From assembly GCA_002269645.1 (NCBI GenBank), contig NIVC01001518.1, positions 186,001 to 250,000 of the forward strand: a stretch of 64,000 nt of DNA, in the 5' to 3' direction. A program made the translations under genes and the position numbers. The stretch is from Macrostomum lignano. Its lineage: Eukaryota. The notes beneath the pieces were generated by a model. The model ran no database searches. It was not told the origin of the DNA and saw only the letters and a program-made list of their open reading frames with translations. Shown here piece after piece: positions 1 to 64,000 of this stretch (positions within the stretch are counted from its first letter, which is position 1; the number at the start of each line of letters is the position of its first letter).

Positions 1-893
1 ATCGACAAACCCAGTGGGCAACGAAGGCTTGTGCAACAACCGTACGGGTGATCGATTGCAATGGGATTGCTTCGACCCAGCGGGAGTACGAGTCCACGAT
101 GGTTAGTAAATACCGCGGCTGGGTGCAGCTGTTTTAGTTGGGTCCGGCACCGGGAGCGGTCCGACTAAATCCATGTAGACCGTTGTGAACCGCTGTGTAG
201 GTGCAGGCAGGTGGTGCAGTGGTCGACGAACATGACGACCGATTTTTGCTGATTGACATTGTGTGCATTCTGCAGTCCAGCGCTGTATGTCTGACTTCAT
301 GCATGGTCAGAAAAAACGATGGGCGACTAAACGCAGTGTGGCCTTCACACCTGGGTGGGCGATGTCGTGCAGTGCTAGTACAATCTGACGACGCATGTGC
401 TCTGGTATGAACGGTCGTGGGTTTCGTTGCCAAGTTTCGCAGTACAGGGGACAATCTGCTAACCCGACGTCGAATGGGTGGTAACGGTCACCGCTCGTGA
501 GCCCCGCTTCTCGCTGTGCCTTGGCGATCGCAGGGAGATCTGCGGGCAACTGCAATATGTGCGCGTCTTCCGATTGAACAGTGTTGACTGCTCGCCAGGT
601 TTGACGGTGTCTCGAGATAAGGTATCGGCGACCACGTTTTTGGTTCCCGGGATGTGAATGATGTCGATCACATATTCTGAGATGGTGGCCAACTGGCGCT
701 GCTGCCAATCGGATAGGCGCTCCTTATTGCTGTTGAATGCACCGACTAACGGCTTGTGGTCGCTAAACACGGTCGTGGGTGGCCGTGAATGATGCGTCGC
801 CATGTCTTGACGGCGGCAAACACGCCTAGAAGTTCACGGTCGAACGCGCTGTATGCCGTTTCCGCTTTGATGACCTTGCGTGAATACAACGCC
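1..893 (-). mobile_element. Ty3/Gypsy LTR-retrotransposon pol fragment (RNase H, integrase zinc finger and start of integrase core), frameshifted
   Basis: Minus-strand pieces read YSRK..AETAYSAFDRELL and SDHKPL...WQQRQL (RNase H), HDIAHPG...CTQCQ (HHCC), MDLVGPLP and RYLLTIVDSYSRWVEAIP (rve core, running off the left edge). They lie in several different frames. Confidence 0.9.
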
Positions 894-895
894 TT

Positions 896-958
896 CATTT
901 TGGCGACGCGGGCACTCATTTTGGCGCCGCAGGAACTCATTTTTGCACCGCAGGAACT
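896..958 (+). repeat. Three ~21-bp tandem units (cattttggcgccgcaggaact) abutting the truncated Gypsy
   Basis: Direct reading of the sequence. Confidence 0.7.
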
Positions 959-3673
959 CTGGATATATTTGTATATTTGTCTGGAATAAGTAGAAAGTTT
1001 AAAAAGTACTACTGTAAAGTTGTAAAACTGCCAAAGTTGGTAGAAGAAACACAAAAGTTAATAAAAAATGTGCTTCACAAAAATAGTGCAGTACCATCGA
1101 AAAATATGACTAATTTTATTTTATTACACAAGAAAACACGCCTGAGGCTGAACCACAGGACAGGTTGACAGAGGAGCAAAATGGCATCGCGACTGGACAG
1201 TACGGCGATGAGGCGGCATGTACATGTAATCTGGATGATGAGCTCCCGGCCGTAACAATAAACAAACAGCGACTCGACATCGCCATTCAGGCTAATGCTG
1301 CTGCGCTCGATGCTACGGCAGCCACCAAGCTTTGTTACTAAGGAGCTGCTAATCGAACTAATAGGTATGAAGGCTTTTCAAACTTAATTTACAATGTCTG
1401 TCACTTCCTTGCAAATATAAAGAAGTGATTATCCTGATTTGAAGTTTTAGGTTTTGCAATTTTATAATAATAAAAGCGCACTAAAGGTTCGCCATTTATA
1501 AAAGTTAAAGTTCAACGGCACATTTATATTTGCTGTTTATTATCATATTTCAGGTCGTGATGCTCTTACATGCGACTCCGGCTCCTATATGCAAGGACTA
1601 CTTAAGTAGAAGGACGCAAGACTCAGAATTGGTGAAAATTTCATTGGAGGCCGATTTTTTCAATGTATCTCCTGTGTACGCTATTGATCGACAATCCTCC
1701 GCCAGTACTGAGGCACAGCTTGAAATGGCGAAGACGCTAGCTGTCCGCGGCGACTTACTCGACGAGCTGCTCGCCCCCTAGAAGCTAAGTGTGTCAGCTA
1801 ACTGCATTCATTTGCAAAAAAATCTTATAACATAAAAAAATTTGGATATAAATGCGATTCCCAAAACACACTGCTTTTTTATTTCTTATTTTCTTCAGTT
1901 TCTACTTATAGACATATTGTGAATACATTCACGCATTCGCTCTTTCCCACGCGCATCTCCAACTGATCACTGTTCATTTTTCTTGCATTATGGTTAAAAT
2001 TAAATAAAGAAATAATCGAGATTGGAGACCGTGTAAAAATTGAGAAAAAATTCTACGTTTTTGTCATTAAACAGACTCGTATCCGTGATAAGAGTTATGT
2101 ACTTTTGTTAAATTTAATAGTGTGAGAGCTAGCGTTGCTACGGCGGGCAAAAAACGGCTGAGATTTGGCGTCAGGGCTTCTAAATATGAAATTCCACATT
2201 TACTACTACTGCAAAAAACTTTGCGCACTACTAACTGCAGTAGATAAATTCGGACATAACTCCTAAATTTTCGCGACGCTCATTAAATTAAACAATTCTT
2301 CCGTCTTCCTACTTTAACTAGGAATGTCTTCCGACTTACCTGATTGGCTGGCTAACATGGAAGAATAGAGTGATTTTAAACTGGGAATATGGCTTTCATT
2401 TTCTATGCGGGCCGCCTGCCTCAAAGGAACCAAAGCCGGGGACAAACGAAAAAAACACCGTGGTAGCCTCACCTACGTCACACATCGAACTTTCGCGAAG
2501 GTCACTACAAGTTAATATGTCTAAAGCCGCCCTGTGCGCTTTTCTAGAAACTAGTAGGGCTTTTTCGTGGCAAGATGTTTATGTATAATGTTCTTTACTG
2601 CGTCTACATCTGCATGATGTTAAATAGAGCATACTTGAGCATGACCCCTACACCACAAACTCAAATTTATACAGGAAAAAAAACAAATTTTGTCATGATC
2701 TATATATGCCAGACGTTAGGCCCCCCCTATAAAAAAATTACATTGCAACAATTGATCAATTAGCCAAGGTGGCAAATTGGCAAAACCAAGCATAATGGCA
2801 TTAAGCTAAACATACAGGTAAGCAATTCTTAATACATTAAGTAACTTACTATTTTTATTATAGGCCTATAACTATAACTTATAAGTTATCTTCATCAAGA
2901 AGAATAACTTTTTATTTATTGTCTCAGTTAGAATATTAGGTTTAGTTCCTCCAGTCTAGTAATCTTTAGTTGAGTTCAAACATTGCTACTAAGAAGTTAA
3001 GATAATTAGCATACCTAACTATGCTAATAAATTTAATATTTTTTTCTAATCTAATGTTATTTAAATAGTTTTTGCTATTTTGTACCAATATTTTTTTGGC
3101 ATTAAAATTCCTTATATATATGCCATGACCATGTACTAGGCCTATAATAGTTTTATTTTTATCTTTTCTATTTCTAACTGATACCAATTGAGGATACAGC
3201 AGGGTTCTAGAGTTTTAAAAATTGTTGATATTTTTATTTCTAATATGACTATGACTTTTTGGACAAAAAATGAAATGCAATAATGAATTTGCTTGAGCCT
3301 CATTCCAGATAAGATGGACATATTTGGAAAATAGAAAAAAGTCAGTATTTTTGCTTGCTTTTGCTTTTGCTTTTGTATTTTTTGACAGGATGTCAAAAAT
3401 CCTGTTGTTCCAACCATAAGTGCCATTCAAGGTTTAATAGGATCTATACTAATGATGATATCTAAATGAATCTATATAAATATATTCTTGACAAAATAAT
3501 CCTTTCTTTGAAATATTGGTTTAGTATATTCTATTATTAGATTTCATTTTATAAGTAGAAATAGCCTCTCATGTTACGACCATAATTAGATAGAATGGTC
3601 CTTGAGATGGCCTATGCATGAGGAAAAATGAATAACTATATAATGTTACTACATGTCTTTGACACCCCCTCAG

Positions 3674-3875
3674 CTTTGGTACACAATCATTTGAATGGTA
3701 GCAATACATGTAAATGATCGTGAACTGAAGCTAGTATATATTGATTCAGTACATTTGAGATTTTTTTGATTTTAGATAAAGCTTGTAGAACACTAAAACC
3801 CTATTATACACACGCTAGCTTCAGTTTACGATCATTTACATGTATTGCTTCCATTTAAATGATCATAAACCAAAG
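3674..3875. repeat. Imperfect ~62-bp inverted repeat (3674-3735 / 3814-3875), with a third diverged copy at ~3949-4015
   Basis: ctttggtacacaatcatttgaatggtagcaatacatgtaaatgatcgtgaactgaagctag is nearly the reverse complement of gctagcttcagtttacgatcatttacatgtattgcttccatttaaatgatcataaaccaaag. Confidence 0.75.
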
Positions 3876-6800
3876 TGGATATATAGCTAGGATCGTCTTC
3901 ATGGATTCATTTTTGGAAATTGATTTCAAGCACTAACCCCTTTACACATGCTAGCTTTGGTTCACGATCATTATATATTGATTCCATTTAAATGATTGTA
4001 AACTGAAGTGGATATATAGTACTTTACTCACTTTTATGACATACCAAATAGATAGTACATGATAAGGCCCAGTGGCCCACAATGTCCATCAGGTTTAACT
4101 TTGACCCTTCAAAAAAAGAGAATTTTTAGATAGAAATTCGTTTCTTATGGGTACCAAATGGAGAAGTACTGTTGGCTTTATAGCGAAAGACGAAGCCATC
4201 CATAGTATTGCAGGCAGGCGTTATTTTCATTGCAATATCGCATGTTGAACACTGCAGTGTCTTGGCTAGGAGACCTTCGTGAAGTGATACATTTTGGCTC
4301 TAGAAAGTTCCCATCCAGATTAAATGAATTATAACCAATGAATGCACTCCAAATAGCAAAAGCTGAGGACACGACCCCAACCTCAACCAATGAAAAGCAG
4401 TTATATACCATCCAATGCAATAAGACTGAAAATTACTATAAACAGCTCATGTTGACCAAGCAAGAAGCTTGCCTCTCTTTCGCCCTTCTCCTAGCCTACC
4501 CCCTTTGACTACTTTTGATTGACACAGTTAGGGTTTTAGCCCAAATGCTAAAACTGATAAATTGACTCACTAAAGCTAAATCACCACCCAATCCACATTC
4601 TACAATAGACTGAACCTTTGGTTCACCCGAACAATTAGAAACCCCTTATAACTTTAGCTGAACAAGCTTCTTATTTGGAATTCCATCTTAGACACTATAT
4701 TTGGTAAGATAACATCTCGAGATTGTGACCATCAAATACAATGGTCTGTAAGTTAACATCAAGTGTTAGCATCATCAGGAGAAGTCAGATAAATCCGCTG
4801 CCACACTTATTTGGCTCTCACATTGATATTGAAATAGTCATAGAACCATAGGAGTGAGAGACCAGAAGAAGAACAATAATATAAAAAATATTTTAAAATA
4901 TTTCATTCAGGTTAAAGAATAGTAATCCAATTCTCCTTGTCCTTATCTATAAATCTCCAGGCCATTGGAGACACTAGATCTTCTATTCCATTTAGTTTTT
5001 CTAGTGAACCAAACATGCCTGGTTTTCTTATTTTTGAATAGGCCATTATCGCTGAAATGGAAATTTGCATGAGGATTGTGAACCGAAATTTGGGTGGAAA
5101 AATTATCCTAAACCAAAGTAATACCAAATAAGGAATGCCGCCATACTTCGCACTTTGAGGCTTACCAGCAAACAGAGAGACTGACAACATCACAAGCAAC
5201 GCTTTTGCAATCACTAGACTGGCATGGAATTCAGCTCAAAGTGCTGTTGTGTAGCTACGTAGTACCTGCAACTATACAGTGCAATCTCTTATGGATCAGC
5301 AAACGCACCAGGTTTCCAGTAGATGACCAAGTTGCAAATCGATGGCGGAAAAAAGAAAATCGACTTGGACATCAAAGCCATTCATGTCGTCCTTCTTTGC
5401 GACATGAAGATACGACACGTTTACGGTGGATTTCCATTCCAGACAGTGAGCTGACTCTATACCCTACCTCATTGCACATGACCTAAAAAATTTGGTTGTT
5501 TGCAGTGACGAAGATGCTGATAATCTATCTATCTGAACTGCAGCCATTCAGCTGCACTGATAGTGAGCCACCACAGGCCGAAGAGCAACAGGCAATGCCA
5601 GCAGCCAACAGCTCAGCCAACCAAGGTCATGCTGAACAACGAAGCAAATGACATCATCTCTCAGCTGCGCAGCAAATTCCGCCACCAAAAAACACCATCC
5701 AACAGATTCAAGCACGAATAGAAAAAGCCAAAGCATTCCAGTCAAGCAGCAGCTCAGCAGCTGCATATAGTCGTCTGATGAAGGTCAGGCGTGATTTTTG
5801 CACCCGCGGCATGCATGCGCTGGACTTAGGCGGACATTGCATACTCGATTCAGTGGCATCACAAAGGTTGGTCAGTTTTCATACTGATCCGCAAAAAGTG
5901 GACTACCTGGGAGTTGCAACTTGACAATGCAATCGATCCTTGCTGTCAAAGTTTGATGTATCCACTACCATGACTCGACGTCCCGCAACGGCAAAGACAA
6001 CAACTGCGAGGCTGCTATCACAGCAGCCTGGCCGGGCACCCACCAGTGCCGGAGACTGCATTACTACCAAAGCGGGTCTATCGAACTCAAGCAGGCACCA
6101 CAGCAGCAGCTGCTTCAAGAAAAGCTAGACTCCTGGCAGGGTGCAAGCAATAATGCCTCGCAAGAAGCTGCTGAATGCGTTAGTAAATATTTGCTAAAGC
6201 AAAGTCTAGTTCTTCACTGTCAGCTATGCAACTCTTTGCCTACAACATCCGCACCTGCAGGGTTCAATCCAGCACAAGACATACATGTACTTACATGCAT
6301 CCCGCGGGTTTACTGTTGCCCTCGACGGTAATGCTTGTTGCATTTATATGAAGATGGAGACCGCGCGTTCGCAGCCCTGGCACCCAGTTTTATAATCCAG
6401 CCACGGGTGACAGCTCGGTTTGTGAAACACCTCGGCACAATTAGCAAACTGCATCACACGCCGGGGCTCAATCAGGCTTTTGAAACATTCGCTCACGACC
6501 GCTGGTACCCTCTCGTGAGATTAGGAATCTGCGTGCACTGGCTCAGAAAAAGAAAATCATGCGCAAGATTAGCAAGCTAAACTAACTTTGTCACATTAGC
6601 TAGTGTAGCTCAAGAACTTATTTTTTTTAATTCTGCAGTGAACCAAATATATTTTCTATATATTACGAGTATAAATATTTGCCGATTTAATGTTCTCGTT
6701 TCTCACTTGCAGTGCCTAAAAATATTGCTTGAATGTTTGCTACTATATAGTAAATGATGAAAGATAATCATCAGTAAGTGAACTAGGTGTGAAATTATAT

Positions 6801-9554
6801 AAAACTCACGGAATTAAATATTAAGCGAACCCTAACTTCGCTACTGACAAGTAGTCTATCGCGGATATGAAATCTATAGTGCCGAACAGAAATAGGCTAG
6901 TTGTCTCGCGTGCCCTATAATTTTCCTTGGGCCCTATGTCTCGCGGGACTCTAGATTTCTGCTAGGCTCTTTTTCTGACTGCAGACTATGAATCACTTGG
7001 AATTTTGACCGGTAATGACTCAGACGGGCTCAATGTCAACAAACTCTTAGCGAGCGGAGTGACTAGTTTCTCTATTTCCGCTGACAATAGTCCCAAATAA
7101 CTTATACTCTTGGTAGCTGTGATAATATGGCCTAAGGCTATACTGCTTATACTGCACCAGCAACAAAGAGCGTGAGATGGTCTGATAGAGTAATGCCAAT
7201 GATTTCTTGATAAACTATGTTCCCTGATAAACCGATATTTAATCCCAAAGCTAAATAAATCACAAAAGGTAATTTGCTGCCACCAATCGAAGCTATTATT
7301 AAATTGACCGAGCCAAGCCGTTTCTCAAAGAAAAATTGATTTAATTGAACTTGGTAACTAAAATTGAACTTTGAAATAATAATAAGTTGACAAATGTAAT
7401 TATGAACGATAAATTAACTAGCGCACCAGCAGTAAAACATTAATAAAGACTTAACAATAAATAGTTACCAAAAACACATAAATATAAGCTCGGCCTACTG
7501 TGTCCTTACTAACATAGTCTGTTAGAGCTAATAATATTTAGGTCTAGTCTGACTAATCTCAATATGCATAAATTCCAATAGGACTAAGAATCATGTCGAG
7601 TATCGATGTCTAATCACCAATCAATTCGCTAAGGTACTAGGCACTACAGGCCGGGCCTACACAAGCCAATAGTAGCTATAGACAAAACACACAGCGAGGA
7701 GTTCCGGAAGAAAAAGGAAGGTAGCCTCTGCAGTGAGTGTGAATGTTAAAGGCTCCACAGTACAACCCCTATTTCGCTTTTTTAGGAGCCATAATTTAAA
7801 AAGTTTTTCCAAGGAAAACTTCTTTAAAGCTTTTAGAAGCTGAAAACTCAGATTGCATTTTGTAATCGGAACTGTACGTGGTGGGTGCGTTAGATCCCTG
7901 TCTAACTCAAACCCTAATATAAAGGGTCATGATATGTTAGAGGAGGCAAAGTCTAGCTGGTCAAAGCCTAACTTTTTATCTTCCGTTCTGCGTTTTAAGC
8001 AGCCCCATACCACATCATTATTTCAAACTTGAATTTAAACTAATGCTGGATAAATTTAATTCTAATATGCCAGAACAGTACATTTTATGTTTCGTAAAAA
8101 TCTGAAAGTAGCTGTTCTGTAAAAAATAAAATATCTCAAAAGTGGCATAATATTAGCGCCCTCCTTCACCAGGCCAAAATATAGCTAGCATGCTCGTTCA
8201 TAAGTAAGTTTTCGGAAATGTGAAGTTTCGGCCTAGTGAAAGAGTGCTTTTCGGCGAAGTGAAATTTCGGCCTAATAAAAGCGCTCCTGATTGGGATGCT
8301 GTGCCTGTGTAAATACTTCATTTGGGATTCGTATTCAAGAGTTCTCGGGTTTTGTTGCAAATGCGAACTGCTTTGAGATGCCAGAAGCAGTAAATACTCG
8401 TAGTTTTTGCTAGACTAACTAGAATTTTACTAAAATTGCAACTAGTTTTAGGATTCCAGAAGACGGGATACGAGCTGCAAAATTTGGAATTGCCATTTCA
8501 ATCTGCATGCGCAGAATTTCTTGCCCATGCTATTGAATTAATGAGGATTTAGAGAAATTGTATGAACTAATTCCAAAGAATTATTACAGATCAGCCAGGA
8601 ATTCCAGGTAACTCGAGTTCTAAGCTCAGATTATAATTAGCTCTCAGTGACAATTAGTTGGTGCACTTATTTTTGTGCATTAAGAGAATGCACACACAAA
8701 AACCTCTTATTAACGCACTGATGTACTACTATAAATTCTCATATTGTCTGTTTGGCAAAGAAACTCTCTCATTCCCTTAAGTTTCGCTTTTGTCTATGTC
8801 CTATCTCTCTGCAGGCATTCGTAAATTTCAGAGCATCGCTCCCCTGTTTTGTTTCCCTAAAATATGCTTGTGCATTAAAGCGAATCGACAGGCTAATAAA
8901 AGTGCATCAGCGCGTTCACGCTGCTCTGATTCCTTAGATAGAATCCATATTTTCCTGACGACTGTACATGAGCCACTTCACTTACAAACGCATGAACATA
9001 CACAGGAATATTTTCCAAAGGGAAATACCCATGCAGCGCCCAGCGTGTCTGAACCCCGAGAGCTCATTGGCTCTCATTGAAGCCAATATGTCAATTTTCG
9101 CGCAAAATTCCATGGAATTCCGCAATTGATCCTTGGAAACCAGGGGCGCAAGCAGCTAGAAGTCCAGTTGCTGACGCCGCTGACACGTGCTGGAGCTTGC
9201 CTGACACCACCACAATCCCGACAACTTGCGCCATCCAGCCTCCGGCCGCTCTGCTGCGATCCGCGTCTCCCGCGCGCCGGTTTGCTGGACGGATCAAACA
9301 GCTGTGCAGTGACGCCTCCTGCCGGTCTTTGATGCTTGACTCCTTGCCCTGGTGTCCTTGAGCCTAGCCCTCCCCAAAACTCCCAAGGAACTCCAACAAG
9401 GGAACAGGGATCAGTGCAGCCTCCTGAGCAGGTGCCACCCGCTGCTAAGCTCTCCAGCAAAGTCGAACCAATCCAGCCTAACTACTTCTAAAATAAACTA
9501 ATACTAACTATTAAAAGCGTACTGTAGTTGAACTATTTGCTTGCTGTAAGCAAG

Positions 9555-9790
9555 CCCCACCAGGGGCTTTAGCACAAGGGGCTTTAGCACCAGGGGCTTT
9601 AGCACAAGGGGCTTTAGCACAAGGGGCTTTAGCACAAGGGGCTTTAGCACAAGGGGCTTTGGCACCAGGGGCTTTAGCACCAGGGGCGCCAGCACCAGAA
9701 GCGCCAGCACCAGTAGCGCCAGCGCCAGGGGCGCCAGCACCAGGGGCGCCAGCACCAGGGGCGCCAGCACCAGGGGCGCCAGCACCAGGG
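9555..9790. repeat. 15-bp minisatellite (caggggctttagcac grading into caggggcgccagcac)
   Basis: About 15 tandem units; the GAPGA/LAPLV/APGAP ORFs here are by-products of the repeat. Confidence 0.9.
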
Positions 9791-9791
9791 T

Positions 9792-9873
9792 GCCTTCGGC
9801 GCCAAAATGAGTGCTTGCGGCGCCAGAATGATTGCCTGCGGCGCCACAATGATTGCCTGCGGTGCGAAAATCA
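9792..9873 (-). repeat. Four ~21-bp units of the same family as 896-958, in opposite orientation
   Basis: Reverse complement reads cattctggcgccgcaagcactcattttggcgccgaaggca. Confidence 0.65.
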
Positions 9874-10673
9874 AAGCCAATTCTTGCGTTGGCTGTGATT
9901 GTTAAGAGATTATTTAGTTATTAATTGTTGTTTTTGTGCTCCTAATTCTAACCTTATTTACCCATACGAACGTCCTGCCCGTTTTAACTTCACACAGAAT
10001 GGGGTACCAAAGCCTCCCTGTGAGTGCCAGTGTGCGGCTACGAAAGGAGTGCAGTCTCTGTACCTTTGAGACTGGAAGTCTTTGAGCGTATAGGACCCTT
10101 CCCGCACTGAGAATCTACATGTAGAAACCAAGGAGCACGTGCCTTCTGGTAAGCTAGATGCGTTGCTTTGTAGGTGCAATTTCCAATTATAACTGATCCG
10201 TTCTATTTTAATAGGTGAATCCGTAATCCCCTTCAAGAATATTCGAGAAATTCCTCTTAATTTCGTACAGCCTCGTCTGTTTGACAAGCTATGAAGCCAT
10301 CCCGTAACATGGAGCTCTAAATACAATCCTTCATTTGGCGATCGCCCAATGCTAGCTCAAATGCTCTTAATCACCTGCACGGAGCCCATGCTTCATTTAA
10401 GTAGAAACAGGATGGTTTGTGATCCTCAACAGCGGTCATTTAATCTATTACTCCCAAACCCACAAGAAAAATCGAAATTCCAAAAAGTTACGCTCCTATT
10501 TTGAGTTCTGATTAATAACTGGTACCAATACGGAAGCGCAGTTACAGGCTAAGCGCGGGCAAATCTTTATATTTGAGGTATCTTTTTGCTCTTCAGCGCA
10601 GTTTTCATGTCTTGCTGGCTGTAACAGAAAATAGAGGAGTCTTCAATAAAACAATAGCAGGTGTTATTGGAGT

Positions 10674-11286
10674 TTATTCATCAGTCTCAGTCATTGAAAA
10701 TTCGATTTTGAGCAGGCATAGCAGGCAGAGAGACAGGCTGAGCATAGCTGATGCAGGCATGGAGTGCGACCGGGAGGCCGAGTTGCACTTGTCCGTTGAG
10801 CACGCGCTGCACGTGACGCCGTATGCAGATTTGGCATCGGTTCCTATAAAGTCATTACCAGCTGAGTTCATAGTAGCACCAATAGACGGCGAATCGCAGG
10901 TTCCACAAGCGCCCACCTCCTGTAAAATTCATTCAGACAAATTAAACAGTGAAACAATTCCTTAAACACTCTTGTCATTATACTCCAGATTGGAGCAGCA
11001 AAATTCGCCAATGTACCTTGTACTCGCCAGCTGCGTAGCCGTGAGTTCGGTAGCACGATGTGACTATATCTGGGCAGTCCAATGGTTTCGACGTGTCCGT
11101 CTTGCTACTCGCGTAGATGTAACACTTAATGCTTTGCGTCAGAGCTGCAATACAATACATGTAAGCAATAATGAACTGGTGGCTTTTTCGACTGACAGAC
11201 ACAATAACAACTTGATAAGGCCGGCGCCAATTCTTACCGATGCACGAGAAAAAAATGAACGCAGTTATGGCGTTGCAGAGCTGCAT
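10674..11286 (-). CDS. Three-exon Ly6/uPAR (three-finger)-like secreted, probably GPI-anchored protein; exons 11286-11238, 11144-11017, 10919-10674
   Basis: Donors G|GTAAGA and AAG|GTACAT and acceptors ttgcag| and ttacag| join in frame. The product reads signal peptide MQLCNAITAFIFFSCIALTQS, then IKCY...C...C...CGTC...CSACSTDKCN (8 Cys), then a hydrophobic tail. There is a phase-1 intron within the signal peptide, as is typical of LU genes. Confidence 0.8.
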
Positions 11287-12296
11287 TTGAGCTGTTTGTT
11301 GTCTTCGAGTGGAATATAAAAGTTGCTTTAAGAGTTACCAATAGGCCACTTGCTTAAGCTATCAAGTTAATATTCTGGAATCAAGTGTCGGCTGGTATTT
11401 AGTCTGAAGATGTGGGCTAATAGGGTTGATGAAGCTCGGCTTCACCCTTGAGCAGCTTTTCTAGCGCAGACCGACCTGTCTCTCAATCTGTGTCTATGGC
11501 CTCAACGCACTGAACAGATTCTGCAACATTAACTACTCAGTTTTACACTAAAATTTTAATTTCATAATATCGAGTATGCTAACGTTATGAAGAGCATTAC
11601 TGTCAGTGGTATATTGAAGATCAAGCATTCCTTTGACGGAGCTATTTGTTGAAAGTATTAGCCAATTGTATCGTATGAATTATTAGTTCAGTACCAGCCA
11701 TTGGTCAAGCGAACATTTATGAAGTTATTACGAGTGAAGAAGGGATAGAGAGCTACAGGAAGACCATCTCCTTCTAAACCACCACGAACAGATTGCTAAT
11801 AGAGATAAGCTTTGTCTGTGTGCAGTATGAGTAAGCGAAGGCGGGGCAAATACTTTTCCACATGCCAGACAGGCAGTATTGTGCTAGGATTTCTCTCGAA
11901 GATGAAATCTCGGTACGTTATTAGTTTTTATCACACCATCCAGATGAGCCAACTAGTCAACAGTAGTCATTTATATGTTATTAGACCTTACAAACCCAGG
12001 TCAGGTAAATATTACAGAGTATTACGTGCACACGCCAACCCCGAATACCAAGCCATACTAGTCTACCTGCAGTACTCCCAGAGGGAAGGGAAGGTCAGGA
12101 GTTACACACCAAGAATGCATTCATACAAAGAGTACACCGCTCGAGCCCAGACACCAAGTCACAGTCTACTTACAGTAGAGATGGTAGATTATTAGCAAGA
12201 TTATATTACAATTAGACCTCCCAAGCACATGAGGAGCGAAATTCAATAATAATACAACATTTAGACGTAGTAATTTAATACCGCTAACGACATTGA

Positions 12297-12870
12297 CTTT
12301 CACAAGCGCTAAACTTCACAAACGCTAAACTTCACAATAGCGAAAGCACCTACTTTCACAAGCGCTAAACTTCACAAGCGCTAAACTTCACAAGCGCTAA
12401 ACTTCACAAACGCTAATCTTCACAAACGCTAAACTTCACAACCGCTAAAACAAAAATTTCGCCTACTTTCACAAACGCTAACCTTTACAATCCCCAAAAC
12501 ACGAATGTCGGCTTCTTTTACAAGCGCTAAAATGTTAGTATACTATAATAATTTCCCTGTCTACTTTGAAAGTTTTGAAGTTTAATTTAACGTTTAGCGT
12601 TTGTGAAGTTTAGCGCTTGTGAAAGTAGCCGACATTTGTGTTTTGGCGTTTGTGAAGTTTAGCGTTTGTGAAGATTAGCGTTTGTGAAGTTTAGCGCTTG
12701 TGAAGTTTAGCGCTTGTGAAAGTAGCCGACATTTGTGTTTTAGCGGTTGTGAAGTTTAGCGTTTGTGAAGTTTAGCGTTTGTGAAGATTAGCGTTTGTGA
12801 AGTTTAGCGCTTGTGAAGTTTAGCGCTTGTGAAAGTAGGTGAGTTAGCGCTTATAAAAATTAGCGCTTGT
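12297..12870. mobile_element. Foldback/MITE-like palindrome made of 16-bp subrepeats (CTTCACAAGCGCTAAA)
   Basis: Left arm ~12297-12530 carries the unit on +, right arm ~12594-12870 carries its reverse complement (tttagcgcttgtgaag), with an AT-rich spacer between. No TSD identified. Confidence 0.7.
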
Positions 12871-12986
12871 GAAGCCTCCCCTACATATCGGGAGGGTGTA
12901 CATATCGGGAGGGTGCGCCTGCGGCTGGACGGCGCTTGGCGCCACGCGTAGTGATTTAGTCATTTAGTAGTGACGTTCAGACGTTC

Positions 12987-12992
12987 CTAGTG
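12987..12992 (+). other. 6-bp target-site duplication CTAGTG (left copy; right copy at 44132-44137)
   Basis: gttcCTAGTG|agtagaagg ... ccttctact|CTAGTGcaagcc; 6-bp TSDs are characteristic of Polinton integrases. Confidence 0.9.
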
Positions 12993-13893
12993 AGTAGAAG
13001 GCATGAGGGGGCTTTTGGGACAAAATTTTTCACGTCCTCCATAATTCCATTAAATCCATCTATATTATCCCCGACAGAATCAGAAAAAAAGGGGGGTCGC
13101 ACTCGCTCACAAAACGTCCTCCATAATCCCATTAAATCCATCCATATTATCCCTGACAGAATCAGAGCATAACAGGTGTCCTACTTGCTCCGAAAACTTC
13201 GAACATAATCCCATTAAATCCATCCATATTATTCCTGAATCAGAGCATAACAGGTGTCGCACTCGCTCACAAAACGTCATCCATAATCCTCCTTCCTCCA
13301 CGACAGAATCAGAGCATAACAAGTGTCCTACATCATCCACTGAAATCCACCCATAGCATCTTCGAAACAATCAGAAAAGAATCTGTATTCTTCTCCACAC
13401 ATTCAATTCGCAACGCATCCCAAAGATTTTAAATCATCAGCGCAGTGTCCTTACCCTTTGAAAAAAATTAAATTCTCAATAAAAATGTTTCCAGTTGTCT
13501 CTCCAGGTTCCTATTATACTCAGCCTCATCCATTGTACAAATCCAAGTACCGATGTAAACTAGAATGCAGCGAGTACATGAGAAAATATTGGCCCGATGT
13601 TCAAATCAATGTCCCTAATATTAATCTAGCTCTCCAAAGACATTGGTTTCATAAGTATGGAGTAACCTATGTAAAAGATTATGACAGCTACTATAACTTT
13701 GCAGAAATCATTAGGCAATTGTGATTTCTTACATTCTCTCAATGATCAACGTCAATACAAACTCTTCACCGTTGAAATCAACGCCCATCCCATCTTCAGT
13801 CTCAAACTGTAGCACAATCTCGTGAATCTCCTTATTACTCAATACAACTCTTTTCACTGGATTTGGTTTCTCTACCACCATCTGTCCTCCAGC
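12993..13893 (+). repeat. Left terminal inverted repeat (~900 bp) with internal repeats (ccataatcccattaaatccatccatattat...acagaatcagagcataacaggtgtc)
   Basis: Its reverse complement is found in pieces at 27597-27772, 29434-29486 and 43579-44131. Confidence 0.85.
13485..13724 (+). CDS. 79-aa Tyr-rich hypothetical protein encoded inside the TIR
   Basis: Homologous intact ORF at 26248-26487(-) differs by many synonymous changes; A-rich leader before the ATG. Confidence 0.75.
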   Translation: MFPVVSPGSYYTQPHPLYKSKYRCKLECSEYMRKYWPDVQINVPNINLALQRHWFHKYGVTYVKDYDSYYNFAEIIRQL

Positions 13894-14592
13894 AACAGAG
13901 TTGGAGATGTTGTACAAAATATTCGTTCGCTTTCCCTTAAATACCCAATCAAGACTGAGATTAGTTCTGATTAGAATATTCAAACCCTTTACAATGTCTG
14001 CTATATTGGGTGCTAAGAACAAACCGCGTACGTTTTCCCGGGCCATGATAACGGCCCCCGTCGCTTGAGTGACAGTCCGCGCTGTGGATTCTGCCTTATA
14101 AACTTTCTTCACGAATCCCAATTCCCTATACCAAGTGTCATCTTTAAACTCAACCTCCGCATCTTTGTGAACTTGCATGACCACTCTCATTACAGTGAGA
14201 TCATAGGTTAGTTTGACAGGGAACAATTTTTTATCTGGCTTACTCGCATCAGGTGTCTCAAAATGGCCTCTTTTAGTAAAGACGTTTTCTAGAAAGTAAT
14301 TGTAGGTATCCACACTTTGCGTGCTCACAGGGAATACCACAGGGTCTGCTGCTGCACCTTTCCAATTGTAATAAAACTTATTATTTGCTGCCGACACATT
14401 GGGAACGTTTGACCAACCAGTGAAGTCGTTAAGATAGACATGGTAATTAGCACCTGGATCCAGGCGAATCGCCTGCTCTAATTTTTGAATAAATATCCCG
14501 TTTGAGTCATTTATTCGCCCAGTTATTGTAATAGGAATGCTCTCCTTGGAGTGCGAAATAATATTATTTAGTCTTTCAGCAATCGCTTCCAT
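13729..14592 (-). CDS. Minor capsid protein (penton-like, single jelly roll)
   Basis: N-terminal F..WSNVPNV...NNKFYY and C-terminal F.TEDG..VDFNGEEFVLTL patterns typical of Polinton minor capsid proteins; adjacent to the MCP; intact 287 aa. Confidence 0.8.
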   Translation of the reverse strand: MEAIAERLNNIISHSKESIPITITGRINDSNGIFIQKLEQAIRLDPGANYHVYLNDFTGWSNVPNVSAANNKFYYNWKGAAADPVVFPVSTQSVDTYNYFLENVFTKRGHFETPDASKPDKKLFPVKLTYDLTVMRVVMQVHKDAEVEFKDDTWYRELGFVKKVYKAESTARTVTQATGAVIMARENVRGLFLAPNIADIVKGLNILIRTNLSLDWVFKGKRTNILYNISNSVAGGQMVVEKPNPVKRVVLSNKEIHEIVLQFETEDGMGVDFNGEEFVLTLIIERM

Positions 14593-14614
14593 TTTTTTTC
14601 ACATAAAAAAATAT

Positions 14615-15901
14615 TTAAACTTTACTGGATGAATTGTTGATCATGTTAAGCTTCACCTTCCTCTCAAATGCATAGATAATGTACAGGTCCACGGGTGTTG
14701 CGGTAGTCCTCTCAATGTTAGTCACGATATTCACAGGGCTGTTATCAGTAGGTATTTGTCTGGCAGACACATCAGCGCCAAACATCGGATATAGAGTTCC
14801 ATATTGAAGAGCAGTGATAGCAATTCCATTGTTCTCTTTCACAGCCAAGTCGACCAACTCACTATAAAATTTGCTAATCTTGTTCTGACTGAAATCTCCA
14901 TTTTGTGGCAGTGCAGGGTAAAGATTATCACTGATTTCATGCTGAATGGACCGCACGTCTCCATGCATGTAGCGTATAATGCTATTTGGGTTTCTCATAT
15001 TAATAATGATATACCTTGGATTGCTGCATGATCCCTCTTTAATGCAGATATTTGTTCTAGTTTCGTTTCGCTCATCTCGACACATGTAGGCTGTGTATGC
15101 AACATCAATGTCCTTCTCTATTGCCTTAAGATAATCCGCTTTTAGTGCAGTCTTTGGCTCAATGACTTCCAAATACAGCTCGATTCCGGTTAGCTTCACC
15201 TCCATCCTTGTGTGGTCCGCCCCAGTCCACAACACTCTACTGCGATCATCTCTAGTCAGTCTAAATGTGTAGCTAAAGTTACTAGTCAGTCGATTAAATG
15301 TATTACAGAATCCACTCATGAATCTCAATGGTACAAATACATCAACAGACCGATACTGCGGGTTCTTAGCAGCATCATCTGCACCTTGCAATGCATAGTT
15401 GTATCTCTTCTTCCTATTTTTATAACCACTGTCATTGATATCTCCTTCTTTTTCGTCTGCAATAAAACCCGCACCACTTCCCAATTGAATAAAATCAGGA
15501 TTCTCAATCAAACAATGAGCGTCATAGACAATTCCAAAGTTGGCGATTCGCTCCAACTCAGTGCTCCCATTCGATACACTAAACTCCTTGAACATGTACG
15601 CCCAAAAGTTACTGATCAGAGCCACATCCGCATCATGCTTGTCAACGTTAGCACGAGCCGCATCCACACCACCCTTTGTCTTGAATTGAAATGTCATATG
15701 GAAGCCGCTCTTAAGACTGTGCACACTAACCAAAGACGAACATCCATTGTATGTAAATGTCAGTGTTTGGCCAGGACCAAGATTAGTTTCATTCTGATTT
15801 TCCTGACTGGGAACTCTTACCTGAGTCGCTTTGATTGTGCTATCATCACTCAAAATAGGCTTGTTAATTTTGTAGAAAACTGGTGTCAGTGGGTCGTTCA
15901 T
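14615..15901 (-). CDS. Major capsid protein (double jelly roll, hexon-like)
   Basis: 428 aa, tandem with the penton gene; patterns VFVPLRF..GFC..F..L, F.LTRDD...L, LYP..P..GDF and YPMFG.DVS resemble Polinton MCPs. Confidence 0.8.
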   Translation of the reverse strand: MNDPLTPVFYKINKPILSDDSTIKATQVRVPSQENQNETNLGPGQTLTFTYNGCSSLVSVHSLKSGFHMTFQFKTKGGVDAARANVDKHDADVALISNFWAYMFKEFSVSNGSTELERIANFGIVYDAHCLIENPDFIQLGSGAGFIADEKEGDINDSGYKNRKKRYNYALQGADDAAKNPQYRSVDVFVPLRFMSGFCNTFNRLTSNFSYTFRLTRDDRSRVLWTGADHTRMEVKLTGIELYLEVIEPKTALKADYLKAIEKDIDVAYTAYMCRDERNETRTNICIKEGSCSNPRYIIINMRNPNSIIRYMHGDVRSIQHEISDNLYPALPQNGDFSQNKISKFYSELVDLAVKENNGIAITALQYGTLYPMFGADVSARQIPTDNSPVNIVTNIERTTATPVDLYIIYAFERKVKLNMINNSSSKV

Positions 15902-15931
15902 TTTTTAACTAAAAATAAAATAAAATAAGAA

Positions 15932-17296
15932 ATGAAGCGAAAAAGTACACAGCAGATATCTGAATTGGAGAAGCTAGCACAAGCAGAGAAACGAGTTACC
16001 GGGCTAATAAATAAGGAGCAACAATCCTACAATGAGTTTGTCCAAGCAGCCACAGAGTTTCATAAACCCGGGTATGGAGAAGCGAAGAAAAACATCGACA
16101 CTGTGAAGGAAGCAATTGATGATATTCAAGAGAGCCAATTGCAAAACACATTGGGTAAAATTCCATCTTCACCGGGACAACCACAGGCTCAGGAACCAGG
16201 ACAACCAGTGCAGATGAAAGTGACGGATAACTTTTTTGGCCCCGTAGTGGATGATGGAAAATATATATTTGGAATTAGCGCTTGGCGAAAAAATATTACC
16301 GGGGAACCGGCGGATTACAACCTTGAAGTGACAAAGGATGATATTTCAATCAATAAAGGCGCAAAAACTAAACGAATCCCCTTCACTCAAAGTTTACTCG
16401 ACTACATGACTAAAAATCAGGAAAAAATATCCGAGAAGCAATTAAAGAATTATAGAGATCTGGTTACCTTCGCTTTAGAGAGGGACATAGACATTCTCAA
16501 GAACAACGGTGTTTTGAAAGTTTTACATGAAAACAGGATTGACTTGAACAGGTTAAGAAAATACAAATACTTTAAACAATGGTTTGGTTTGCCGGATCAA
16601 GAAGAGGTCATAAGACAACAACAGCAGCAACCACAACAGCAGCAACCACAACAGCAACAACCAAAACAACAACTACAACAACCACAACAGCAGCAACCAC
16701 AAACACAACCACAACCACAACAACCTCCACCGCCACAGTAACAAATCACACCCGAACAAGTACTAGAAGCGCTTGAAAAAGCAGGGCCAAATGAGATTTC
16801 CCAGTACAGAAACCAGCGCCCAGATGAATGGCGACAATTAGAACAGTTCTCCCCAGAACGAATGAAGCGAATCAATGACAGAGTATTCACACCTCAACAA
16901 AGACAAGCGCCACATGACAGTTCCTCCTCTGACCAATCATTCGAATCACCTCCAAGCTCTTCCGGAAAAGGCATGCCTGAATTCTACAAGCGGTTAGCTG
17001 TTCTTCTAGGAGCGGCAAAGACTGGAATGAAAGATGAGAATAGAAAAGAGTTCGTTCATATCCTAGACAAAATGCTTGAGAGAAAATATATCGATAAAAG
17101 AGCAAGAGAACTTTTGCTTTCACGGTTTAACAAAAAAATAAATTTCTATTTAAAAAGATGCCAATTATTTTCGAAAAAGACATTGACAAATACTATGACA
17201 AAGAGGAACTTAATCTCATTAAACGCGGATCTGGACTTTTCCCTGCAGGCCACTATCCAAGAAAAGAACGCTCTGGGAATGGCCTTGCCGATTTGA
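15932..17296 (+). pseudogene. Polinton protein with Q/P-rich tract; ORFs 15932-16741 and 16862-17296 are one frame interrupted by a single TAA
   Basis: CCA CAG TAA CAA ATC continues in frame with no further stop into KRLAVLLGAAKTG...EF..ILDKMLE..YI, a motif type seen in conserved Polinton ORFs. The true 3' end is uncertain. Confidence 0.6.
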
Positions 17297-17538
17297 TCGC
17301 TCAGGGGGCCAAGATTTTTAAGGTCATTGGAGAGAACAAAGAGAACATCAAGAACGTTGCCGAAGCGGCTGGCAGTGTAGTCACAGCAGCCAAGAAGATT
17401 AAAGATACGGTTAATGAAACCCAGAAATCAATACCAGATATTCAACCCCTTGCACCGAGTGCAGATAGTGTCGATCCAGCCATCTACGCAAAGATGAGAG
17501 CTGAATATAAGAAAGGAGGCGGTTTTAAATTTGACTAA
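17158..17538 (+). CDS. Small basic putative virion core protein with Gly motifs (GSGL, GNGL, GGGF)
   Basis: Intact 126-aa ORF between capsid and ATPase genes; the Gly motifs resemble adenain-type cleavage sites (inference). Confidence 0.55.
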   Translation: MPIIFEKDIDKYYDKEELNLIKRGSGLFPAGHYPRKERSGNGLADLIAQGAKIFKVIGENKENIKNVAEAAGSVVTAAKKIKDTVNETQKSIPDIQPLAPSADSVDPAIYAKMRAEYKKGGGFKFD

Positions 17539-17733
17539 TTTGGTGCACCCTGACGGTAAAAGAGGTGTGAGGGTGTAGGACTAGTCGGATGTAGGACTAG
17601 TCGAAAAAAGACACACACAACCCGAAAAAAGACACACACATCCCGCAAAGAGACACACATACACATCCCGCAAAGAGACACACGCGTCTTAAATACACAA
17701 GTTTAAAAAGAAAAAGTTTTTTTACATAAAAAA

Positions 17734-18255
17734 ATGGACTTCACAAACGACTTTCATCCCCACTGGACACGCAATCAGATAAAATTTGCTCACAACGAGA
17801 TAATTCCAGGGCACTTCCGATGCATTGTTGTTGGCTCATCTGGGTCAGGGAAAACCTTCAGAGTTTTTAACATGCTCCTCAGACCTGGATTCCTCGATTA
17901 TGACACACTACATATCTATTCACCCACTCTGTATCAAGATGAGTATAAAATGCTAGTAGCGGGCCTACAGAACAAACTCAACAAGGAAGATATTATTCAA
18001 TGTTTTAGACATCAAAAAGACCTCAACAGCAACCCGGAAGTTGCAGCCACCGAACACGCAAAGCACATCCCAGACAATGAAAAATGGCAAAATATTAAAG
18101 TTTTCACTTATGGAGATCCACAGATAGATCCTAAAACTAAACTCTTACCTCAACCTGATGAACTAGAAAAGGGGAGAAAGCACCTGATTGTCTTTGATGA
18201 CTGCATGACCGGTCCCCAGAAACAGATAGAAAATTATTTCACCCAAACCCAATGA
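17734..18255 (+). pseudogene. A32/FtsK-like packaging ATPase, 3'-truncated
   Basis: Walker A VVGSSGSGKT and Walker B LIVFDD; the frame ends at YFTQTQ*, before the expected RH motif. Confidence 0.88.
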
Positions 18256-18404
18256 GATCCTGGCTTATCGGTGGTGTCAAAGTTCATGATGCCGCATTCC
18301 TTTCTTAGAGGAAAATCAGGCAGAGTGTCCCTCATAAATATTCCTCTAAAGTTTGGGATTTCCAGTTCGTTAGCCAAATCTTCAAGAAAGTTATTTGTTG
18401 TCAT
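18234..18404 (-). pseudogene. Adenain-like cysteine protease, N-terminal 56 aa only (not in the ORF track)
   Basis: MTTNNFLEDLANELEIPNFRGIFMRDTLPDFPLRKECGIMNFDTTDKPGSHWVWVK*: FRG.FMRD.LP, ECGI.N.D and GSHW (catalytic His) motifs. Confidence 0.85.
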
Positions 18405-18471
18405 TTTTTATGAGGTTTATTAAACTTTCTCTTAAACCTAAACCCAATCTCCTAATCTCCAGTGCCCGAAT

Positions 18472-21400
18472 CTAACCTCCACCTCCTAAGCCTAATTTCC
18501 GGTGCCCGAACGGTAGACTGTTAATATTGTCATCAAAAATGAATCTCTTGTTATCTGCACCTGACAGTCCAATCTCCTTTTGCTGAATTGTGTGAATAAT
18601 ATGGTTTTTAGATTGTAGCTTTGAGAACTCATGTGATGTCTTTTTGTTGCAATTCAAGGCGTCTCTGTATTCAGCTTCATTAATTTCCTTCCTAACCATA
18701 CGTTTCGGAATTCCCTTTGATTTTTTAATTGGGTCTGACGACTCACATTTTACAAAATAGGACTTTGCTCTCAACCCAATGAATTCAGTGATTATGTCAC
18801 CAGCAATCTCGTCCTTCATTTTCCCAATCACTTTCTTGTTAGTGGCGTCAAACACTTGATCGCCATTCTGTGTCCTGCAAGATTCATCATACTCAGACAA
18901 GTCAAACAAATCTTTTTGCTGCAGCATGTCCTGATAAATGTCTTCTGTTTGAATGTCCATAATAAAACTGTCTGTGTCGGTGTACAAGAGTTTCATTTTA
19001 TCCTTGTACTGCTGCTTCATGCCATAGAAGAACTGGTACATCAGACGTTTTGATTCGTCGAGAACAGTGACACCTGTATAGATCGGCTTGCGCAGCGTCA
19101 CCTTGGTTTTGTAAAATATGATCACACCTAAGTAGCTATTAAAGATATGGAGTTCTTTGAATGTTGGCTTTGACATATTTGCCTGAATAACAGCAGGCTC
19201 TGATGAGGTAACAAGTTTCAGGTTTGTTCTTTTCCGCTCTTTCTCAAGAGTCTTGCCATAGACAGAGTTGTTGGCTAACTTAAAGAGGTTCTTGTCAAAA
19301 TCGTTGGTTGCTTTGGTCCTAAACTGGGTATTCTTATCAATGTAGGGTTTCATCCACGCTTCCTCTGTAAATGTAAGAGCCCTGTGAACTTTGGTGACCC
19401 TGCAACCAAGTGAGATAAAATACTGAAGCAGTTTGTAATGGATTTTGTAACGTGTCTTGTTGTTTAGATTCTGTGTTAGTTTCTCTGTATGTTCTTTTTC
19501 TGTTCCTGACAGGTGCCAAGTTCCATTATTATCATTGGGAGTTTCGATTATTTTCGGGCACTTGATGTTCTCTGGGAAGGGTGGAAAGTCAGAGAAATAG
19601 TCGTGAAGCTCTGGTGGAATGTAAACATCAACCTCATAAATGGCAGCCAATGAAAAGTCCCACTTTAGTTCTGATGAGGGTAGCCATCGAAAATCTCTAA
19701 CTGGAATATCTTGACTCATCGCCCAACCGTAGAGATTATTAGCGTCCAAGTAAGTAATGTAGTTTGAGGGCTGCTCCTTATTGTAAGATTCAATGTAGGG
19801 ATTGTTTGCTTTTGCATACCTGTTAACACAAATTGAGATCCCCCCTCGCTTTGACGATTCGACAAAATTGTACATGTCAATATCTGTAAGAAGTTCAATG
19901 TACCAATCTGGATCTTGATCCCATTTCATTTTAAGCAAAGATTCCCAGCTAGGGGGCAGGCAGAGACACATAATGTGCTGGATCGAGGCCATATGCTGTG
20001 TACCAGGTGTATCTGAAGGTTTCAAACATATCAGCCAGCAGAAAAACATCTGTGAACAGGTAAAGCAGGTGATACTGGAAGAATTTTTTGACAATTAAAG
20101 TAATTATAGACATGCTTTGCGTGCTCATAGTCTTTGTCAGAGATTCCAGAGTCTGTTAGTTTTGAAAAGAACTTCTCCTGTGGTGGTAAACCTTCTTCAA
20201 ATACGTGATAACCAGTAATATTCTCATAGGGGTAGAAGCCTTTCTTTCTTAAAAGTTTAAATGATTCATCAGTGTTGTTAATTTTACTTGCAAACATCTT
20301 TGTATATGTACATTGTTCATCTTTTAGATTCTTGCTTAGTTCGTCTAGACTGGCAGCTAGAAATTGATATGAATCCTTCAGTCTTATTTTACCTGTACCC
20401 GAATTATCCTGTTTAATATCAACACACTTAAACTTCTCCTTGTTCTCTGCGATGCAATCAAGGTGTATGTCTGGAATCATGCCGATTTTTTCAACTATTA
20501 AATGCATGTCATAGTTCTTTGCGTTGTGACAAAATATCGTTAGATCATGAATGTTCGATTTTAGCTTTAGATTACAGGTGTTATGCGCTGCACCTCTAAA
20601 TTTCCCAGTAAAGTGGCAGTGGTCTCTAACGGTCGGGTTTTTAATATTAGTGCAAGTTAAATGTTTCCTGCAGATGTGGCAATGAGTTGCTGATAGGAAA
20701 TTGTTTTCATCCTCCTCAGTCATCATTATTGGAACAGGTTGAAGGGTGCTAATCACTCTTTGCAACTCTAACATTCTGGCAATAAACTGCTCCACACACT
20801 GCTCTCCAAAGAAATAATTATACTCAACAAGTCCTTTTGTAGTAATAAAGGCATATGCTACTGAATTGGGGACATGTTTTTGAGTTTGAGTTTGTTTTTG
20901 AGTTTGTTTTTGTGTTTCCGGCATGATTGAGCATTCGAAATCAGCATATACAACAAATGGGAGCTTCTCCATCTTGTGATAGTTCTTAAACCGGAGATAC
21001 TTCTTTTCAGCTGAAGGAAGAGAGCAGTTTGTTGGGTGATCCTCGCATGATAATTCATGCTCTGCTAGTTTTTCAAAGCGTTCAGGTCCACTGTAATGCT
21101 TAAGGCACAAGCGGCAGATGGCAACAGCCTCGTGATGATTATTCAACTGCTTGTGAATGAGTCTTGAAAGATCTTTAATCCAAACATAGTGAGCCTCCTC
21201 TAGTAAATTACCAATCACTAGAAGATCCACTTCAGTCGGCCTTTTCCCCTCAGGATCTAAAACGTCTTTGCTACATCTGACCGGTTGAACTTTCTCAGTT
21301 TTTTCACTCCACTCAAAGACTGTGATTCTAATTTTGTTATTAAACACTTCTTCTAGCTTTGGGATCTGAGAGATCGCCAAGCCTCCTTTGTCAAACCTGA

Positions 21401-22307
21401 TTCCCTTCTTTTCGCATTCGATGAGATAGTAGTTGAAATAATTTTGATAATTTGAGGTTCTTTCGGGGTGGTGAGGGACACTATCATAAAGAAGTGCAGA
21501 AAGAACTGCCCATAGAGCACAGCAATTGTCTTTATTTTTAACATTTATGCAAGCTTTTTTACCGGCTAGCTTATGCGGGAGCTCTATATAAGAGGAGGCT
21601 TTAAGTGGGTCATATTTCATGACCATGACAGTCGCTCTTTGAATCCCTCCCACGACCCATCCGGAACCTCTGGATGTAAACGCTTCAATTTTCTTAGTGA
21701 CATCTTGAAGGAAAGGATCCAGTGTGTCTGTTGGGGTGAATGGCTTTGCCTTTGTTGTCATGTAATACTCGAGATGCTCAGTGGGTTTCGCAGGCATATA
21801 AAACGCAATCTTGAATTATATCTGTAGTTTAAAGGTCTTGCGTGTTTTGAGTGTGTGATCAACAACTGATTGGATGCTGTCTTTATAGTCGTAGATGTTT
21901 GCGGTGGTATCCTTAATTGGGATTGTGTACTCTATGTAATGTTCTGTAAACTTCCTCTCTTCAATGGCAAGCTCCGACTCTTTTAAATGGATTAATTGCT
22001 CTAATTTCTCTTGTTCCTGCTTATTTTGTGGGTACTTTGCTTTTTCACCAGTGAGAGTTTCGTATTTGTTAACTAAGTTGCGACTCCTCTCTTGGTGTTC
22101 CTTTGCAGGATTTTTTATAGGCGCATACTGGTTGGATTCTAATTGATTGATGATTTCCAACTGTTTTTCATAGCTTCCCAGGTGACCAGGGTCGGTGTTG
22201 AACTTTTGTTTGCATGCTTCTCTTAGTGAATTACTTTTGTCTTAAAATGAGACGCCTTTTGAAAAATGTTTGTTGACTAAATCTTTTGCTGGATTAGCTT
22301 TTGGCAT
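18472..22307 (-). pseudogene. pPolB: Protein-primed family B DNA polymerase, disrupted
   Basis: ExoI YADFE, ExoII HNAKNYD, ExoIII YHLLYLFTD (in a third frame), DANNLYGWAM, KLANNSVYGK and YTDTDS; RDHCHFTG..RGAAH..CN zinc motif. Frameshifts at ~19955, ~20088 and ~22255; in-frame stops at 21816 and near 22240. Confidence 0.95.
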
Positions 22308-22433
22308 TTTTTTCTCTAAAATAAAGAAAAAATTTTTGAGGGTGACCACCCTGATAGAAAAGTTGAACTGTTTCTACATCCTATAAGTAGCGCTAGGTTT
22401 ATAAAGCTGGATAAAGTGGGGTTTTAAACCTCA

Positions 22434-22879
22434 TCACATCCGCATTATTGTAAACCCAGCATTGTGCAGTGTCATGATGGCTTTGACAATGTCAGACTTG
22501 CTTACAGAATTTTCATTCTCACAATCATCACGATCGGGGCAGCCCTCTCCTGCCTTAATTGTTATACCTTTGTCTCTTGCAATCTTTTGCAATTCAAGCT
22601 GGTGGGCCCTATCATTCCCAGCTTTAACAGCAGTTGCTACACCTCCAGCTACACCACCTGCGGCACTTACAGCGCCTGCAATGATCGGAATAAGAGCTGC
22701 TAATGGTAGGATTCCTCCTGACTTTTCATCTGTGATGTTGTGTCTTTGCTCATTACACTCAAGTATTTGCTGTGTGGGATCAACCTTAACTTTGACACCT
22801 TTAATTGATATAAGATCTGGTTCTTTGATTCAATGATTTTATTGAGTTTATTGATGGTTCTAGTTTCAATCTTTGTCAT
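22434..22879 (-). pseudogene. pX/pVI-like precursor with GG|ILPLAALIP amphipathic peptide; one frameshift near 22830 (not in the ORF track)
   Basis: Minus frame reads DEKSGGILPLAALIPIIAGAVSAAGGVAGGVATAVKAG...KIARDKG...FTIMRM*; the ATG at 22879 is in another frame. Confidence 0.7.
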
Positions 22880-22895
22880 TTTTTATTTTAATATT

Positions 22896-23890
22896 TTAAT
22901 TAATTTCCGTGTCAGCTGGTATCACTAGGAGTTCAGCTCTAGTGAATGACCGCGTGGGGGATTTAGGGTTAAAGGCCTGAGATAAAAAGTAATAGTCACC
23001 GGAGTCGGAGGTAAAATGTCTGTCTATTTTATGTACATCAAGGCTGAAGTATGGATCTGTAGCTCTTCTTTTGGTGTCCTTCTCTAGCTCTCCAGGTAGA
23101 TATAAAAAGCGTAGAAACTCAGAGTTTGTCAGTATGTATGGTGATTCAACTCCTGGAAGCTTAGGGTAGTTCGAGGTGTCTGTTCTATGAGATGACTTAA
23201 GTTCGACAGTGTCTTGTTTAATTGCATGGGATGGTTTCAATCCAGTCATGCGTGTGACTTCATTGTTCAGTTGCTCTATAACAGTGGGGAGCCGGTCTGA
23301 CCACTTGTATAGTACTGACCACTTTTTAGTTTCAGCTCTTCAGCTGTCTGCTTAGTGAATAGCCTCTTGGCTAGAGTTAGATTGAATCTTTCCACAAAAG
23401 CCTGGTCTCTGTGTAGCTCAGTTCTTCCATAGCGAATTTTTGTGTCATGCTTATGTAGAAGTGATTTCACTGCACCCATGAATTCATTACCCGGGTCCGT
23501 CATAAAGATTTCAGGGTAACTAAGGGGTGAGTTTTTATAAATATCTTGAAGGGCGGCTGCAACTGCTTCTGATTGTTTAGTCTTCAGCGGTCTTGCTTCC
23601 TTATAGCGGGAGGCAATATCTATAACTGTGAGAGCATACTTGTAACCTGAGTCATTGGGGAGAAACAATAAGTCTGCTTGGTGTGCCTCATTGGGTTTAT
23701 AGATGTTAAAGTGAGGTCTCGTAAATTGAACAGGTGGGAAATAGACTTAAAAGACAGCCTGCTTAGAGAGCCACTTTTCTACTTTAGCTTTTGGTTCCTT
23801 ACTTAGTTCTGCGAGTTTGGTGACGGCATTTTTTCCTACAAAGAATCCTTTGTCACTGTAGTAGAGTTTTTTAAGTTTCTGGTCTGTCAT
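22896..23890 (-). pseudogene. int: Retroviral-like DDE integrase of the Polinton
   Basis: HQADL(L)FLP, TVIDIASRY, MTDPGNEF and VERFNLT; premature TAA near 23747 and a frameshift near 23300. Confidence 0.92.
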
Positions 23891-23920
23891 TTTTTAAAAA
23901 AGAAAGTTTTAAATAAAATA

Positions 23921-24370
23921 ATGCAACGCTCTGGTGGTAAAATAGATTCACATGGACTGATAGAAAAGCTTCCTCATCCAAACAAAGGCTGGACAGTTCC
24001 AGGGTACAAATATTGTGGGCCTTTGAATCCACTTGAAATACAGTTAGATAAAAACAATAATCCAAATCCTGGGCATGAGCCTGTGAACGAGCTAGACTCT
24101 GTCTGCATGTGGCATGACATCAAGTATAGAGATTTTCCTGAGGAGAAGAATCGGTGGGACAAAGAAATGCTTAGGAGATTAGACCATATGGGGGCTTCAA
24201 GCGGATTTCGTGAGTCGATTGCTAGGAAATTAGTCAAGGCGGTTATTTTTGGAAAGACAAAATTGGGGTTGGGGGTGTACGCCGAGGGCGGGGTGGGCTT
24301 TGTATTGCACGCACCAAGTAAAAAACTAGGCAGACTGCTGAAAGAGCTGGGGGTTGAGAGAGCAGAATGA
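23921..24370 (+). CDS. Phospholipase A2 domain protein of parvovirus VP1u type
   Basis: VPGYKYCGP (Ca-binding loop), PVNELD...C..HDIKY (catalytic HD) and D..ML..L; intact 149 aa. Confidence 0.85.
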   Translation: MQRSGGKIDSHGLIEKLPHPNKGWTVPGYKYCGPLNPLEIQLDKNNNPNPGHEPVNELDSVCMWHDIKYRDFPEEKNRWDKEMLRRLDHMGASSGFRESIARKLVKAVIFGKTKLGLGVYAEGGVGFVLHAPSKKLGRLLKELGVERAE

Positions 24371-24400
24371 TTCAAGCAAGAATATTCAGCTCATTCTTTT

Positions 24401-24505
24401 GAGAGACAACTGGAAACATTTTTAGAGAAATTATTTTTTTCGGAGGATGAGCACCCTGGGTTTAGGTAATTAAAGTCTTTGGGATCTGGTTTCGCGAATT
24501 GAATG
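24401..24505 (-). repeat. Degenerate relic of the inner TIR segment around the TIR-ORF start
   Basis: gagagacaactggaaacatt...aaagtctttgggatct...gaattgaatg matches 26470-26584 and 43608-43711. Confidence 0.65.
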
Positions 24506-24644
24506 ATCGACCTTACTATATGTACTAAATTAAAGGAAGACTTCCAAAATTTATATTAATAATTAACTATTAAAAAACAATATATTTGAAATTAAATAAG
24601 ATAAAAATTTAAATTAAGAGAAATACCGAGAATGTTCAGTGTAG

Positions 24645-24895
24645 TTATAGAAAAATTGTAACTTTTCCTGATCGTTCAGGATTTTTATTCAGGATTTTTT
24701 TTCAGACATGAACATTACTAACTACTAACAGTAGAAAAATCGCAACTTTTCCTGATCGTTCAGGATTTTTATTCAGGATTTTTTTTCAGACATTAAAATT
24801 ACAAACTACTAACAGTAGAAAAATCGCAACTTTTCCTGATCGTTCAGGATTTTTATTCAGGATTTGTTAGTTCCTGAAGTAACAGTAGAAAAATC
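24645..24895. repeat. 84-bp tandem repeat x3, each with the palindrome CCTGA-tcgt-TCAGG
   Basis: aacttttcctgatcgttcagg starts at 24660, 24744 and 24828. Confidence 0.85.
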
Positions 24896-24932
24896 TTAAC
24901 TTAACATTCAAGAGTAAATAAAATAAATAATG

Positions 24933-25773
24933 TTATTCATCTACTACCGAAGCGTTATTCCATTCCATATTTGTTTCGTCCAACAGATCGTCATCTTCTT
25001 CTCCTTCAAATACAATCTCCAAATCAACCTCTAGTTTCGAACAAAAATTGTCGTCTTGGTCGGCTTCTTTTTCGATCGTTTTCTTAAACGCTAACAACGT
25101 CTCCATTGAGTATCCAGTCAACGCCAGATTAGGATATTTTCTCATAAGATTATGGAATGTGAATAGCCGCTCGGCAAACTTTATCCCAATGTCCAACCGC
25201 TTGGCCGCCACTTCTGTGCTCACCCCTAGTTGATTTTTCAGTTCGGCCAGAACTTCAGCCTGCTTTTTCCTGGCCAAACAGCTAAGTGTTTCTATCTCGG
25301 CGATGGACATTTCAAGGGTGTTGAATTGCAGTCGTTTGCCGTCCACATCAGCTTGAACAGGTCCCATACAAAGATTTTTAGCCTCGGAGAACCTAAAGGA
25401 AAGAATATTGGATCATAATGTGAATAAGGTCAAAGGTTTGCTTGCAAAAATATCCAATCTATGTCCAATTTCTAAAAATAAGCAAGACTTACCTCGTTTT
25501 AATCACCAGCTGTTCGTTTTTTATTGAATTAATTTTTTGCTTCAAGCGAGCTAAAAACCGAGCTTTCCGGTCTTCTTTATCTTGAGTACAAGATTTCTCT
25601 TTCTCCGAACGCTCTTTTCTTATAGAATTTACGTCTACTTTTTGTAAAAATTTTAAAAGTAAAGCTCTTTCGTGATTTTCTAGATTAGCAATGGCGATTG
25701 CCGTACTGGCGGAATCTTTACTACTAATACTCCTTAGCGTATTCAGAATTTTTACAGCGTCGCTGGAACTCAT
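24933..25773 (-). CDS. Intact two-exon gene (25773-25493, 25392-24933), 246-aa hypothetical protein with charged N-terminus, possible helical/HTH region and acidic tail
   Basis: Donor AG|GTAAGT and acceptor cctttag|G join the two track ORFs in frame (...VIKTR FSEAKNLC MGPVQ...); 100-nt intron. Confidence 0.75.
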
Positions 25774-25840
25774 GACAAGGCGGAGCGGACCCTGCCGGCG
25801 GGGTAGGCGGGCTGGGGCGAGGGGCGGTGTGAATCGGCTG

Positions 25841-25848
25841 TTTATATA
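25841..25848 (-). promoter_or_regulatory. Candidate TATA box (TATATAAA) for the two-exon gene
   Basis: Lies ~70 nt upstream of the ATG at 25773, with CCAAT just upstream. Confidence 0.45.
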
Positions 25849-26247
25849 CCATTGGTGTGGGCTCGGGAATCCATGGATTCTAGAATATTCTAGAATAAGG
25901 GAAACCCACAGATTTTCTACTTATAGCCAGTATTTTCTATTAATGGTTGATTGGGGTTGCCTGGGAAAGATCTAGGAAGACTGCTGAAAGAGTTGGGGGG
26001 TTGAGAAGGTTGGGGGTTTAAACAAGGAACTAAATGGGCGTTTCTGAAGCTAGGCAAGGGATCCTTTGAGCTAGTTAAGGCTTGAGCTGGGCAAGCTTTT
26101 TCTCTATGCTGCACACGCCGCTCGCGCTATGATAAGAAACAGCTGCCATACCCATTCCGCTATCACCCACCCACCACACAGCAAAATACCATGCGTAAAA
26201 ATATCTATTAATGCAGTCTTAGTCTTAAAGCGTATTGTAGCGACATT

Positions 26248-26487
26248 CTACAATTGCCTAATGATTTCTGCAAAGTTATAGTAGCTGTCGTAATCTTTTA
26301 CGTAGGTTATTCCATACTTATGAAACCAGTGTCTTTGGAGAGCTAGATTAATATTAGGGACATTGATATCAACGTCGGGCCAATATTTTCTCATGTATTC
26401 GCTGCATTCAAGTTTGCATTGGTACTTACTCTTGTAATTAGGCTCGTGCGCTTTGTAATAAGAACCTGGAGAGACAGCTGGAAACAT
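26248..26487 (-). CDS. Second, diverged copy of the 79-aa TIR protein
   Basis: MFPAVSPGSYY...NFAEIIRQL, intact. Confidence 0.75.
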   Translation of the reverse strand: MFPAVSPGSYYKAHEPNYKSKYQCKLECSEYMRKYWPDVDINVPNINLALQRHWFHKYGITYVKDYDSYYNFAEIIRQL

Positions 26488-26952
26488 TTTTTTTATTGAG
26501 AATTTAATTTTTTCTCAAAGGGTGAGGACCCTGCGCTGATGATTTAAAGTCTTTGGGATCTGATTTCGCCGCTTCGGATTGAATGTGGGCCCCATGGGGA
26601 GAAGAATGCAGATTTTTTTCTGATTGTTTCGAAGATGCTATGGGTGGATGTCAGTGGATTATGTCAGTGTCAGTGAGCATAACAGGTGTCCACTGTCTGA
26701 TTCTGTCGGGGATAATATGGATGGATTTAATAGGATTATGTTCGAAGTTTTCAGAGCAAGTGCGACCGCTCCCCTTTTTCAAGATTCTGTCAGGGATAAT
26801 ATGGATGGATTTAGGTGGATTATGGAGGATGTTTTGTGAGCGAGTGCGACCCCCCTTTTTTCTGATTCTGTCAGGGATAATACGGATGGATTTAATGGGA
26901 TTATGGAGGAGGTGAAAAATTTTGTCCCAGAAGCCCCCTCATGCATTCTACT
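26248..26952 (-). repeat. Diverged orphan TIR from a sister Polinton subfamily, ending CTACT, with no matching TSD
   Basis: Clearly similar to 12993-13724 but more diverged than the 43579-44131 copy; flank cgtctg differs from CTAGTG. Confidence 0.85.
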
Positions 26953-27596
26953 CGTCTGCATTGTCGGCAAATGGGGTTTCTCTTTTAAGGCGTTTTACAG
27001 TCTCCAAACACTTATCTCTTCCAATCTCGGCGGCTCTCCGCCTCGTTATTATTGTAGCAAGTCCTGCCATCTCGTCAGCTTGAGCAAGGAATTATAGGCG
27101 TGGTAGAGTGTGGTAGTGGAAAAAATGCAGTGCTGAGGAGAAATTAAATGTAGTCCCATTATATTAGGTAAAGGAGGAGGGGGGGGAGTATTTGGATTGT
27201 TAAGAAAGAGAGTGCGTGACTGGAGGTGGAAAGAGATTTTCAGTACAGTGGAACCCGCGCAGTGCAGCTAGAGGAATAGAATAGGTAAGTTTCCTATTTC
27301 AGGACAATAGAGACTGCATACTTTTTCATGTTATGGAGAGGAATTGAATAGGTAAGTTCCCTTTTTGAAGACAATAGAGACTGCGTACATCGAAAATGCA
27401 TTTCCCAGTATTTGAGGCAGTTTTCCGACAGTTTTCCGACAGTTTCTGTTGAGCAAAAAAATTCTGACAGTTTGTCAGATACTTGTCGCAAACAAAAACC
27501 CAATATCTACTAATAGTAGTCCTCCCTTTTCAAGAACAATAGAGTAATGTACACAGAGTACACTTAGCAGTAATAGTCGAAGACCAGAGAGAGTGA

Positions 27597-27772
27597 GCTG
27601 GAGGACAGATGCTGGTAGAGAAACCAAATCCAGTGAAAAGAGTTGTATTGAGTAATAAGGAGATTCACGAGATTGTGCTACAGTTTGAGACTGAAGATGG
27701 GATGGGTGTTGATTTCAACGGTGAAGAGTTTGTATTGACGTTGATCATTTAGAGAATGTAAGAAATCACAAT
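27597..27772 (+). repeat. Right TIR, innermost piece (inverted copy of 13718-13893, the penton 3' end)
   Basis: Near-identical reverse complement of the penton 3' sequence. Confidence 0.85.
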
Positions 27773-29433
27773 TGTAGTAGGGGGGTTTAGTTCAAGCAGT
27801 TTTGCTAAAGGCGTTTGCTATTCGTCGGGATGAATTATTTTAGTAGCATGAAGTCTAGAATAAGCAGTTTTGCTTTTACGCTACTGACAGTAGTTCACCC
27901 TCGGGGAAATATCTGAAGTTGTGGGAATTCGAGTATTAGTATTCGAGTTTCAATCCTGTGAAACTTGTCTCTGCCTGTCTGAAAGCTTGTAATGAGTTAG
28001 TAGGCTGGGTTGGAGGGTAATAGTGGATCGGGAAGGGCTGTGGGTAGCTGTATAGGAAGGCAGGCCTATACCTGTACCAAGGTGCTCTGACGGTATCCCT
28101 CAGGCGCCCTCTGAGCGTACAGCCAGCGACCCTATTAAAGCTGGAGTGTGCCAGAACCAGGACTGAGTCTGAGCAGGACGAGACCGTTGGCACGGTCACA
28201 ATAGAAATGGCGGGTTGGCGAAGCAAAGGGTGAAATAGTCCCGGCGATTAGCCCTCCTGCCGCTTCAAAGATAAGAGACTGTCTGTTGGCAAGAGTACCC
28301 GGGGTTTAGTTGGGGGGAGGCTCCTTCGGGTTGCCACGGCCGTGGGGAGCGGTCAAATGACCGGCATTGGCTTTTCTAACCCAGGAGTAGGCACGGGCTT
28401 CCCTGAATGGTTCTCTCAACCCCCACTGGCCTCGGGGAGGTTTATGATTTGTACCCGGGGGTAGAGGGGCGGTCGGCCCCAGCATGGTTGCCACGGCTCT
28501 AGGCCTTCGGGCCATCTCTAATAGGCTAAGGGGCTTTCTAACCTGGTCTGTGGGCACGGGCTTCCTGACTGGTTCGTCGAACCGCTACTGTCCCCCGGGG
28601 AGGTTTGGTTTTTTTGATACTGCCCTGTACAGTCCTCTATAGTCTAACTTGGCTTTTAGTGTACATTAGTACACTCCCAATCAGGAATCTAATTTATCTC
28701 TAGTGGCGTAAGAGCCTTTTTACTTAGGCTGAGGCGCCGGAAGCACTTATCATAGTCATATCATAGTCTCGGCAAAAGCATCCGTTCGGGACAATCAGTC
28801 TAGCATCCGTTCAGGACCGTCCATCAGGACAATATTTCAGAGACTAAGTCTCAAAGCACAAACTCAAATATAAGGGAGTCTCCCCTTGTATAAAGATAGA
28901 AATACTAAAAATTCTAAAACAGAAATTAAGGGTAAGTTTAGGGTAAAATAGGAAGGCTAAGAAGGAGTCTACCACTTAGTCAAAACGGAGTCTACCGAAG
29001 AATAGGAATAAATTAAGTAACATAGGGAAAGACTAAAGGAGTCTACCATTGGTCTAAATAGGACATCGGAGTCTACCGAAGTGCTAACATAGGACCTAAT
29101 TGTGTACTTTCTTTGCATATTTGGTTTAATAATATTTCTTTTGTTTGCTTGATTTAAATAATCTTATATGAAATTGACTCTTGTCTCACTTATTTTAATT
29201 TAACATTAATTATAAGGGGCATTAGTCTGGTGGCAGCGACCTACCAAATAAAAAGTACGTAATAGCAGATTAGTAGAGCAAAGTAATCTAGATCGTAACA
29301 ACTATTCATTCAAGTTAAGGTAGCTAGTAAATCTTCTAGCTTAATCTAAGCCCGGAGTCTCTCGAGCTCAGATTAATCAATTTAAAGAAACCAGTAAACC
29401 AGTAGCCTAAACCGCAGGTACCACGCTTGTCCA
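27773..29433. mobile_element. 1.66-kb TG...CA insert with 4-bp duplication CAAT (solo-LTR-like)
   Basis: agaaatcaCAAT|TGTAG...GTCCA|CAATtgcctg interrupts otherwise contiguous TIR sequence; contains a ~160-bp internal tandem duplication (~28330-28610) and ggagtctacc repeats. Confidence 0.55.
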
Positions 29434-29486
29434 CAATTGCCTGATGATTTCTGCAAAGTTATAGTAGCTGTCATAATCTTTTACAT
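29434..29486 (-). repeat. Right TIR, middle piece (inverted copy of 13669-13721)
   Basis: caattgcctgatgatttctgcaaagttatagtagctgtcataatcttttacat. Confidence 0.85.
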
Positions 29487-30013
29487 GATTATGACAGTGA
29501 CCGTTAATTTCAAAAAAAACTTTTCACCCTACTTTAAGTAGTAAGTTGAGGGTACGTAAACTTTTTTACTTTATATATGCTCTTTCCCTATTTGATACAA
29601 TAGCTGCACTTGGCATTCTTCTGTGAACAATAGATTTATTCACTAAACTCATATAAATGTATCATTAGTTATCTTTTAATAACTAGATGTATTTTAGCAC
29701 AGAAACTGAGATATCTTGTGAAGTTATTCTAGCTGCTACTAAACCAATACTTTATGCCATATATTTAGTTTGTCATAATGCTTACTAAAGGAATATACAC
29801 TTATTTGAATTATAGTATAAAAAATTTTTGTATTACCCGTAAACAAAACACGTCAACATTGTTACTGAAAGTACAGCAAAGCCAAAAATATTAGAATATT
29901 AGAACATAAAATTCGAGTATACAAAAAATTCAGCCAGAGCTGCTGAATGATGTAAACATGCTATTAAAGATATGTGTAAGCCCTACATGTATATTAAACA
30001 GACTTTTACTAAG

Positions 30014-32606
30014 TTAAACACTGCTGCAAGAAGACTCCGACGTCTCATCGATGTCCGTCCTCGTTTGCTTTTTTCGCCTTTTTGTAGCTTGCTGCTTTTT
30101 CGAGCTGGAACCCCTTTTTTTGACTGAGACTGGCGTCGGAAACTCCTTCTCGGCACCATGTGCGGAAGCGCTAGAATTTGTGCTGAGACGCTTGAAAGGA
30201 GGTCGCGGAACTCTTGCAGCTGGACTAGAGCTGGCAGCTGCTGAGCCAGCATCACAGACAGCAGCACTCTTTCTCCTATGTGAGCGCCCTCCAAGTCGGT
30301 CAGCACCGTGCTTCAGCTGCTGTTGGACTGTGCGGCTCACCGCGTCCATCGAGGCATCAGCTGGCCGGCCGTCCTCATAACCGGTGCCGTACATGCGCGT
30401 GAAGGCCACTGGAGATTGAAATTTATCAAGATAAAGATTTAGTGACGCTGCACAGTTGGAAGCATCTTGCTCTTTATCTGGATTGCTAGAAACTATTATC
30501 TGTTAAATTCCGTTAATCAGTTAAAATTAATCAGTTAAAATCTGTTAATCTGTTAAAATCTGTTTAAAACGCAGCTATATAAATTCGTAAAAGTGATCTT
30601 TATTTAAATTCATAATGGCAAGTATTCATGAGCAGCTACACTTTCTTACCTTGAATATGCTCGAGCAGCGTATTCTGGAAGGCTAGCGTCTTATCAGTCG
30701 GCGGCATTTCAACACCACTCTCGAGGGCCCTACGCTGCAGGTCATTGCCGTTATAATTTACCACCGCCTGCATCTCCGGTGAAAGGCAGCAGTCTAGCAT
30801 GGACCGGAGAGTGTCCTGCCATCGAGTGCGTCGGCAGAGGCGAAGAAGATTCCTCTGTGTGAAAGGAAATTGGAAAATTTGAATTTATAAGATCTGCATG
30901 CTCTATAAGTTTCCTAAACTAACTCAGCTACTTGCAGTAATGCAAACCGAAGCGCAGTACAAAAATAAAAACAAAATATAATATAAAGTATCTCATATAA
31001 AATACATATGTATTCAACTCACTAAATCTGAAACGTGCTCAGATGACTGGTGCTGCGCAAAAATCGCATAATCAGCCCAGCAGCTGATGGGCCAGAAGGC
31101 TGATGCTGGTCTCTGGGCTTCAGGATCCATCAGCGCAGACAGCCGCTGCAATTCAGCAGCGACTCCGCTCATCTGATCAGTGAGATGATTCTGATGCTCC
31201 TCGAGGCGGCTGCATCTCATTGCCAGTTCACGAAGAGTTGTGAGCTGAACAAATAAAATGCCTCGAAGGGAGTCCAGTGGCACATCCACAACTGACCGGA
31301 ATTGTTCTTCGAGTCTTTTTATTGCAGCTGGTCCGAACCGAAATGCCGGCTCCTGAGCAATATCAGCCGCAGCGGCGACTGGCTCTGCAGCAGCGGCTCT
31401 ACTCGTACTCAGCCTTGGCTTTGGTGTAGGCATTTTGTCGCTCTCCACCGCCAACGGAGTCTTAGGTACAGTAGAAGCAGCTACTGGCGTCGCTAGAGCG
31501 TTCACCGGCGCCGTGGAAGCAGCTACTGGCGTCGCTGGAGCGTTCACCGGCGCCGTGGAAGCAGCTAATGGCGTCGCTGGAGCGTTCACCGGCGCCGTGG
31601 AAGCAGCTACTGGCGTCGCTGGAGCGTTCACCGGCGCCGTGGAAGCAGATACTGGCGTCGCTGGAGCGTTCACCGGCGCCGTGGAAGCAGCTAGTGGCGT
31701 CGCTGGAGCGTTCACCGGCGCCGTGGAAGCAGCTACTGGCGTCGCTGGAGCGTTCACCGGCGCCGTGGAAGCAGCTATTAGCGTAGCTGGATCTGGATCA
31801 TTCACCGACGCCACAGGACTCGCAGAAGCAGCCTTCCGAATCTCGGTCAATGGAGCCGGATATTTGCTACTCGGTAGTGGCAACAATTGATTTTTAGTGC
31901 TCGGTAAAACTGTGTCCGGCAGCAAATAGGCGGAATCGTGGACGTGGTTCTCCTCAACATCGGCTCTCTGCTCAGAGTAGAAGCCGTCTGTGTCGGAGGC
32001 TGAACCCAGTGGCGCATGCTGTGGTTGGAATAAAAATAAAGTTCTGTTACTATAAGTGGAGGTTGAGGATTACTGGGATTTCGACCGAACTTGCATTGGC
32101 ATATAAGAAAACATCTCAAATCGAACTCTTGATCAACTTACTTTAGATTGGTACGAACGGCGCACCTGTCGAGCGTCAGATTGAGTTAAAACTCTAGGCT
32201 GCACGAGATTGAGAATCACAGATAGCTTATTTTTTCTAGCTAAAAGTTCCCGGACGTATCGAAAGGCCGTTGTCTCTATTTCATTGTCCAAGATTACCTG
32301 TTAGTGTTAATTAAAATGTTAACATTCAGTAAATTTTGATACTCAGTCAGTAGTCAGTAAGCACTTTTTACTGCAATTTTTTATATTTTAATCAATAGAA
32401 TAAATTACATTGCGACTTACTTGGACTATTATGGCCGAAAAGTATTGGCCATCGTAAAATGCCTCGCAAAGCCATTTTTCCACCGCGTTCCGCTTATCAA
32501 GCCAGTCAGATTCACTGAGTTCATTAAGAGCTGGGGGCAGCTTGATTTTGTCTCTGCAAATCTCAATGACTTGTCTGTCCGCTTTAAACATAATAAGAAA
32601 CTTCAT
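30014..32606 (-). CDS. Five-exon DUF4806-like partner gene of the CACTA/EnSpm transposon (32606-32421, 32297-32142, 32018-31023, 30854-30650, 30408-30014; 645 aa)
   Basis: All four introns are GT-AG and phase-compatible (0,0,0,1). The C-terminus reads TLRSML...NYNG...K..AF..TL...LKHGADRLGGR, the pattern of DUF4806-type proteins. It is divergent from the transposase. Confidence 0.72.
31474..31785 (-). repeat. Coding 42-bp tandem repeat (~7 x ATPVAASTAPVNAP)
   Basis: In-frame repeat within exon 3. Confidence 0.9.
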
Positions 32607-32986
32607 ATTTGAAATTAAGAGCGTACAAGAATATTTAATAAATTTTTATGTATTATAAGTTAAAAGTCAAACTGATAATAAGCAAGCAAGCAGCTAAGTT
32701 AGCTAAGAAAAAACCAAGAGTAGATGCCAGCTTTGAGCGAATAAACCTGATTCTTTGTAGGTTTCTTAACTGCTTCTCCAATGATCATTGGCCTGCTATC
32801 CTATCCAATCCGAGACCGAGATCCCATTTCACAGCCCGATCTCCAATGCACTGTACACAAAGACTACTAGATAGTAGTGTATTCGTATGGCATGAATTTT
32901 AACTCCAGAAAGTTACGAGTGGCAACTAATGCTATTTTGTTATTTAGAAAGTTATTACTTAATTTATTCTTCATTTTGGTGAGAAA

Positions 32987-34981
32987 ATGAGTTCTGCACG
33001 AAGAAATGTACGAAGGAAGACGGACAAGTACCTGCTAGAAATGTTTCTAAATGATAATGTAGAATCAAGCTGCGACGCCACATCGAAGTCTGTGATGACA
33101 TCATTCGAAGTTTCCACTGCCGCTGCCTCAGCCTCACCTGAACGACTGCAAACTGAAGAAGCTTGCATTGAAGACTGTGTCATCCCCGATGAATTGGAAT
33201 CTGTGAGCAGCAGTAGTAACGACGGAAATAAAAGTGAAATTGAGAATGAGCCGGAAGATGACAATCGGTCCTTGGAGGAGAAATTGCTAGCTTTGCTCGT
33301 TCTACTGGTGACACTTCACAATGTGCCTCGAACAACAATGGAGTTTTTGATTTCCGGACTCCGATCTATTGGACTGCCTGCACCTGAATCTACAAGCAAG
33401 ATTGAAGTACTTGCCAAAGCCGGAGAGCCATCAACTAAGTTGGAACTCATGGGAAGTGGACATTTCAGGTACATTTCGATTCAAAACAATCTCGAAGTTC
33501 TGCTTGGCCACAACCTTTTGCGACTCGACCCAGGAAGTGTAGAGGATGAGGGCACTACGAAAGTATATAGATTTGAAGCGACTTTAAATTGTGATGGGCT
33601 ACCTCTGTACTCTTCAAGTTCGTTTGGCTTGTGGCCAATATTAATGAAAATTCCTAAAGCTTTTGACCGACCCTTTCCGGTGGCTGTTTGGGCTGGCGTT
33701 GGAAAGCCTCCGCTTTTTGAATACCTGAAAGAGTTTTGCGATGAGGCTACTCGATTTCTCTCTGGGCCAGTCAATATTGGTGATTCGGTGAATATCATGC
33801 TCACTACCATCTACTTTATCTGCGACTCACCGGCTCGCTCATTCTTGATGGCCACATTAGGGCACAACAGTTACCATGGCTGCAGCTATTGCAGAGCCAC
33901 TGGGCCGTACGTTTCCAACAGAGTCACATTTGCTGTGACTGCCGGTCCAAGCAGATGCGGAGAGGTATACCGTGCTGGCGAAGAGACTAACCAGAAAACT
34001 AAATCCGGAGTTTTGTCACCTCTTTTGAGTCTCCCCAACATCGACTTTGTGCATTCTTTTCCTCTTGACTATCAACACGCCGTTTGCCTTGGAGTAGTTC
34101 GCAAGCTTATGCACTTCTTTTTTGGCAAGACAGACAGCAGGGGGAGTAGAATATCCCCAAATTCTCTGGGAATTCTCTCAGAGAGAATAGCCGAAATTGC
34201 CTGCTGGACACCATCTAACTTTCAACGGAGACCACGGCGTCTGGATAAGAACCTAAAGCATCTAAAGGCCACCGAATTGAGACAATATCTGCTATACCTG
34301 GGACCTCTATTGTTTCTAGTCTTTGTCCGCGAAAGGTATTACAAAAATTTCTTACTTTTGCATTTTGCACTGTACGTCTACTCGACTAAGCGACACTCTG
34401 ATCTATTGGATCAAGCAAAAAGGGCAATCGAGATCTTTGTTGAACAGATCCCAGAGTTGTATGGCCAGCGATCAGTCAGTTTCAACGTACATGCCATCCT
34501 TCACTTGGACCAATTTGTTCGACGGCTCGGCGATGTGAATCAGTTCTCGACCTTTCCTTTTGAGAATTATTTGGGAGCAGTTAAAAGGCGTATCAAGGTG
34601 ACTAGATATGCAGCTGCACATTCCATCAAGCAGGTACTCAAGGTCCGCAACCTAATGCTGAAGGATCCAACTTTGCCGCCGGTAAAGTACAGAGCAAAGC
34701 GAGGCGACAACTGCTGTTTAGTGGGCAAGCTCTGCGTCCTCATCGAGGAAGTCAAACCAGACGGCAACGTGACTGGCAAGGTTCTGTAGCCTGTAGATAA
34801 TATCTACACCTATCCATACGAGTCCTTAGTGCTTGGAATCGGCCAGTACCGAGTGACTGCAGCCAGCACGACTGGGAGACCATGTTCGAAGAGCTGGATA
34901 ATTCCTAAAACTTGGACTGGCGACGATGGCATAAACGAAGAGCACTACTACGTCATACCGTTGGCAGGACATGATGAGTGA
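32987..34981 (+). pseudogene. CACTA/EnSpm (CMC superfamily) transposase; in-frame TAG at 34787-34789 with 63 further codons to 34981
   Basis: NCDGLPL...LWPI, ICDSPAR.F...GHNSYHGC.YC, DYQH...LGV, KATE.R, NVH...HL and FPFEN motifs; downstream of the stop the frame continues YTYPYES..LGI...VIPL. Confidence 0.88.
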
Positions 34982-35160
34982 CTAATGACCACAGTGTGGA
35001 AGCGTAGCACCAGACTTGATTTAGATTGCATAACCATATTCTCAACTTTAATTGAGACTGATGCTGACTTGCCTGGGAAATTGATTATGTCATAACTGCT
35101 TCGTGAGTGAGTGTTGAATTATATGAGTGCTACAATTTCATTTATAAATTCAATAAGATC

Positions 35161-35222
35161 TAGCCTAGAAGTGAACAGACTGGACTGCTAATGCAGCGAC
35201 CTGGGTTCGAATCTTAGTAGTG
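35161..35222 (+). ncRNA. Degenerate tRNA-like sequence (SINE-head/pseudo-tRNA, GCT anticodon loop)
   Basis: A-box-like TAGCCTAG, anticodon arm ctgga-CTGCTAA-tgcag and T arm ctggg-TTCGAAT-cttag; no good acceptor stem. Confidence 0.5.
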
Positions 35223-35272
35223 AAAATTTTTTTATTAAAAGCTTTTATTAAAAAAACAATAAAGGACTAAAG

Positions 35273-38200
35273 GCGTCATGTAAAAAATCATAGAAGCGTC
35301 ATCTAAACAATCATAGAAGCGTCATGAAACAATCATAGAAGCGTCGTGTAAAAATCATAGAAGCGTCATATAAAAATCATAGAAGCGTCATGTAAACAAT
35401 CATAGAAGCGTCATGAAACAATCATAGAAGCGTCATGTAAAAATCATAGAAGCGTCATGTAAAAATCATAGAAGCGTCATGTAAAAAATCATAGAAGCGT
35501 CATGAAACAATCATAGAAGCGTCGTGTAAAAATCATAGAAGCGTCATGTAAAAATCATAGAAGCGTCATCTAAACAATCATAGAAGCGTCATGAAACAAT
35601 CATAGAAGCGTCATGTAAACAATCATAGAAGCGTCATGTAAAATCATACAATCGTCCTGCCAAAATCGTAGAAGCGTCATGTAAACAATCATAGAAGCGT
35701 CATGTAAAAATCATAGAAGCGTCATGAAACAATCATAGAAGCGTCGTGTAAAAATCATAGAAGCGTCATGTAAAAATCATAGAAGCGTCATGTAAACAAT
35801 CATAGAAGCGTCATGTCAAAATCATAGAAGCGTCATGTAAACAATCATAGAAGCGTCATGTCAAAATCATAGAAGCGTCATGTAAACAATCATAGAAGCG
35901 TCATGTCAAAATCATAGAAGCGTCATGTAAACAATCATAGAAGCGTCATGAAACAATCATAGAAGCGTCGTGTAAAAATCATAGAAGCGTCATATAAAAA
36001 TCATAGAAGCGTCATGTAAACAATCATAAAAGCGTCATGTAAAAATCATAGAAGCGTCATGTAAACAATCATAGAAGCGTCATGTCAAAATCATAGAAGC
36101 GTCATGTAAAAAATCATAGAAGCGTCATGAAACAATCATAGAAGCGTCGTGTAAAAATCATAGAAGCGTCATGTAAAAATCATAGAAGCGTCATCTAAAC
36201 AATCATAGAAGCGTCATGAAACAATCATAGAAGCGTCATGTAAACAATCATAGAAGCGTCATGAAACAATCATAGAAGCGTCATGTAAACAATCATAGAA
36301 GCGTGATGTAAAAAATCATAGAAGCGTCATGTAAAAATCATAGAAGCGTCATGAAACAATCATAGAAGCGTCGTGTAAAAATCATAGAAGCGTCATGTAA
36401 AAATCATAGAAGCGTCATGTAAACAATCATAGAAGCGTCATGTAAAAATCATAGAAGCGTCATGTAAACAATCATAGAAGCGTCATGTCAAAATCATAGA
36501 AGCGTCATGTAAACAATCATAGAAGCGTCATGTCAAAATCATAGAAGCGTCATGTAAACAATCATAGAAGCGTCATGAAACAATCATAGAAGCGTCATGT
36601 AAACAATCATAGAAGCGTCATGAAACAATCATAGAAGCGTCATGTAAACAATCATAGAAGCGTCATGTAAAAATCATAGAAGCGTCATTTAAACAATCAT
36701 AGAAGCGTCATGTAAAAAATTGTAGAAGCGTCATGTAAAAAATCCTTGAAGCGTCATGTAAAAATCATAGAAGCGTCATGTAAAAATCATAGAAGCGTCA
36801 TGTAAACAATCCTAGAAGCGTCATGTAAACAATCATAGAAGCGCCATGTAAACAATCCTAGAAGCGTCATGTAAACAATCATAGAAGCGTCATGTAAACA
36901 ATCATAGAAACGTCATGTAAAAATCATAAAAGCGTCATGTAAAAATCATAGAAGCGTCATGTAAAATCATAGAATCGTCCTGCCAAAATCGTAGAAGCGT
37001 CATGTAAAAAATCCTTGAAGCGTCATGTAAACAATCATAGAAGCGTCATGAAACAATCATAGAAGCGTCATGTAAACAATCATAGAAGCGTCATGTCAAA
37101 ATCATAGAAGCGTCATGTAAACAATCATAGAAGCGTCATGAAACAATCATAGAAGCGTCGTGTAAAAATCATAGAAGCGTCATATAAAAATCATAGAAGC
37201 GTCATGTAAACAATCATAGAAGCGTCATGAAACAATCATAGAAGCGTCATGTAAAAATCATAGAAGCGTCATGTAAAAATCATAGAAGCGTCATGTAAAA
37301 AATATTAGAAGCGTCATGAAACAATCATAGAAGCGTCGTGTAAAAATCATAGAAGCGTCATGTAAAAATCATAGAAGTGTCATCTAAACAATCATAGAAG
37401 CGTCATGAAACAATCATAGAAGCGTCATGTAAACAATCATAGAAGCGTCATGAAACAATCATAGAAGCGTCATGTAAACAATCATAGAAGCGTGATGTAA
37501 AAAATCATAGAAGCGTCATGTAAAAATCATAGAAGCGTCATGAAACAATCATAGAAGCGTCGTGTAAAAATCATAGAAGCGTCATGTAAAAATCATAGAA
37601 GCGTCATGTAAACAATCATAGAAGCGTCATGTAAAAATCATAGAAGCGTCATGTAAACAATCATAGAAGCGTCATGTCAAAATCATAGAAGCGTCATGTA
37701 AACAATCATAGAAGCGTCATGTCAAAATCATAGAAGCGTCATGTAAACAATCATAGAAGCGTCATGAAACAATCATAGAAGCGTCATGTAAACAATCATA
37801 GAAGCGTCATGAAACAATCATAGAAGCGTCATGTAAACAATCATAGAAGCGTCATGTCAAAATCATAGAAGCGTCATTTAAACAATCATAGAAGCGTCAT
37901 GTAAAAAAATGTAGAAGCGTCATGTAAAAAATCCTTGAAGCGTCATGTAAAAATCATAGAAGCGTCATGTAAAAATCATAGAAGCGTCATGAAACAATCA
38001 TAGAAGCGTCATGTAAACAATCATAGAAGCGCCATGTAAACAATCCTAGAAGCGTCATGTAAACAATCATAGAAGCGTCATGTAAACAATCATAGAAGCG
38101 TCATGTAAAAATCATAAAAGCGTCATGTAAAAATCATAGAAGCGTCATGTAAAATCATAGAATCGTCCTGCCAAAATCGTAGAAGCGTCATGTAAAAAAT

Positions 38201-40790
38201 CCTTGAAGCGTCATGTAAAAATCATAGAAGCGTCATGAAACAATCATAGAAGCGTCATGTAAACAATCATAGAAGCGTCATGTAAACAATCCTAGAAGCG
38301 TCATGTAAACAATCCTAGAAGCGTCATGTAAACAATCATAGAAGCGTCATGTAAACAATCCTAGAAGCGTCATGTAAACAATCATAGAAGCGTCATGTAA
38401 ACAATCCTAGAAGCGCCATGTAAAAATCATAAAAGCGTCATGTAAACAATCATTCAAGCGTCATTTAAACAATCGTAGAAGCGTCATGTAAACAATCATA
38501 GAAGCGTCATGTAAAAATCATAGAAGCGTCATGAAACAATCATAGAAGCGTCATGTAAAAAATCATAGAAGCGTCATGTAAAAAATCATAGAAGCGTCAT
38601 GTAAAAATCATAGAAGCGTCATGTAAAATCGTAGAATCGTCCTGCCAAAATCGTAGAAGCGTCATGTAAAAAAATCATAGAAGCGTCATGTAAAAATCAT
38701 AGAAGCGTCATGTAAAATCACAGAATCGTCCTGCCAAAATCGTAGAAGCGTCATGTAAAAAATCATCAAAGCGTCATGTAAAAAATCATCAAAGCGTCGT
38801 GTAAAAATCATAGTAGCGTCATGTAAAAATCATAGTAGCATCATGTAAAAAATCATAGAAGCGTCATGTAAAAATCGTAGAAGCGTCATGTAAAAATCAT
38901 AGAAGCGTTATGTAAAAATGATAGAAGCGTCATATAAAAAATCATAGAAGCGTCATGTAAACAATCATAGAAGCGTCATATAAAAATCATAGAAGCGTCA
39001 TGTAAAAATCATAGAAGCGTCATGTAAAATCATAGAAGCGTCATGTAAAATCGTAGAAGCGTCATGTAAAAAATCATCAAAGCGTCATGTAAAAAATCAT
39101 AAAAGCGTCATGTAAAAATCATAGAAGCGTCATGTAAAATCGTAGAATCGTCCTGCCAAAATCGTAGAAGCGTCATGTAAAAAATCATAGAAGCGTCATG
39201 TAAAAATCATAGAAGCGTCATGTAAAATCATACAATCGTCCTGCCAAAATCGTAGAAGCGTCATGTAAACAATCATAGAAGCGTCATGTAAACAATCATA
39301 GAAGCGTCATAAAACAATCATAGAAGCGTCATGTAAAAATCATAGAAGCGTCATGTAAACAATCATAGAAGCGTTGTGTAAAAATCAGAGAAGCGTCATG
39401 TAAACAATCATAGAAGCGTCATGTAAAAATCATAGAAGCGTCATGTAAAAATCATAGAAGCGTCATGAAACAATCATAGAAGCGTCATGTAAAAATCATA
39501 GAAGCGTCATGTAAAAATCATAGAAGCGTCATGTAAACAATCATAGAAGCGTCATGAAACAATCATAGAAGCGCCATGTAAACAATCATAGAAGCGTCAT
39601 GTAAACAATCATAGAAGCGTCATGAAACAATCATAGAAGCGCCATGTAAAAATCATAAAAGCGTCATGTAAAAATCATAGAAGCGTCATGTCAAAATCAT
39701 AGAATCTTCCTGCCAAAATCGTAGAAGCGTCATGTAAAAAATCCTTGAAGCGTCATGTAAACAATCATAGAAGCGTCATGAAACAATCATAGAAGCGTCA
39801 TGTAAACAATCATAGAAGCGTCATGTAAACAATCATAGAAGCGTCATGTAAACAATCATAGAAGCGCCATGTAAAAATCATAAAAGCGTCATGTAAACAA
39901 TCATTCAAGCGTCATTTAAACAATCATAGAAGCGTCATGTAAACAAGCATAGAAGAATGTAAACAATCATAGAAGCGTCATGTAAAAATCATAGAAGCGT
40001 CATGAAACAATCTTAGAAGCGTCATGTAAAAAATCATAGAAGCGTCATGTAAAAAATCATAGAAGCGTCATGTAAAAATCATAGAAGCGTCATGTAAAAT
40101 CGTAGAATCGTCCTGCCAAAATCGTAGAAGCGTCATGTAAAAAATCATAGAAGCGTCATGTAAAAATCATAGAAGCGTCATGTAAAATCATAGAATCGTC
40201 CTGCCAAAATCGTAGAAGCGTCATGTAAAAAATCATCAAAGCGTCATGTAAAAAATCATAGAAGCGTCATGTAAAAATCATAGTAGCGTCATGTAAAAAA
40301 TCATAGAAGCGTCATGTAAAAATCGTAGAAGCGTCATGTAAAAATCATAGAAGCGTTATGTAAAAATGATAGAAGCGTCATATAAAAAATCATAGAAGCG
40401 TCATGTAAAAAATCATAGAAGCGTCATGAAAAAATCATAGAAGCGTCATGTAAACAATCATAGAAGCGTCATGTAAAAAATCATAGAAGCGTCATGTAAA
40501 AATTATAGAAGCGTCAAGAAAAAATCATAGAAGCGTCATGTAAAAAATCATAGAAGCGTCATGAAAAAATCATAGAAGCGTCATGTAAACAATCATAGAA
40601 GCGTCATGTAAAAATTATAGAAGCGTCAAGAAAAAATCATAGAAGCGTCATGTAAATAATCATAGAAGCGTCATGTAAAAATTATAGAAGCGTCAAGAAA
40701 AAATCAGAGAAGCGTCATGTAAAAAATCATAGAAGCGTCATGTTAAAATCATAGAAGCGTCATGAAAAAATCATAGAAGCCTCATTTAAA
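35273..40790. repeat. ~20-22-bp satellite (AATCATAGAAGCGTCATGTAAA), roughly 260 units
   Basis: Direct reading; degenerates towards ~41150. Confidence 0.97.
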
Positions 40791-40969
40791 AACTAATGAA
40801 AGTGTCATTTAAAAAATTAAGAAGCATCATGGTAGAATAAAAGAAGCGTCATGTCAGACATGAAGGGTGTCATGTAAAAATAAATGCAGCTATAATGCTG
40901 TGCTGGGAAGAATTACTGAGACGTCAAGGCTCTCAGAGAATAACTGAGATTACGGGGGGTTGCTGAGAT

Positions 40970-41760
40970 GTCAAAGCAAAAGTCAGAAGCTACTTCAAAG
41001 TTCATGTACTTTACTCAATTTTTTTATTACATTATTTGTTGTCTCGCCACGGGGGGCGCTGATAGAAGAGGAGTCATGTAAAAAATAAAAGTAGCACTAT
41101 GTATACATAAAAGAAAAGTCATGTCGAAGTTAAAAGATTCATTTGGGAATTGCTATGATGTCAAAGCTTGGAGGGAATCGTTACAGTGCTGTGATTCTTA
41201 AAGAAGGAATCACTAAAATGTCAAGGCTTAGGGGAGAAGAATTGCTGAGATTCAAGGCTTTAGGTTGGGTTAAAGTTAGGTTTAGGTCAGGTGTGGGTTG
41301 AGGGTTATATTTTATCGGGTTTCAAGGTTAACGGGGGATTTTTCAGATTTCAAGGTTTATGGAGGCCATCGCTGACATGTCAAGGCTTACGGGGGGAATA
41401 GCTGAGATTTCAAGGCTCACGGGGGTATAAATGAGATTTCAAAGCTAAATTCAGAAGCTACATGTAAACAATCATGTAAAGTTTATTGAAAACTTTTTAT
41501 TACATTATTTGATGCCTCGTCAGGGGAGGGATCGCTGATAAAAAAAGCGTAATGTAAAAAATAAAAGAAGCTTCATGTCGAAGTTAAGAGATTCATTTGG
41601 GAATCCCTACGATGTCGAGGCTTGCAGGAAATCGCTATAATGCTGTAGCAGTGCTATAATGACTCTTAGAGAGAATTACTGAAATGTCAATGCTTTAGGG
41701 TTAGGTTAGGGTTAGGGTTAGGGTTAGGGTTAGGGTTAGGCTAGGGTTAGGGTTAGAAGG
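40970..41760. repeat. Diverged ~475-bp tandem duplication, each unit followed by a TTAGGG-like tract
   Basis: catgtcgaagttaa.agattcatttgggaat occurs at ~41120 and ~41574. Confidence 0.65.
41695..41756 (+). repeat. Interstitial (TTAGGG)n, ~10 units
   Basis: ttagggttaggttagggttagggttaggg... Confidence 0.9.
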
Positions 41761-43578
41761 TTGACAGATTTTTTAGATTTCCAAGGCTTATTGGGGGCAT
41801 TGCTGAGATGTCAAGGGGGCGAGTTGATATGTTAAAGCTTGTGGTGGGGAATTACTGACATGTCAAGGCTTACAATGTTTGACAGGAGATTTTTTAAGAT
41901 TTCAAGGATACATGTAGCTTATTAAAAAAACGTGTAGCTATTGCATTTCTTTGGCTCCCCAACGGGGGGCGTAGATTGCTAGTCAAAAGCTAAACGTTTG
42001 TATGAGTCGTTTTAAAAATGGGGCAGTTTTAAGTGATACATTTTAACTATTATTTGTAATTTTAAATTCCATATGTTACTTTCTGATTGCCACAATGAGG
42101 TTCGTATCGTTGAGTTGGGACAAATACACGCGGTGTGAGTCTGGCGGAAAGTAGAAGTTGGTTAATTACGCAGCAGTCAAGGATAACGGAAAAAACATTT
42201 CACACTTTAATCTTTCAATTATTTTCGGCTTACTCATATTCACAATGCTACAAGTAAACCACTGATTATTATAAATAAGTTAAAATACGCTTGTAAATTA
42301 TTATTTAAATTTATTTTATTAAAGATTACAAAATGACTATAGTATGCTTGCAACGATTTCTAAATCTATTATTGAAATACTCCTATGTTATTGAGTGCAT
42401 TTACGCTCGTACTTTTGGCTCTTTTGCTGGTGCTAAAATGTCTATGTTCCTGTGCATACATTTGATACTATAGCCTACGAGCGTACATTTCCGATGTCCC
42501 AAGGGAACATTCCTTGTTTAGAGTCTGTAGTATTTGCTCGAAGAGGAAACGAAATAAAGAGGCCGGGAGAAAAGAGAAGCAAGCAAGCACAAGCAGCCAA
42601 AAAAGCGGTAAAAAATACGGAAAATGAGAACTGGAATTTTTTTTCACGTCGAGATGCTATGCTGATTGTTATTGTTCAGTAGTCCTTGGCTTCAATTCTA
42701 AATCTTGAACACAGCTCTTAGTTCTCTTTGACTCAGCCTTTATTCGATTCGGGGGTGCGGGGTTGTTTGTAGAACAAGAGGAGAAAGGATCCCTTCGCTA
42801 GACATGCGGGGTTGCGGGCCGCGGCAGAAATGGAAGTGCCATTAAAAAACACATTCTGCTTTGCTCTTTGTCCTGCTGGGCAAGTCTTTCGGAATCATTT
42901 TCTATATGGTCTGTGCTGTGGCTTCCCACCATGTCCTATACACCATGTCTATGTGGTCTATTAGTTCTACGAGTATAAATCACACGCCCGACATGGCCTA
43001 TATGTATGAACATGATGCACATTGCACACATATACACGTCTAGCCACTTGTTATGTATAAATTGAAAGATCCTCGATTTTATATAAAATGAAAATTTGAA
43101 CTGCGCGCGTTTGTTTGGCAGTACTACCTAGTATAAGTAGCACTTACGGATAGTTATAGATATGACAAATTACAAAAAATGCAGAATAAATCACAAAAAA
43201 AATTGCAATGCTAATTCAGATCAGATTATTGAATATGCCACCAATACTAAAAATCAATACGTAACAAAGCAATATAAAAGCATTCGTTCATTAACTTTTA
43301 ACCTATGACTACAGATGTAATCAATTATATTGAATATTACGATTTCGTCACCCCAACGCTCAAGGGTCTCGGGGCGGATAGCTGGGCGAACTTACTCTTA
43401 CTGAATAGAAATAGTTTTAAATGGCTGTTAAAAGTCCGAAAAGTTTTTAAAGAAGTGCATTAACTGTAAAAGAGCACTCAGGATGCCTTAGAATTATAAA
43501 AGCCATCACGGTTTTGGGGCGCACTACTTGGACTCCTGGGCGCCCGGCGCCTCCAGTCGCCTCTAAAAATTTTCCCAC

Positions 43579-44131
43579 TGGGTGAGGCTGAGTATAATAG
43601 GAACCTGGAGAGACAACTGGAAACATTTTTATTGAGAATTTAATTTTTTTCAAAGGGTAAGGACCCTGCGCTGATGATTTAAAATCTTTGGGATGCGTTG
43701 CGAATTGAATGTGTGGAGAAGAATACAGATTCTTTTCTGATTGTTTCGAAGATGCTATGGGTGGATGTCAGTGGATGATGTAGGACACTTGTTATGCTCT
43801 GATTCTGTCGTGGAGGAAGGAGGATAGGTTAGGAGGATTATGGATGACGTTTTGTGAGCGAGTGCGACACCTGTTATGCTCTGATTCAGGAATAATATGG
43901 ATGGATTTAATGGGATTATGTTCGAAGTTTTCGGAGCAAGTAGGACACCTGTTATGCTCTGATTCTGTCAGGGATAATATGGATGGATTTAATGGGATTA
44001 TGGAGGGCGTTTTGTGAGCGAGTGCGACCCCCCTTCTTTTCTGATTCTGTCGGGGATAATATAGATGGATTTAATGGAATTATGGAGGACGTGAAAAATT
44101 TTTTCCCAAAAGCCCCCTCATGCCTTCTACT
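43579..44131 (-). repeat. Right TIR, outer piece (inverted copy of 12993-13532)
   Basis: Near-identical to the left TIR; ends CTACT followed by the TSD. Confidence 0.93.
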
Positions 44132-45069
44132 CTAGTGCAAGCCAATTTCAGCCGGCTAAACTTTTCTAACTTCCACTTGTGCAATCAATTGAGCGTGGGA
44201 AGCACAATGAACTCCTGCTGAACTGGTCTTGCTGTCCTGAGCCGATCGGCTGATTGTTGCGTACTGCTGAGATCGTTGATGCTGCTGCTGCTGATGGTGC
44301 GAGCCGAGCTACGTTGGGTGTCTTAGACAAAGGCTAGCGTCCGCAACGTTGGGGCCTACTTCATAACTTTGGTCCCCTCGCTCCAGGCTCACATTGGGTC
44401 CTCTCGTTGCCGTCCAGCCTCGCCAGGTGACTCGACCAGGTGACCTAGCCTATCCCCGTTCCTAGACTTATGAGCATTTTCTTATGGCTCATAAAAACAT
44501 TCCGCATTGATTCCAGTTGGCGCAGCGAATTCTGTTTATTGTGCTCCTGAGCCAAAAGCTAGTTTCATTAATCTCAAACCAAATTAACTAGAAGTTTTTA
44601 ATTTTTAATTTAAATTTTTTGGTTAACGGCTAAGCGAGTTGAAAAACTCAATGGAATTTCCTATTCCAACAGAGCATACCACCCAGTGACTAAATAAGGA
44701 ATTTCGCTGTGTTAGGGCAGAAACGAATCTATTTTCAAAGGAAATTGATCGAAATATTTTTGTCTAACTATTTTATTTTATACAACAGGGGCAAAGCACT
44801 TTTATAGCGCGAATTTAAAGTAATGATGAGAAAGTTATGATGCCCGTTGAATGCTCAGTGGCTCACGAAAGCCGGCATGATGAATTTTGGGAATTTTCCA
44901 TGACTGAATCATTGCATGTTCTTAGACTGAATGCCCAGGGGTAGGATGACGTTCTGCGCCGGGGCACCCCAGACATTTAAACTGCATTCGAAAACTGCTT
45001 AACCTCTTCCTGCCTATCCACAATTCAAAATTTGTCTGTTTGGTAAGAATTCAGATCTTTTATATGCAG

Positions 45070-48000
45070 CTGCATCCAGACCTTCAAACTGCATCCAGAA
45101 CTTTAAACTGCATCCAGACCTTTAAACTGCATCCAGACCTTTAAACTGCATCCAGACCTTTAAACTGCATCCAGACCTTCAAACTGCATCCAGACCTTCA
45201 AACTGCATCCAGAACTTTAAACTGCATCCAGACCTTTAAACTGCATCCAGACCTTTAAACTGCATCCAGACCTTTAAACTGCATCCAGACCTTTAAACTG
45301 CATCCAGACCTTCAAACTGCATCCAGACCTTCAAACTGCATCCAGAACTTTAAACTGCATCCAGACCTTTAAACTGCATCCAGACCTTCAAACTGCATCC
45401 AGATCTTTAAACTGCATCCAGACCTTCAAACTGCATCCAGACCTTCAAACTGCATCCAGACCTTTAAACTGCATCCAGAACTTTAAACTGCATCCAGACC
45501 TTTAAACTGCATCCAGACCTTTAAACTGCACTCAGACCTTTAAACTGCATCCAGACCTTTAAACTGCATCCAGACCTTCAAACTGCATCCAGACCTTCAA
45601 ACTGCATCCAGACCTTCAAACTGCATCCAGAACTTTAAACTGCATCCAGACCTTTAAACTGCATCCAGACCTTTAAACTGCATCCAGACCTTTAAACTGC
45701 ATCCAGACCTTCAAACTGCATCCAGATCTTTAAACTGCATCCAGACCTTCAAACTGCATCCAGACCTTCAAACTGCATCCAGACCTTTAAACTGCATCCA
45801 GAACTTTAAACTGCACTCAGACCTTTAAACTGCATCCAGACCTTTAAACTGCATCCAGACCTTCAAACTGCATCCAGACCTTCAAACTGCATCCAGACCT
45901 TCAAACTGCATCCAGAACTTTAAACTGCATCCAGACCTTTAAACTGCATCCAGACCTTCAAACTGCATCCAGATCTTTAAACTGCATCCAGACCTTCAAA
46001 CTGCATCCAGACCTTCAAACTGCATCCAGACCTTTAAACTGCATCCAGACCTTTAAACTGCACTCAGACCTTTAAACTGCATCCAGACCTTTAAACTGCA
46101 TCCAGACCTTTAAACTGCATCCAGACCTTCAAACTGCATCCAGACCTTCAAACTGCATCCAGAACTTTAAACTGCATCCAGACCTTTAAACTGCATCCAG
46201 ACCTTCAAACTGCATCCAGATCTTTAAACTGCATCCAGACCTTCAAACTGCATCCAGACCTTCAAACTGCATCCAGACCTTTAAACTGCATCCAGAACTT
46301 TAAACTGCATCCAGACCTTTAAACTGCACTCAGACCTTTAAACTGCATCCAGACCTTCAAACTGCATCCAGATCTTTAAACTGCATCCAGACCTTTAAAC
46401 TGCATCCAGACCTTTAAACTGCATCCAGACCTTCAAACTGCATCCAGACCTTTAAACTGCATCCAGAACTTTAAACTGCATCCAGACCTTTAAACTGCAC
46501 TCAGACCTTTAAACTGCATCCAGACCTTCAAACTGCATCCAGATCTTTAAACTGCATCCAGACCTTTAAACTGCATCCAGACCTTTAAACTGCATCCAGA
46601 CCTTCAAACTGCATCCAGACCTTTAAACTGCATCCAGAACTTTAAACTGCATCCAGACCTTTAAACTGCATCCAGACCTTTAAACTGCATCCAGACCTTT
46701 AAACTGCATCCAGACCTTTAAACTGCATCCAGACCTTCAAACTGCATCCAGACCTTCAAACTGCATCCAGAACTTTAAACTGCATCCAGACCTTTAAACT
46801 GCACTCAGACCTTTAAACTTCATCCAGACCTTTAAACTGCATCCAGACCTTTAAACTGCATCCAGAACTTTAAACTGCATCCAGACCTTTAAACTGCATC
46901 CAGACCTTTAAACTGCATCCAGACCTTCAAACTGCATCCAGACCTTCAAACTGCATCCAGACCTTTAAACTGCATCCAGACCTTTAAACTGCATCCAGAC
47001 CTTCAAACTGCATCCAGATCTTTAAACTGCATCCAGACCTTTAAACTGCATCCAGACCTTTAAACTGCATCCAGACCTTTAAACTGCATCCAGACCTTTA
47101 AACTGCATCCAGACCTTTAAACTGCATCCAGACCTTCAAACTGCATCCAGAACTTTAAACTGCATCCAGACCTTTAAACTGCATCCAGACCTTCAAACTG
47201 CATCCAGACCTTTAAACTGCATCCAGACCTTTAAACTGCATCCAGACCTTTAAACTGCATCCAGACCTTTAAACTGCACTCAGACCTTTAAACTGCATCC
47301 AGACCTTTAAACTGCATCCAGACCTTTAAACTGCATCCAGACCTTTAAACTGCACTCAGACCTTTAAACTGCATCCAGACCTTTAAACTGCATCCAGACC
47401 TTTAAACTGCATCCAGACCTTTAAACTGCATCCAGACCTTTAAACTGCATCCAGACCTTTAAACTGCATCCAGACCTTTAAACTGCATCCAGAACTTTAA
47501 ACTGCATCCAGACCTTTAAACTGCATCCAGACCTTTAAACTGCATCCAGACCTTTAAACTGCATCCAGACCTTCAAACTGCATCCAGACCTTCAAACTGC
47601 ATCCAGAACTTTAAACTGCATCCAGACCTTTAAACTGCATCCAGACCTTCAAACAGCATCCAGATCTTTAAACTGCATCCAGACCTTTAAACTGCATCCA
47701 GACCTTTAAACTGCATCCAGACCTTCAAACTGCATCCAGACCTTCAAACTGCATCCAGACCTTTAAACTGCATCCAGACCTTTAAACTGCACTCAGACCT
47801 TTGAACTGCATCCAGACCTTTAAACTGCATCCAGACCTTCAAACTGCATCCAGACCTTCAAACTGCATCCAGACCTTCAAACTGCATCCAGAACTTTAAA
47901 CTGCATCCAGACCTTTAAACTGCATCCAGACCTTCAAACTGCATCCAGATCTTTAAACTGCATCCAGACCTTTAAACTGCATCCAGACCTTTAAACTGCA

Positions 48001-48700
48001 TCCAGACCTTCAAACTGCATCCAGACCTTTAAACTGCATCCAGAACTTTAAACTGCATCCAGACCTTTAAACTGCATCCAGACCTTTAAACTGCATCCAG
48101 ACCTTTAAACTGCATCCAGACCTTCAAACTGCATCCAGACTTTCAAACTGCATCCAGAACTTTAAACTGCATCCAGACCTTTAAACTGCATCCAGACCTT
48201 CAAACTGCATCCAGACCTTTAAACTGCATCCAGACCTTTAAACTGCATCCAGACCTTCAAACTGCATCCAGACCTTCAAACTGCATCCAGACCTTTAAAC
48301 TGCATCCAGAACTTTAAACTGCATCCAGACCTTTAAACTGCACTCAGACCTTTAAACTGCATCCAGACCTTTAAACTGCATCCAGACCTTTAAACTGCAT
48401 CCAGACCTTTAAACTGCATCCAGACCTTTAAACTGCATCCAGACCTTCAAACTGCATCCAGACCTTTAAACTGCATCCAGACCTTTAAACTGCATCCAGA
48501 CCTTTAAACTGCATCCAGACCTTTAAACTGCATCCAGACCTTTAAACTGCATCCAGACCTTTAAACTGCATCCAGACCTTTAAACTGCATCCAGACCTTC
48601 AAACTGCATCCAGACCTTTAAACTGCATCCAGACCTTTAAACTGCATCCAGACCTTTAAACTGCATCCAGACCTTTAAACTGCATCCAGACCTTCGAACT
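45070..48700. repeat. 19-bp satellite (AAACTGCATCCAGACCTTT), ~190 units
   Basis: Direct reading. Confidence 0.97.
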
Positions 48701-48739
48701 GAATTAAATCCTTCCGGGAGACAGATGGAGTCAGGAAGA

Positions 48740-51700
48740 CAGAGAGGCAGAGGGAGACAGGAGACGGAGGGAGACAGGGAGAAAGGGAGATAGAGGAAGA
48801 AGACAGGGAGATAGGGAGACAGGGAGAGATGGAGACAGGGAGACAGGGAGATACGGAGGATAGAGGGAGACAGGGAGACAGGGAGACAGGGAGACACGGA
48901 GATAGAGGGAGACAGGGAGATAGGGAGACAGGGAGACACGGAGGATAGAGGGAGACAGGGAGATACGGAGGATAGAGGGAGACAGGTAGAGAGAGAGACA
49001 GGGTGATAGGGAGACAGGGAGATAGGGAGACAGGGAGAGAGGGAGACAGGGAGATAGGGAGACGGGGAGAGAGGGAGACAGGGAGATAGGGAGACAGGGA
49101 GATAGGGAGACAGGGAGACACGGAGATAGAGGGAGACAGGGAGACAGGGAGACAGGGAGACACAGAGATAGAGGGAGACAGGAAGATAGGGAGACAGGGA
49201 GACACCGAGAGAGAGGGAGACAGTGAGATAGGGAGACAGGGAGATAGGGAGACAGGGAGAGAGGGAGACAGGGAGATAGGGAGACAGGGAGAGAGGGAGA
49301 CAGGGAGATAGGGAGACAGGGAGAGAGGGAGACAGGGAGATAAGGAGACAGGTAGAGAGAGAGACAGGGTGATAGGGAGACAGGGAGATAGGGAGACAGG
49401 GAGACAGGGAGACAGGGAGATAGGGAGACGGGGAGAGAGGGAGACAGGGAGATAGGGAGACAGGGAGATAGGGAGACAGGGAGACACGGAGATGGAGGGA
49501 GACAGGGAGACAGGGAGACAGGGAGACACAGAGATAGAGGGAGACAGGGAGATAGGGAGACACGGAGACACGGAGATAGAGGGAGACAGGGAGACAGGGA
49601 GACACAGAGATAGAGGGAGACAGGGAGATAGGGAGACAGGGAGACACGGAGATAGAGGAAGAAGACAGGGAGATAGGGAGACAGGGAGACAGGGAGACAC
49701 GGAGGATAGAGGGAGACAGGGAGATAGAGGGAGACAGGTAGAGAGAGAGACAGGGAGATAGGGAGACAGGGAGAGAGGGAGACAGAGAGATAGGGAGACA
49801 GGGAGACACGGAGGATAGAGGGAGACAGGTAGAGAGAGAGACAGGGAGATAGGGAGACAGGGAGATAGGGAGACAGGGAGAGAGGGAGACAGGGAGATAG
49901 GGAGACACGGAGATAGAGGGAGACAGGGAGATAGGGAGACAGGTAGAGAGAGAGACAGGGAGATAGGGAAACAGGGAGATAGGGAGACAGGGAGAGAGGG
50001 AGACAGGTAGAGACGGAGACAGGGTGATAGGGAGACAGGGAGATAGGGAGACAGGGAGACAGGGAGACAGGGAGATAGGGAGACGGGGAGAGAGGGAGAC
50101 AGGGAGACAGGGAGATAGGGAGACAGGGAGACACGGAGATAGAGGGAGACAGGGAGACAGGGAGACAGGGAGACACAGAGATAGAGGGAGACAGGGAGAT
50201 AGGGAGACAGGGAGACACGGAGATAGGGAGACAGGGAGACACGGAGATAGAGGGAGACAGGGAGACACGGAGGATAGAGGGAGACAGGGAGACAGAGGGA
50301 GACAGGGAGACACGGAGATAGAGGGAGACAGGGAGATAGGGGGACAGGGAGATAGGGAGACAGGGAGACACGGAGATAGAGGGAGACAGGGAGATAGAGG
50401 GAGACAGGGAGATAGGGAGACAGGGAGACACGGAGATAGAGGGAGACAGGGAGACAGGGAGACGCGGAGGATAGAGGGAGACACGGAGAGAGGGAGACAG
50501 GGAGATAGGGAGACAGGGAGATAGGGAGACAGGGAGAGATGGAGACAGGGAGACACGGAGGATAGAGGGAGACAGGGAGACAGGGAGACACGGAGGATAG
50601 AGGGAGACAGGGAGATAGGGAGACAGGGAGAGATGGAGACAGGGAGACAGGGAGATAGGGAGACAGGGAGACACGGAGGATAGAGGGAGACAGGGAGATA
50701 GGGAGACAGGGAGAGATGGAGACAGGGAGACAGGGAGATAGGGAGACAGGGAGACACGGAGGATAGAGGGAGACAGGGAGAGAGGGAGACACGGAGGATA
50801 GAGGGAGACAGGGAGATAGGGAGACAGGGAGACACGGAGGATAGAGGGAGACAGGGAGATAGGGAGACAGGGAGACACGGAGGATAGAGGGAGACAGGGA
50901 GAGAGGGAGACAGGGAGATAGGGAGACAGGGAGACACGGAGGATAGAGGGAGACAGGTAGAGAGAGAGACAGGGAGATAGGGAGACAGGGAGAGAGGGAG
51001 ACAGGGAGATAGGGAGACAGGGAGATAGGGAGACAGGTAGAGAGAGAGACAGGGAGATAGGGAGACAGGGAGACACGGAGATAGAGGGAGACAGGGAGAC
51101 ACGGAGGATAGAGGGAGACAGGGAGACAGAGGGAGACAGGGAGACACGGAGATAGAGGGAGACAGGGAGATAGGGGGACAGGGAGATAGGGAGACAGGGA
51201 GACACGGAGATAGAGGGAGACAGGGAGATAGAGGGAGACAGGGAGATAGGGAGACAGGGAGACACGGAGATAGAGGGAGACAGGGAGACAGGGAGACGCG
51301 GAGGATAGAGGGAGACACGGAGAGAGGGAGACAGGGAGATAGGGAGACAGGGAGATAGGGAGACAGGGAGAGATGGAGACAGGGAGACACGGAGGATAGA
51401 GGGAGACAGGGAGACAGGGAGACACGGAGGATAGAGGGAGACAGGGAGATAGGGAGACAGGGAGAGATGGAGACAGGGAGACAGGGAGATAGGGAGACAG
51501 GGAGACACGGAGGATAGAGGGAGACAGGGAGATAGGGAGACAGGGAGAGATGGAGACAGGGAGACAGGGAGATAGGGAGACAGGGAGACACGGAGGATAG
51601 AGGGAGACAGGGAGAGAGGGAGACACGGAGGATAGAGGGAGACAGGGAGATAGGGAGACAGGGAGACACGGAGGATAGAGGGAGACAGGGAGATAGGGAG

Positions 51701-53790
51701 ACAGGGAGACACGGAGGATAGAGGGAGACAGGGAGAGAGGGAGACAGGGAGATAGGGAGACAGGGAGACACGGAGGATAGAGGGAGACAGGTAGAGAGAG
51801 AGACAGGGAGATAGGGAGACAGGGAGAGAGGGAGACAGGGAGATAGGGAGACAGGGAGATAGGGAGACAGGTAGAGAGAGAGACAGGGAGATAGGGAGAC
51901 AGGGAGAGAGGGAGACAGGGAGATAGGGAGACAGGTAGAGAGAGAGACAGGGAGATAGGGAGACAGGGAGATAGGGAGACAGGGAGAGAGGGAGACAGGT
52001 AGAGAGAGAGACAGGGAGATAGGGAGACAGGGAGATAGGGAGACAGGGAGAGAGGGAGACAGGGAGATAGGGAGACAGGGAGACACGGAGGATAGAGGGA
52101 GACAGGGAGATAGGGAGACAGGGAGACACGGAGGATAGAGGGAGACAGGGAGAGAGGGAGACCTGCTTGGACTCAACCGCAGGGACATCAGGGCGGTTAC
52201 CATGGCCCTCTCGGGTCATGGCTGCTTTGCCAGGCATCGTTACCTCCAGGAGAAAATCCGCAGTGAGGAATGCCCTTTCTGCCTCTCCGGTGTCGAGAAT
52301 GCGGAGCAATTCATCTGTGAATGCCCCGCCTTTACTCAGGACAGGCTCACCTACCTCGGCCCAAACCCGGACCTCTCCGACGTTTTCAGGCCCGAGAATC
52401 TCTGCCAGCTCGTCCGCTACCTAAGGGCTACCGGGCGAGCGACAATCCACCTCCTGGACTCTCCGGAGGGGGACCGCGCTGCGGACGCCGGCGCCACCGG
52501 AACTCCCTGCGCGACACCGCAGCACTAGCTGCCCGTGGTCGCCAGGGGTTAGCGAAATGGGCGGCAACGCCTCCTCGCTGTTTCCGGACGCACGGAGCCC
52601 CCTGCAGCTAAGTCAAGTAAGTAAGTAAGAGGGAGACAGGGAGATAGGGAGACAGGGAGACACGGAGGATAGAGGGAGACAGGGAGAGAGGGAGACAGGG
52701 AGATAGGGAGACAGGGAGATAGGGAGACAGGAAGAGAGGGAGACAGGGAGATAGGGAGACAGGGAGATAGGGAGACAGGAAGAGAGGGAGACAGGGAGAC
52801 AGGGAGACACGGAGGATAGAGGGAGACAAGGAGAGAGGGAGACAGGGAGATAGGGAGACAGGGAGAGAGGGAGACAGGGAGATAGGGAGACAGGGAGAGA
52901 GGGAGACAGGGAGATAGGGAGATAGGGAGACAGGGAGATAGGGAGACAGGGAGAGAGGGAGACAGTGAGATAGGGAGACAGGGAGATAGGGAGACAGGGA
53001 GAGAGGGAGACAGGGAGATAGGGAGACAGTGAGATAGGGAGACAGGGAGATAGGGAGACAGGGAGAGAGGGAGACAGGGAGAGAGGGAGACAGGGAGATA
53101 GGGAGACAGGAAGAGAGGGAGACAGGGAGACAGGGAGACACGGAGGATAGAGGGAGACAGGGAGAGAGGGAGACAGGGAGATAGGGAGACAGGGAGAGAG
53201 GGAGACAGGGAGATAGGGAGACAGGGAGAGAGGGAGACAGGGAGATAGGGAGACAGGAAGATAGGGAGACAGGGAGAAAGGGAGACAGTGAGATAGGGAG
53301 ACAGGGAGATAGGGAGACAGGGAGATAGGGAGACAGGAAGAGAGGGAGACAGGGAGACAGGGAGACACGGAGGATAGAGGGAGACAGGGAGAGAAGGAGA
53401 CAGGGAGATAGGGAGACAGGGAGAGAGGGAGACAGGGAGATAGGGAGACAGGGAGAGAGGGAGACAGGGAGATAGGGAGACAGGGAGATAGGGAGACAGG
53501 GAGATAGGGAGACAGGAAGAGAGGGAGACAGTGAGATAGGGAGACAGGGAGATAGGGAGACAGGGAGATAGGGAGACAGGGAGAGAGGGAGACAGTGAGA
53601 TAGGGAGACAGGGAGATAGGGAGACAGGGAGATAGGGAGACAGTGAGATAGGGAGACAGGGAGATAGGGAGACAGGGAGAGAGGGAGACAGGGAGATAGG
53701 GAGACAGGGAGAGAGGGAGACAGGGAGATAGGGAGACAGGGAGACAGGGAGATAGGGAGACAGGGAGACACGGAGGATAGAGGGAGACGG
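48740..53790. repeat. Purine-rich array (GGGAGACA/GGGAGATA units), interrupted by a LINE fragment at 52163-52627
   Basis: Almost exclusively G/A on the + strand; internal ~835-bp duplication (rare gacgcggagg at ~50461 and ~51295). Confidence 0.95.
52163..52627 (+). mobile_element. 5'-truncated non-LTR retrotransposon (I/R1/Loa-like) 3' end with (TAAG)n tail
   Basis: LSGHG...CPFCLSGVENAEQFICECPAF..R..YLG is the CCHC-type C-terminus of a LINE ORF2 (the knuckle His reads Q here, H in the 60664 copy); tail taagtcaagtaagtaagtaag. Confidence 0.85.
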
Positions 53791-54680
53791 GACTCTGTGC
53801 CGCTGATGACGCAGCGCTGACCCGATGATGACCCGATCTCTCTGACGAGGACACCGACGCTCAGCAGCAGCCAGGCGGGGGGCAACCGGAGGCTGAATTC
53901 AAATGAATTTACATGTATTTAATTTCATATATGAAACATTTTCACCCTCAAACTAATCCATTAAATCGGGCTGTGCTCGCTACCAGAACATTCATTCCAT
54001 TCCATAGGAACAGGGCGTTGATGTCTTGCAAGATGGACTCTGGATAAAGTTGAGAACTCCCCAGAGCCTCAGATCCCCAGCCCACACTTGGCGCTACAAG
54101 GAGCAGCCAGTATGCAGTCGTGACGGCGGTCCACTGGAGTGCAGAACATCCCATCCTGCATTCTTTGCCTCGCTTTGTGCATCAATTCAGTCAATCAGTT
54201 TTACCCACCAGGGCTTTGCACCAGAGGAGAAAATGCACTGCAAAAATTTGGTGCAAAATGTAAAATTAAATAAAAAACTTTTTTCAATTGTCTGCAGTTC
54301 AGCTGCTTGAAATTCATTCAAATTCTTTTAGTTAGTTTTTTCGAAACTTGCTTGCTGAATTTTTAAAAAAAATTGTTTAAGAAAAATCGATTCGATAACT
54401 TCAATTCAGTATCAAACTTGAAAATGAAATTACATGTTTAATTTTTGATCTCCAATGTTGGGATTGCATATATACATCTGGATCAAAATAAAATTTATCT
54501 GAAATTCCAGCCGCAACAAACTGTAATTCGAGTGGCTCGGAGACAGGAAAACTGGAATTCCTGGCCCAACAGCGGCCTCTATAAATGCGAATCGCGGTCT
54601 CCGCAGGAGAATTAAGACTCGAAGCGAGGAGGAGGAATATTGAGAAGACCCCAACTCGGAATTCAGGACAGGTGAGTCAT

Positions 54681-55172
54681 TTTCTCAGGCTGTGCCGTGA
54701 AGAGTCAGCCCTCACTGAGCCTCTCTAATCTGCTCTCGTGTCTGCCTTTCCTTTCTCAGGCTGTGCCGTGAAGAGTCAGCCCTCACTGAGCCTCTCTAAT
54801 CTGCTCTCGTGTCTGCCTTTCCTTTCTCAGGCTGTGCCGTGAAGAGTCAGCCCTCACTGAGCCTCTCTAATCTGCTCTCGTGTCTGCCTTTCCTTTCTCA
54901 GGCTGTGCCGTGAAGAGTCAGCCCTCACTGAGCCTCTCTAATCTGCTCTCGTGTCTGCCTTTCCTTTCTCAGGCTGTGCCGTGAAGAGTCAGCCCTCACT
55001 GAGCCTCTCTAATCTGCTCTCGTGTCTGCCTTTCCTTTCTCAGGCTGTGCCGTGAAGAGTCAGCCCTCACTGAGCCTCTCTAATCTGCTCTCGTGTCTGC
55101 CTTTCCTTTCTCAGGCTGTGCCGTGAAGAGTCAGCCCTCACTGAGCCTCTCTAATCTGCTTTCGTGTCTGCC
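54681..55172. repeat. 71-bp tandem repeat x~7
   Basis: caggctgtgccgtgaagag recurs every 71 bp. Confidence 0.95.
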
Positions 55173-55175
55173 TTT

Positions 55176-55575
55176 CTCCTTCCCACCTCTCTCCTTCCCA
55201 CCTCTCTTCTTCCCATCCCTCTCCCACCTCTCTCCTTCCCATCCCTCTCCCACCTCTCTCCTTCCCATCCCTCTCCCACCTCTCTCCTTCCCATCCCTCT
55301 CCCACCTCTCTCCTTCCCATCCCTCTCCCACCTCTCTCCTTCCCATCCCTCTCCCACCTCTCTCCTTCCCATCCCTCTCCCACCTCTCTCCTTCCCATCC
55401 CTCTCCCACCTCTCTCCTTCCCATCCCTCTCCCACCTCTCTATTTCCCATCCCTCTCCTTCCCACCTCTCTCCTTCCTACCTCTCTCCTTCCTACCTCTC
55501 TCCTTCCCATCTCTCTCCTTCCCATCTCTCTCCTACCCATCCCTCTCCTTCCCACATCTCTCCTTCCCATCTCCT
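55176..55575. repeat. 26-bp pyrimidine-rich tandem repeat
   Basis: cccatccctctcccacctctctcctt units. Confidence 0.9.
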
Positions 55576-55599
55576 TCACCCATAAGTGGCCCCTATTAG

Positions 55600-56012
55600 T
55601 CCAAGTGACTCTCAGTGACCCACACCAATCCAAGTGACTCTCAGTGACCCACACCAATCCAAGTGACTCTCAGTGACCCACACCAATCCAAGTGACTCTC
55701 AGTGACCCACACCAATCCAAATGACTCTCAGTGACCCACACCAATCCAAGTGACTCTCAGTGACCCACACCAATCCAAATGACTCTCAGTGACCCACACC
55801 AATCCAAGTGACTCTCAGTGACCCACACCAATCCAAGTGACTCTCAGTGACCCACACCAATCCAAATGACTCTCAGTGACCCACACCAATCCAAATGACT
55901 CTCAGTGACCCACACCAATCCAAGTGACTCTCAGTGACCCACACCAATCCAAATGACTCTCAGTGACCCACACCAATCCAAATGACTCTCAGTGACCCAC
56001 ACCAATCCAAGT
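55600..56012. repeat. 29-bp tandem repeat x~14 (tccaagtgactctcagtgacccacaccaa)
   Basis: Direct reading. Confidence 0.95.
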
Positions 56013-56785
56013 GTATCTTGAAGCAAGTCAAGGACCTATAGAAGTTCATCTTCGCAACTCCTACTTTCGATATGAATCATGAGCCTTTGCATGCTTTTGA
56101 TGATTCTTTCTACGTAGTGATGGCCAAGCTAGTAATTTTAAATAGCTGCAACCTTGGTCCATGCCTTGTGCATGTCTTGGATTGCGGAAATAGTATTCTA
56201 GCAGATGGCTGAATTCGCATTCAGAATGGGAAAAAGCTAAAATGCAAAGACTCCGACACCTGTGGGAGAATTCTAAGCGCCGAAAGGGGAATCATGAATA
56301 GTAAGAAATCACATTAGTCATATACCTTGCCATGCGTGAAACTTGTTTCGGAACTTTCCTAGAAACTAAAATACATAAGCTACCCTCACAATGAATATAG
56401 CCAAGTGGATTCAGATTCGTCAGTTATGTGCAAAATTGGAATCCCATATCCTCTCCTCTCTTCTCTACCCTCTCCCCTCTCCCCACTTTTCTCTCCCCTC
56501 TCCTCCCTACTTTCTCCTCCTCTCCCCTTCCTCTCTCCTCCCTCACGTCTCCTCTTTACTCTATCCCCTATTCTCTCCTTCCTACTCTCTGCTCTCTACC
56601 GCATCCCATCTCCTATCTCCTCTCTCTTATACATCTTTCCAATCTCCTTCCTCAGCTTCCTATCTTCTTACTCCTCCCTCCTTTTTCTCCACTCCTCTCT
56701 CCTTCCTTCTTCCTCCTCTCTTCTCCCGCATCTCTGATCTCTCGTCTCTTTTTCCGCCTCACTCCTCTCTCCTATCTCCTATCGT

Positions 56786-57185
56786 CTAGGTTTATTTTTT
56801 TGGCCATATAGGGCTTTTTGGCCCCTTGAAAATCTCATTGGCAACTGGATTTTTGGCATCAGAGGCCAATCTGGCAACTTCATTTTACCCATGCCAGTTG
56901 CCACTTTAAAAAATGATTTTGTAAATGTAATAAAAGTTCTATATGAATTTAAGTTGTGGCAAATACTAAGTTGTAAAAAATGACAATGTCAATAGGCCTA
57001 ATAAGTCCCAGACAGTCTCATTCCCATAGTCATTTAGTACATACATGTTTAATAAGCCTTGGAAGTATCCATCCTTGAAAATTTGGCTAGTTGCCAATGG
57101 GCAACCAAAAATAGCCATTGGCAACTAGATTTTGAGCCCCAAGGGCCAGCTGACAACTATATTTCCAACCTTAGAAAAAACCTAG
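56786..57185. mobile_element. 400-bp hAT-type MITE
   Basis: Termini CTAGGTTT...AAACCTAG; 8-bp flanks cctatcgt / cctatcat (one CpG-type mismatch); internal tggcaac/gttgcca repeats; splits a CT-rich tract. Confidence 0.65.
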
Positions 57186-57583
57186 CCTATCATCTTCTCT
57201 CTTCCATCTTTCATCTAATCTCTCCACTCTTTCGTCACTATCCTTTTCTTTCCTATATTCTCTCTTCTCTCTCCTCTCTCCTTTCTCCTTTTTCCTTCCT
57301 CCTCGGTCTACTTCTTCTGTCTCTTCTCCGAAACTTTAAAAAATTCTGTCTGTCTCGCTACTTTACTGCGTAGTGCCCTAGCGGTTTGGCTATTAATCAG
57401 CCCTTTTACCTCTGTGACCCCAACTCGAACGATTTTAGAGCCTTCAAATTTTTTGTTTCGACAGTTAACTTTTTCATATTTTGCAATCCAAACACCTCCA
57501 CAACAGACTCGAACTAATTCAAGAAGCGCCAAAACCAACTGAGTTTTACTCTCGACTGAAACACAAACTCGCTGGCTTCGAAA

Positions 57584-60350
57584 ATGCCCGCCTGTCTGGC
57601 TGCAGTCATCGTAATTGCTCTGCTCGGATTTCAAGCTGAAGCTGCAACGACAAACACCAGCAAGAGTGCCGATGCCGACGCCCTGGGTCAGCACGGCCCG
57701 GCTGTAGACTCCGACAAGATGACCGAGAACATGCTGAACGATCCCACGCAATCAACAAATAGTCAAGCCACCCCTACCATCACCAAGGAAATTCTAAAGG
57801 ACTTGCTGAACGAAGAGACACAGAAAGCGCAGAGCTTCAACGGAATCTCCAACCATCAGCCTTTGGGTTGGGTGATGACGGAGACTGTGGGCGGGCCTGA
57901 CAAGGAAGAAGATAAGATGCCCGTCTATGTCTACCCGATGGGAGTTGGTCCATTGTTGATGAATGAATGCTTTCAGTGTCGCAATGTGCGCGTTGAATTG
58001 AAGCATTCTGTTGGCGGCAGGAGAGTCAGGACAGTGCAGTGCTTGCCAGAGTGTCCAGCTGGCCACCAACTGAGTGACAGCAAGGAAAATCTGTGCGTGC
58101 CCTGCCAACCCGGCAATTTCAAGAACACAACGGGAAATCATAGCTGCTTGCCTTGCGCTCCTGGTACTTTTGCTGCATCGCAAGCGTCTGTGAAGTGCAC
58201 GCACTGCAGTCCAGGAACTTTCGCTTTCAAACCAGGATCGGCACAGTGCCAGCAGTGCCCGGTTGGAACAAGAACAAGAAGGTTGGTCAACGGATCTACT
58301 TCGTGCGAGGCCTGCAGTGCCGGCACGTTTGCAGCTCAGCGAGGTCAAACGGAGTGCACTCCTTGTCCAGTCGGGCAGTTCAGTAATGCAGAGGGACAGG
58401 CGCAGTGCCAGTTGTGCTCTGCGGGGTTCTACTCTTTCTGGCAAGGTCAGACATCCTGCGCTGCTTGCAATTCTGGAATTTCGAGTGTGGAGGGCTCAAA
58501 GTATTGCAACAACTGTAAGAGGGGCGAGTTCAGTCCACATTATCCTGATAACGTCCCTTGCACCAAGTGCCCTGCAGGCTCGTCCACTCTGAGTGCGGGA
58601 TCGACAAGTTGCATTTTTTGTCCCGAAGGCAGCTACTCTAGTGGCGCTGGGTCAGCTTCTTGCTCCCCATGTCCCCGGGGGCTTTACCAGCCACTGAAAA
58701 ACCAGACTCACTGTAAGAGGGCCAGGCCAGGGTGGTACGTCGACTCTGAAGGCCGTTCTGAGCAGAAAATGTGTCCGCTAGGAACGATTTCCGGTGCTGC
58801 TGCATCCGAATGCACCGCGTGTCCAGCTGGGACCTTTGCCAAACAACTGGGCTCAACAAACTGCACCCAATGTCCTGCTGGGAGCTGGAGTAACGCAGGC
58901 TCCTCATCTTGCACCACGTGTCCAGCTGGGTCCTTTGCCAAACAACTGGGCTCAACAAACTGCACCCAATGTCCTCCTGGAAGCTGGAGTAACGCAGGTT
59001 CCGCATCTTGCATCGCGTGTCCTTCTGGGACCTTTGCTAAACCGCTGGGCTCAACGAACTGCATCCTGTGCCCTCTTGGAAGCTGGAGTAACGCAGGTTC
59101 CGCATCTTGCACCGCGTGTCCAGCTGGGTCTTTTGCCATACAACTGGGCTCAACAAACTGCACCCTGTGCCCTCTTGGAAGCTGGTCGAGTAACGCAGGA
59201 TCCGCATCTTGTACCACATGTCCAGTTGGAACTTTTGCCAAACAACTGGGCTCAACAAACTGCACTCAATGTCCTGCTGGAACCTGGAGTAACGCAGGCT
59301 CCGCATCTTGCACCACGTGTCCAGCTGGGACCTTTGCTAAGCAGGGCTCAACAATTTGCACCCCATGTCCTGCTGGAGGCTGGAGTAACGCAGGTTCCGC
59401 ATCTTGCACCGAGTGTCCAGATGGGACCTTTGCCAGCCAACCGGGTTCAACAAATTGTAATCCGTGCCCTGCTGGAACCCTGACGTATAGTGAATCATCT
59501 CGGGATAGGTTTACTTCCTTTATAGTTTGCGGTCCGTGCTGGGCAGGCACATACTCACGTGAAGGAGAAAGTGAATGTAAAATGTGCGGTCCTGGAAGAT
59601 GGAGTAACGCAGGCTCCGCATCTTGCGAGCTGTGCCGACCAGGCACATTCCAACCATATCAAAGCTCTAACAAATGTAAAGACTGCCCAGGAGGCACCTA
59701 CTCCAACGAATACGGTTCTGAATTCGTTGAAAGTTGCAAATCTTGCGATTTAAACTTCGCCCTGAGCCATCGCACTGGAATGACGCATTGTGACACATGT
59801 CCGAACTATGGGTCTACCTTCGGCACTAAGAGATGTTATCGTAAGTGAATTGCAAGTTCCCAGTATTCTGTTTACTGTTTTTATGACACTTTTATTTACT
59901 CTAATATTTTTAGGCAAGTTGCGGATCGAGTGGTGCAGAGGCTCTGACACAAAATTTTTTGGAGGATATGGGAGAGTAAACACTGGCGGCTGTGTAAAAA
60001 CGATTGATGGCAATGTAAACACATATGGAGGAGTCTGGATGAAGTGGAGTCTTGCCGTTTCTAAAACCTGGATTAAATATCGACTTGCCAAAGCTGAAAC
60101 AGTGAAAGGAGCTATAATCTGGTGCAAGAATCCATACGATGATTCGTTTGCCGAGTTTCTTTGGATAAGAGTTTTCAAGAACGGGGATCAGACGGGTATT
60201 TACATATGGAGTCAATTGGACTTCAGACCTGGGTTTGAGCACGCATGGGCATGGGCTGATGAGCCTATTTCAAATGTAATAATGATAGGAGTTTATTCAG
60301 AAAGCCTAAAACCCATCAGGTTCAACGAAATTGCTATATATGGCGAGTAG
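57584..60350 (+). CDS. Secreted Cys-rich repeat protein (GCC2/GCC3, ephrin-receptor/TNFR-like CxxCPAGTF repeats) with a C-terminal galactose-binding-like domain; exons 57584-59840 and 59914-60350; 897 aa
   Basis: Signal peptide MPACLAAVIVIALLGFQAEA and more than 25 CxxC.PGT/S units. The donor C|GTAAGT and acceptor tttttag|GC join the two track ORFs in frame; the C-terminal domain has DGN..T and ends EIAIYGE. Confidence 0.85.
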
Positions 60351-60663
60351 TTCATTCAGCCTGCTGAAACAATAACTGGAAATTATCATAATCGCTCAGT
60401 ATTGATGAAAACTGTGGTGTGAAAGCTAGCAGATTTTATTCTGAAAATATACTGAACACAGCGGCCGCTGGATAATAATCGGAGAGCATAATTCATTTGC
60501 ATTTCTTATTTCCTTTTTTATTAAGCAATATACTTTCATTGTGGAGTAGTTGACTGTAAGATCCGAAAATGTTGGACTAACAAGGTGAAGTATAGATAAT
60601 TAAAAATAGCGTCAACAGACTTGATTTTTCAACAGTAAGAGACGGTCAGGGTACGCCTTGTAA

Positions 60664-60978
60664 GTGAGCAAGCATGTAAGTCACGCCACTACTGCAAAGG
60701 TCCTTGCCATCGCCATTGTCACCACTCGGATCAAGCAGCTGTGGGTGACTTCAAAGCACAGGGATCGAGGCGGGCTGACGCCCCCGACTGCCGGGAATCC
60801 CGCGCTGCTGTCCCCTGGATTCAACCGCAAGGACATCAGGCATCGCCACCTCCAGGGAAAATCCGCAGTGAGGAATACCCATTCTGCCTCTCCAGTGTTG
60901 AGAATGCGGAGCACTTTATCTGTGACTGCCCACGTACCTCGGGCCAAACCGGAAGACTTTCCGACGTTTTCAGGCCTG
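60664..60978 (+). mobile_element. Degenerate LINE 3' fragment (same family as 52163-52627), 5' part
   Basis: aaaatccgcagtgaggaat..ttctgcctctcc.gtgt.gagaatgcggagca is shared with the 52250-52390 copy. Confidence 0.8.
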
Positions 60979-63765
60979 CACTGTAAATCTGAAGGGTCCG
61001 AACAGGGTCCGTATTTATACTTTGGACCCTTCACCGAAAAGGTCCAAAAAATAAATTACTTAAAATATTAAAAAACACATTTTTGTCTTCTATTTAGAAG
61101 AAATGCAACCATAATACGCTTTTAAAACTGTAATTAACTATCGGCAATCGAACTTAATCTGTCTTTAGCTTAGAAAAAAATATATAAAAACATTACTCGT
61201 AATTTTCGAAAGTATATTACTTAATAACTATGGTATTGTGCCTATTGAAAAAGTAATCATTTACATTGATGTTTTTTTGATTGAAATATTTTATCCCTGA
61301 GATTAGGTAATTTATTAAAGGAAAGTTTGTTATTATGTTTTTGTTGAGTCTTAGTTTTTACTGATCAAAGTGTCAATCGCAGTTTAAAGTTTGTGTTTAA
61401 GTAAGCTGGCCGGCCGGCGCACTCCTTATTCTCAGTGAAAGCTGAGTGCAGTAATATAATTCTTGTTAATTGTATTGGTTAATTAGGCCTAGTCATTTTA
61501 TTCCTTTATATTCTCAAGAAAATATTTTATATATACATTTTCTACTTATTCTGTTTAATAATAATATTTATTGATACAGGTTGCAAAAGTACATTATTTA
61601 TTTTTGTATTTTGTACATTCTTGGTCAATCTCAGTTTAGTACTTTTACTTTGCAGTAAATACTGTAATTTATTAAAAAAAGCGATCTTTAGGCTTAGCTA
61701 CTTGGCTAGTTTACGCCTAGCTAGGCCTTAGTACATGAAAAATAGTCTTAATGCTGCTGCTAATGCTATAGGCCCACTATAAGGGATTGTAGGTAATTCA
61801 GAACTGAGGGATTTAGATGTACTGTAAGTGCTTTTTCTAATAAGGATTTTTTTGGAGATTATTTGTCATATTAAGCTTCATTATTCTTTTGGTTGTAAAT
61901 GTTTTTTTATGTCCAGTTGAGGGATGTTTCTATTATAGTAGTACTTACTATATTGACAGACTTCAATTTCAAGCCCATGCATAGGCTGCCTATCATATAC
62001 ATAAGAAAAACAATAGGCTGCCTATCATATACATAAGAAAAACAATAGGGCCTAGGGTCTACTTTTCCTAATGCCAGTAGGTGACAATGTGTTATTAAGA
62101 AATTTAGAACTAGGTAGCAGTATTACTAATATAATGACAATAAAATGTTTAAAGAAGTTGAGAATCATCTGGATACTTGCAGTATTGAAACTATTAGGGT
62201 CTAATAGGGCCTATTGCCAATATTGGCACTAATAATGTTTTGCAGCTTTAGGTCAAAGGCAAGAAACTAAGCATACTATGATCAATGTCAATGTGCAAGA
62301 ATATAAATAGTCTGTTGAAGATATCCATAAGAATAGGGCCTATCAAAAGAATCTTATATAGAAAGTTTGTTCATTTTAATTAAAGTCTAATAATTTTATA
62401 ATCCCAGAGCAAAAATCAAAGCTGCCAGTTGTATGAGTTAGTTAAAGAAATAATATTAAAATTTGCTGAAGAGTGAAGACTCTTTTACTATTTGAACAAT
62501 TCTTAATATAGAGTGATTTCCCTGTTTTGTTTGTAGTTGTCATAGTCATAAAGGTATTTTAGATCTTGAAGAAATTATATATTATTGTTAGAACATCTGC
62601 TTTTTAATCAAAAGATATTAGATATTTTATATGCAAGTTTTAATTTAGTTTAATCATTGTGTACATCACTTTTAACTTCCAGCACATTTCAACTCTGGAG
62701 GCTTTCGGAAGTAGTGGAGGTTCTGGCTGAATGGACTTCGAAAAAGAGCTTCCAGGAGGCCTGCTGTACTTCTGCTTGACACTCTTTGGTAGATTTGTAT
62801 TTTAAAATTGGTTTTTAAAGACTCATTAAATTGCTTGTGGACTTGTATATTGAATTATCCAATGAACTTTTTGGGGTCATATAGGACTGCATGAATGATT
62901 TAAAGGGTTTAAAAATCAAGTAGCAAAAAGACTTGTGTAAATGGGCAGGGTGACTGCGGTCAGGGAAAACTAAGGAAAGTTTGGAGTGGAGAACTTAAAA
63001 GAAAAGATTTAATAGATAAGCTATAGCTTACCACCCAAACAATCGCCTCTCAAACACCTAACAAAGAATTGAGAGTTTAAAAAGGCGTCGCCAAACGCAC
63101 TGAATGTGTCAATATTTTGTTTAGAATTTTTAGCTTTTGTTTAGTGTCGTTTGTTAATTTGGTAATTAATGCTGCTTTGGTTATGTGAATATACATCAAG
63201 ATTATTTAAATTTTGCAATTTTGCATTGTTAAGCCATAATCCATGGCTCAAGTCAAACTATTTTTATGTATATAATAATTTGTGTTAGCTGCAGTGCTGC
63301 AACATGCTGCATTTTATTTTTGCGTGCTTGCGTTTTTTGTTTATAATCCTAAACTTAAATGAATATAAATATACTACAGTCTATGTATTAAAATACAAAA
63401 TACAGCTAAGTGCATGTACAAGTTTTAAAAACTTAGTAGTGGAACAAAAAAAGGAATTGACTGACTTGCTGGCTTGCTGCATATTGGTTATTAATTTTTA
63501 AAGCCATAAAAATTGCAACTGCAGGAACTTTTTAGGTAAACCAATAATTGCACTTTTGGGGACCATTTTTATTTGGGACCCTTAAAACGTCCATTATTTC
63601 GATGCTCTGGACCCTTAATTATGGACCCTTATGGACCATATTTTGGACCCTACTATGCGGACCTTTTTTAATACGGACCCTTTAAGGGTCCGTTATATCG
63701 ACGCTCCGGACCCTTTAATATGGACCCTTCCTGGACCCTTTTTCGGACCCTTCCAATTTACAGTG
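60979..63765. mobile_element. Non-autonomous CACTA/EnSpm-type element (CACTG termini), 2787 bp
   Basis: ~24-bp TIR CACTGTAAAT..GAAGGGTCCGAA at both ends; 2-bp TSD TG; GGACCC/GGGTCC subterminal repeats; AT-rich non-coding interior. Confidence 0.88.
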
Positions 63766-63767
63766 TG

Positions 63768-63880
63768 GGAATCTCTGCCAGCTTGTCCGCTACCCGAGGG
63801 CTACCGGGCGAGCGACCATGCACCTCCTGGGCTCTCCGAAGGGGGACCGCGCTGCGGACCCAGCACCACCGGATCTCTTT
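63768..63880 (+). mobile_element. Continuation of the LINE fragment after the CACTG insertion
   Basis: gaatctctgccagct.gtccgctacc..agggctaccgggcgagcgac resumes where the 60978 piece stops, relative to the 52390 copy. Confidence 0.82.
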
Positions 63881-64000
63881 GCGCGATGAGTCTCTAGATG
63901 AGAATCAAATGGAATAACGCGCAAACTTTCCCGCATTCTCTGGAATGCAAATCTATTTACGAGTCGGAATGCCAAGCCTATGCTCTAACTACCTCTAACA

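Follow-up and report, generated by a model that had tools for sequence, protein, structure and literature searches.

A 31-kb Polinton locus in Macrostomum lignano with a core of about 15.5 kb and insertions in its right terminal repeat

Animal Polintons (Mavericks) have AGTAG..CTACT termini, terminal inverted repeats (TIRs) of several hundred bp and a 6-bp target-site duplication (TSD), and they encode a protein-primed DNA polymerase B (pPolB), an rve integrase, a double-jelly-roll (DJR) capsid protein, an A32 ATPase, a protease and a PLA2-like protein. Intact vertebrate copies are 12.7–24.6 kb long, with TIRs of 46–1,447 bp and a 6-bp TSD, as given in an excerpt of PMC8097293. The locus described here, which lies in the 64,000-nucleotide stretch of Macrostomum lignano DNA that we analysed (the window), shares these termini, repeats and genes around a core of ~15.5 kb; it is unlike the standard Polinton in its internal third TIR, in the absence of ~2.1 kb of the body and in a right TIR that is split by ~15.8 kb.

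Mobile elements, solo repeats among them, are described inside integrated virus-like elements in the EMALE/Ngaro system (PMC8547959) and in cryptophyte PLVs (PMC12220804). Our locus departs from those in what was inserted, namely a solo LTR, a CMC transposon, a Helitron-like repeat and, probably, another Polinton, and in the place of insertion, the TIR. Several Polinton pieces and lone TIRs, with inferred recombination between copies, are also found at the eri-6/7 locus of C. elegans (10.1101/2024.01.15.575659); at our locus, by comparison, no host gene is known to be affected. As excerpted from 10.1101/2022.07.12.499685, nematode Mavericks resemble our copy in having a variable 2–5 kb arm beside one TIR, and one model there has a DNA transposon, a MULE, entering a Maverick; in that excerpt the nematode cargo sits in the interval from TIR to integrase and recurs across species, whereas the content at 27–44 kb of our window is single-locus and breaks the TIR. 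A small literature search found no description of one Polinton nested in another.

Outer ends and target site

The integration junctions of the element, hereafter Polinton A, are at 12993 and 44131, not at 26952 (Table 1). On the left, CTAGTG precedes AGTAGA; on the right, TCTACT precedes CTAGTG, such that these outer ends have both the 6-bp TSD and the long TIRs with an AG..CT-type end motif that define a Polinton. The middle TIR is followed by CGTCTG instead. Among 11 other two-ended copies the TSD is perfect in 10, and in the remaining one it agrees at 5 of 6 bases. Also instructive is the empty site: all 11 paralogues of the host repeat that were compared run from the left-flank 21-mer straight into the right flank across a single hexamer, which in every case is TTAGTG, one base from CTAGTG. 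The original prediction thus holds in placing CTAGTG at both outer ends, in denying the middle TIR a matching flank and in expecting an empty site, the latter being present in paralogous form. An orthologous empty allele was not found with either flank: positions 9950–12290 matched the window itself and a 500-bp repeat (40 scored of 140 candidates), and the distal right flank matched two paralogues (84–85%).

The pairing of the TIRs points the same way. Ranked among 53 other termini, the closest partner of the left TIR is the far TIR (99.1% over 536 bp, with 99% over 302 nt and 97% over 257 nt); for the remaining 52 the best value is 0.940 and the median 0.833, and the middle TIR reaches 0.815 (79% in a gapped alignment of 755 columns). 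Because the two ends are merely 84–86% alike in 2 of 11 TSD-flanked copies, mismatched TIRs alone are no proof of two elements. With so many termini in this genome, it might be argued that the hexamers match by chance and that the ends belong to two separate, unrelated insertions at a distance of 31 kb; we find this barely credible, bearing in mind that the computed chance of CTAGTG at one given place is ~2.2e-4, that the break in the host repeat coincides exactly with both ends, and that the left TIR has its best partner in the far one. Pairing of nearest TIRs mis-sizes Polintons, whereas TSDs and paralogous empty sites locate their true ends.

Table 1. Coordinates of features at the locus, numbered from the first letter of the window
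Feature	Position	Strand	Remarks
Left TSD, CTAGTG	12987–12992	+	within dispersed host repeat
Polinton A left end	12993–13893	+	~730-bp family TIR and ~170 bp of adjoining ORF; all 901 bp mirrored at right end
Polinton body	13729–24391		
DJR capsid ORF	14615–15904		DJR E 1.3e-5, below cut-off
A32 ATPase, cut	17707–18255		A32 E 6.7e-4, below cut-off
Junction short of ~2.05–2.17 kb found in other copies	18243–18244		missing: ATPase end, two ORFs, part of protease ORF
pPolB pieces	18472–21815		DNA_pol_B_2 E 6e-5, below curated cut-off
Protein-X-like ORF	22434–22829		
rve integrase piece	23276–23746		rve E 2e-10
PLA2-like ORF	23807–24370		
Inner-TIR relic, short	24401–24505	−	~79–80% to outer TIRs; common to C211/C819/C3895 subfamily
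Right-arm segment, minus-strand ORFs	24506–26249		96–97% identity in C211, C819, C3895
Orphan right TIR (putative Polinton B)	26250–26952	−	79–82% to left TIR
Probable Polinton-type arm sequence	26953–27574		start interrupted by B terminus; uninterrupted at C1178 (83%)
Filler, 22 bp	27575–27596		at switch to inverted left-end copy; source not found among loci compared
Right TIR of A, inner piece	27597–27772	−	inverse of ~13718–13893, 98.3%
Solo LTR, 1661 bp	27773–29433		TG..CA; 4-bp duplication CAAT/CAAT
Right TIR of A, middle piece	29434–29486	−	inverse of 13669–13721, 98.1%
CMC/EnSpm-type DNA transposon, ~14 kb	29487–43582		probably one element
Partner gene	~30014–32600	−	arrangement divergent from transposase kept in 7/7 relatives
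Transposase ORF	32963–34789		CSYC and HAILH in translation
Helitron-like repeat, ~7 kb	34992–41982	+	high-copy, 5'-truncated; hairpin and CTAG 3' end, between A and T
22-bp satellite, 249 copies	35273–40854		within Helitron-like repeat
TTAGGG x10.7 tract	41695–41756		within Helitron-like repeat
Right TIR of A, outer piece	43583–44131	−	5 substitutions and one 13-nt indel against left TIR
Right TSD, CTAGTG	44132–44137	+	host repeat runs on to ~44493

Insertions within the right terminal repeat

The far TIR is in three pieces which, in order, rebuild the inverse of the 901-bp left end at 97–98%. Since it continues inward in this way, the bulk of what seemed to be enclosed in fact breaks up the TIR: independent repeats, each with its own ends and dispersed relatives, account for ~15.8 of the 17.2 kb beyond 26952 and were inserted inside the right TIR. 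Without these inserts the core is 15,505 bp, and other copies of the family measure 14,663–16,714 bp (11 two-ended copies) and 17,153 bp (C5061). The mobile unit was thus ~15.5 kb, which is normal for the family; the 31 kb originally proposed for the Polinton is right for the locus, as the distance between its junctions, but is not supported as the size of what moved. The two inner pieces of the right TIR, which the original prediction had overlooked, match other copies nearly as closely as the left end (97.7% against 98.3%), a point against the reading favoured below.

The solo LTR has the TG..CA ends and short duplication (4–6 bp) of its class, and paired copies exist elsewhere: the same LTR at C732 is flanked by AATA/AATA, and at C667 a pair surrounds a 3.5-kb interior without a gag/pol-sized ORF.

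Further out is a DNA transposon resembling the CMC group (EnSpm/Mirage/Chapaev), whose DDE transposases carry C(2)C and H(3-4)H motifs (PMC12730594). Its transposase has C(2)C and H(3)H motifs and a divergent partner gene; it compares at 0.94–0.96 with Transposase_21-bearing Atlas clusters, its nearest clusters have Transposase_21 in 10–42% of members, and no Pfam family matched at E 0.01. The right terminus of the transposon is CCCACTGGG, and relatives of its left part begin CCCTGTGGG. At its left break there is a 20-bp filler with an 11-nt fold-back, and the left ~130 bp are lost along with ~0.14 kb of TIR. Strict EnSpm/CACTA elements end in 5'-CAC..GTG-3' and have a 2–3 bp TSD, whereas the termini here are CCC..GGG, with the left end and TSD lost. 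A hAT assignment from CAGTG/CACTG was dropped, given the true end and the CMC-like transposase.

Helitrons are recognized by a 5' TC terminus, a 3' hairpin followed by CTRR, insertion between A and T without a TSD, and a RepHel partner. The satellite-bearing repeat inside the transposon has the 3' features of a non-autonomous Helitron: in all 12 ends listed the hairpin is followed by CTAG and then T, and the unit in the window sits between A and T. Its 5' breakpoint context is the same in 10 of 10 other copies.

Because the LTR, the CMC transposon and the satellite repeat all sit inside A's right TIR, they are likely to have arrived after integration, and the extra 17 kb is likely an ordinary nested pile-up rather than a giant cargo-carrying element. 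An LTR element would have entered the TIR and been reduced to its solo form; the CMC transposon would have inserted further out, later losing its left end and the adjoining TIR; and the Helitron-like repeat would have inserted into that transposon, in an order that we partly infer. That all 31 kb travelled together as a single Polinton is very improbable, even though the TSD and intact outer termini would fit and Mavericks are known to carry cargo genes (excerpt of 10.1101/2022.07.12.499685): the supposed cargo interrupts a TIR and has ends of its own, the whole is about twice the size of any copy compared, and searches found no second copy. Positions 41995–43414 matched themselves alone (1 of 1 candidates), as did the 29487 junction (11 of 11 candidates scored), the best other matches of the transposase have 51–65% protein identity, and two further searches (1110 and 1667 candidates, 40 scored in each) found no second locus having the cargo with a different TSD. 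The LTR-like insert, the satellite and the telomeric repeats that had been noted in the enclosed stretch are real, and so is the two-gene transposon, albeit CMC/EnSpm-like rather than strict CACTA; the choice that had been left open, between later acquisition and movement as cargo, can largely be made, in that the cargo reading is not supported, and the apparent 31-kb cargo-carrying Polinton is removed, its cargo being most likely a later insertion into the TIR.

The core and its orphan repeat

The body encodes pPolB and an rve integrase, both with frames that are split in the assembly, and it also has capsid, ATPase and protease genes, the latter two being cut at the 18243 junction relative to C819. 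That short junction is unique to this locus among the 40 scored of 508 candidates. An intact, mobile Polinton would not have ~2.1 kb missing, its right TIR in three pieces and ~0.14 kb lost; the copy as assembled is likely broken and immobile.

Judging from sequence, the orphan TIR is the right-arm end of another subfamily, which abuts interrupted Polinton-type DNA. Positions 18244–26952 are collinear (94%) with three other TIR-ended copies, and tile identity and mismatch counts make the arm C211/C3895-like from ~24000 onward; in C211 and C819 the two ends and a TSD are present. Neither measure gave a clean placement of the switch from A to B, given that every copy is a mosaic. The right-arm ORFs matched no Pfam family. 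In six other copies, a 150-bp part of 26953–27574 is found next to the right TIR. We set aside the idea that this segment is plain host DNA: no TIRs accompany it in C292, C1810 and C934, yet a diverged integrase-like stretch (46–48%) lies ~2 kb upstream of its counterpart in the first two, and for this reason it may tentatively be read as Polinton-type. Read-derived contigs from four runs and three studies cross the 26952/26953 junction free of mismatches, with only 28 letters on the TIR side, fewer than the tool's bar of 31. One of these runs may be the assembly's own source.

Could the core owe its structure to the assembly? We think it distinctly unlikely that the outer ends are real and that the assembler collapsed or misjoined two nested bodies, the true locus then being ~47 kb, with B whole and the orphan TIR partnered. 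The hundreds of family bodies are 95–100% alike, and one element is apparently split over C2627 and C3167, with CCTCGG as the common flank. In addition, 18243 is bridged by none of the read-derived contigs listed (32 of 15,340 pieces, four runs; compared with 12880–30200 of the window only), an absence that is evidence neither way. However, the short junction is not seamless and is seen here only, and a misjoin cannot make a TSD, empty-site continuity or a private TIR match.

A somewhat stronger contender, though still an unlikely one, is that the 15.5-kb core, internal TIR included, was built before it integrated at CTAGTG, with the LTR, CMC and satellite insertions still later. Either a replicating copy would have continued beyond its right end into adjacent Polinton sequence and restored that end from the left one, or nesting and recombination would have taken place on free genomes. 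The core would then be, doubtful as we hold this to be, a snapshot of Polinton arm growth: 0.6 kb of neighbouring Polinton DNA captured, the right TIR rebuilt and a three-TIR genome integrated. The normal size of the core is consistent with this, and so is the left-end copy, which follows the 22-bp filler and extends ~170 bp farther than the usual TIR border, as in a template switch; filler and extension to 13893 were seen in no other copy compared. Moreover, a similar piece with a 70-bp extension occurs in six other copies, the inner-TIR relic occurs in four, and TIR regeneration has been inferred for truncated virophage elements (PMC8547959, section 10). If arm growth were real, the relic and the six extended right ends would record earlier episodes of it. 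Against it, a donor is needed, and, the window aside, none of the 25 candidates scored has the junction; nesting in place would spare the extra mobilization.

We therefore consider it probable, with some reserve, that the outer ends belong to one Polinton, that the LTR, CMC and satellite insertions are later, and that the orphan TIR stems from a nested second Polinton whose left part was deleted; such a second element is the most likely owner of that TIR. We hypothesize that Polinton A, of normal size and with matched ends of 901 bp, entered the host repeat at CTAGTG, and that Polinton B then entered A's right arm at CGTCTG in the same orientation. Deletion or recombination between the two bodies would have removed A's middle together with B's left target copy and left end, perhaps where the single 2.1-kb-short junction now stands (18243). 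Since B's left target copy is gone, the case for nesting is indirect. It has a precedent at C5061, where a whole Polinton with a TACACA duplication lies inside another in the same orientation; at C3908, a right arm and TIR lie within another copy. Insertion of one Polinton into another does occur in this genome (intact in one case, fragmentary in two or three), and the copies are strongly mosaic; self-nesting is a concrete route for module swapping, a modest point on the shuffling of arms.

The outer ends and their target site

The hexamer CTAGTG lies directly before the left terminus at 12993 and directly after the far terminus at 44131. Over its first 536 bp the left TIR is matched by the far TIR at an identity of 0.991 (5 mismatches); among the 54 termini scored, the left itself included, the best other terminus reaches 0.940, the median of the 52 besides left and far is 0.833 and the middle TIR scores 0.815. 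The outer termini are a pair, as originally predicted, and the middle TIR does lack a matching flank, being followed by CGTCTG; chance is the least credible account of this arrangement. In 11 other two-ended copies (14,663-16,714 bp; C462 was excluded because its contig stops within the TIR), the 6-bp duplication is perfect in 10 and matches at 5/6 positions in 1.

The right flank belongs to a dispersed repeat with at least 45 matches (40 of 156 candidates scored). In 11/11 copies of this host repeat compared, the left-flank 21-mer and a single hexamer, TTAGTG, precede CAAGCC; hence the two flanks were formerly contiguous. The empty site anticipated by the original prediction thus exists as paralogous copies, but an orthologous empty allele, looked for with the left flank among 40 scored of 140 candidates, was not found. 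The adjoining stretch (12296-12971) holds fold-back repeat arms and an element end, TAGTG, 21 bp left of the Polinton, the remainder of the host repeat being cut off.

Insertions between the outer ends

The outer ends are indeed 31 kb apart; however, with inserts subtracted the unit measures 15,505 bp, and most likely a Polinton of ordinary size grew to 31 kb by accretion after it had integrated, the orphan TIR coming from a second one. PMC8097293 gives ranges for size, TIR and TSD, and describes a majority of copies as decayed. The left end recurs in inverted form at the far side as three pieces, of which the far TIR is the outermost; the two inner pieces have the correct order and orientation for such a copy, and match the left end best, other copies being nearly equal.

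Features of the locus (coordinates within the 64,000 nt)
Feature	Position	Context or comparison
500-bp repeat	11651-12148	recurs at many loci as inverted pairs, spacing 2-4 kb
Fold-back repeat arms	12299-12531, 12592-12874	
Left end	12993-13893	mirrored at right end (901 bp)
TIR/body border	13716-13723	CAATTG
Middle TIR	26250-26952 (-)	
Flank of middle TIR	26953-27574	
22-bp filler	27575-27596	
Inner TIR piece	27597-27772	3 mismatches in 176 vs inverted left end
TG..CA element, 1661 bp	between inner and middle TIR pieces	CAAT at each side
Middle TIR piece	29434-29486	1 mismatch in 53 vs inverted left end
14.1-kb insert	between second and third (far outer) TIR pieces	
Very common repeat, 5'-truncated copy	34992-41982	inside 14.1-kb transposon
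Satellite block	45070-56013	
762-aa open frame	57560-59848 (+)	

Elsewhere, the LTR sequence of the 1661-bp element has a 4-bp duplication (C732) or occurs as a pair around a 3.5-kb non-coding interior (C667), which, together with its ends and CAAT duplication, identifies it as a solo LTR. The 14.1-kb insert has its right end, CCCACTGGG, at 43582; this is an element end at C709 and C573 too. From 29507 its left part matches an element found at both C19 and C746, which starts CCCTGTGGG 130 bp before that point; those 130 bp and ~0.14 kb of TIR have given way to a 20-bp filler containing an 11-nt fold-back. Since 41995-43414 yielded no relative (1/1 candidates), we infer, rather than observe, that a single element comprises both the left and the right part. 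Its 600-aa transposase ORF carries C(2)C and H(3)H motifs, which belong to the CMC clade according to PMC12730594, where CMC motifs and termini are described. The nearest Atlas clusters to this ORF have Transposase_21 in 10-42% of members, and a minus-strand partner gene upstream is conserved in 7/7 relatives. The repeat nested within this insert, which we take to be Helitron-like, has a constant hairpin-CTAG 3' end and carries a 22-bp satellite; its TTAGGG runs occur also in 9/9 other copies checked.

The original prediction allowed for the enclosed content being either acquired after integration or moved as cargo. Two reports describe cargo of Mavericks (10.1101/2022.07.12.499685) and butterfly polintons with gene-containing TIRs and LINE cargo (10.1101/2025.02.07.637071). 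In our searches, two of them dominated by repeats, no insert junction was seen at a second locus, and wholesale movement as cargo is very improbable.

The middle TIR and a probable second Polinton

The stretch 18244-26952 is collinear (94%) with C211, C819 and C3895, each of which terminates with a TIR at the corresponding position; C211 and C819 each have their own duplication. The sequence beyond the middle TIR is unbroken at C1178, where CGTCT runs on from unrelated upstream sequence, and six further copies have a 150-bp part of it adjoining their right TIR. Together, these comparisons place a right terminus against interrupted, putatively Polinton-type DNA, as expected if a second Polinton (B) entered an arm of the outer one (A) and its left part was later lost. 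We consider it probable that B inserted in place in this way and was then deleted on its left side. The nested intermediate so needed exists in this genome: at C5061:9217-26369 a complete Polinton of 17,153 bp, flanked by TACACA at both ends, lies inside another's polymerase region in the same orientation. C3908 has a right arm and TIR within another copy. Polinton-like DNA occupies the outer flank of 6/56 distinct termini, the middle TIR counted, in a sample biased by the choice of searches. Three papers report nesting of Ngaro elements, solo repeats and a claimed regeneration of TIRs following truncation (PMC8547959), retroelements nested in PLVs (PMC12220804), and TIR remnants with rearrangements (10.1101/2024.01.15.575659).

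Against this nesting, C2847 and C1151 have duplications but ends merely 84-86% alike, and the 22-bp filler and 901-bp extension are unique to the window. A chimera that arose before integration is a less likely, though appreciable, alternative.

C5061 has an additional terminus at 1814. C3908:48954-56000 runs, in a layout similar to the window's, from a Polinton left end through the right arm of another copy, with its decayed TIR, and two short termini to resumed Polinton. C1178:136000-143600 is a cluster of Polinton fragments, with one terminus 195 bp beyond the homologue of the middle TIR's flank and a copy of the solo-LTR family close by.

Mosaic body, assembly and surroundings

In the assembly searched (764 Mb, eukaryotic), the Polinton body (13.7-24.4 kb; Pfam) encodes a DJR capsid, A32 ATPase and pPolB, these three under curated cut-offs, with protein-X-like, rve integrase and PLA2-like ORFs. 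At 18243 the window lacks ~2.1 kb present in other copies, so that both the ATPase ORF and the protease ORF are truncated and two intervening ones are gone; the short junction is found in the window only (40 scored of 508 candidates). A single deletion could account for both this gap and the lost left end of B, an account made unprovable by mosaic copies. Against 18 copies, blocks of 13536-26250 alternate between 95-100% and 45-75% identity by copy, switching mostly at ~15.9-18.2 kb and 23.1-24.4 kb. The TIR/body border is a hot spot, with 60-980 bp extra in C2192, C462, C980 and C869; the solo LTR occupies its mirrored site. C2847, C1151 and C869 have perfect 6-bp duplications, yet their own two TIRs are only 84-93% alike, a pattern that suggests end exchange between copies.

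Read-derived contigs from 4 runs (3 studies) reproduce 26925-27255 or 26925-27116 with no mismatch; one of these runs may be the assembly source. The contigs span the B terminus, but their 28 letters within the TIR fall under the threshold of 31. Among those listed for 12880-30200, a stretch that ends short of the right terminus, none bridges 18243. Termini at C2627:8802 and C3167:99038, which of all other TIRs come nearest (94%) to the window's left TIR, lie on separate contigs with a common flank, CCTCGG, and are probably a single element split by the assembler; a collapse inside the Polinton body is therefore conceivable, and assembly collapse as the explanation of the locus is distinctly unlikely.

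To the left, the 500-bp repeat likely forms, to judge from its inverted pairing, the TIR of a different DNA transposon. To the right, the satellite block comprises a 19-bp unit (x191), the 8-bp GGGAGACA (x611), then 71-, 26- and 29-bp arrays. The 762-aa frame beyond it, in which Pfam marks cysteine-rich repeats of two kinds (15 Ephrin_rec_like, 7 NCD3G), is likely an exon of a host surface protein.

Follow-up and report, generated by a model that had tools for sequence, protein, structure and literature searches.

A small gene under purifying selection in both terminal inverted repeats of a Macrostomum lignano Polinton family, with a possible likeness to RNase T2

The window analyzed here, a 64,000-nucleotide stretch of Macrostomum lignano DNA (contig NIVC01001518.1, positions 186,001 to 250,000, forward strand), contains a Polinton whose left end begins at 12993, directly after the target-site duplication CTAGTG (12987-12992), which is identical to 44132-44137. 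The left terminal inverted repeat (TIR; 12993-13724, + strand) comprises the terminus AGTAGAAGG, 82-bp tandem units (13032-13289), a putative promoter, and an open reading frame of 79 codons, ORF79 (13485-13724, + strand), which begins 492 nt inward of the terminus. The promoter is suggested by its position and by an A-rich start context common to other element genes. The product of ORF79 has three predicted helices, and its center probably resembles the CAS II region of RNase T2. Tandem units of 16 bp and 97 bp form an imperfect palindrome just beyond the left terminus, outside the element (12296-12874).

Convergent with ORF79, with 4 nt between the two stops, is a putative minor capsid (penton) gene (13729-14592, - strand), assigned by position and size and without a Pfam match. 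The major capsid protein gene follows (14615-15901, - strand; PF21738, E=1.3e-5). The remaining recognizable genes are an A32-type packaging ATPase (17734-18255, + strand; PF04665) that is shortened in the window copy and is 266 aa in sister elements, a protein-primed DNA polymerase B (pPolB) in two frames (18472-21797, - strand; PF03175, E=6e-5, under the cut-off), an adenovirus pX-like ORF (22434-22829, - strand; PF05829, E=5e-7), a frame-broken rve integrase (23276-23890, - strand; PF00665, E=2e-10), and a parvovirus-like PLA2 of the adintovirus PLA2X type (23921-24370, + strand; PF08398, E=5e-13). The adenain-type protease gene of two sister elements has been deleted from the window copy; one sister, C1304, matches both PF04665 (E=7.5e-7) and the adenain protease family PF00770 (E=3.6e-4). 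The element is an adintovirus-type Polinton, as the type is described in passages of PMC8502044. It has AG/AGT termini with a 6-bp target duplication, pPolB together with an rve integrase, and a packaging ATPase together with a double jelly-roll capsid, and the adenain protease is present in C1304.

An internal relic at 24401-24505 (- strand) combines the part of the TIR upstream of ORF79 with the gene's first 19 nt, and is 79% identical to 13400-13503. It suggests an older end that was internalized upon addition of the ORFs at 24933-25367 and 25489-25773. The relic has a counterpart at the same place in element C819, and homologues of the two ORFs, 57% and 40% identical, are found in another Polinton family on C1101. 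Elsewhere in the window, 57584-59848 is a host ORF of 754 aa, cysteine-rich and with many ephrin-receptor-like repeats.

A second copy of ORF79, with a differing N-terminal allele, lies at 26248-26487 (- strand), and the first-pass annotation implied that the two copies mark the ends of one element. The flanking sequences contradict this pairing. Three termini are present in the window: CTAGTG precedes 12993 and also follows 44131, while CGTCTG follows 26952. Across the non-coding TIR, the left end is 99% identical to the 44131 end (487/492, with 49/51 for the ORF piece), versus 89% to the 26952 end (391/440, with 77 gap columns). Because of the common CTAGTG and the identity of 487/492, the right TIR of the element is assigned to 27597-44131; the reading of 12993-26952 as a single element with decayed TIRs is ruled out by the target-site duplication. 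The copy at 26248-26487 and the adjoining non-coding TIR (26488-26952, - strand) thus belong to the end of a second element, whose partner end is absent from the window. The stretch 26953-27596 is taken as remaining interior of the outer element, since part of it adjoins the ORF79 stop in three of nine other loci examined.

In the true right TIR the repeat runs on into the 3' end of the penton gene, of which a duplicate lies at 27597-27774 (+ strand; 175/178 identical to 13716-13893). This TIR is interrupted by what is probably a solo LTR, together with 14 kb of other sequence. The probable LTR (27773-29433; TG...CA, CAAT duplicated) sits at the last codons of a third ORF79 copy, is repeated genome-wide, and has direct copies about 5.1 kb apart on C667. 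This third copy is broken into two pieces with the middle missing: a 3' piece at 29432-29486 (- strand; 54/55 identical to 13669-13723) and a 5' piece (43576-43626) within the right TIR proper (43576-44131, - strand), which is closed by the right duplication CTAGTG (44132-44137). The insertion point of the probable LTR is a CAATTG hexamer, the mark of the TIR inner boundary. Also inside the broken right TIR are a 600-aa ORF without a Pfam match (32987-34789), which we presume to be transposase-like, a 22-bp satellite (35273-40854), and a TTAGGG tract (41695-41756). The simplest reading would be insertion of the second element into the first, followed by recombination between the two. The window illustrates that TIR pairs should be assigned by target-site duplication, not by proximity.

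Comparison of the two complete window copies is consequently a comparison of two alleles from different elements, which is a fair test of selection but not a left-right comparison. Both copies are open over 79 codons, with no indels between them, and they differ at 32 nt across 22 codons. Thirteen of these codons differ synonymously (the TGA/TAG stop included), in agreement with the dozen or so first noticed, and nine carry replacements, five of which fall in codons 12-17. Amino-acid identity is high, as annotated, although the figure is 89% (70/79) rather than about 85%. By the Nei-Gojobori method dS is 0.395 and dN 0.091, giving a dN/dS of 0.23 (Fisher P=1.8e-4) that falls to 0.12 once codons 12-17 are excluded.

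Protein and DNA searches of the genome returned 566-644 first-look candidates for ORF79 ends (roughly 600), of which the best 40-150 were scored; copy counts may include allelic copies of one insertion. Among 59 distinct ungapped ORF79 sequences (from 74 of 85 contexts), pN/pS is 0.28, far from the value near 1 that would speak against selection, while four other frames give 0.84-2.06. Frame -2 gives 0.25, yet contains a mean of 8.6 stops, and its low ratio is expected because third positions are shared. In a set picked by the promoter, pN/pS is 0.44 (19 of 21 distinct sequences, codons 1-52, two non-collinear sequences having been dropped). Over 12 elements the ratio is 0.22 at either end, and nine other element ORFs range from 0.09 to 0.26 (one of them from six elements). 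A net frameshift is found in 6/105 ORF79 copies versus 74/105 of the upstream 150-mers, in a set mostly picked by protein similarity, and 41 of 81 variable sites in ORF79 are at third positions. The sequence pairs in these tests are related and not independent; every control agrees in direction. ORF79 is therefore a real gene, within the range of purifying selection seen for the element's other genes, as the first-pass annotation had proposed for a coding sequence inside the TIR. Its N- and C-terminal alleles are also shuffled among elements: the 112 open copies include all four pairings of two allele blocks, one at codons 12-17 and the other at roughly codons 51-66, indicating recombination between ends.

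The expectation that the gene would be present at both ends of an intact element is borne out, as ORF79 lies within the inverted repeat in all 14 of the two-copy elements fetched, which were chosen for paired hits. In these elements the homology of the repeat often ends at the last codon of ORF79: the inner end is at that codon in four and within 25 nt of it in one, while it lies a few hundred bases beyond in five and the remaining four are fold-back forms. Eleven sister elements have both termini, and their target duplications are perfect 6-bp repeats in nine, match at five of six positions in one, and are absent in one. Many different sequences adjoin the last codon of ORF79, and most yield a stop within 0-7 codons. 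A common class of junction, seen at 26232-26248 and at many other ORF79 copies, starts with a small inverted repeat, TGTAG-N7-CTACA.

Disrupted copies, which would count against the gene if frequent, are not rare. Of 30 ends picked by their terminus, 18 have an open ORF79, eight a broken or truncated one, and four no start; of 30 loci picked by the promoter, 21 are intact, one is extended, and eight are broken. A truncation to 63 aa recurs at four ends representing at least three insertions. Two intact copies are thus not essential, given that 12 of 30 ends lack an open copy and that the 63-aa form is recurrent. The two ORF79 copies of an element differ by 0-1 nt in six of ten elements and by 8-16 nt in the other four. 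The element at C139:29544-45865 (and likewise C819) has a perfect 6-bp duplication, yet identity between its TIRs is only 88.7% and the ORF79 alleles at the two ends differ; it could be a recombinant element, the result of later gene conversion, or an assembly chimera. The fold-back elements (C975, C2140, C3945, and C633) have inverted arms of 4.4-6.2 kb. Target duplications are intact in three of them, the fourth being at a contig edge, and palindromic defective genomes therefore appear to have integrated.

The ORF79 protein is basic (pI 9.1), 14% tyrosine, and 78-80 aa long across the family. No hydrophobic signal was found, the top 15-residue hydropathy being 0.35. Of the two motifs noticed at first, CxxxC holds, as C24 and C28 are invariant across 36 aligned variants, but HWFH does not: W54 and K57 are invariant, while position 56 may be H, E, L, or Y. 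The window protein itself has no Pfam or PDB match. The gene is restricted to this family, with no homologue outside it in a word-index search, in viral contigs, or in metagenome contigs. Three matches at E<0.001 among 1.84 billion representatives were rejected, two being repetitive proteins and the third having no scored stretch. Of seven regions fetched from the same genome, five belong to other Polinton families, and these five contain no homologue, with a best profile score below 7 bits. Fold searches with two low-confidence models (pLDDT 59.6 and 56.1), in both of which three helices are predicted, gave no clear structural match: no T2 chain was listed, and nothing scored above Z 4.0 or below E 1.2. 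These searches weigh neither for nor against a T2 fold.

The view that the protein is without recognizable relatives probably has to be revised, as Atlas, Pfam, and PDB matches all point to the CAS II region of RNase T2. For both allele types, the first-ranked ESM Atlas matches are RNase T2 clusters (0.90 and 0.92; of 256 features, 179 and 178 are common to query and match), and these matches are weak because their recognition values, 1561 and 1663, fall below 2300. PF00445 is matched by 12 of 36 ORF79 variants over profile positions 66-101 of 188, at best with E=0.0031 and 18.1 bits versus a cut-off of 26. The top three PDB matches of an EKHG variant are human RNase T2 (3T0O, E=0.0096) and two actibind entries (E=0.04), with YWPD and the CAS II KHG among the aligned parts; this variant, which gives the best T2 scores, was chosen after the motif had been seen. 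With the family profile, 3T0O is the only PDB match (E=1.2), and a second profile search gives E=0.036. Altogether some 35-40 residues align with RNase T2 (PF00445; 3T0O; Aspergillus actibind 3D3Z), as M-x-x-Y-W-P-D followed by a helix that, in one allele type, ends in H-W-F-E-K-H-G; on the T2 side these residues correspond to CAS II and the segment preceding it. Homology of ORF79 to RNase T2 is, on balance, somewhat favored.

The differences from RNase T2 are substantial. T2 proteins are about 200-250 aa long versus 79 aa, and ORF79 is without CAS I, the signal peptide, the cysteine that follows KHG, and the C-terminal half. No HGLWP-like motif was found in 64 distinct variants, and the only cysteines are C24 and C28. 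The catalytic histidine of CAS II is a tyrosine in the common allele, with K-H-G in 23 and K-Y-G in 88 of 112 open copies, and the position of the catalytic glutamate is W or H, depending on the alignment. On CAS I, signal peptide, and score, which stays under the family cut-off, the protein falls outside the T2 family. T2 activity requires three histidines and one glutamate (PMC7399046), and catalysis requires both CAS segments (PMC2720953, PMC7399046), which makes RNase activity of ORF79 unlikely. Catalysis-independent roles of T2 proteins are known (PMC3400635), and members of the family also occur in giant viruses (PMC7399046).

Recent capture from the host's own T2 genes is rejected at both the protein and the DNA level. 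Host T2 aligns to ORF79 with an hhalign probability of 0.4%, and 321 and 1406 of 3000 shuffles score as high; used as a query, host T2 found no viral locus and only three host proteins. A WPD...EKHG DNA pattern was also tried as a mark of viral homologues and rejected: it occurs in at least 120 stretches of viral contigs, and among those listed 59 matches have the right spacing, almost all of them belonging to a single, unrelated family of phage proteins with scores of about 0 bits. The bare WPD-x17-EKHG motif is thus also present in an unrelated phage protein family. One element of the ORF79 family (C4945:4972-21541, also C3540 and C2606; duplication TGGCTT) is inserted in a host RNase T2 gene, within the tandem-repeat intron that separates the CAS I exon from the next one, in three of four assembled copies, with an empty site on C195. 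The chance of an insertion so near host RNase T2 is 0.3% by a rough uniform estimate made after the fact, and the location may be a coincidence because ORF79 is not detectably similar to that gene.

No sequence record containing ORF79 is typed as RNA. Four runs that contain spliced host mRNA (four GT..AG joints) also include contigs that cover ORF79, the capsid genes, and the non-coding part of the TIR. These contigs are not decisive for expression because traces of DNA or read-through from introns could yield them in a genome with about 600 copies.

Our best explanation, held tentatively, is that ORF79 is a selected accessory gene in both TIRs, likely expressed early, whose protein is likely a non-catalytic T2 remnant that would aid the persistence of the element. 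The gene is oriented inward, convergent with the penton or PLA2 side, and could be read from either end as an early gene, with a promoter in the TIR and double dosage. End-to-end copying during protein-primed replication, by a panhandle or template-switch model as in adenovirus biology, would keep the two copies alike and would also make the extended and fold-back forms. Regeneration of TIRs after truncation has been described for EMALEs (PMC8547959). Catalysis would have been lost along with CAS I, the secretion signal, and the C-terminal half, and the small basic protein could bind RNA or a host RNA-handling partner, thereby protecting the element. For the protein we tentatively favor, at less than even odds, a module derived from T2 that no longer cuts but binds to RNA, or to a host factor that handles it, and so protects the element; a role in RNA binding or as a decoy against host RNA silencing is perhaps a shade more speculative. 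The fullest version, in which a Polinton captured the active-site helix hairpin of RNase T2 and turned it into a 79-residue intracellular RNA-binding decoy, expressed first from a boundary gene in both TIRs, with allele blocks shuffled in an arms race with host RNA silencing, is, taken as a whole, unlikely.

Alternatively, ORF79 could encode an element-specific DNA-binding helper of replication or transcription that acts on the TIRs, its T2 likeness being due to chance. Early end-proximal genes are known from other protein-primed linear replicons, and the location of ORF79 beside the terminus and the 82-bp repeats, its basic, aromatic, three-helix protein, and a constraint like that of core genes would all fit such a helper, as would marginal T2 scores and a dissimilar host T2. 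However, three sequence-based methods converge on RNase T2, and the five regions of other Polinton families have no homologue; because of this absence ORF79 is not a general replication factor. We regard the helper as the main alternative, though a doubtful one. It is less probable that ORF79 is selfish cargo, such as a toxin, an antidote, or an exclusion factor, which would give an advantage to hosts or cells with the element and would be placed in the TIR only by expansion of the repeat. A small gene restricted to one family, with two swappable allele blocks in all four combinations as in host-conflict genes, is what such cargo might look like, and the TIRs do expand readily into neighboring genes (five extended and four fold-back forms among 14); the protein nevertheless matches no Pfam toxin family, and the boundary of the minimal repeat at the last codon is not random. 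An active mini-ribonuclease, whether working by itself, as a dimer, or together with a partner contributing the half that ORF79 lacks, is very improbable: the CAS II lysine is invariant, H53 nearly so, and E-K-H is kept in the 23 of 112 open copies, but there is no CAS I motif, the corresponding N-terminal position has no histidine, tyrosine replaces the absolutely conserved histidine of CAS II in the 88 K-Y-G copies, and W or H takes the place of the catalytic glutamate. That ORF79 is no gene at all, its frame having survived through chance or through constraint on the TIR at the DNA level, is largely refuted and scarcely credible, for although the copies are related, which makes their pairs non-independent, and were mostly chosen by similarity of the protein, the synonymous excess holds in the promoter-picked set, half of the variable sites (41 of 81) are at third positions, and an indel-rich non-coding TIR directly adjoins the frame-preserving ORF.

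In its general features the ORF79 element resembles the Polinton/Maverick elements, or adintoviruses, as described in passages of PMC8502044 and PMC8097293: TIRs starting with AGT, 6-bp duplications, pPolB, rve integrase, A32 ATPase, adenain-type protease (in sister copies), major capsid, PLA2 and pX accessory genes, and a length of about 15-16 kb. Its TIR of about 700 bp falls within the 46-1447 bp reported there. It differs in that the inner third of each TIR is taken up by a dedicated accessory gene of 78-80 aa, which often sets the boundary of the repeat. No TIR gene is mentioned in main-text passages of PMC8097293, 10.1101/2023.08.22.554363, PMC9356565, or 10.64898/2026.07.28.741278. Our literature search, with Repbase and most subscription journals outside its reach, found no paper pairing Polintons with ribonuclease T2; for Macrostomum with Polinton it gave only an unrelated listing, and broader searches gave no closer precedent. 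If the T2 origin is true, ORF79 would represent T2 in the form of a minimal module without catalysis, and would be the first T2-derived Polinton gene that our search found in print. Macrostomum lignano, a laboratory flatworm with hundreds of copies, would allow a direct test of how elements of this kind counter the defenses of their host.

The presence of a gene in a Polinton TIR is already in print, and the initial premise that these repeats are usually treated as non-coding does not stand without exception: according to the relevant part of a preprint (10.1101/2025.02.07.637071), Pieris polintons have TIRs of about 2 kb that hold the hexon and adenain genes, and thus, like the ORF79 family, protein-coding genes in two copies per insertion. 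The Pieris TIR genes are core genes, as in the extended and fold-back variants described above, whereas ORF79 is a non-core gene in a minimal TIR, with its selection measured. We found no published report of a dedicated accessory gene that marks where the repeat ends, or of a Polinton gene resembling T2. A selected gene in the TIR is easily missed because Polinton annotation treats TIRs as boundaries and seeks core genes between them. Among larger viruses, the poxviruses have hairpin ends. The TIRs of poxviruses and other nucleocytoviruses contain duplicated accessory genes and are hot spots of diversity (PMC11296320). Duplicated accessory genes in the terminal repeats are thus common to these viruses and to the ORF79 family, but the viruses are much larger, and here the element is one of 15 kb that integrates and has only one gene in its TIR.

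Follow-up and report, generated by a model that had tools for sequence, protein, structure and literature searches.

A Polinton of the flatworm Macrostomum lignano carries, next to its right terminal inverted repeat (TIR), a spliced gene encoding a predicted helix-turn-helix (HTH) protein, with a perfect heat-shock element (HSE) above its TATA box and an array of palindromes after its stop codon. The window, which is the whole stretch of DNA analysed here, comprises 64,000 nucleotides (contig NIVC01001518.1, positions 186,001 to 250,000), and all positions given below refer to it. The splicing, the linkage to Polintons, the HSE and the array are all established, and because the gene lies between an HSE and an array that is linked to its allele, it probably encodes a DNA-binding regulator that is induced by stress and moves together with its predicted binding sites. 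We put at about one half the probability that this element-resident gene is a heat-induced HTH regulator that binds the adjacent array and, most likely, activates other genes of the element. In the mechanism we propose, host heat-shock factor would drive the promoter, a dimer of the protein would bind the palindromes, and the array would act as an enhancer with the acidic tail of the protein as its activation region; swapping of alleles would alter specificity, such that sub-families control mainly their own arrays. The HSE and the palindrome array, both of which were missed in the first-pass annotation, hold most of the mechanistic information.

The coordinates of the gene and its surroundings are listed in Table 1. 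The proposal that two open reading frames are spliced into a single protein of 246 residues is upheld, the joined exons giving 741 nt that encode 246 amino acids and a stop. Contigs from four of four RNA-labelled runs, representing four studies, skip exactly 100 nt (with CT and AC at the borders on the plus strand) and join precisely at 25493/25392, the junction put forward for checking; the same joint is present in run X7, to give a total of five RNA-labelled runs from four studies, the label being assigned by inference, with no run recorded as RNA. One contig of run X9 breaks off at the acceptor, and we interpret the 16-nt loose end there as the last part of exon 1, apart from a single difference; run X1 has an unspliced contig alongside the spliced one. 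In the two DNA-like runs, X15 and X16, the joint is absent and the contigs continue through the intron. The segment with GT-AG ends is thus removed in the RNA-labelled runs and retained in the DNA-like ones, as is characteristic of a spliceosomal intron, and the spliced gene is confirmed as real. A UniRef protein from M. lignano is 99% identical to exon 2; we rejected the UniRef name 'endonuclease-reverse transcriptase' (P0001, P0003), as no such domain is found in P0003 or in the exons in the window. X7 alone also skips 34 nt (26081–26114), with GT-AG ends on the minus strand, in an indel-rich region between the TIR open reading frame and the promoter.

Table 1. Coordinates of the spliced gene, its regulatory features and the surrounding Polinton in the window.
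Feature	Position	Strand	Description
Exon 1	25493..25773	-	281 nt, ATG at 25773; predicted helical hairpin and long basic helix (fold from the 64% identical sister P0002)
Intron	25393..25492	-	100 nt, phase 2, GT-AG (GTAAGT...TTTAG)
Exon 2	24933..25392	-	460 nt; long helix, HTH, helical bundle, acidic tail; TAA stop at 24933
Predicted helix-turn-helix	25137..25217	-	Helices 47-54 and 58-73 of the core model; weak Pfam HTH matches in relatives
Acidic hydrophobic C-terminal tail	24936..25040	-	Candidate activation region
TATA box TATATAAA	25841..25848	-	75 nt above the ATG
Heat-shock element TTCnnGAAnnTTCnnGAA	25878..25895	.	Perfect, four units, above the TATA box; the sole one in the element
84-bp tandem array	24648..24868	.	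Three 16-bp palindromes TCCTGA-N4-TCAGGA (24666, 24750, 24834) and extra half-sites; contains the nearest AATAAA
Polinton body	12992..23900	.	Left TIR, probable minor capsid (position only), double jelly-roll capsid, A32 ATPase, split PolB, interrupted integrase
PLA2-like gene (PF08398)	23921..24370	+	Convergent with the spliced gene; inner border of the slot
Subterminal TIR region remnant	24401..24505	-	79% like 13400-13503
Inner right TIR	26250..26953	-	79% like the left end; contains a 79-aa ORF (26248-26487)

The gene occupies a slot between the PLA2-like gene and the right TIR of a Polinton that has capsid, ATPase and PolB genes. The matches to protein-primed PolB (PF03175), packaging ATPase (PF04665) and double jelly-roll capsid (PF21738) each lie below the Pfam cut-off, and it is the co-occurrence of the three core genes, here and in sister elements, that identifies the element as a Polinton. 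The left TIR (12992–13722) is matched at the inner right TIR (79%) and again at 43576–44132 (96%). The integrase-like region is interrupted and has no Pfam match, no protease was identified in the window Polinton, and a search for a 6-bp target-site duplication found that the left flank matches neither right flank. With its split PolB, interrupted integrase region and lack of a target-site duplication, this copy looks damaged and appears to be rearranged; the gene order is identical from end to end in three sister elements. Both terminal repeats contain a conserved inward-pointing 79-aa open reading frame with an A-rich leader (13485–13724 and 26248–26487) and no Pfam match.

The first-pass annotation left open whether the gene was a regulator captured by a sister Polinton or a host gene trapped by recombination. 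There are at least 97 matches to exon 2 in the genome, and among 64 distinct loci examined (the best 30 of these matches and 40 others picked by hand) 52 are linked to Polintons, usually just inside the terminal repeat, with 43 adjoining the Polinton family of the window and nine adjoining other Polinton-type proteins. A position beside Polinton TIRs thus holds for most homologues but not for the other 12 loci, which have no Polinton match nearby. These 12, together with the intron and the TATA promoter, are what could be said for a host gene recently trapped by a Polinton, as could the intron-bearing cargo of nematode Mavericks, which is thought to be host-derived according to the accessible part of that report (bioRxiv 2022.07.12.499685). 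However, those of the 12 unlinked loci that are included in the tree sit inside Polinton-linked clades, the family is multi-copy in Polintons, and its intron is restricted to one branch of an otherwise intronless family, with the same promoter standing before intronless relatives. Furthermore, a protein search of 1.84 billion representatives gave only 14 matches, of which the named ones that were looked up are all from M. lignano, and no host orthologue with the same intron was found outside the elements in this genome or in the protein collections searched. Recent trapping of a host gene is therefore largely refuted, and we regard it as very improbable. No relatives were found in viral or metagenome contigs, and a search with P0014 recovered P0014 only.

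The history of the intron can be followed within the family. A GTAAG donor and an AG acceptor are present at the same codon at 34 loci, with introns of 70–228 nt, and at 22 loci there is no extra DNA at this position; one intronless copy, L070, is 99.8% like L069. In a careful tree the intron-bearing rows form one supported clade (98/97) with L070 counted as intronless, while a quick tree, built without outside rows and with corrected labels, needs two changes and merely fails to reject a single origin; the deeper branches of the family are intronless. The simplest reading of these unrooted trees, and the most likely one, is that the intron was gained once inside the element family and was not inherited from a host gene. 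The intron-bearing alleles L072, L075 and L081 have D5/PriCT-2 primase-helicase genes and a distant PolB as neighbours, which places them in a separate Polinton or polinton-like family. The window allele has four copies in the genome, two of them with a stop in exon 2, and changes within its clade are few and look neutral. Against other clades synonymous sites are saturated, with pN of 0.23–0.44, and dN/dS values of 0.22–0.40 in five closer pairs indicate purifying selection.

Structure prediction supports the suggestion that part of the protein is HTH-like. The model of the window's own core has a pLDDT of 92.3, the model of the sister P0002 is all helical with a pLDDT of 83.7, and most of the 50 listed fold matches are HTH proteins. 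DNA-binding domains of the ParB family take the first five places among the matches to the core (Z 5.4–6.5), with KorB the closest (Z 6.5, rmsd 3.2, 78 residues aligned), followed by Spo0J (Z 5.6), SopB (5.5) and P1 ParB (5.4). Across KorB, Spo0J, SopB, P1 ParB and VirB the HTH and the helices that follow it align over 76–80 residues (Z 5.2–6.5, 9–13% identity), and ParB proteins likewise have palindromic sites near their gene. The window protein differs in having no ParA partner and no N-terminal CTPase/ParBc domain, its N-terminus being predicted as all-helical with no Pfam ParB match. Because all of the core matches lie below the confidence line of Z 8, and because Foldseek searches of PDB and BFVD returned nothing at E≤0.001, we consider it likely that the core folds as an HTH bundle and treat kinship with ParB as a lead; of the two structural checks that had been suggested, prediction thus gave a confident model but Foldseek no significant match. 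Sequence searches of Pfam, PHROGs and PDB gave no significant family, the DUF1016_N and DUF3102 HTH families are Atlas leads (0.87–0.89) and leads only, and the PF17761 profile has no match in this genome. The acidic tail seen earlier is evident, with 14 D/E and one K/R in the last 35 residues; it is less acidic in several relatives, and some have no acidic tail. A role as a regulator is probable.

The promoter has at least three alternating nGAAn units near a TATA box, as is typical of heat-shock-factor targets, and it may be inducible by heat. No four-unit HSE arose in 200 shuffles of the element. The promoter block occurs exactly 38 times in the genome, where it precedes alleles from about 30% to 100% identical, including intronless relatives. 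Perfect HSEs are present at 28 of the 54 loci with a detectable N-terminus, many through this shared block and in at least three different sequence contexts, and are absent at the other 26. A host-style TATA/CCAAT promoter had been described, and its TATA box stands, but the CCAAT label is doubtful because just 2 nt separate that motif (25855–25851) from the TATA box, a tighter spacing than is usual for an NF-Y box. The promoter is, as was claimed, unlike those of the core genes, which have A-rich leaders and mostly no TATA box. A second perfect four-unit HSE occurs outside the Polinton, at 10232–10249. According to the accessible portion of a study of M. lignano, an LTR promoter depends on HSEs for its induction by heat, two HSE-bearing families do not respond to heat, and a heat RNA-seq table contains one PolB-type transcript that is up (log2FC 2.8) and one that is down (−1.6), which carry cluster identifiers that cannot be mapped to the window element (PMC12801592).

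The array follows the stop codon of the gene; a 20-mer around its palindrome has 12 copies in the genome, all of them at the four loci that carry the window allele. In other clades the arms are different (TCCTGG, TTCTGG, TTCTGA, TCCTGT or TTACGA), with both arms changing together and the spacer free to vary; head-to-tail half-sites with a 13-bp spacing accompany the palindromes, several palindromes have GAAnnTTC-like cores, and remnants of older arrays are found inside newer ones. A perfect 6-4-6 palindrome is present in 11 of 16 allele clades (one locus per clade) against 0.8 expected, a ratio that overstates independence because the pattern was chosen post hoc, the position of one test window was adjusted manually and the clades are related. 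A control region further downstream has such a palindrome in one of 13 cases, and the background rate of recurrent palindromes is 25 in 300 random 1-kb windows. Arrays are absent in some clades (the L121 group, L134 and L149). As a later test, a second slot family proved to have arrays of its own in three of five clades. In one, a 207-aa gene that lacks introns and follows the same promoter is accompanied by TGAAACC-N3-GGTTTCA, and two more clades have a common ATACTGCAGTAT array that occurs in two Polinton families. The other two clades have no array, and a perfect HSE is absent in three to four clades of this family.

Alleles of the regulator diverge to about 25% amino acid identity, and a diverged allele usually comes with a palindrome array of its own, although the backbones are 92–94% identical; the gene and array therefore behave as a swappable cassette. 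At 32 loci, the flanking PLA2-like genes are 94.1% identical in DNA sequence to those of the same allele clade and 92.5% to those of other clades. These comparisons bear out the earlier suspicion of exchange between sister Polintons, with gene and array together exchanged between near-identical backbones, although a gene and its 3′ flank would be expected to move jointly through linkage alone. The cassette is found at the capsid end too. One element (L101–L102) has two different regulator alleles, one inside each terminal repeat. In a further later test, on 20 elements picked by their PLA2-like gene, six slots hold distant HTH-like genes (with arrays in two of three clades and an HSE in one), six hold an apparently spliced RING-finger gene, five have an array without either gene, and three contain little or nothing. 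The similarity of the distant HTH-like genes to the family is weak (hhalign 53% and 76%, with E 2e-5 for the latter). The five gene-less elements with arrays (L148, L150, L151, L156, L158) carry arrays of allele types seen elsewhere, plus a single new GC-rich one; these arrays could be remnants or respond in trans. The RING gene (L141:4597–5161 on the minus strand, L142, L143, L145, L147 and L159) encodes a coiled coil and a C3HC4 RING finger, has a GTAAG donor from which splicing is predicted, and in L141 has an HSE 74 nt above its ATG; it recalls the RING proteins of viral immediate-early genes.

Several observations count against the preferred activator: the palindrome is absent from the TIRs and core promoters in the window, about half of the loci lack a perfect HSE, some clades have no array, some arrays have no gene, and some relatives have no acidic tail. 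Other functions can be proposed for the protein and the array. The protein could bind the array as a repressor or immunity factor, with alleles forming exclusion groups among co-resident Polintons in the manner of phage repressor-operator modules, and with heat dampening or resetting the element. The joint change of allele and array on constant backbones would fit this, as would the repressor KorB as the top fold match, the element with different alleles at its two ends, and the older array remnants within newer arrays. A heat-inducible promoter and an acidic tail would fit an activator better, however, and no copy of the palindrome in the window overlaps a promoter; we consider a repressor unlikely. 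We think it less likely still that protein and array maintain a free linear genome, as a ParB/parS-like or EBNA1/E2-like tether or an origin-binding pair, instead of acting as a transcription switch. The fold is closest to ParB DNA-binding domains, the long N-terminal helix could dimerise, and 16-bp palindromes repeated beside the gene resemble the layout of parS, but the protein has no ParB CTPase domain and no ParA partner was seen, some of the sampled elements have neither gene nor array, and the proposed control by heat would be unexpected of a tether.

The palindromes could also be RNA hairpins or sites for host factors that hitchhike in the 3′ region while the protein has its targets elsewhere, perhaps among host genes during stress. 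Six-bp arms with a 4-nt loop could form hairpins, the GAAnnTTC-like cores and the nearest AATAAA inside the array would suit such a role, and because the slot also accepts a RING-finger gene it may carry general stress cargo. Yet hairpins would not account for the regularly spaced head-to-tail half-sites, nor for unrelated alleles being followed by unrelated palindromes, and the RING-bearing slots L141–143, L145 and L147 have no recurrent palindrome; we judge this the least probable of these three alternatives. For a stress-induced activator, the preferred reading, we speculate further that animal Polintons have an interchangeable regulator-operator module in which a host-stress-triggered HTH protein and its matching array form an allele-specific induction switch, a generalisation that is possible and that we hold tentatively. 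If it is true, the module would be a eukaryotic counterpart of the prophage immunity/induction cassette and a direct handle on what wakes endogenous Polintons.

Virus-encoded dimeric regulators that act on repeated palindromes in their own genome and have an acidic region are familiar from baculovirus IE1/hr, papillomavirus E2 and EBV EBNA1/FR; their folds are unrelated to that of the window protein, so the parallel would be one of function only. Among mobile elements, nematode Mavericks have intron-bearing cargo near the TIR (wasp proteases and krma kinases) and share with the elements described here a variable region between TIR and integrase, intron genes beside an intronless core, and exchange between elements, as far as the accessible part of that report goes (bioRxiv 2022.07.12.499685). 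The cargo differs: in the flatworm elements it belongs to an HTH family (or is a RING gene), comes with an HSE and an array of its own, and gives no indication of a toxin role, and the intron appears to have been gained inside the element family. Intact vertebrate Mavericks are reported to lack introns (PMC8097293) and introners invade dinoflagellate polinton-like viruses (PMC12166617), according to the portions of these papers at hand; because nematode Maverick cargo and the dinoflagellate viruses already have introns, the presence of an intron is by itself not new. A canonical HSE upstream of a TATA box is likewise known from other mobile elements, namely LTR retrotransposons of M. lignano (apparently the same host), ONSEN and Helitron1_CE, but there the HSE drives the element's own transcript whereas the window HSE precedes one regulator gene of a DNA virus-like element; Polintons or Mavericks are not mentioned in the accessible sections of that study (PMC12801592). 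Alpha-type adintoviruses, or Polintons with PLA2X, carry PolB, integrase, capsid, ATPase and PLA2-like genes flanked by TIRs, a gene set like that of the window Polinton with its interrupted integrase-like region, and the available part of their description mentions neither an HTH gene nor an intron (PMC8502044). HTH genes are similarly unmentioned in the accessible parts of two other reports (PMC10748475; 10.64898/2026.10.13.758929).

In the literature we found, which is mainly open-access, there is no published description of an HSE-regulator-array cassette and no element-encoded transcription regulator is described for Polintons, whose regulation and triggers the cassette could help to explain. 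The HSE, the folded HTH protein and the matching array lend themselves to three separate simple tests, in a laboratory flatworm that already has reporters for heat shock and RNA-seq data on the heat response. With its series of allelic proteins and their palindromes, the family also offers natural material for the study of protein-DNA specificity, and it documents the gain of an intron inside a virus-like element.

The second right TIR, at 43576–44132, lies 17 kb beyond the inner one, and between the two are fragments of the left subterminal region (27597–27774 and 29432–29486) and a 600-aa open reading frame (32987–34789) with no Pfam match, which we take to resemble a CACTA/EnSpm-type transposase. 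Further to the right lie a long satellite of 19-bp units (44918–48600) and an open reading frame with cysteine-rich, ephrin-receptor-like repeats (PF07699; 57584–59848).
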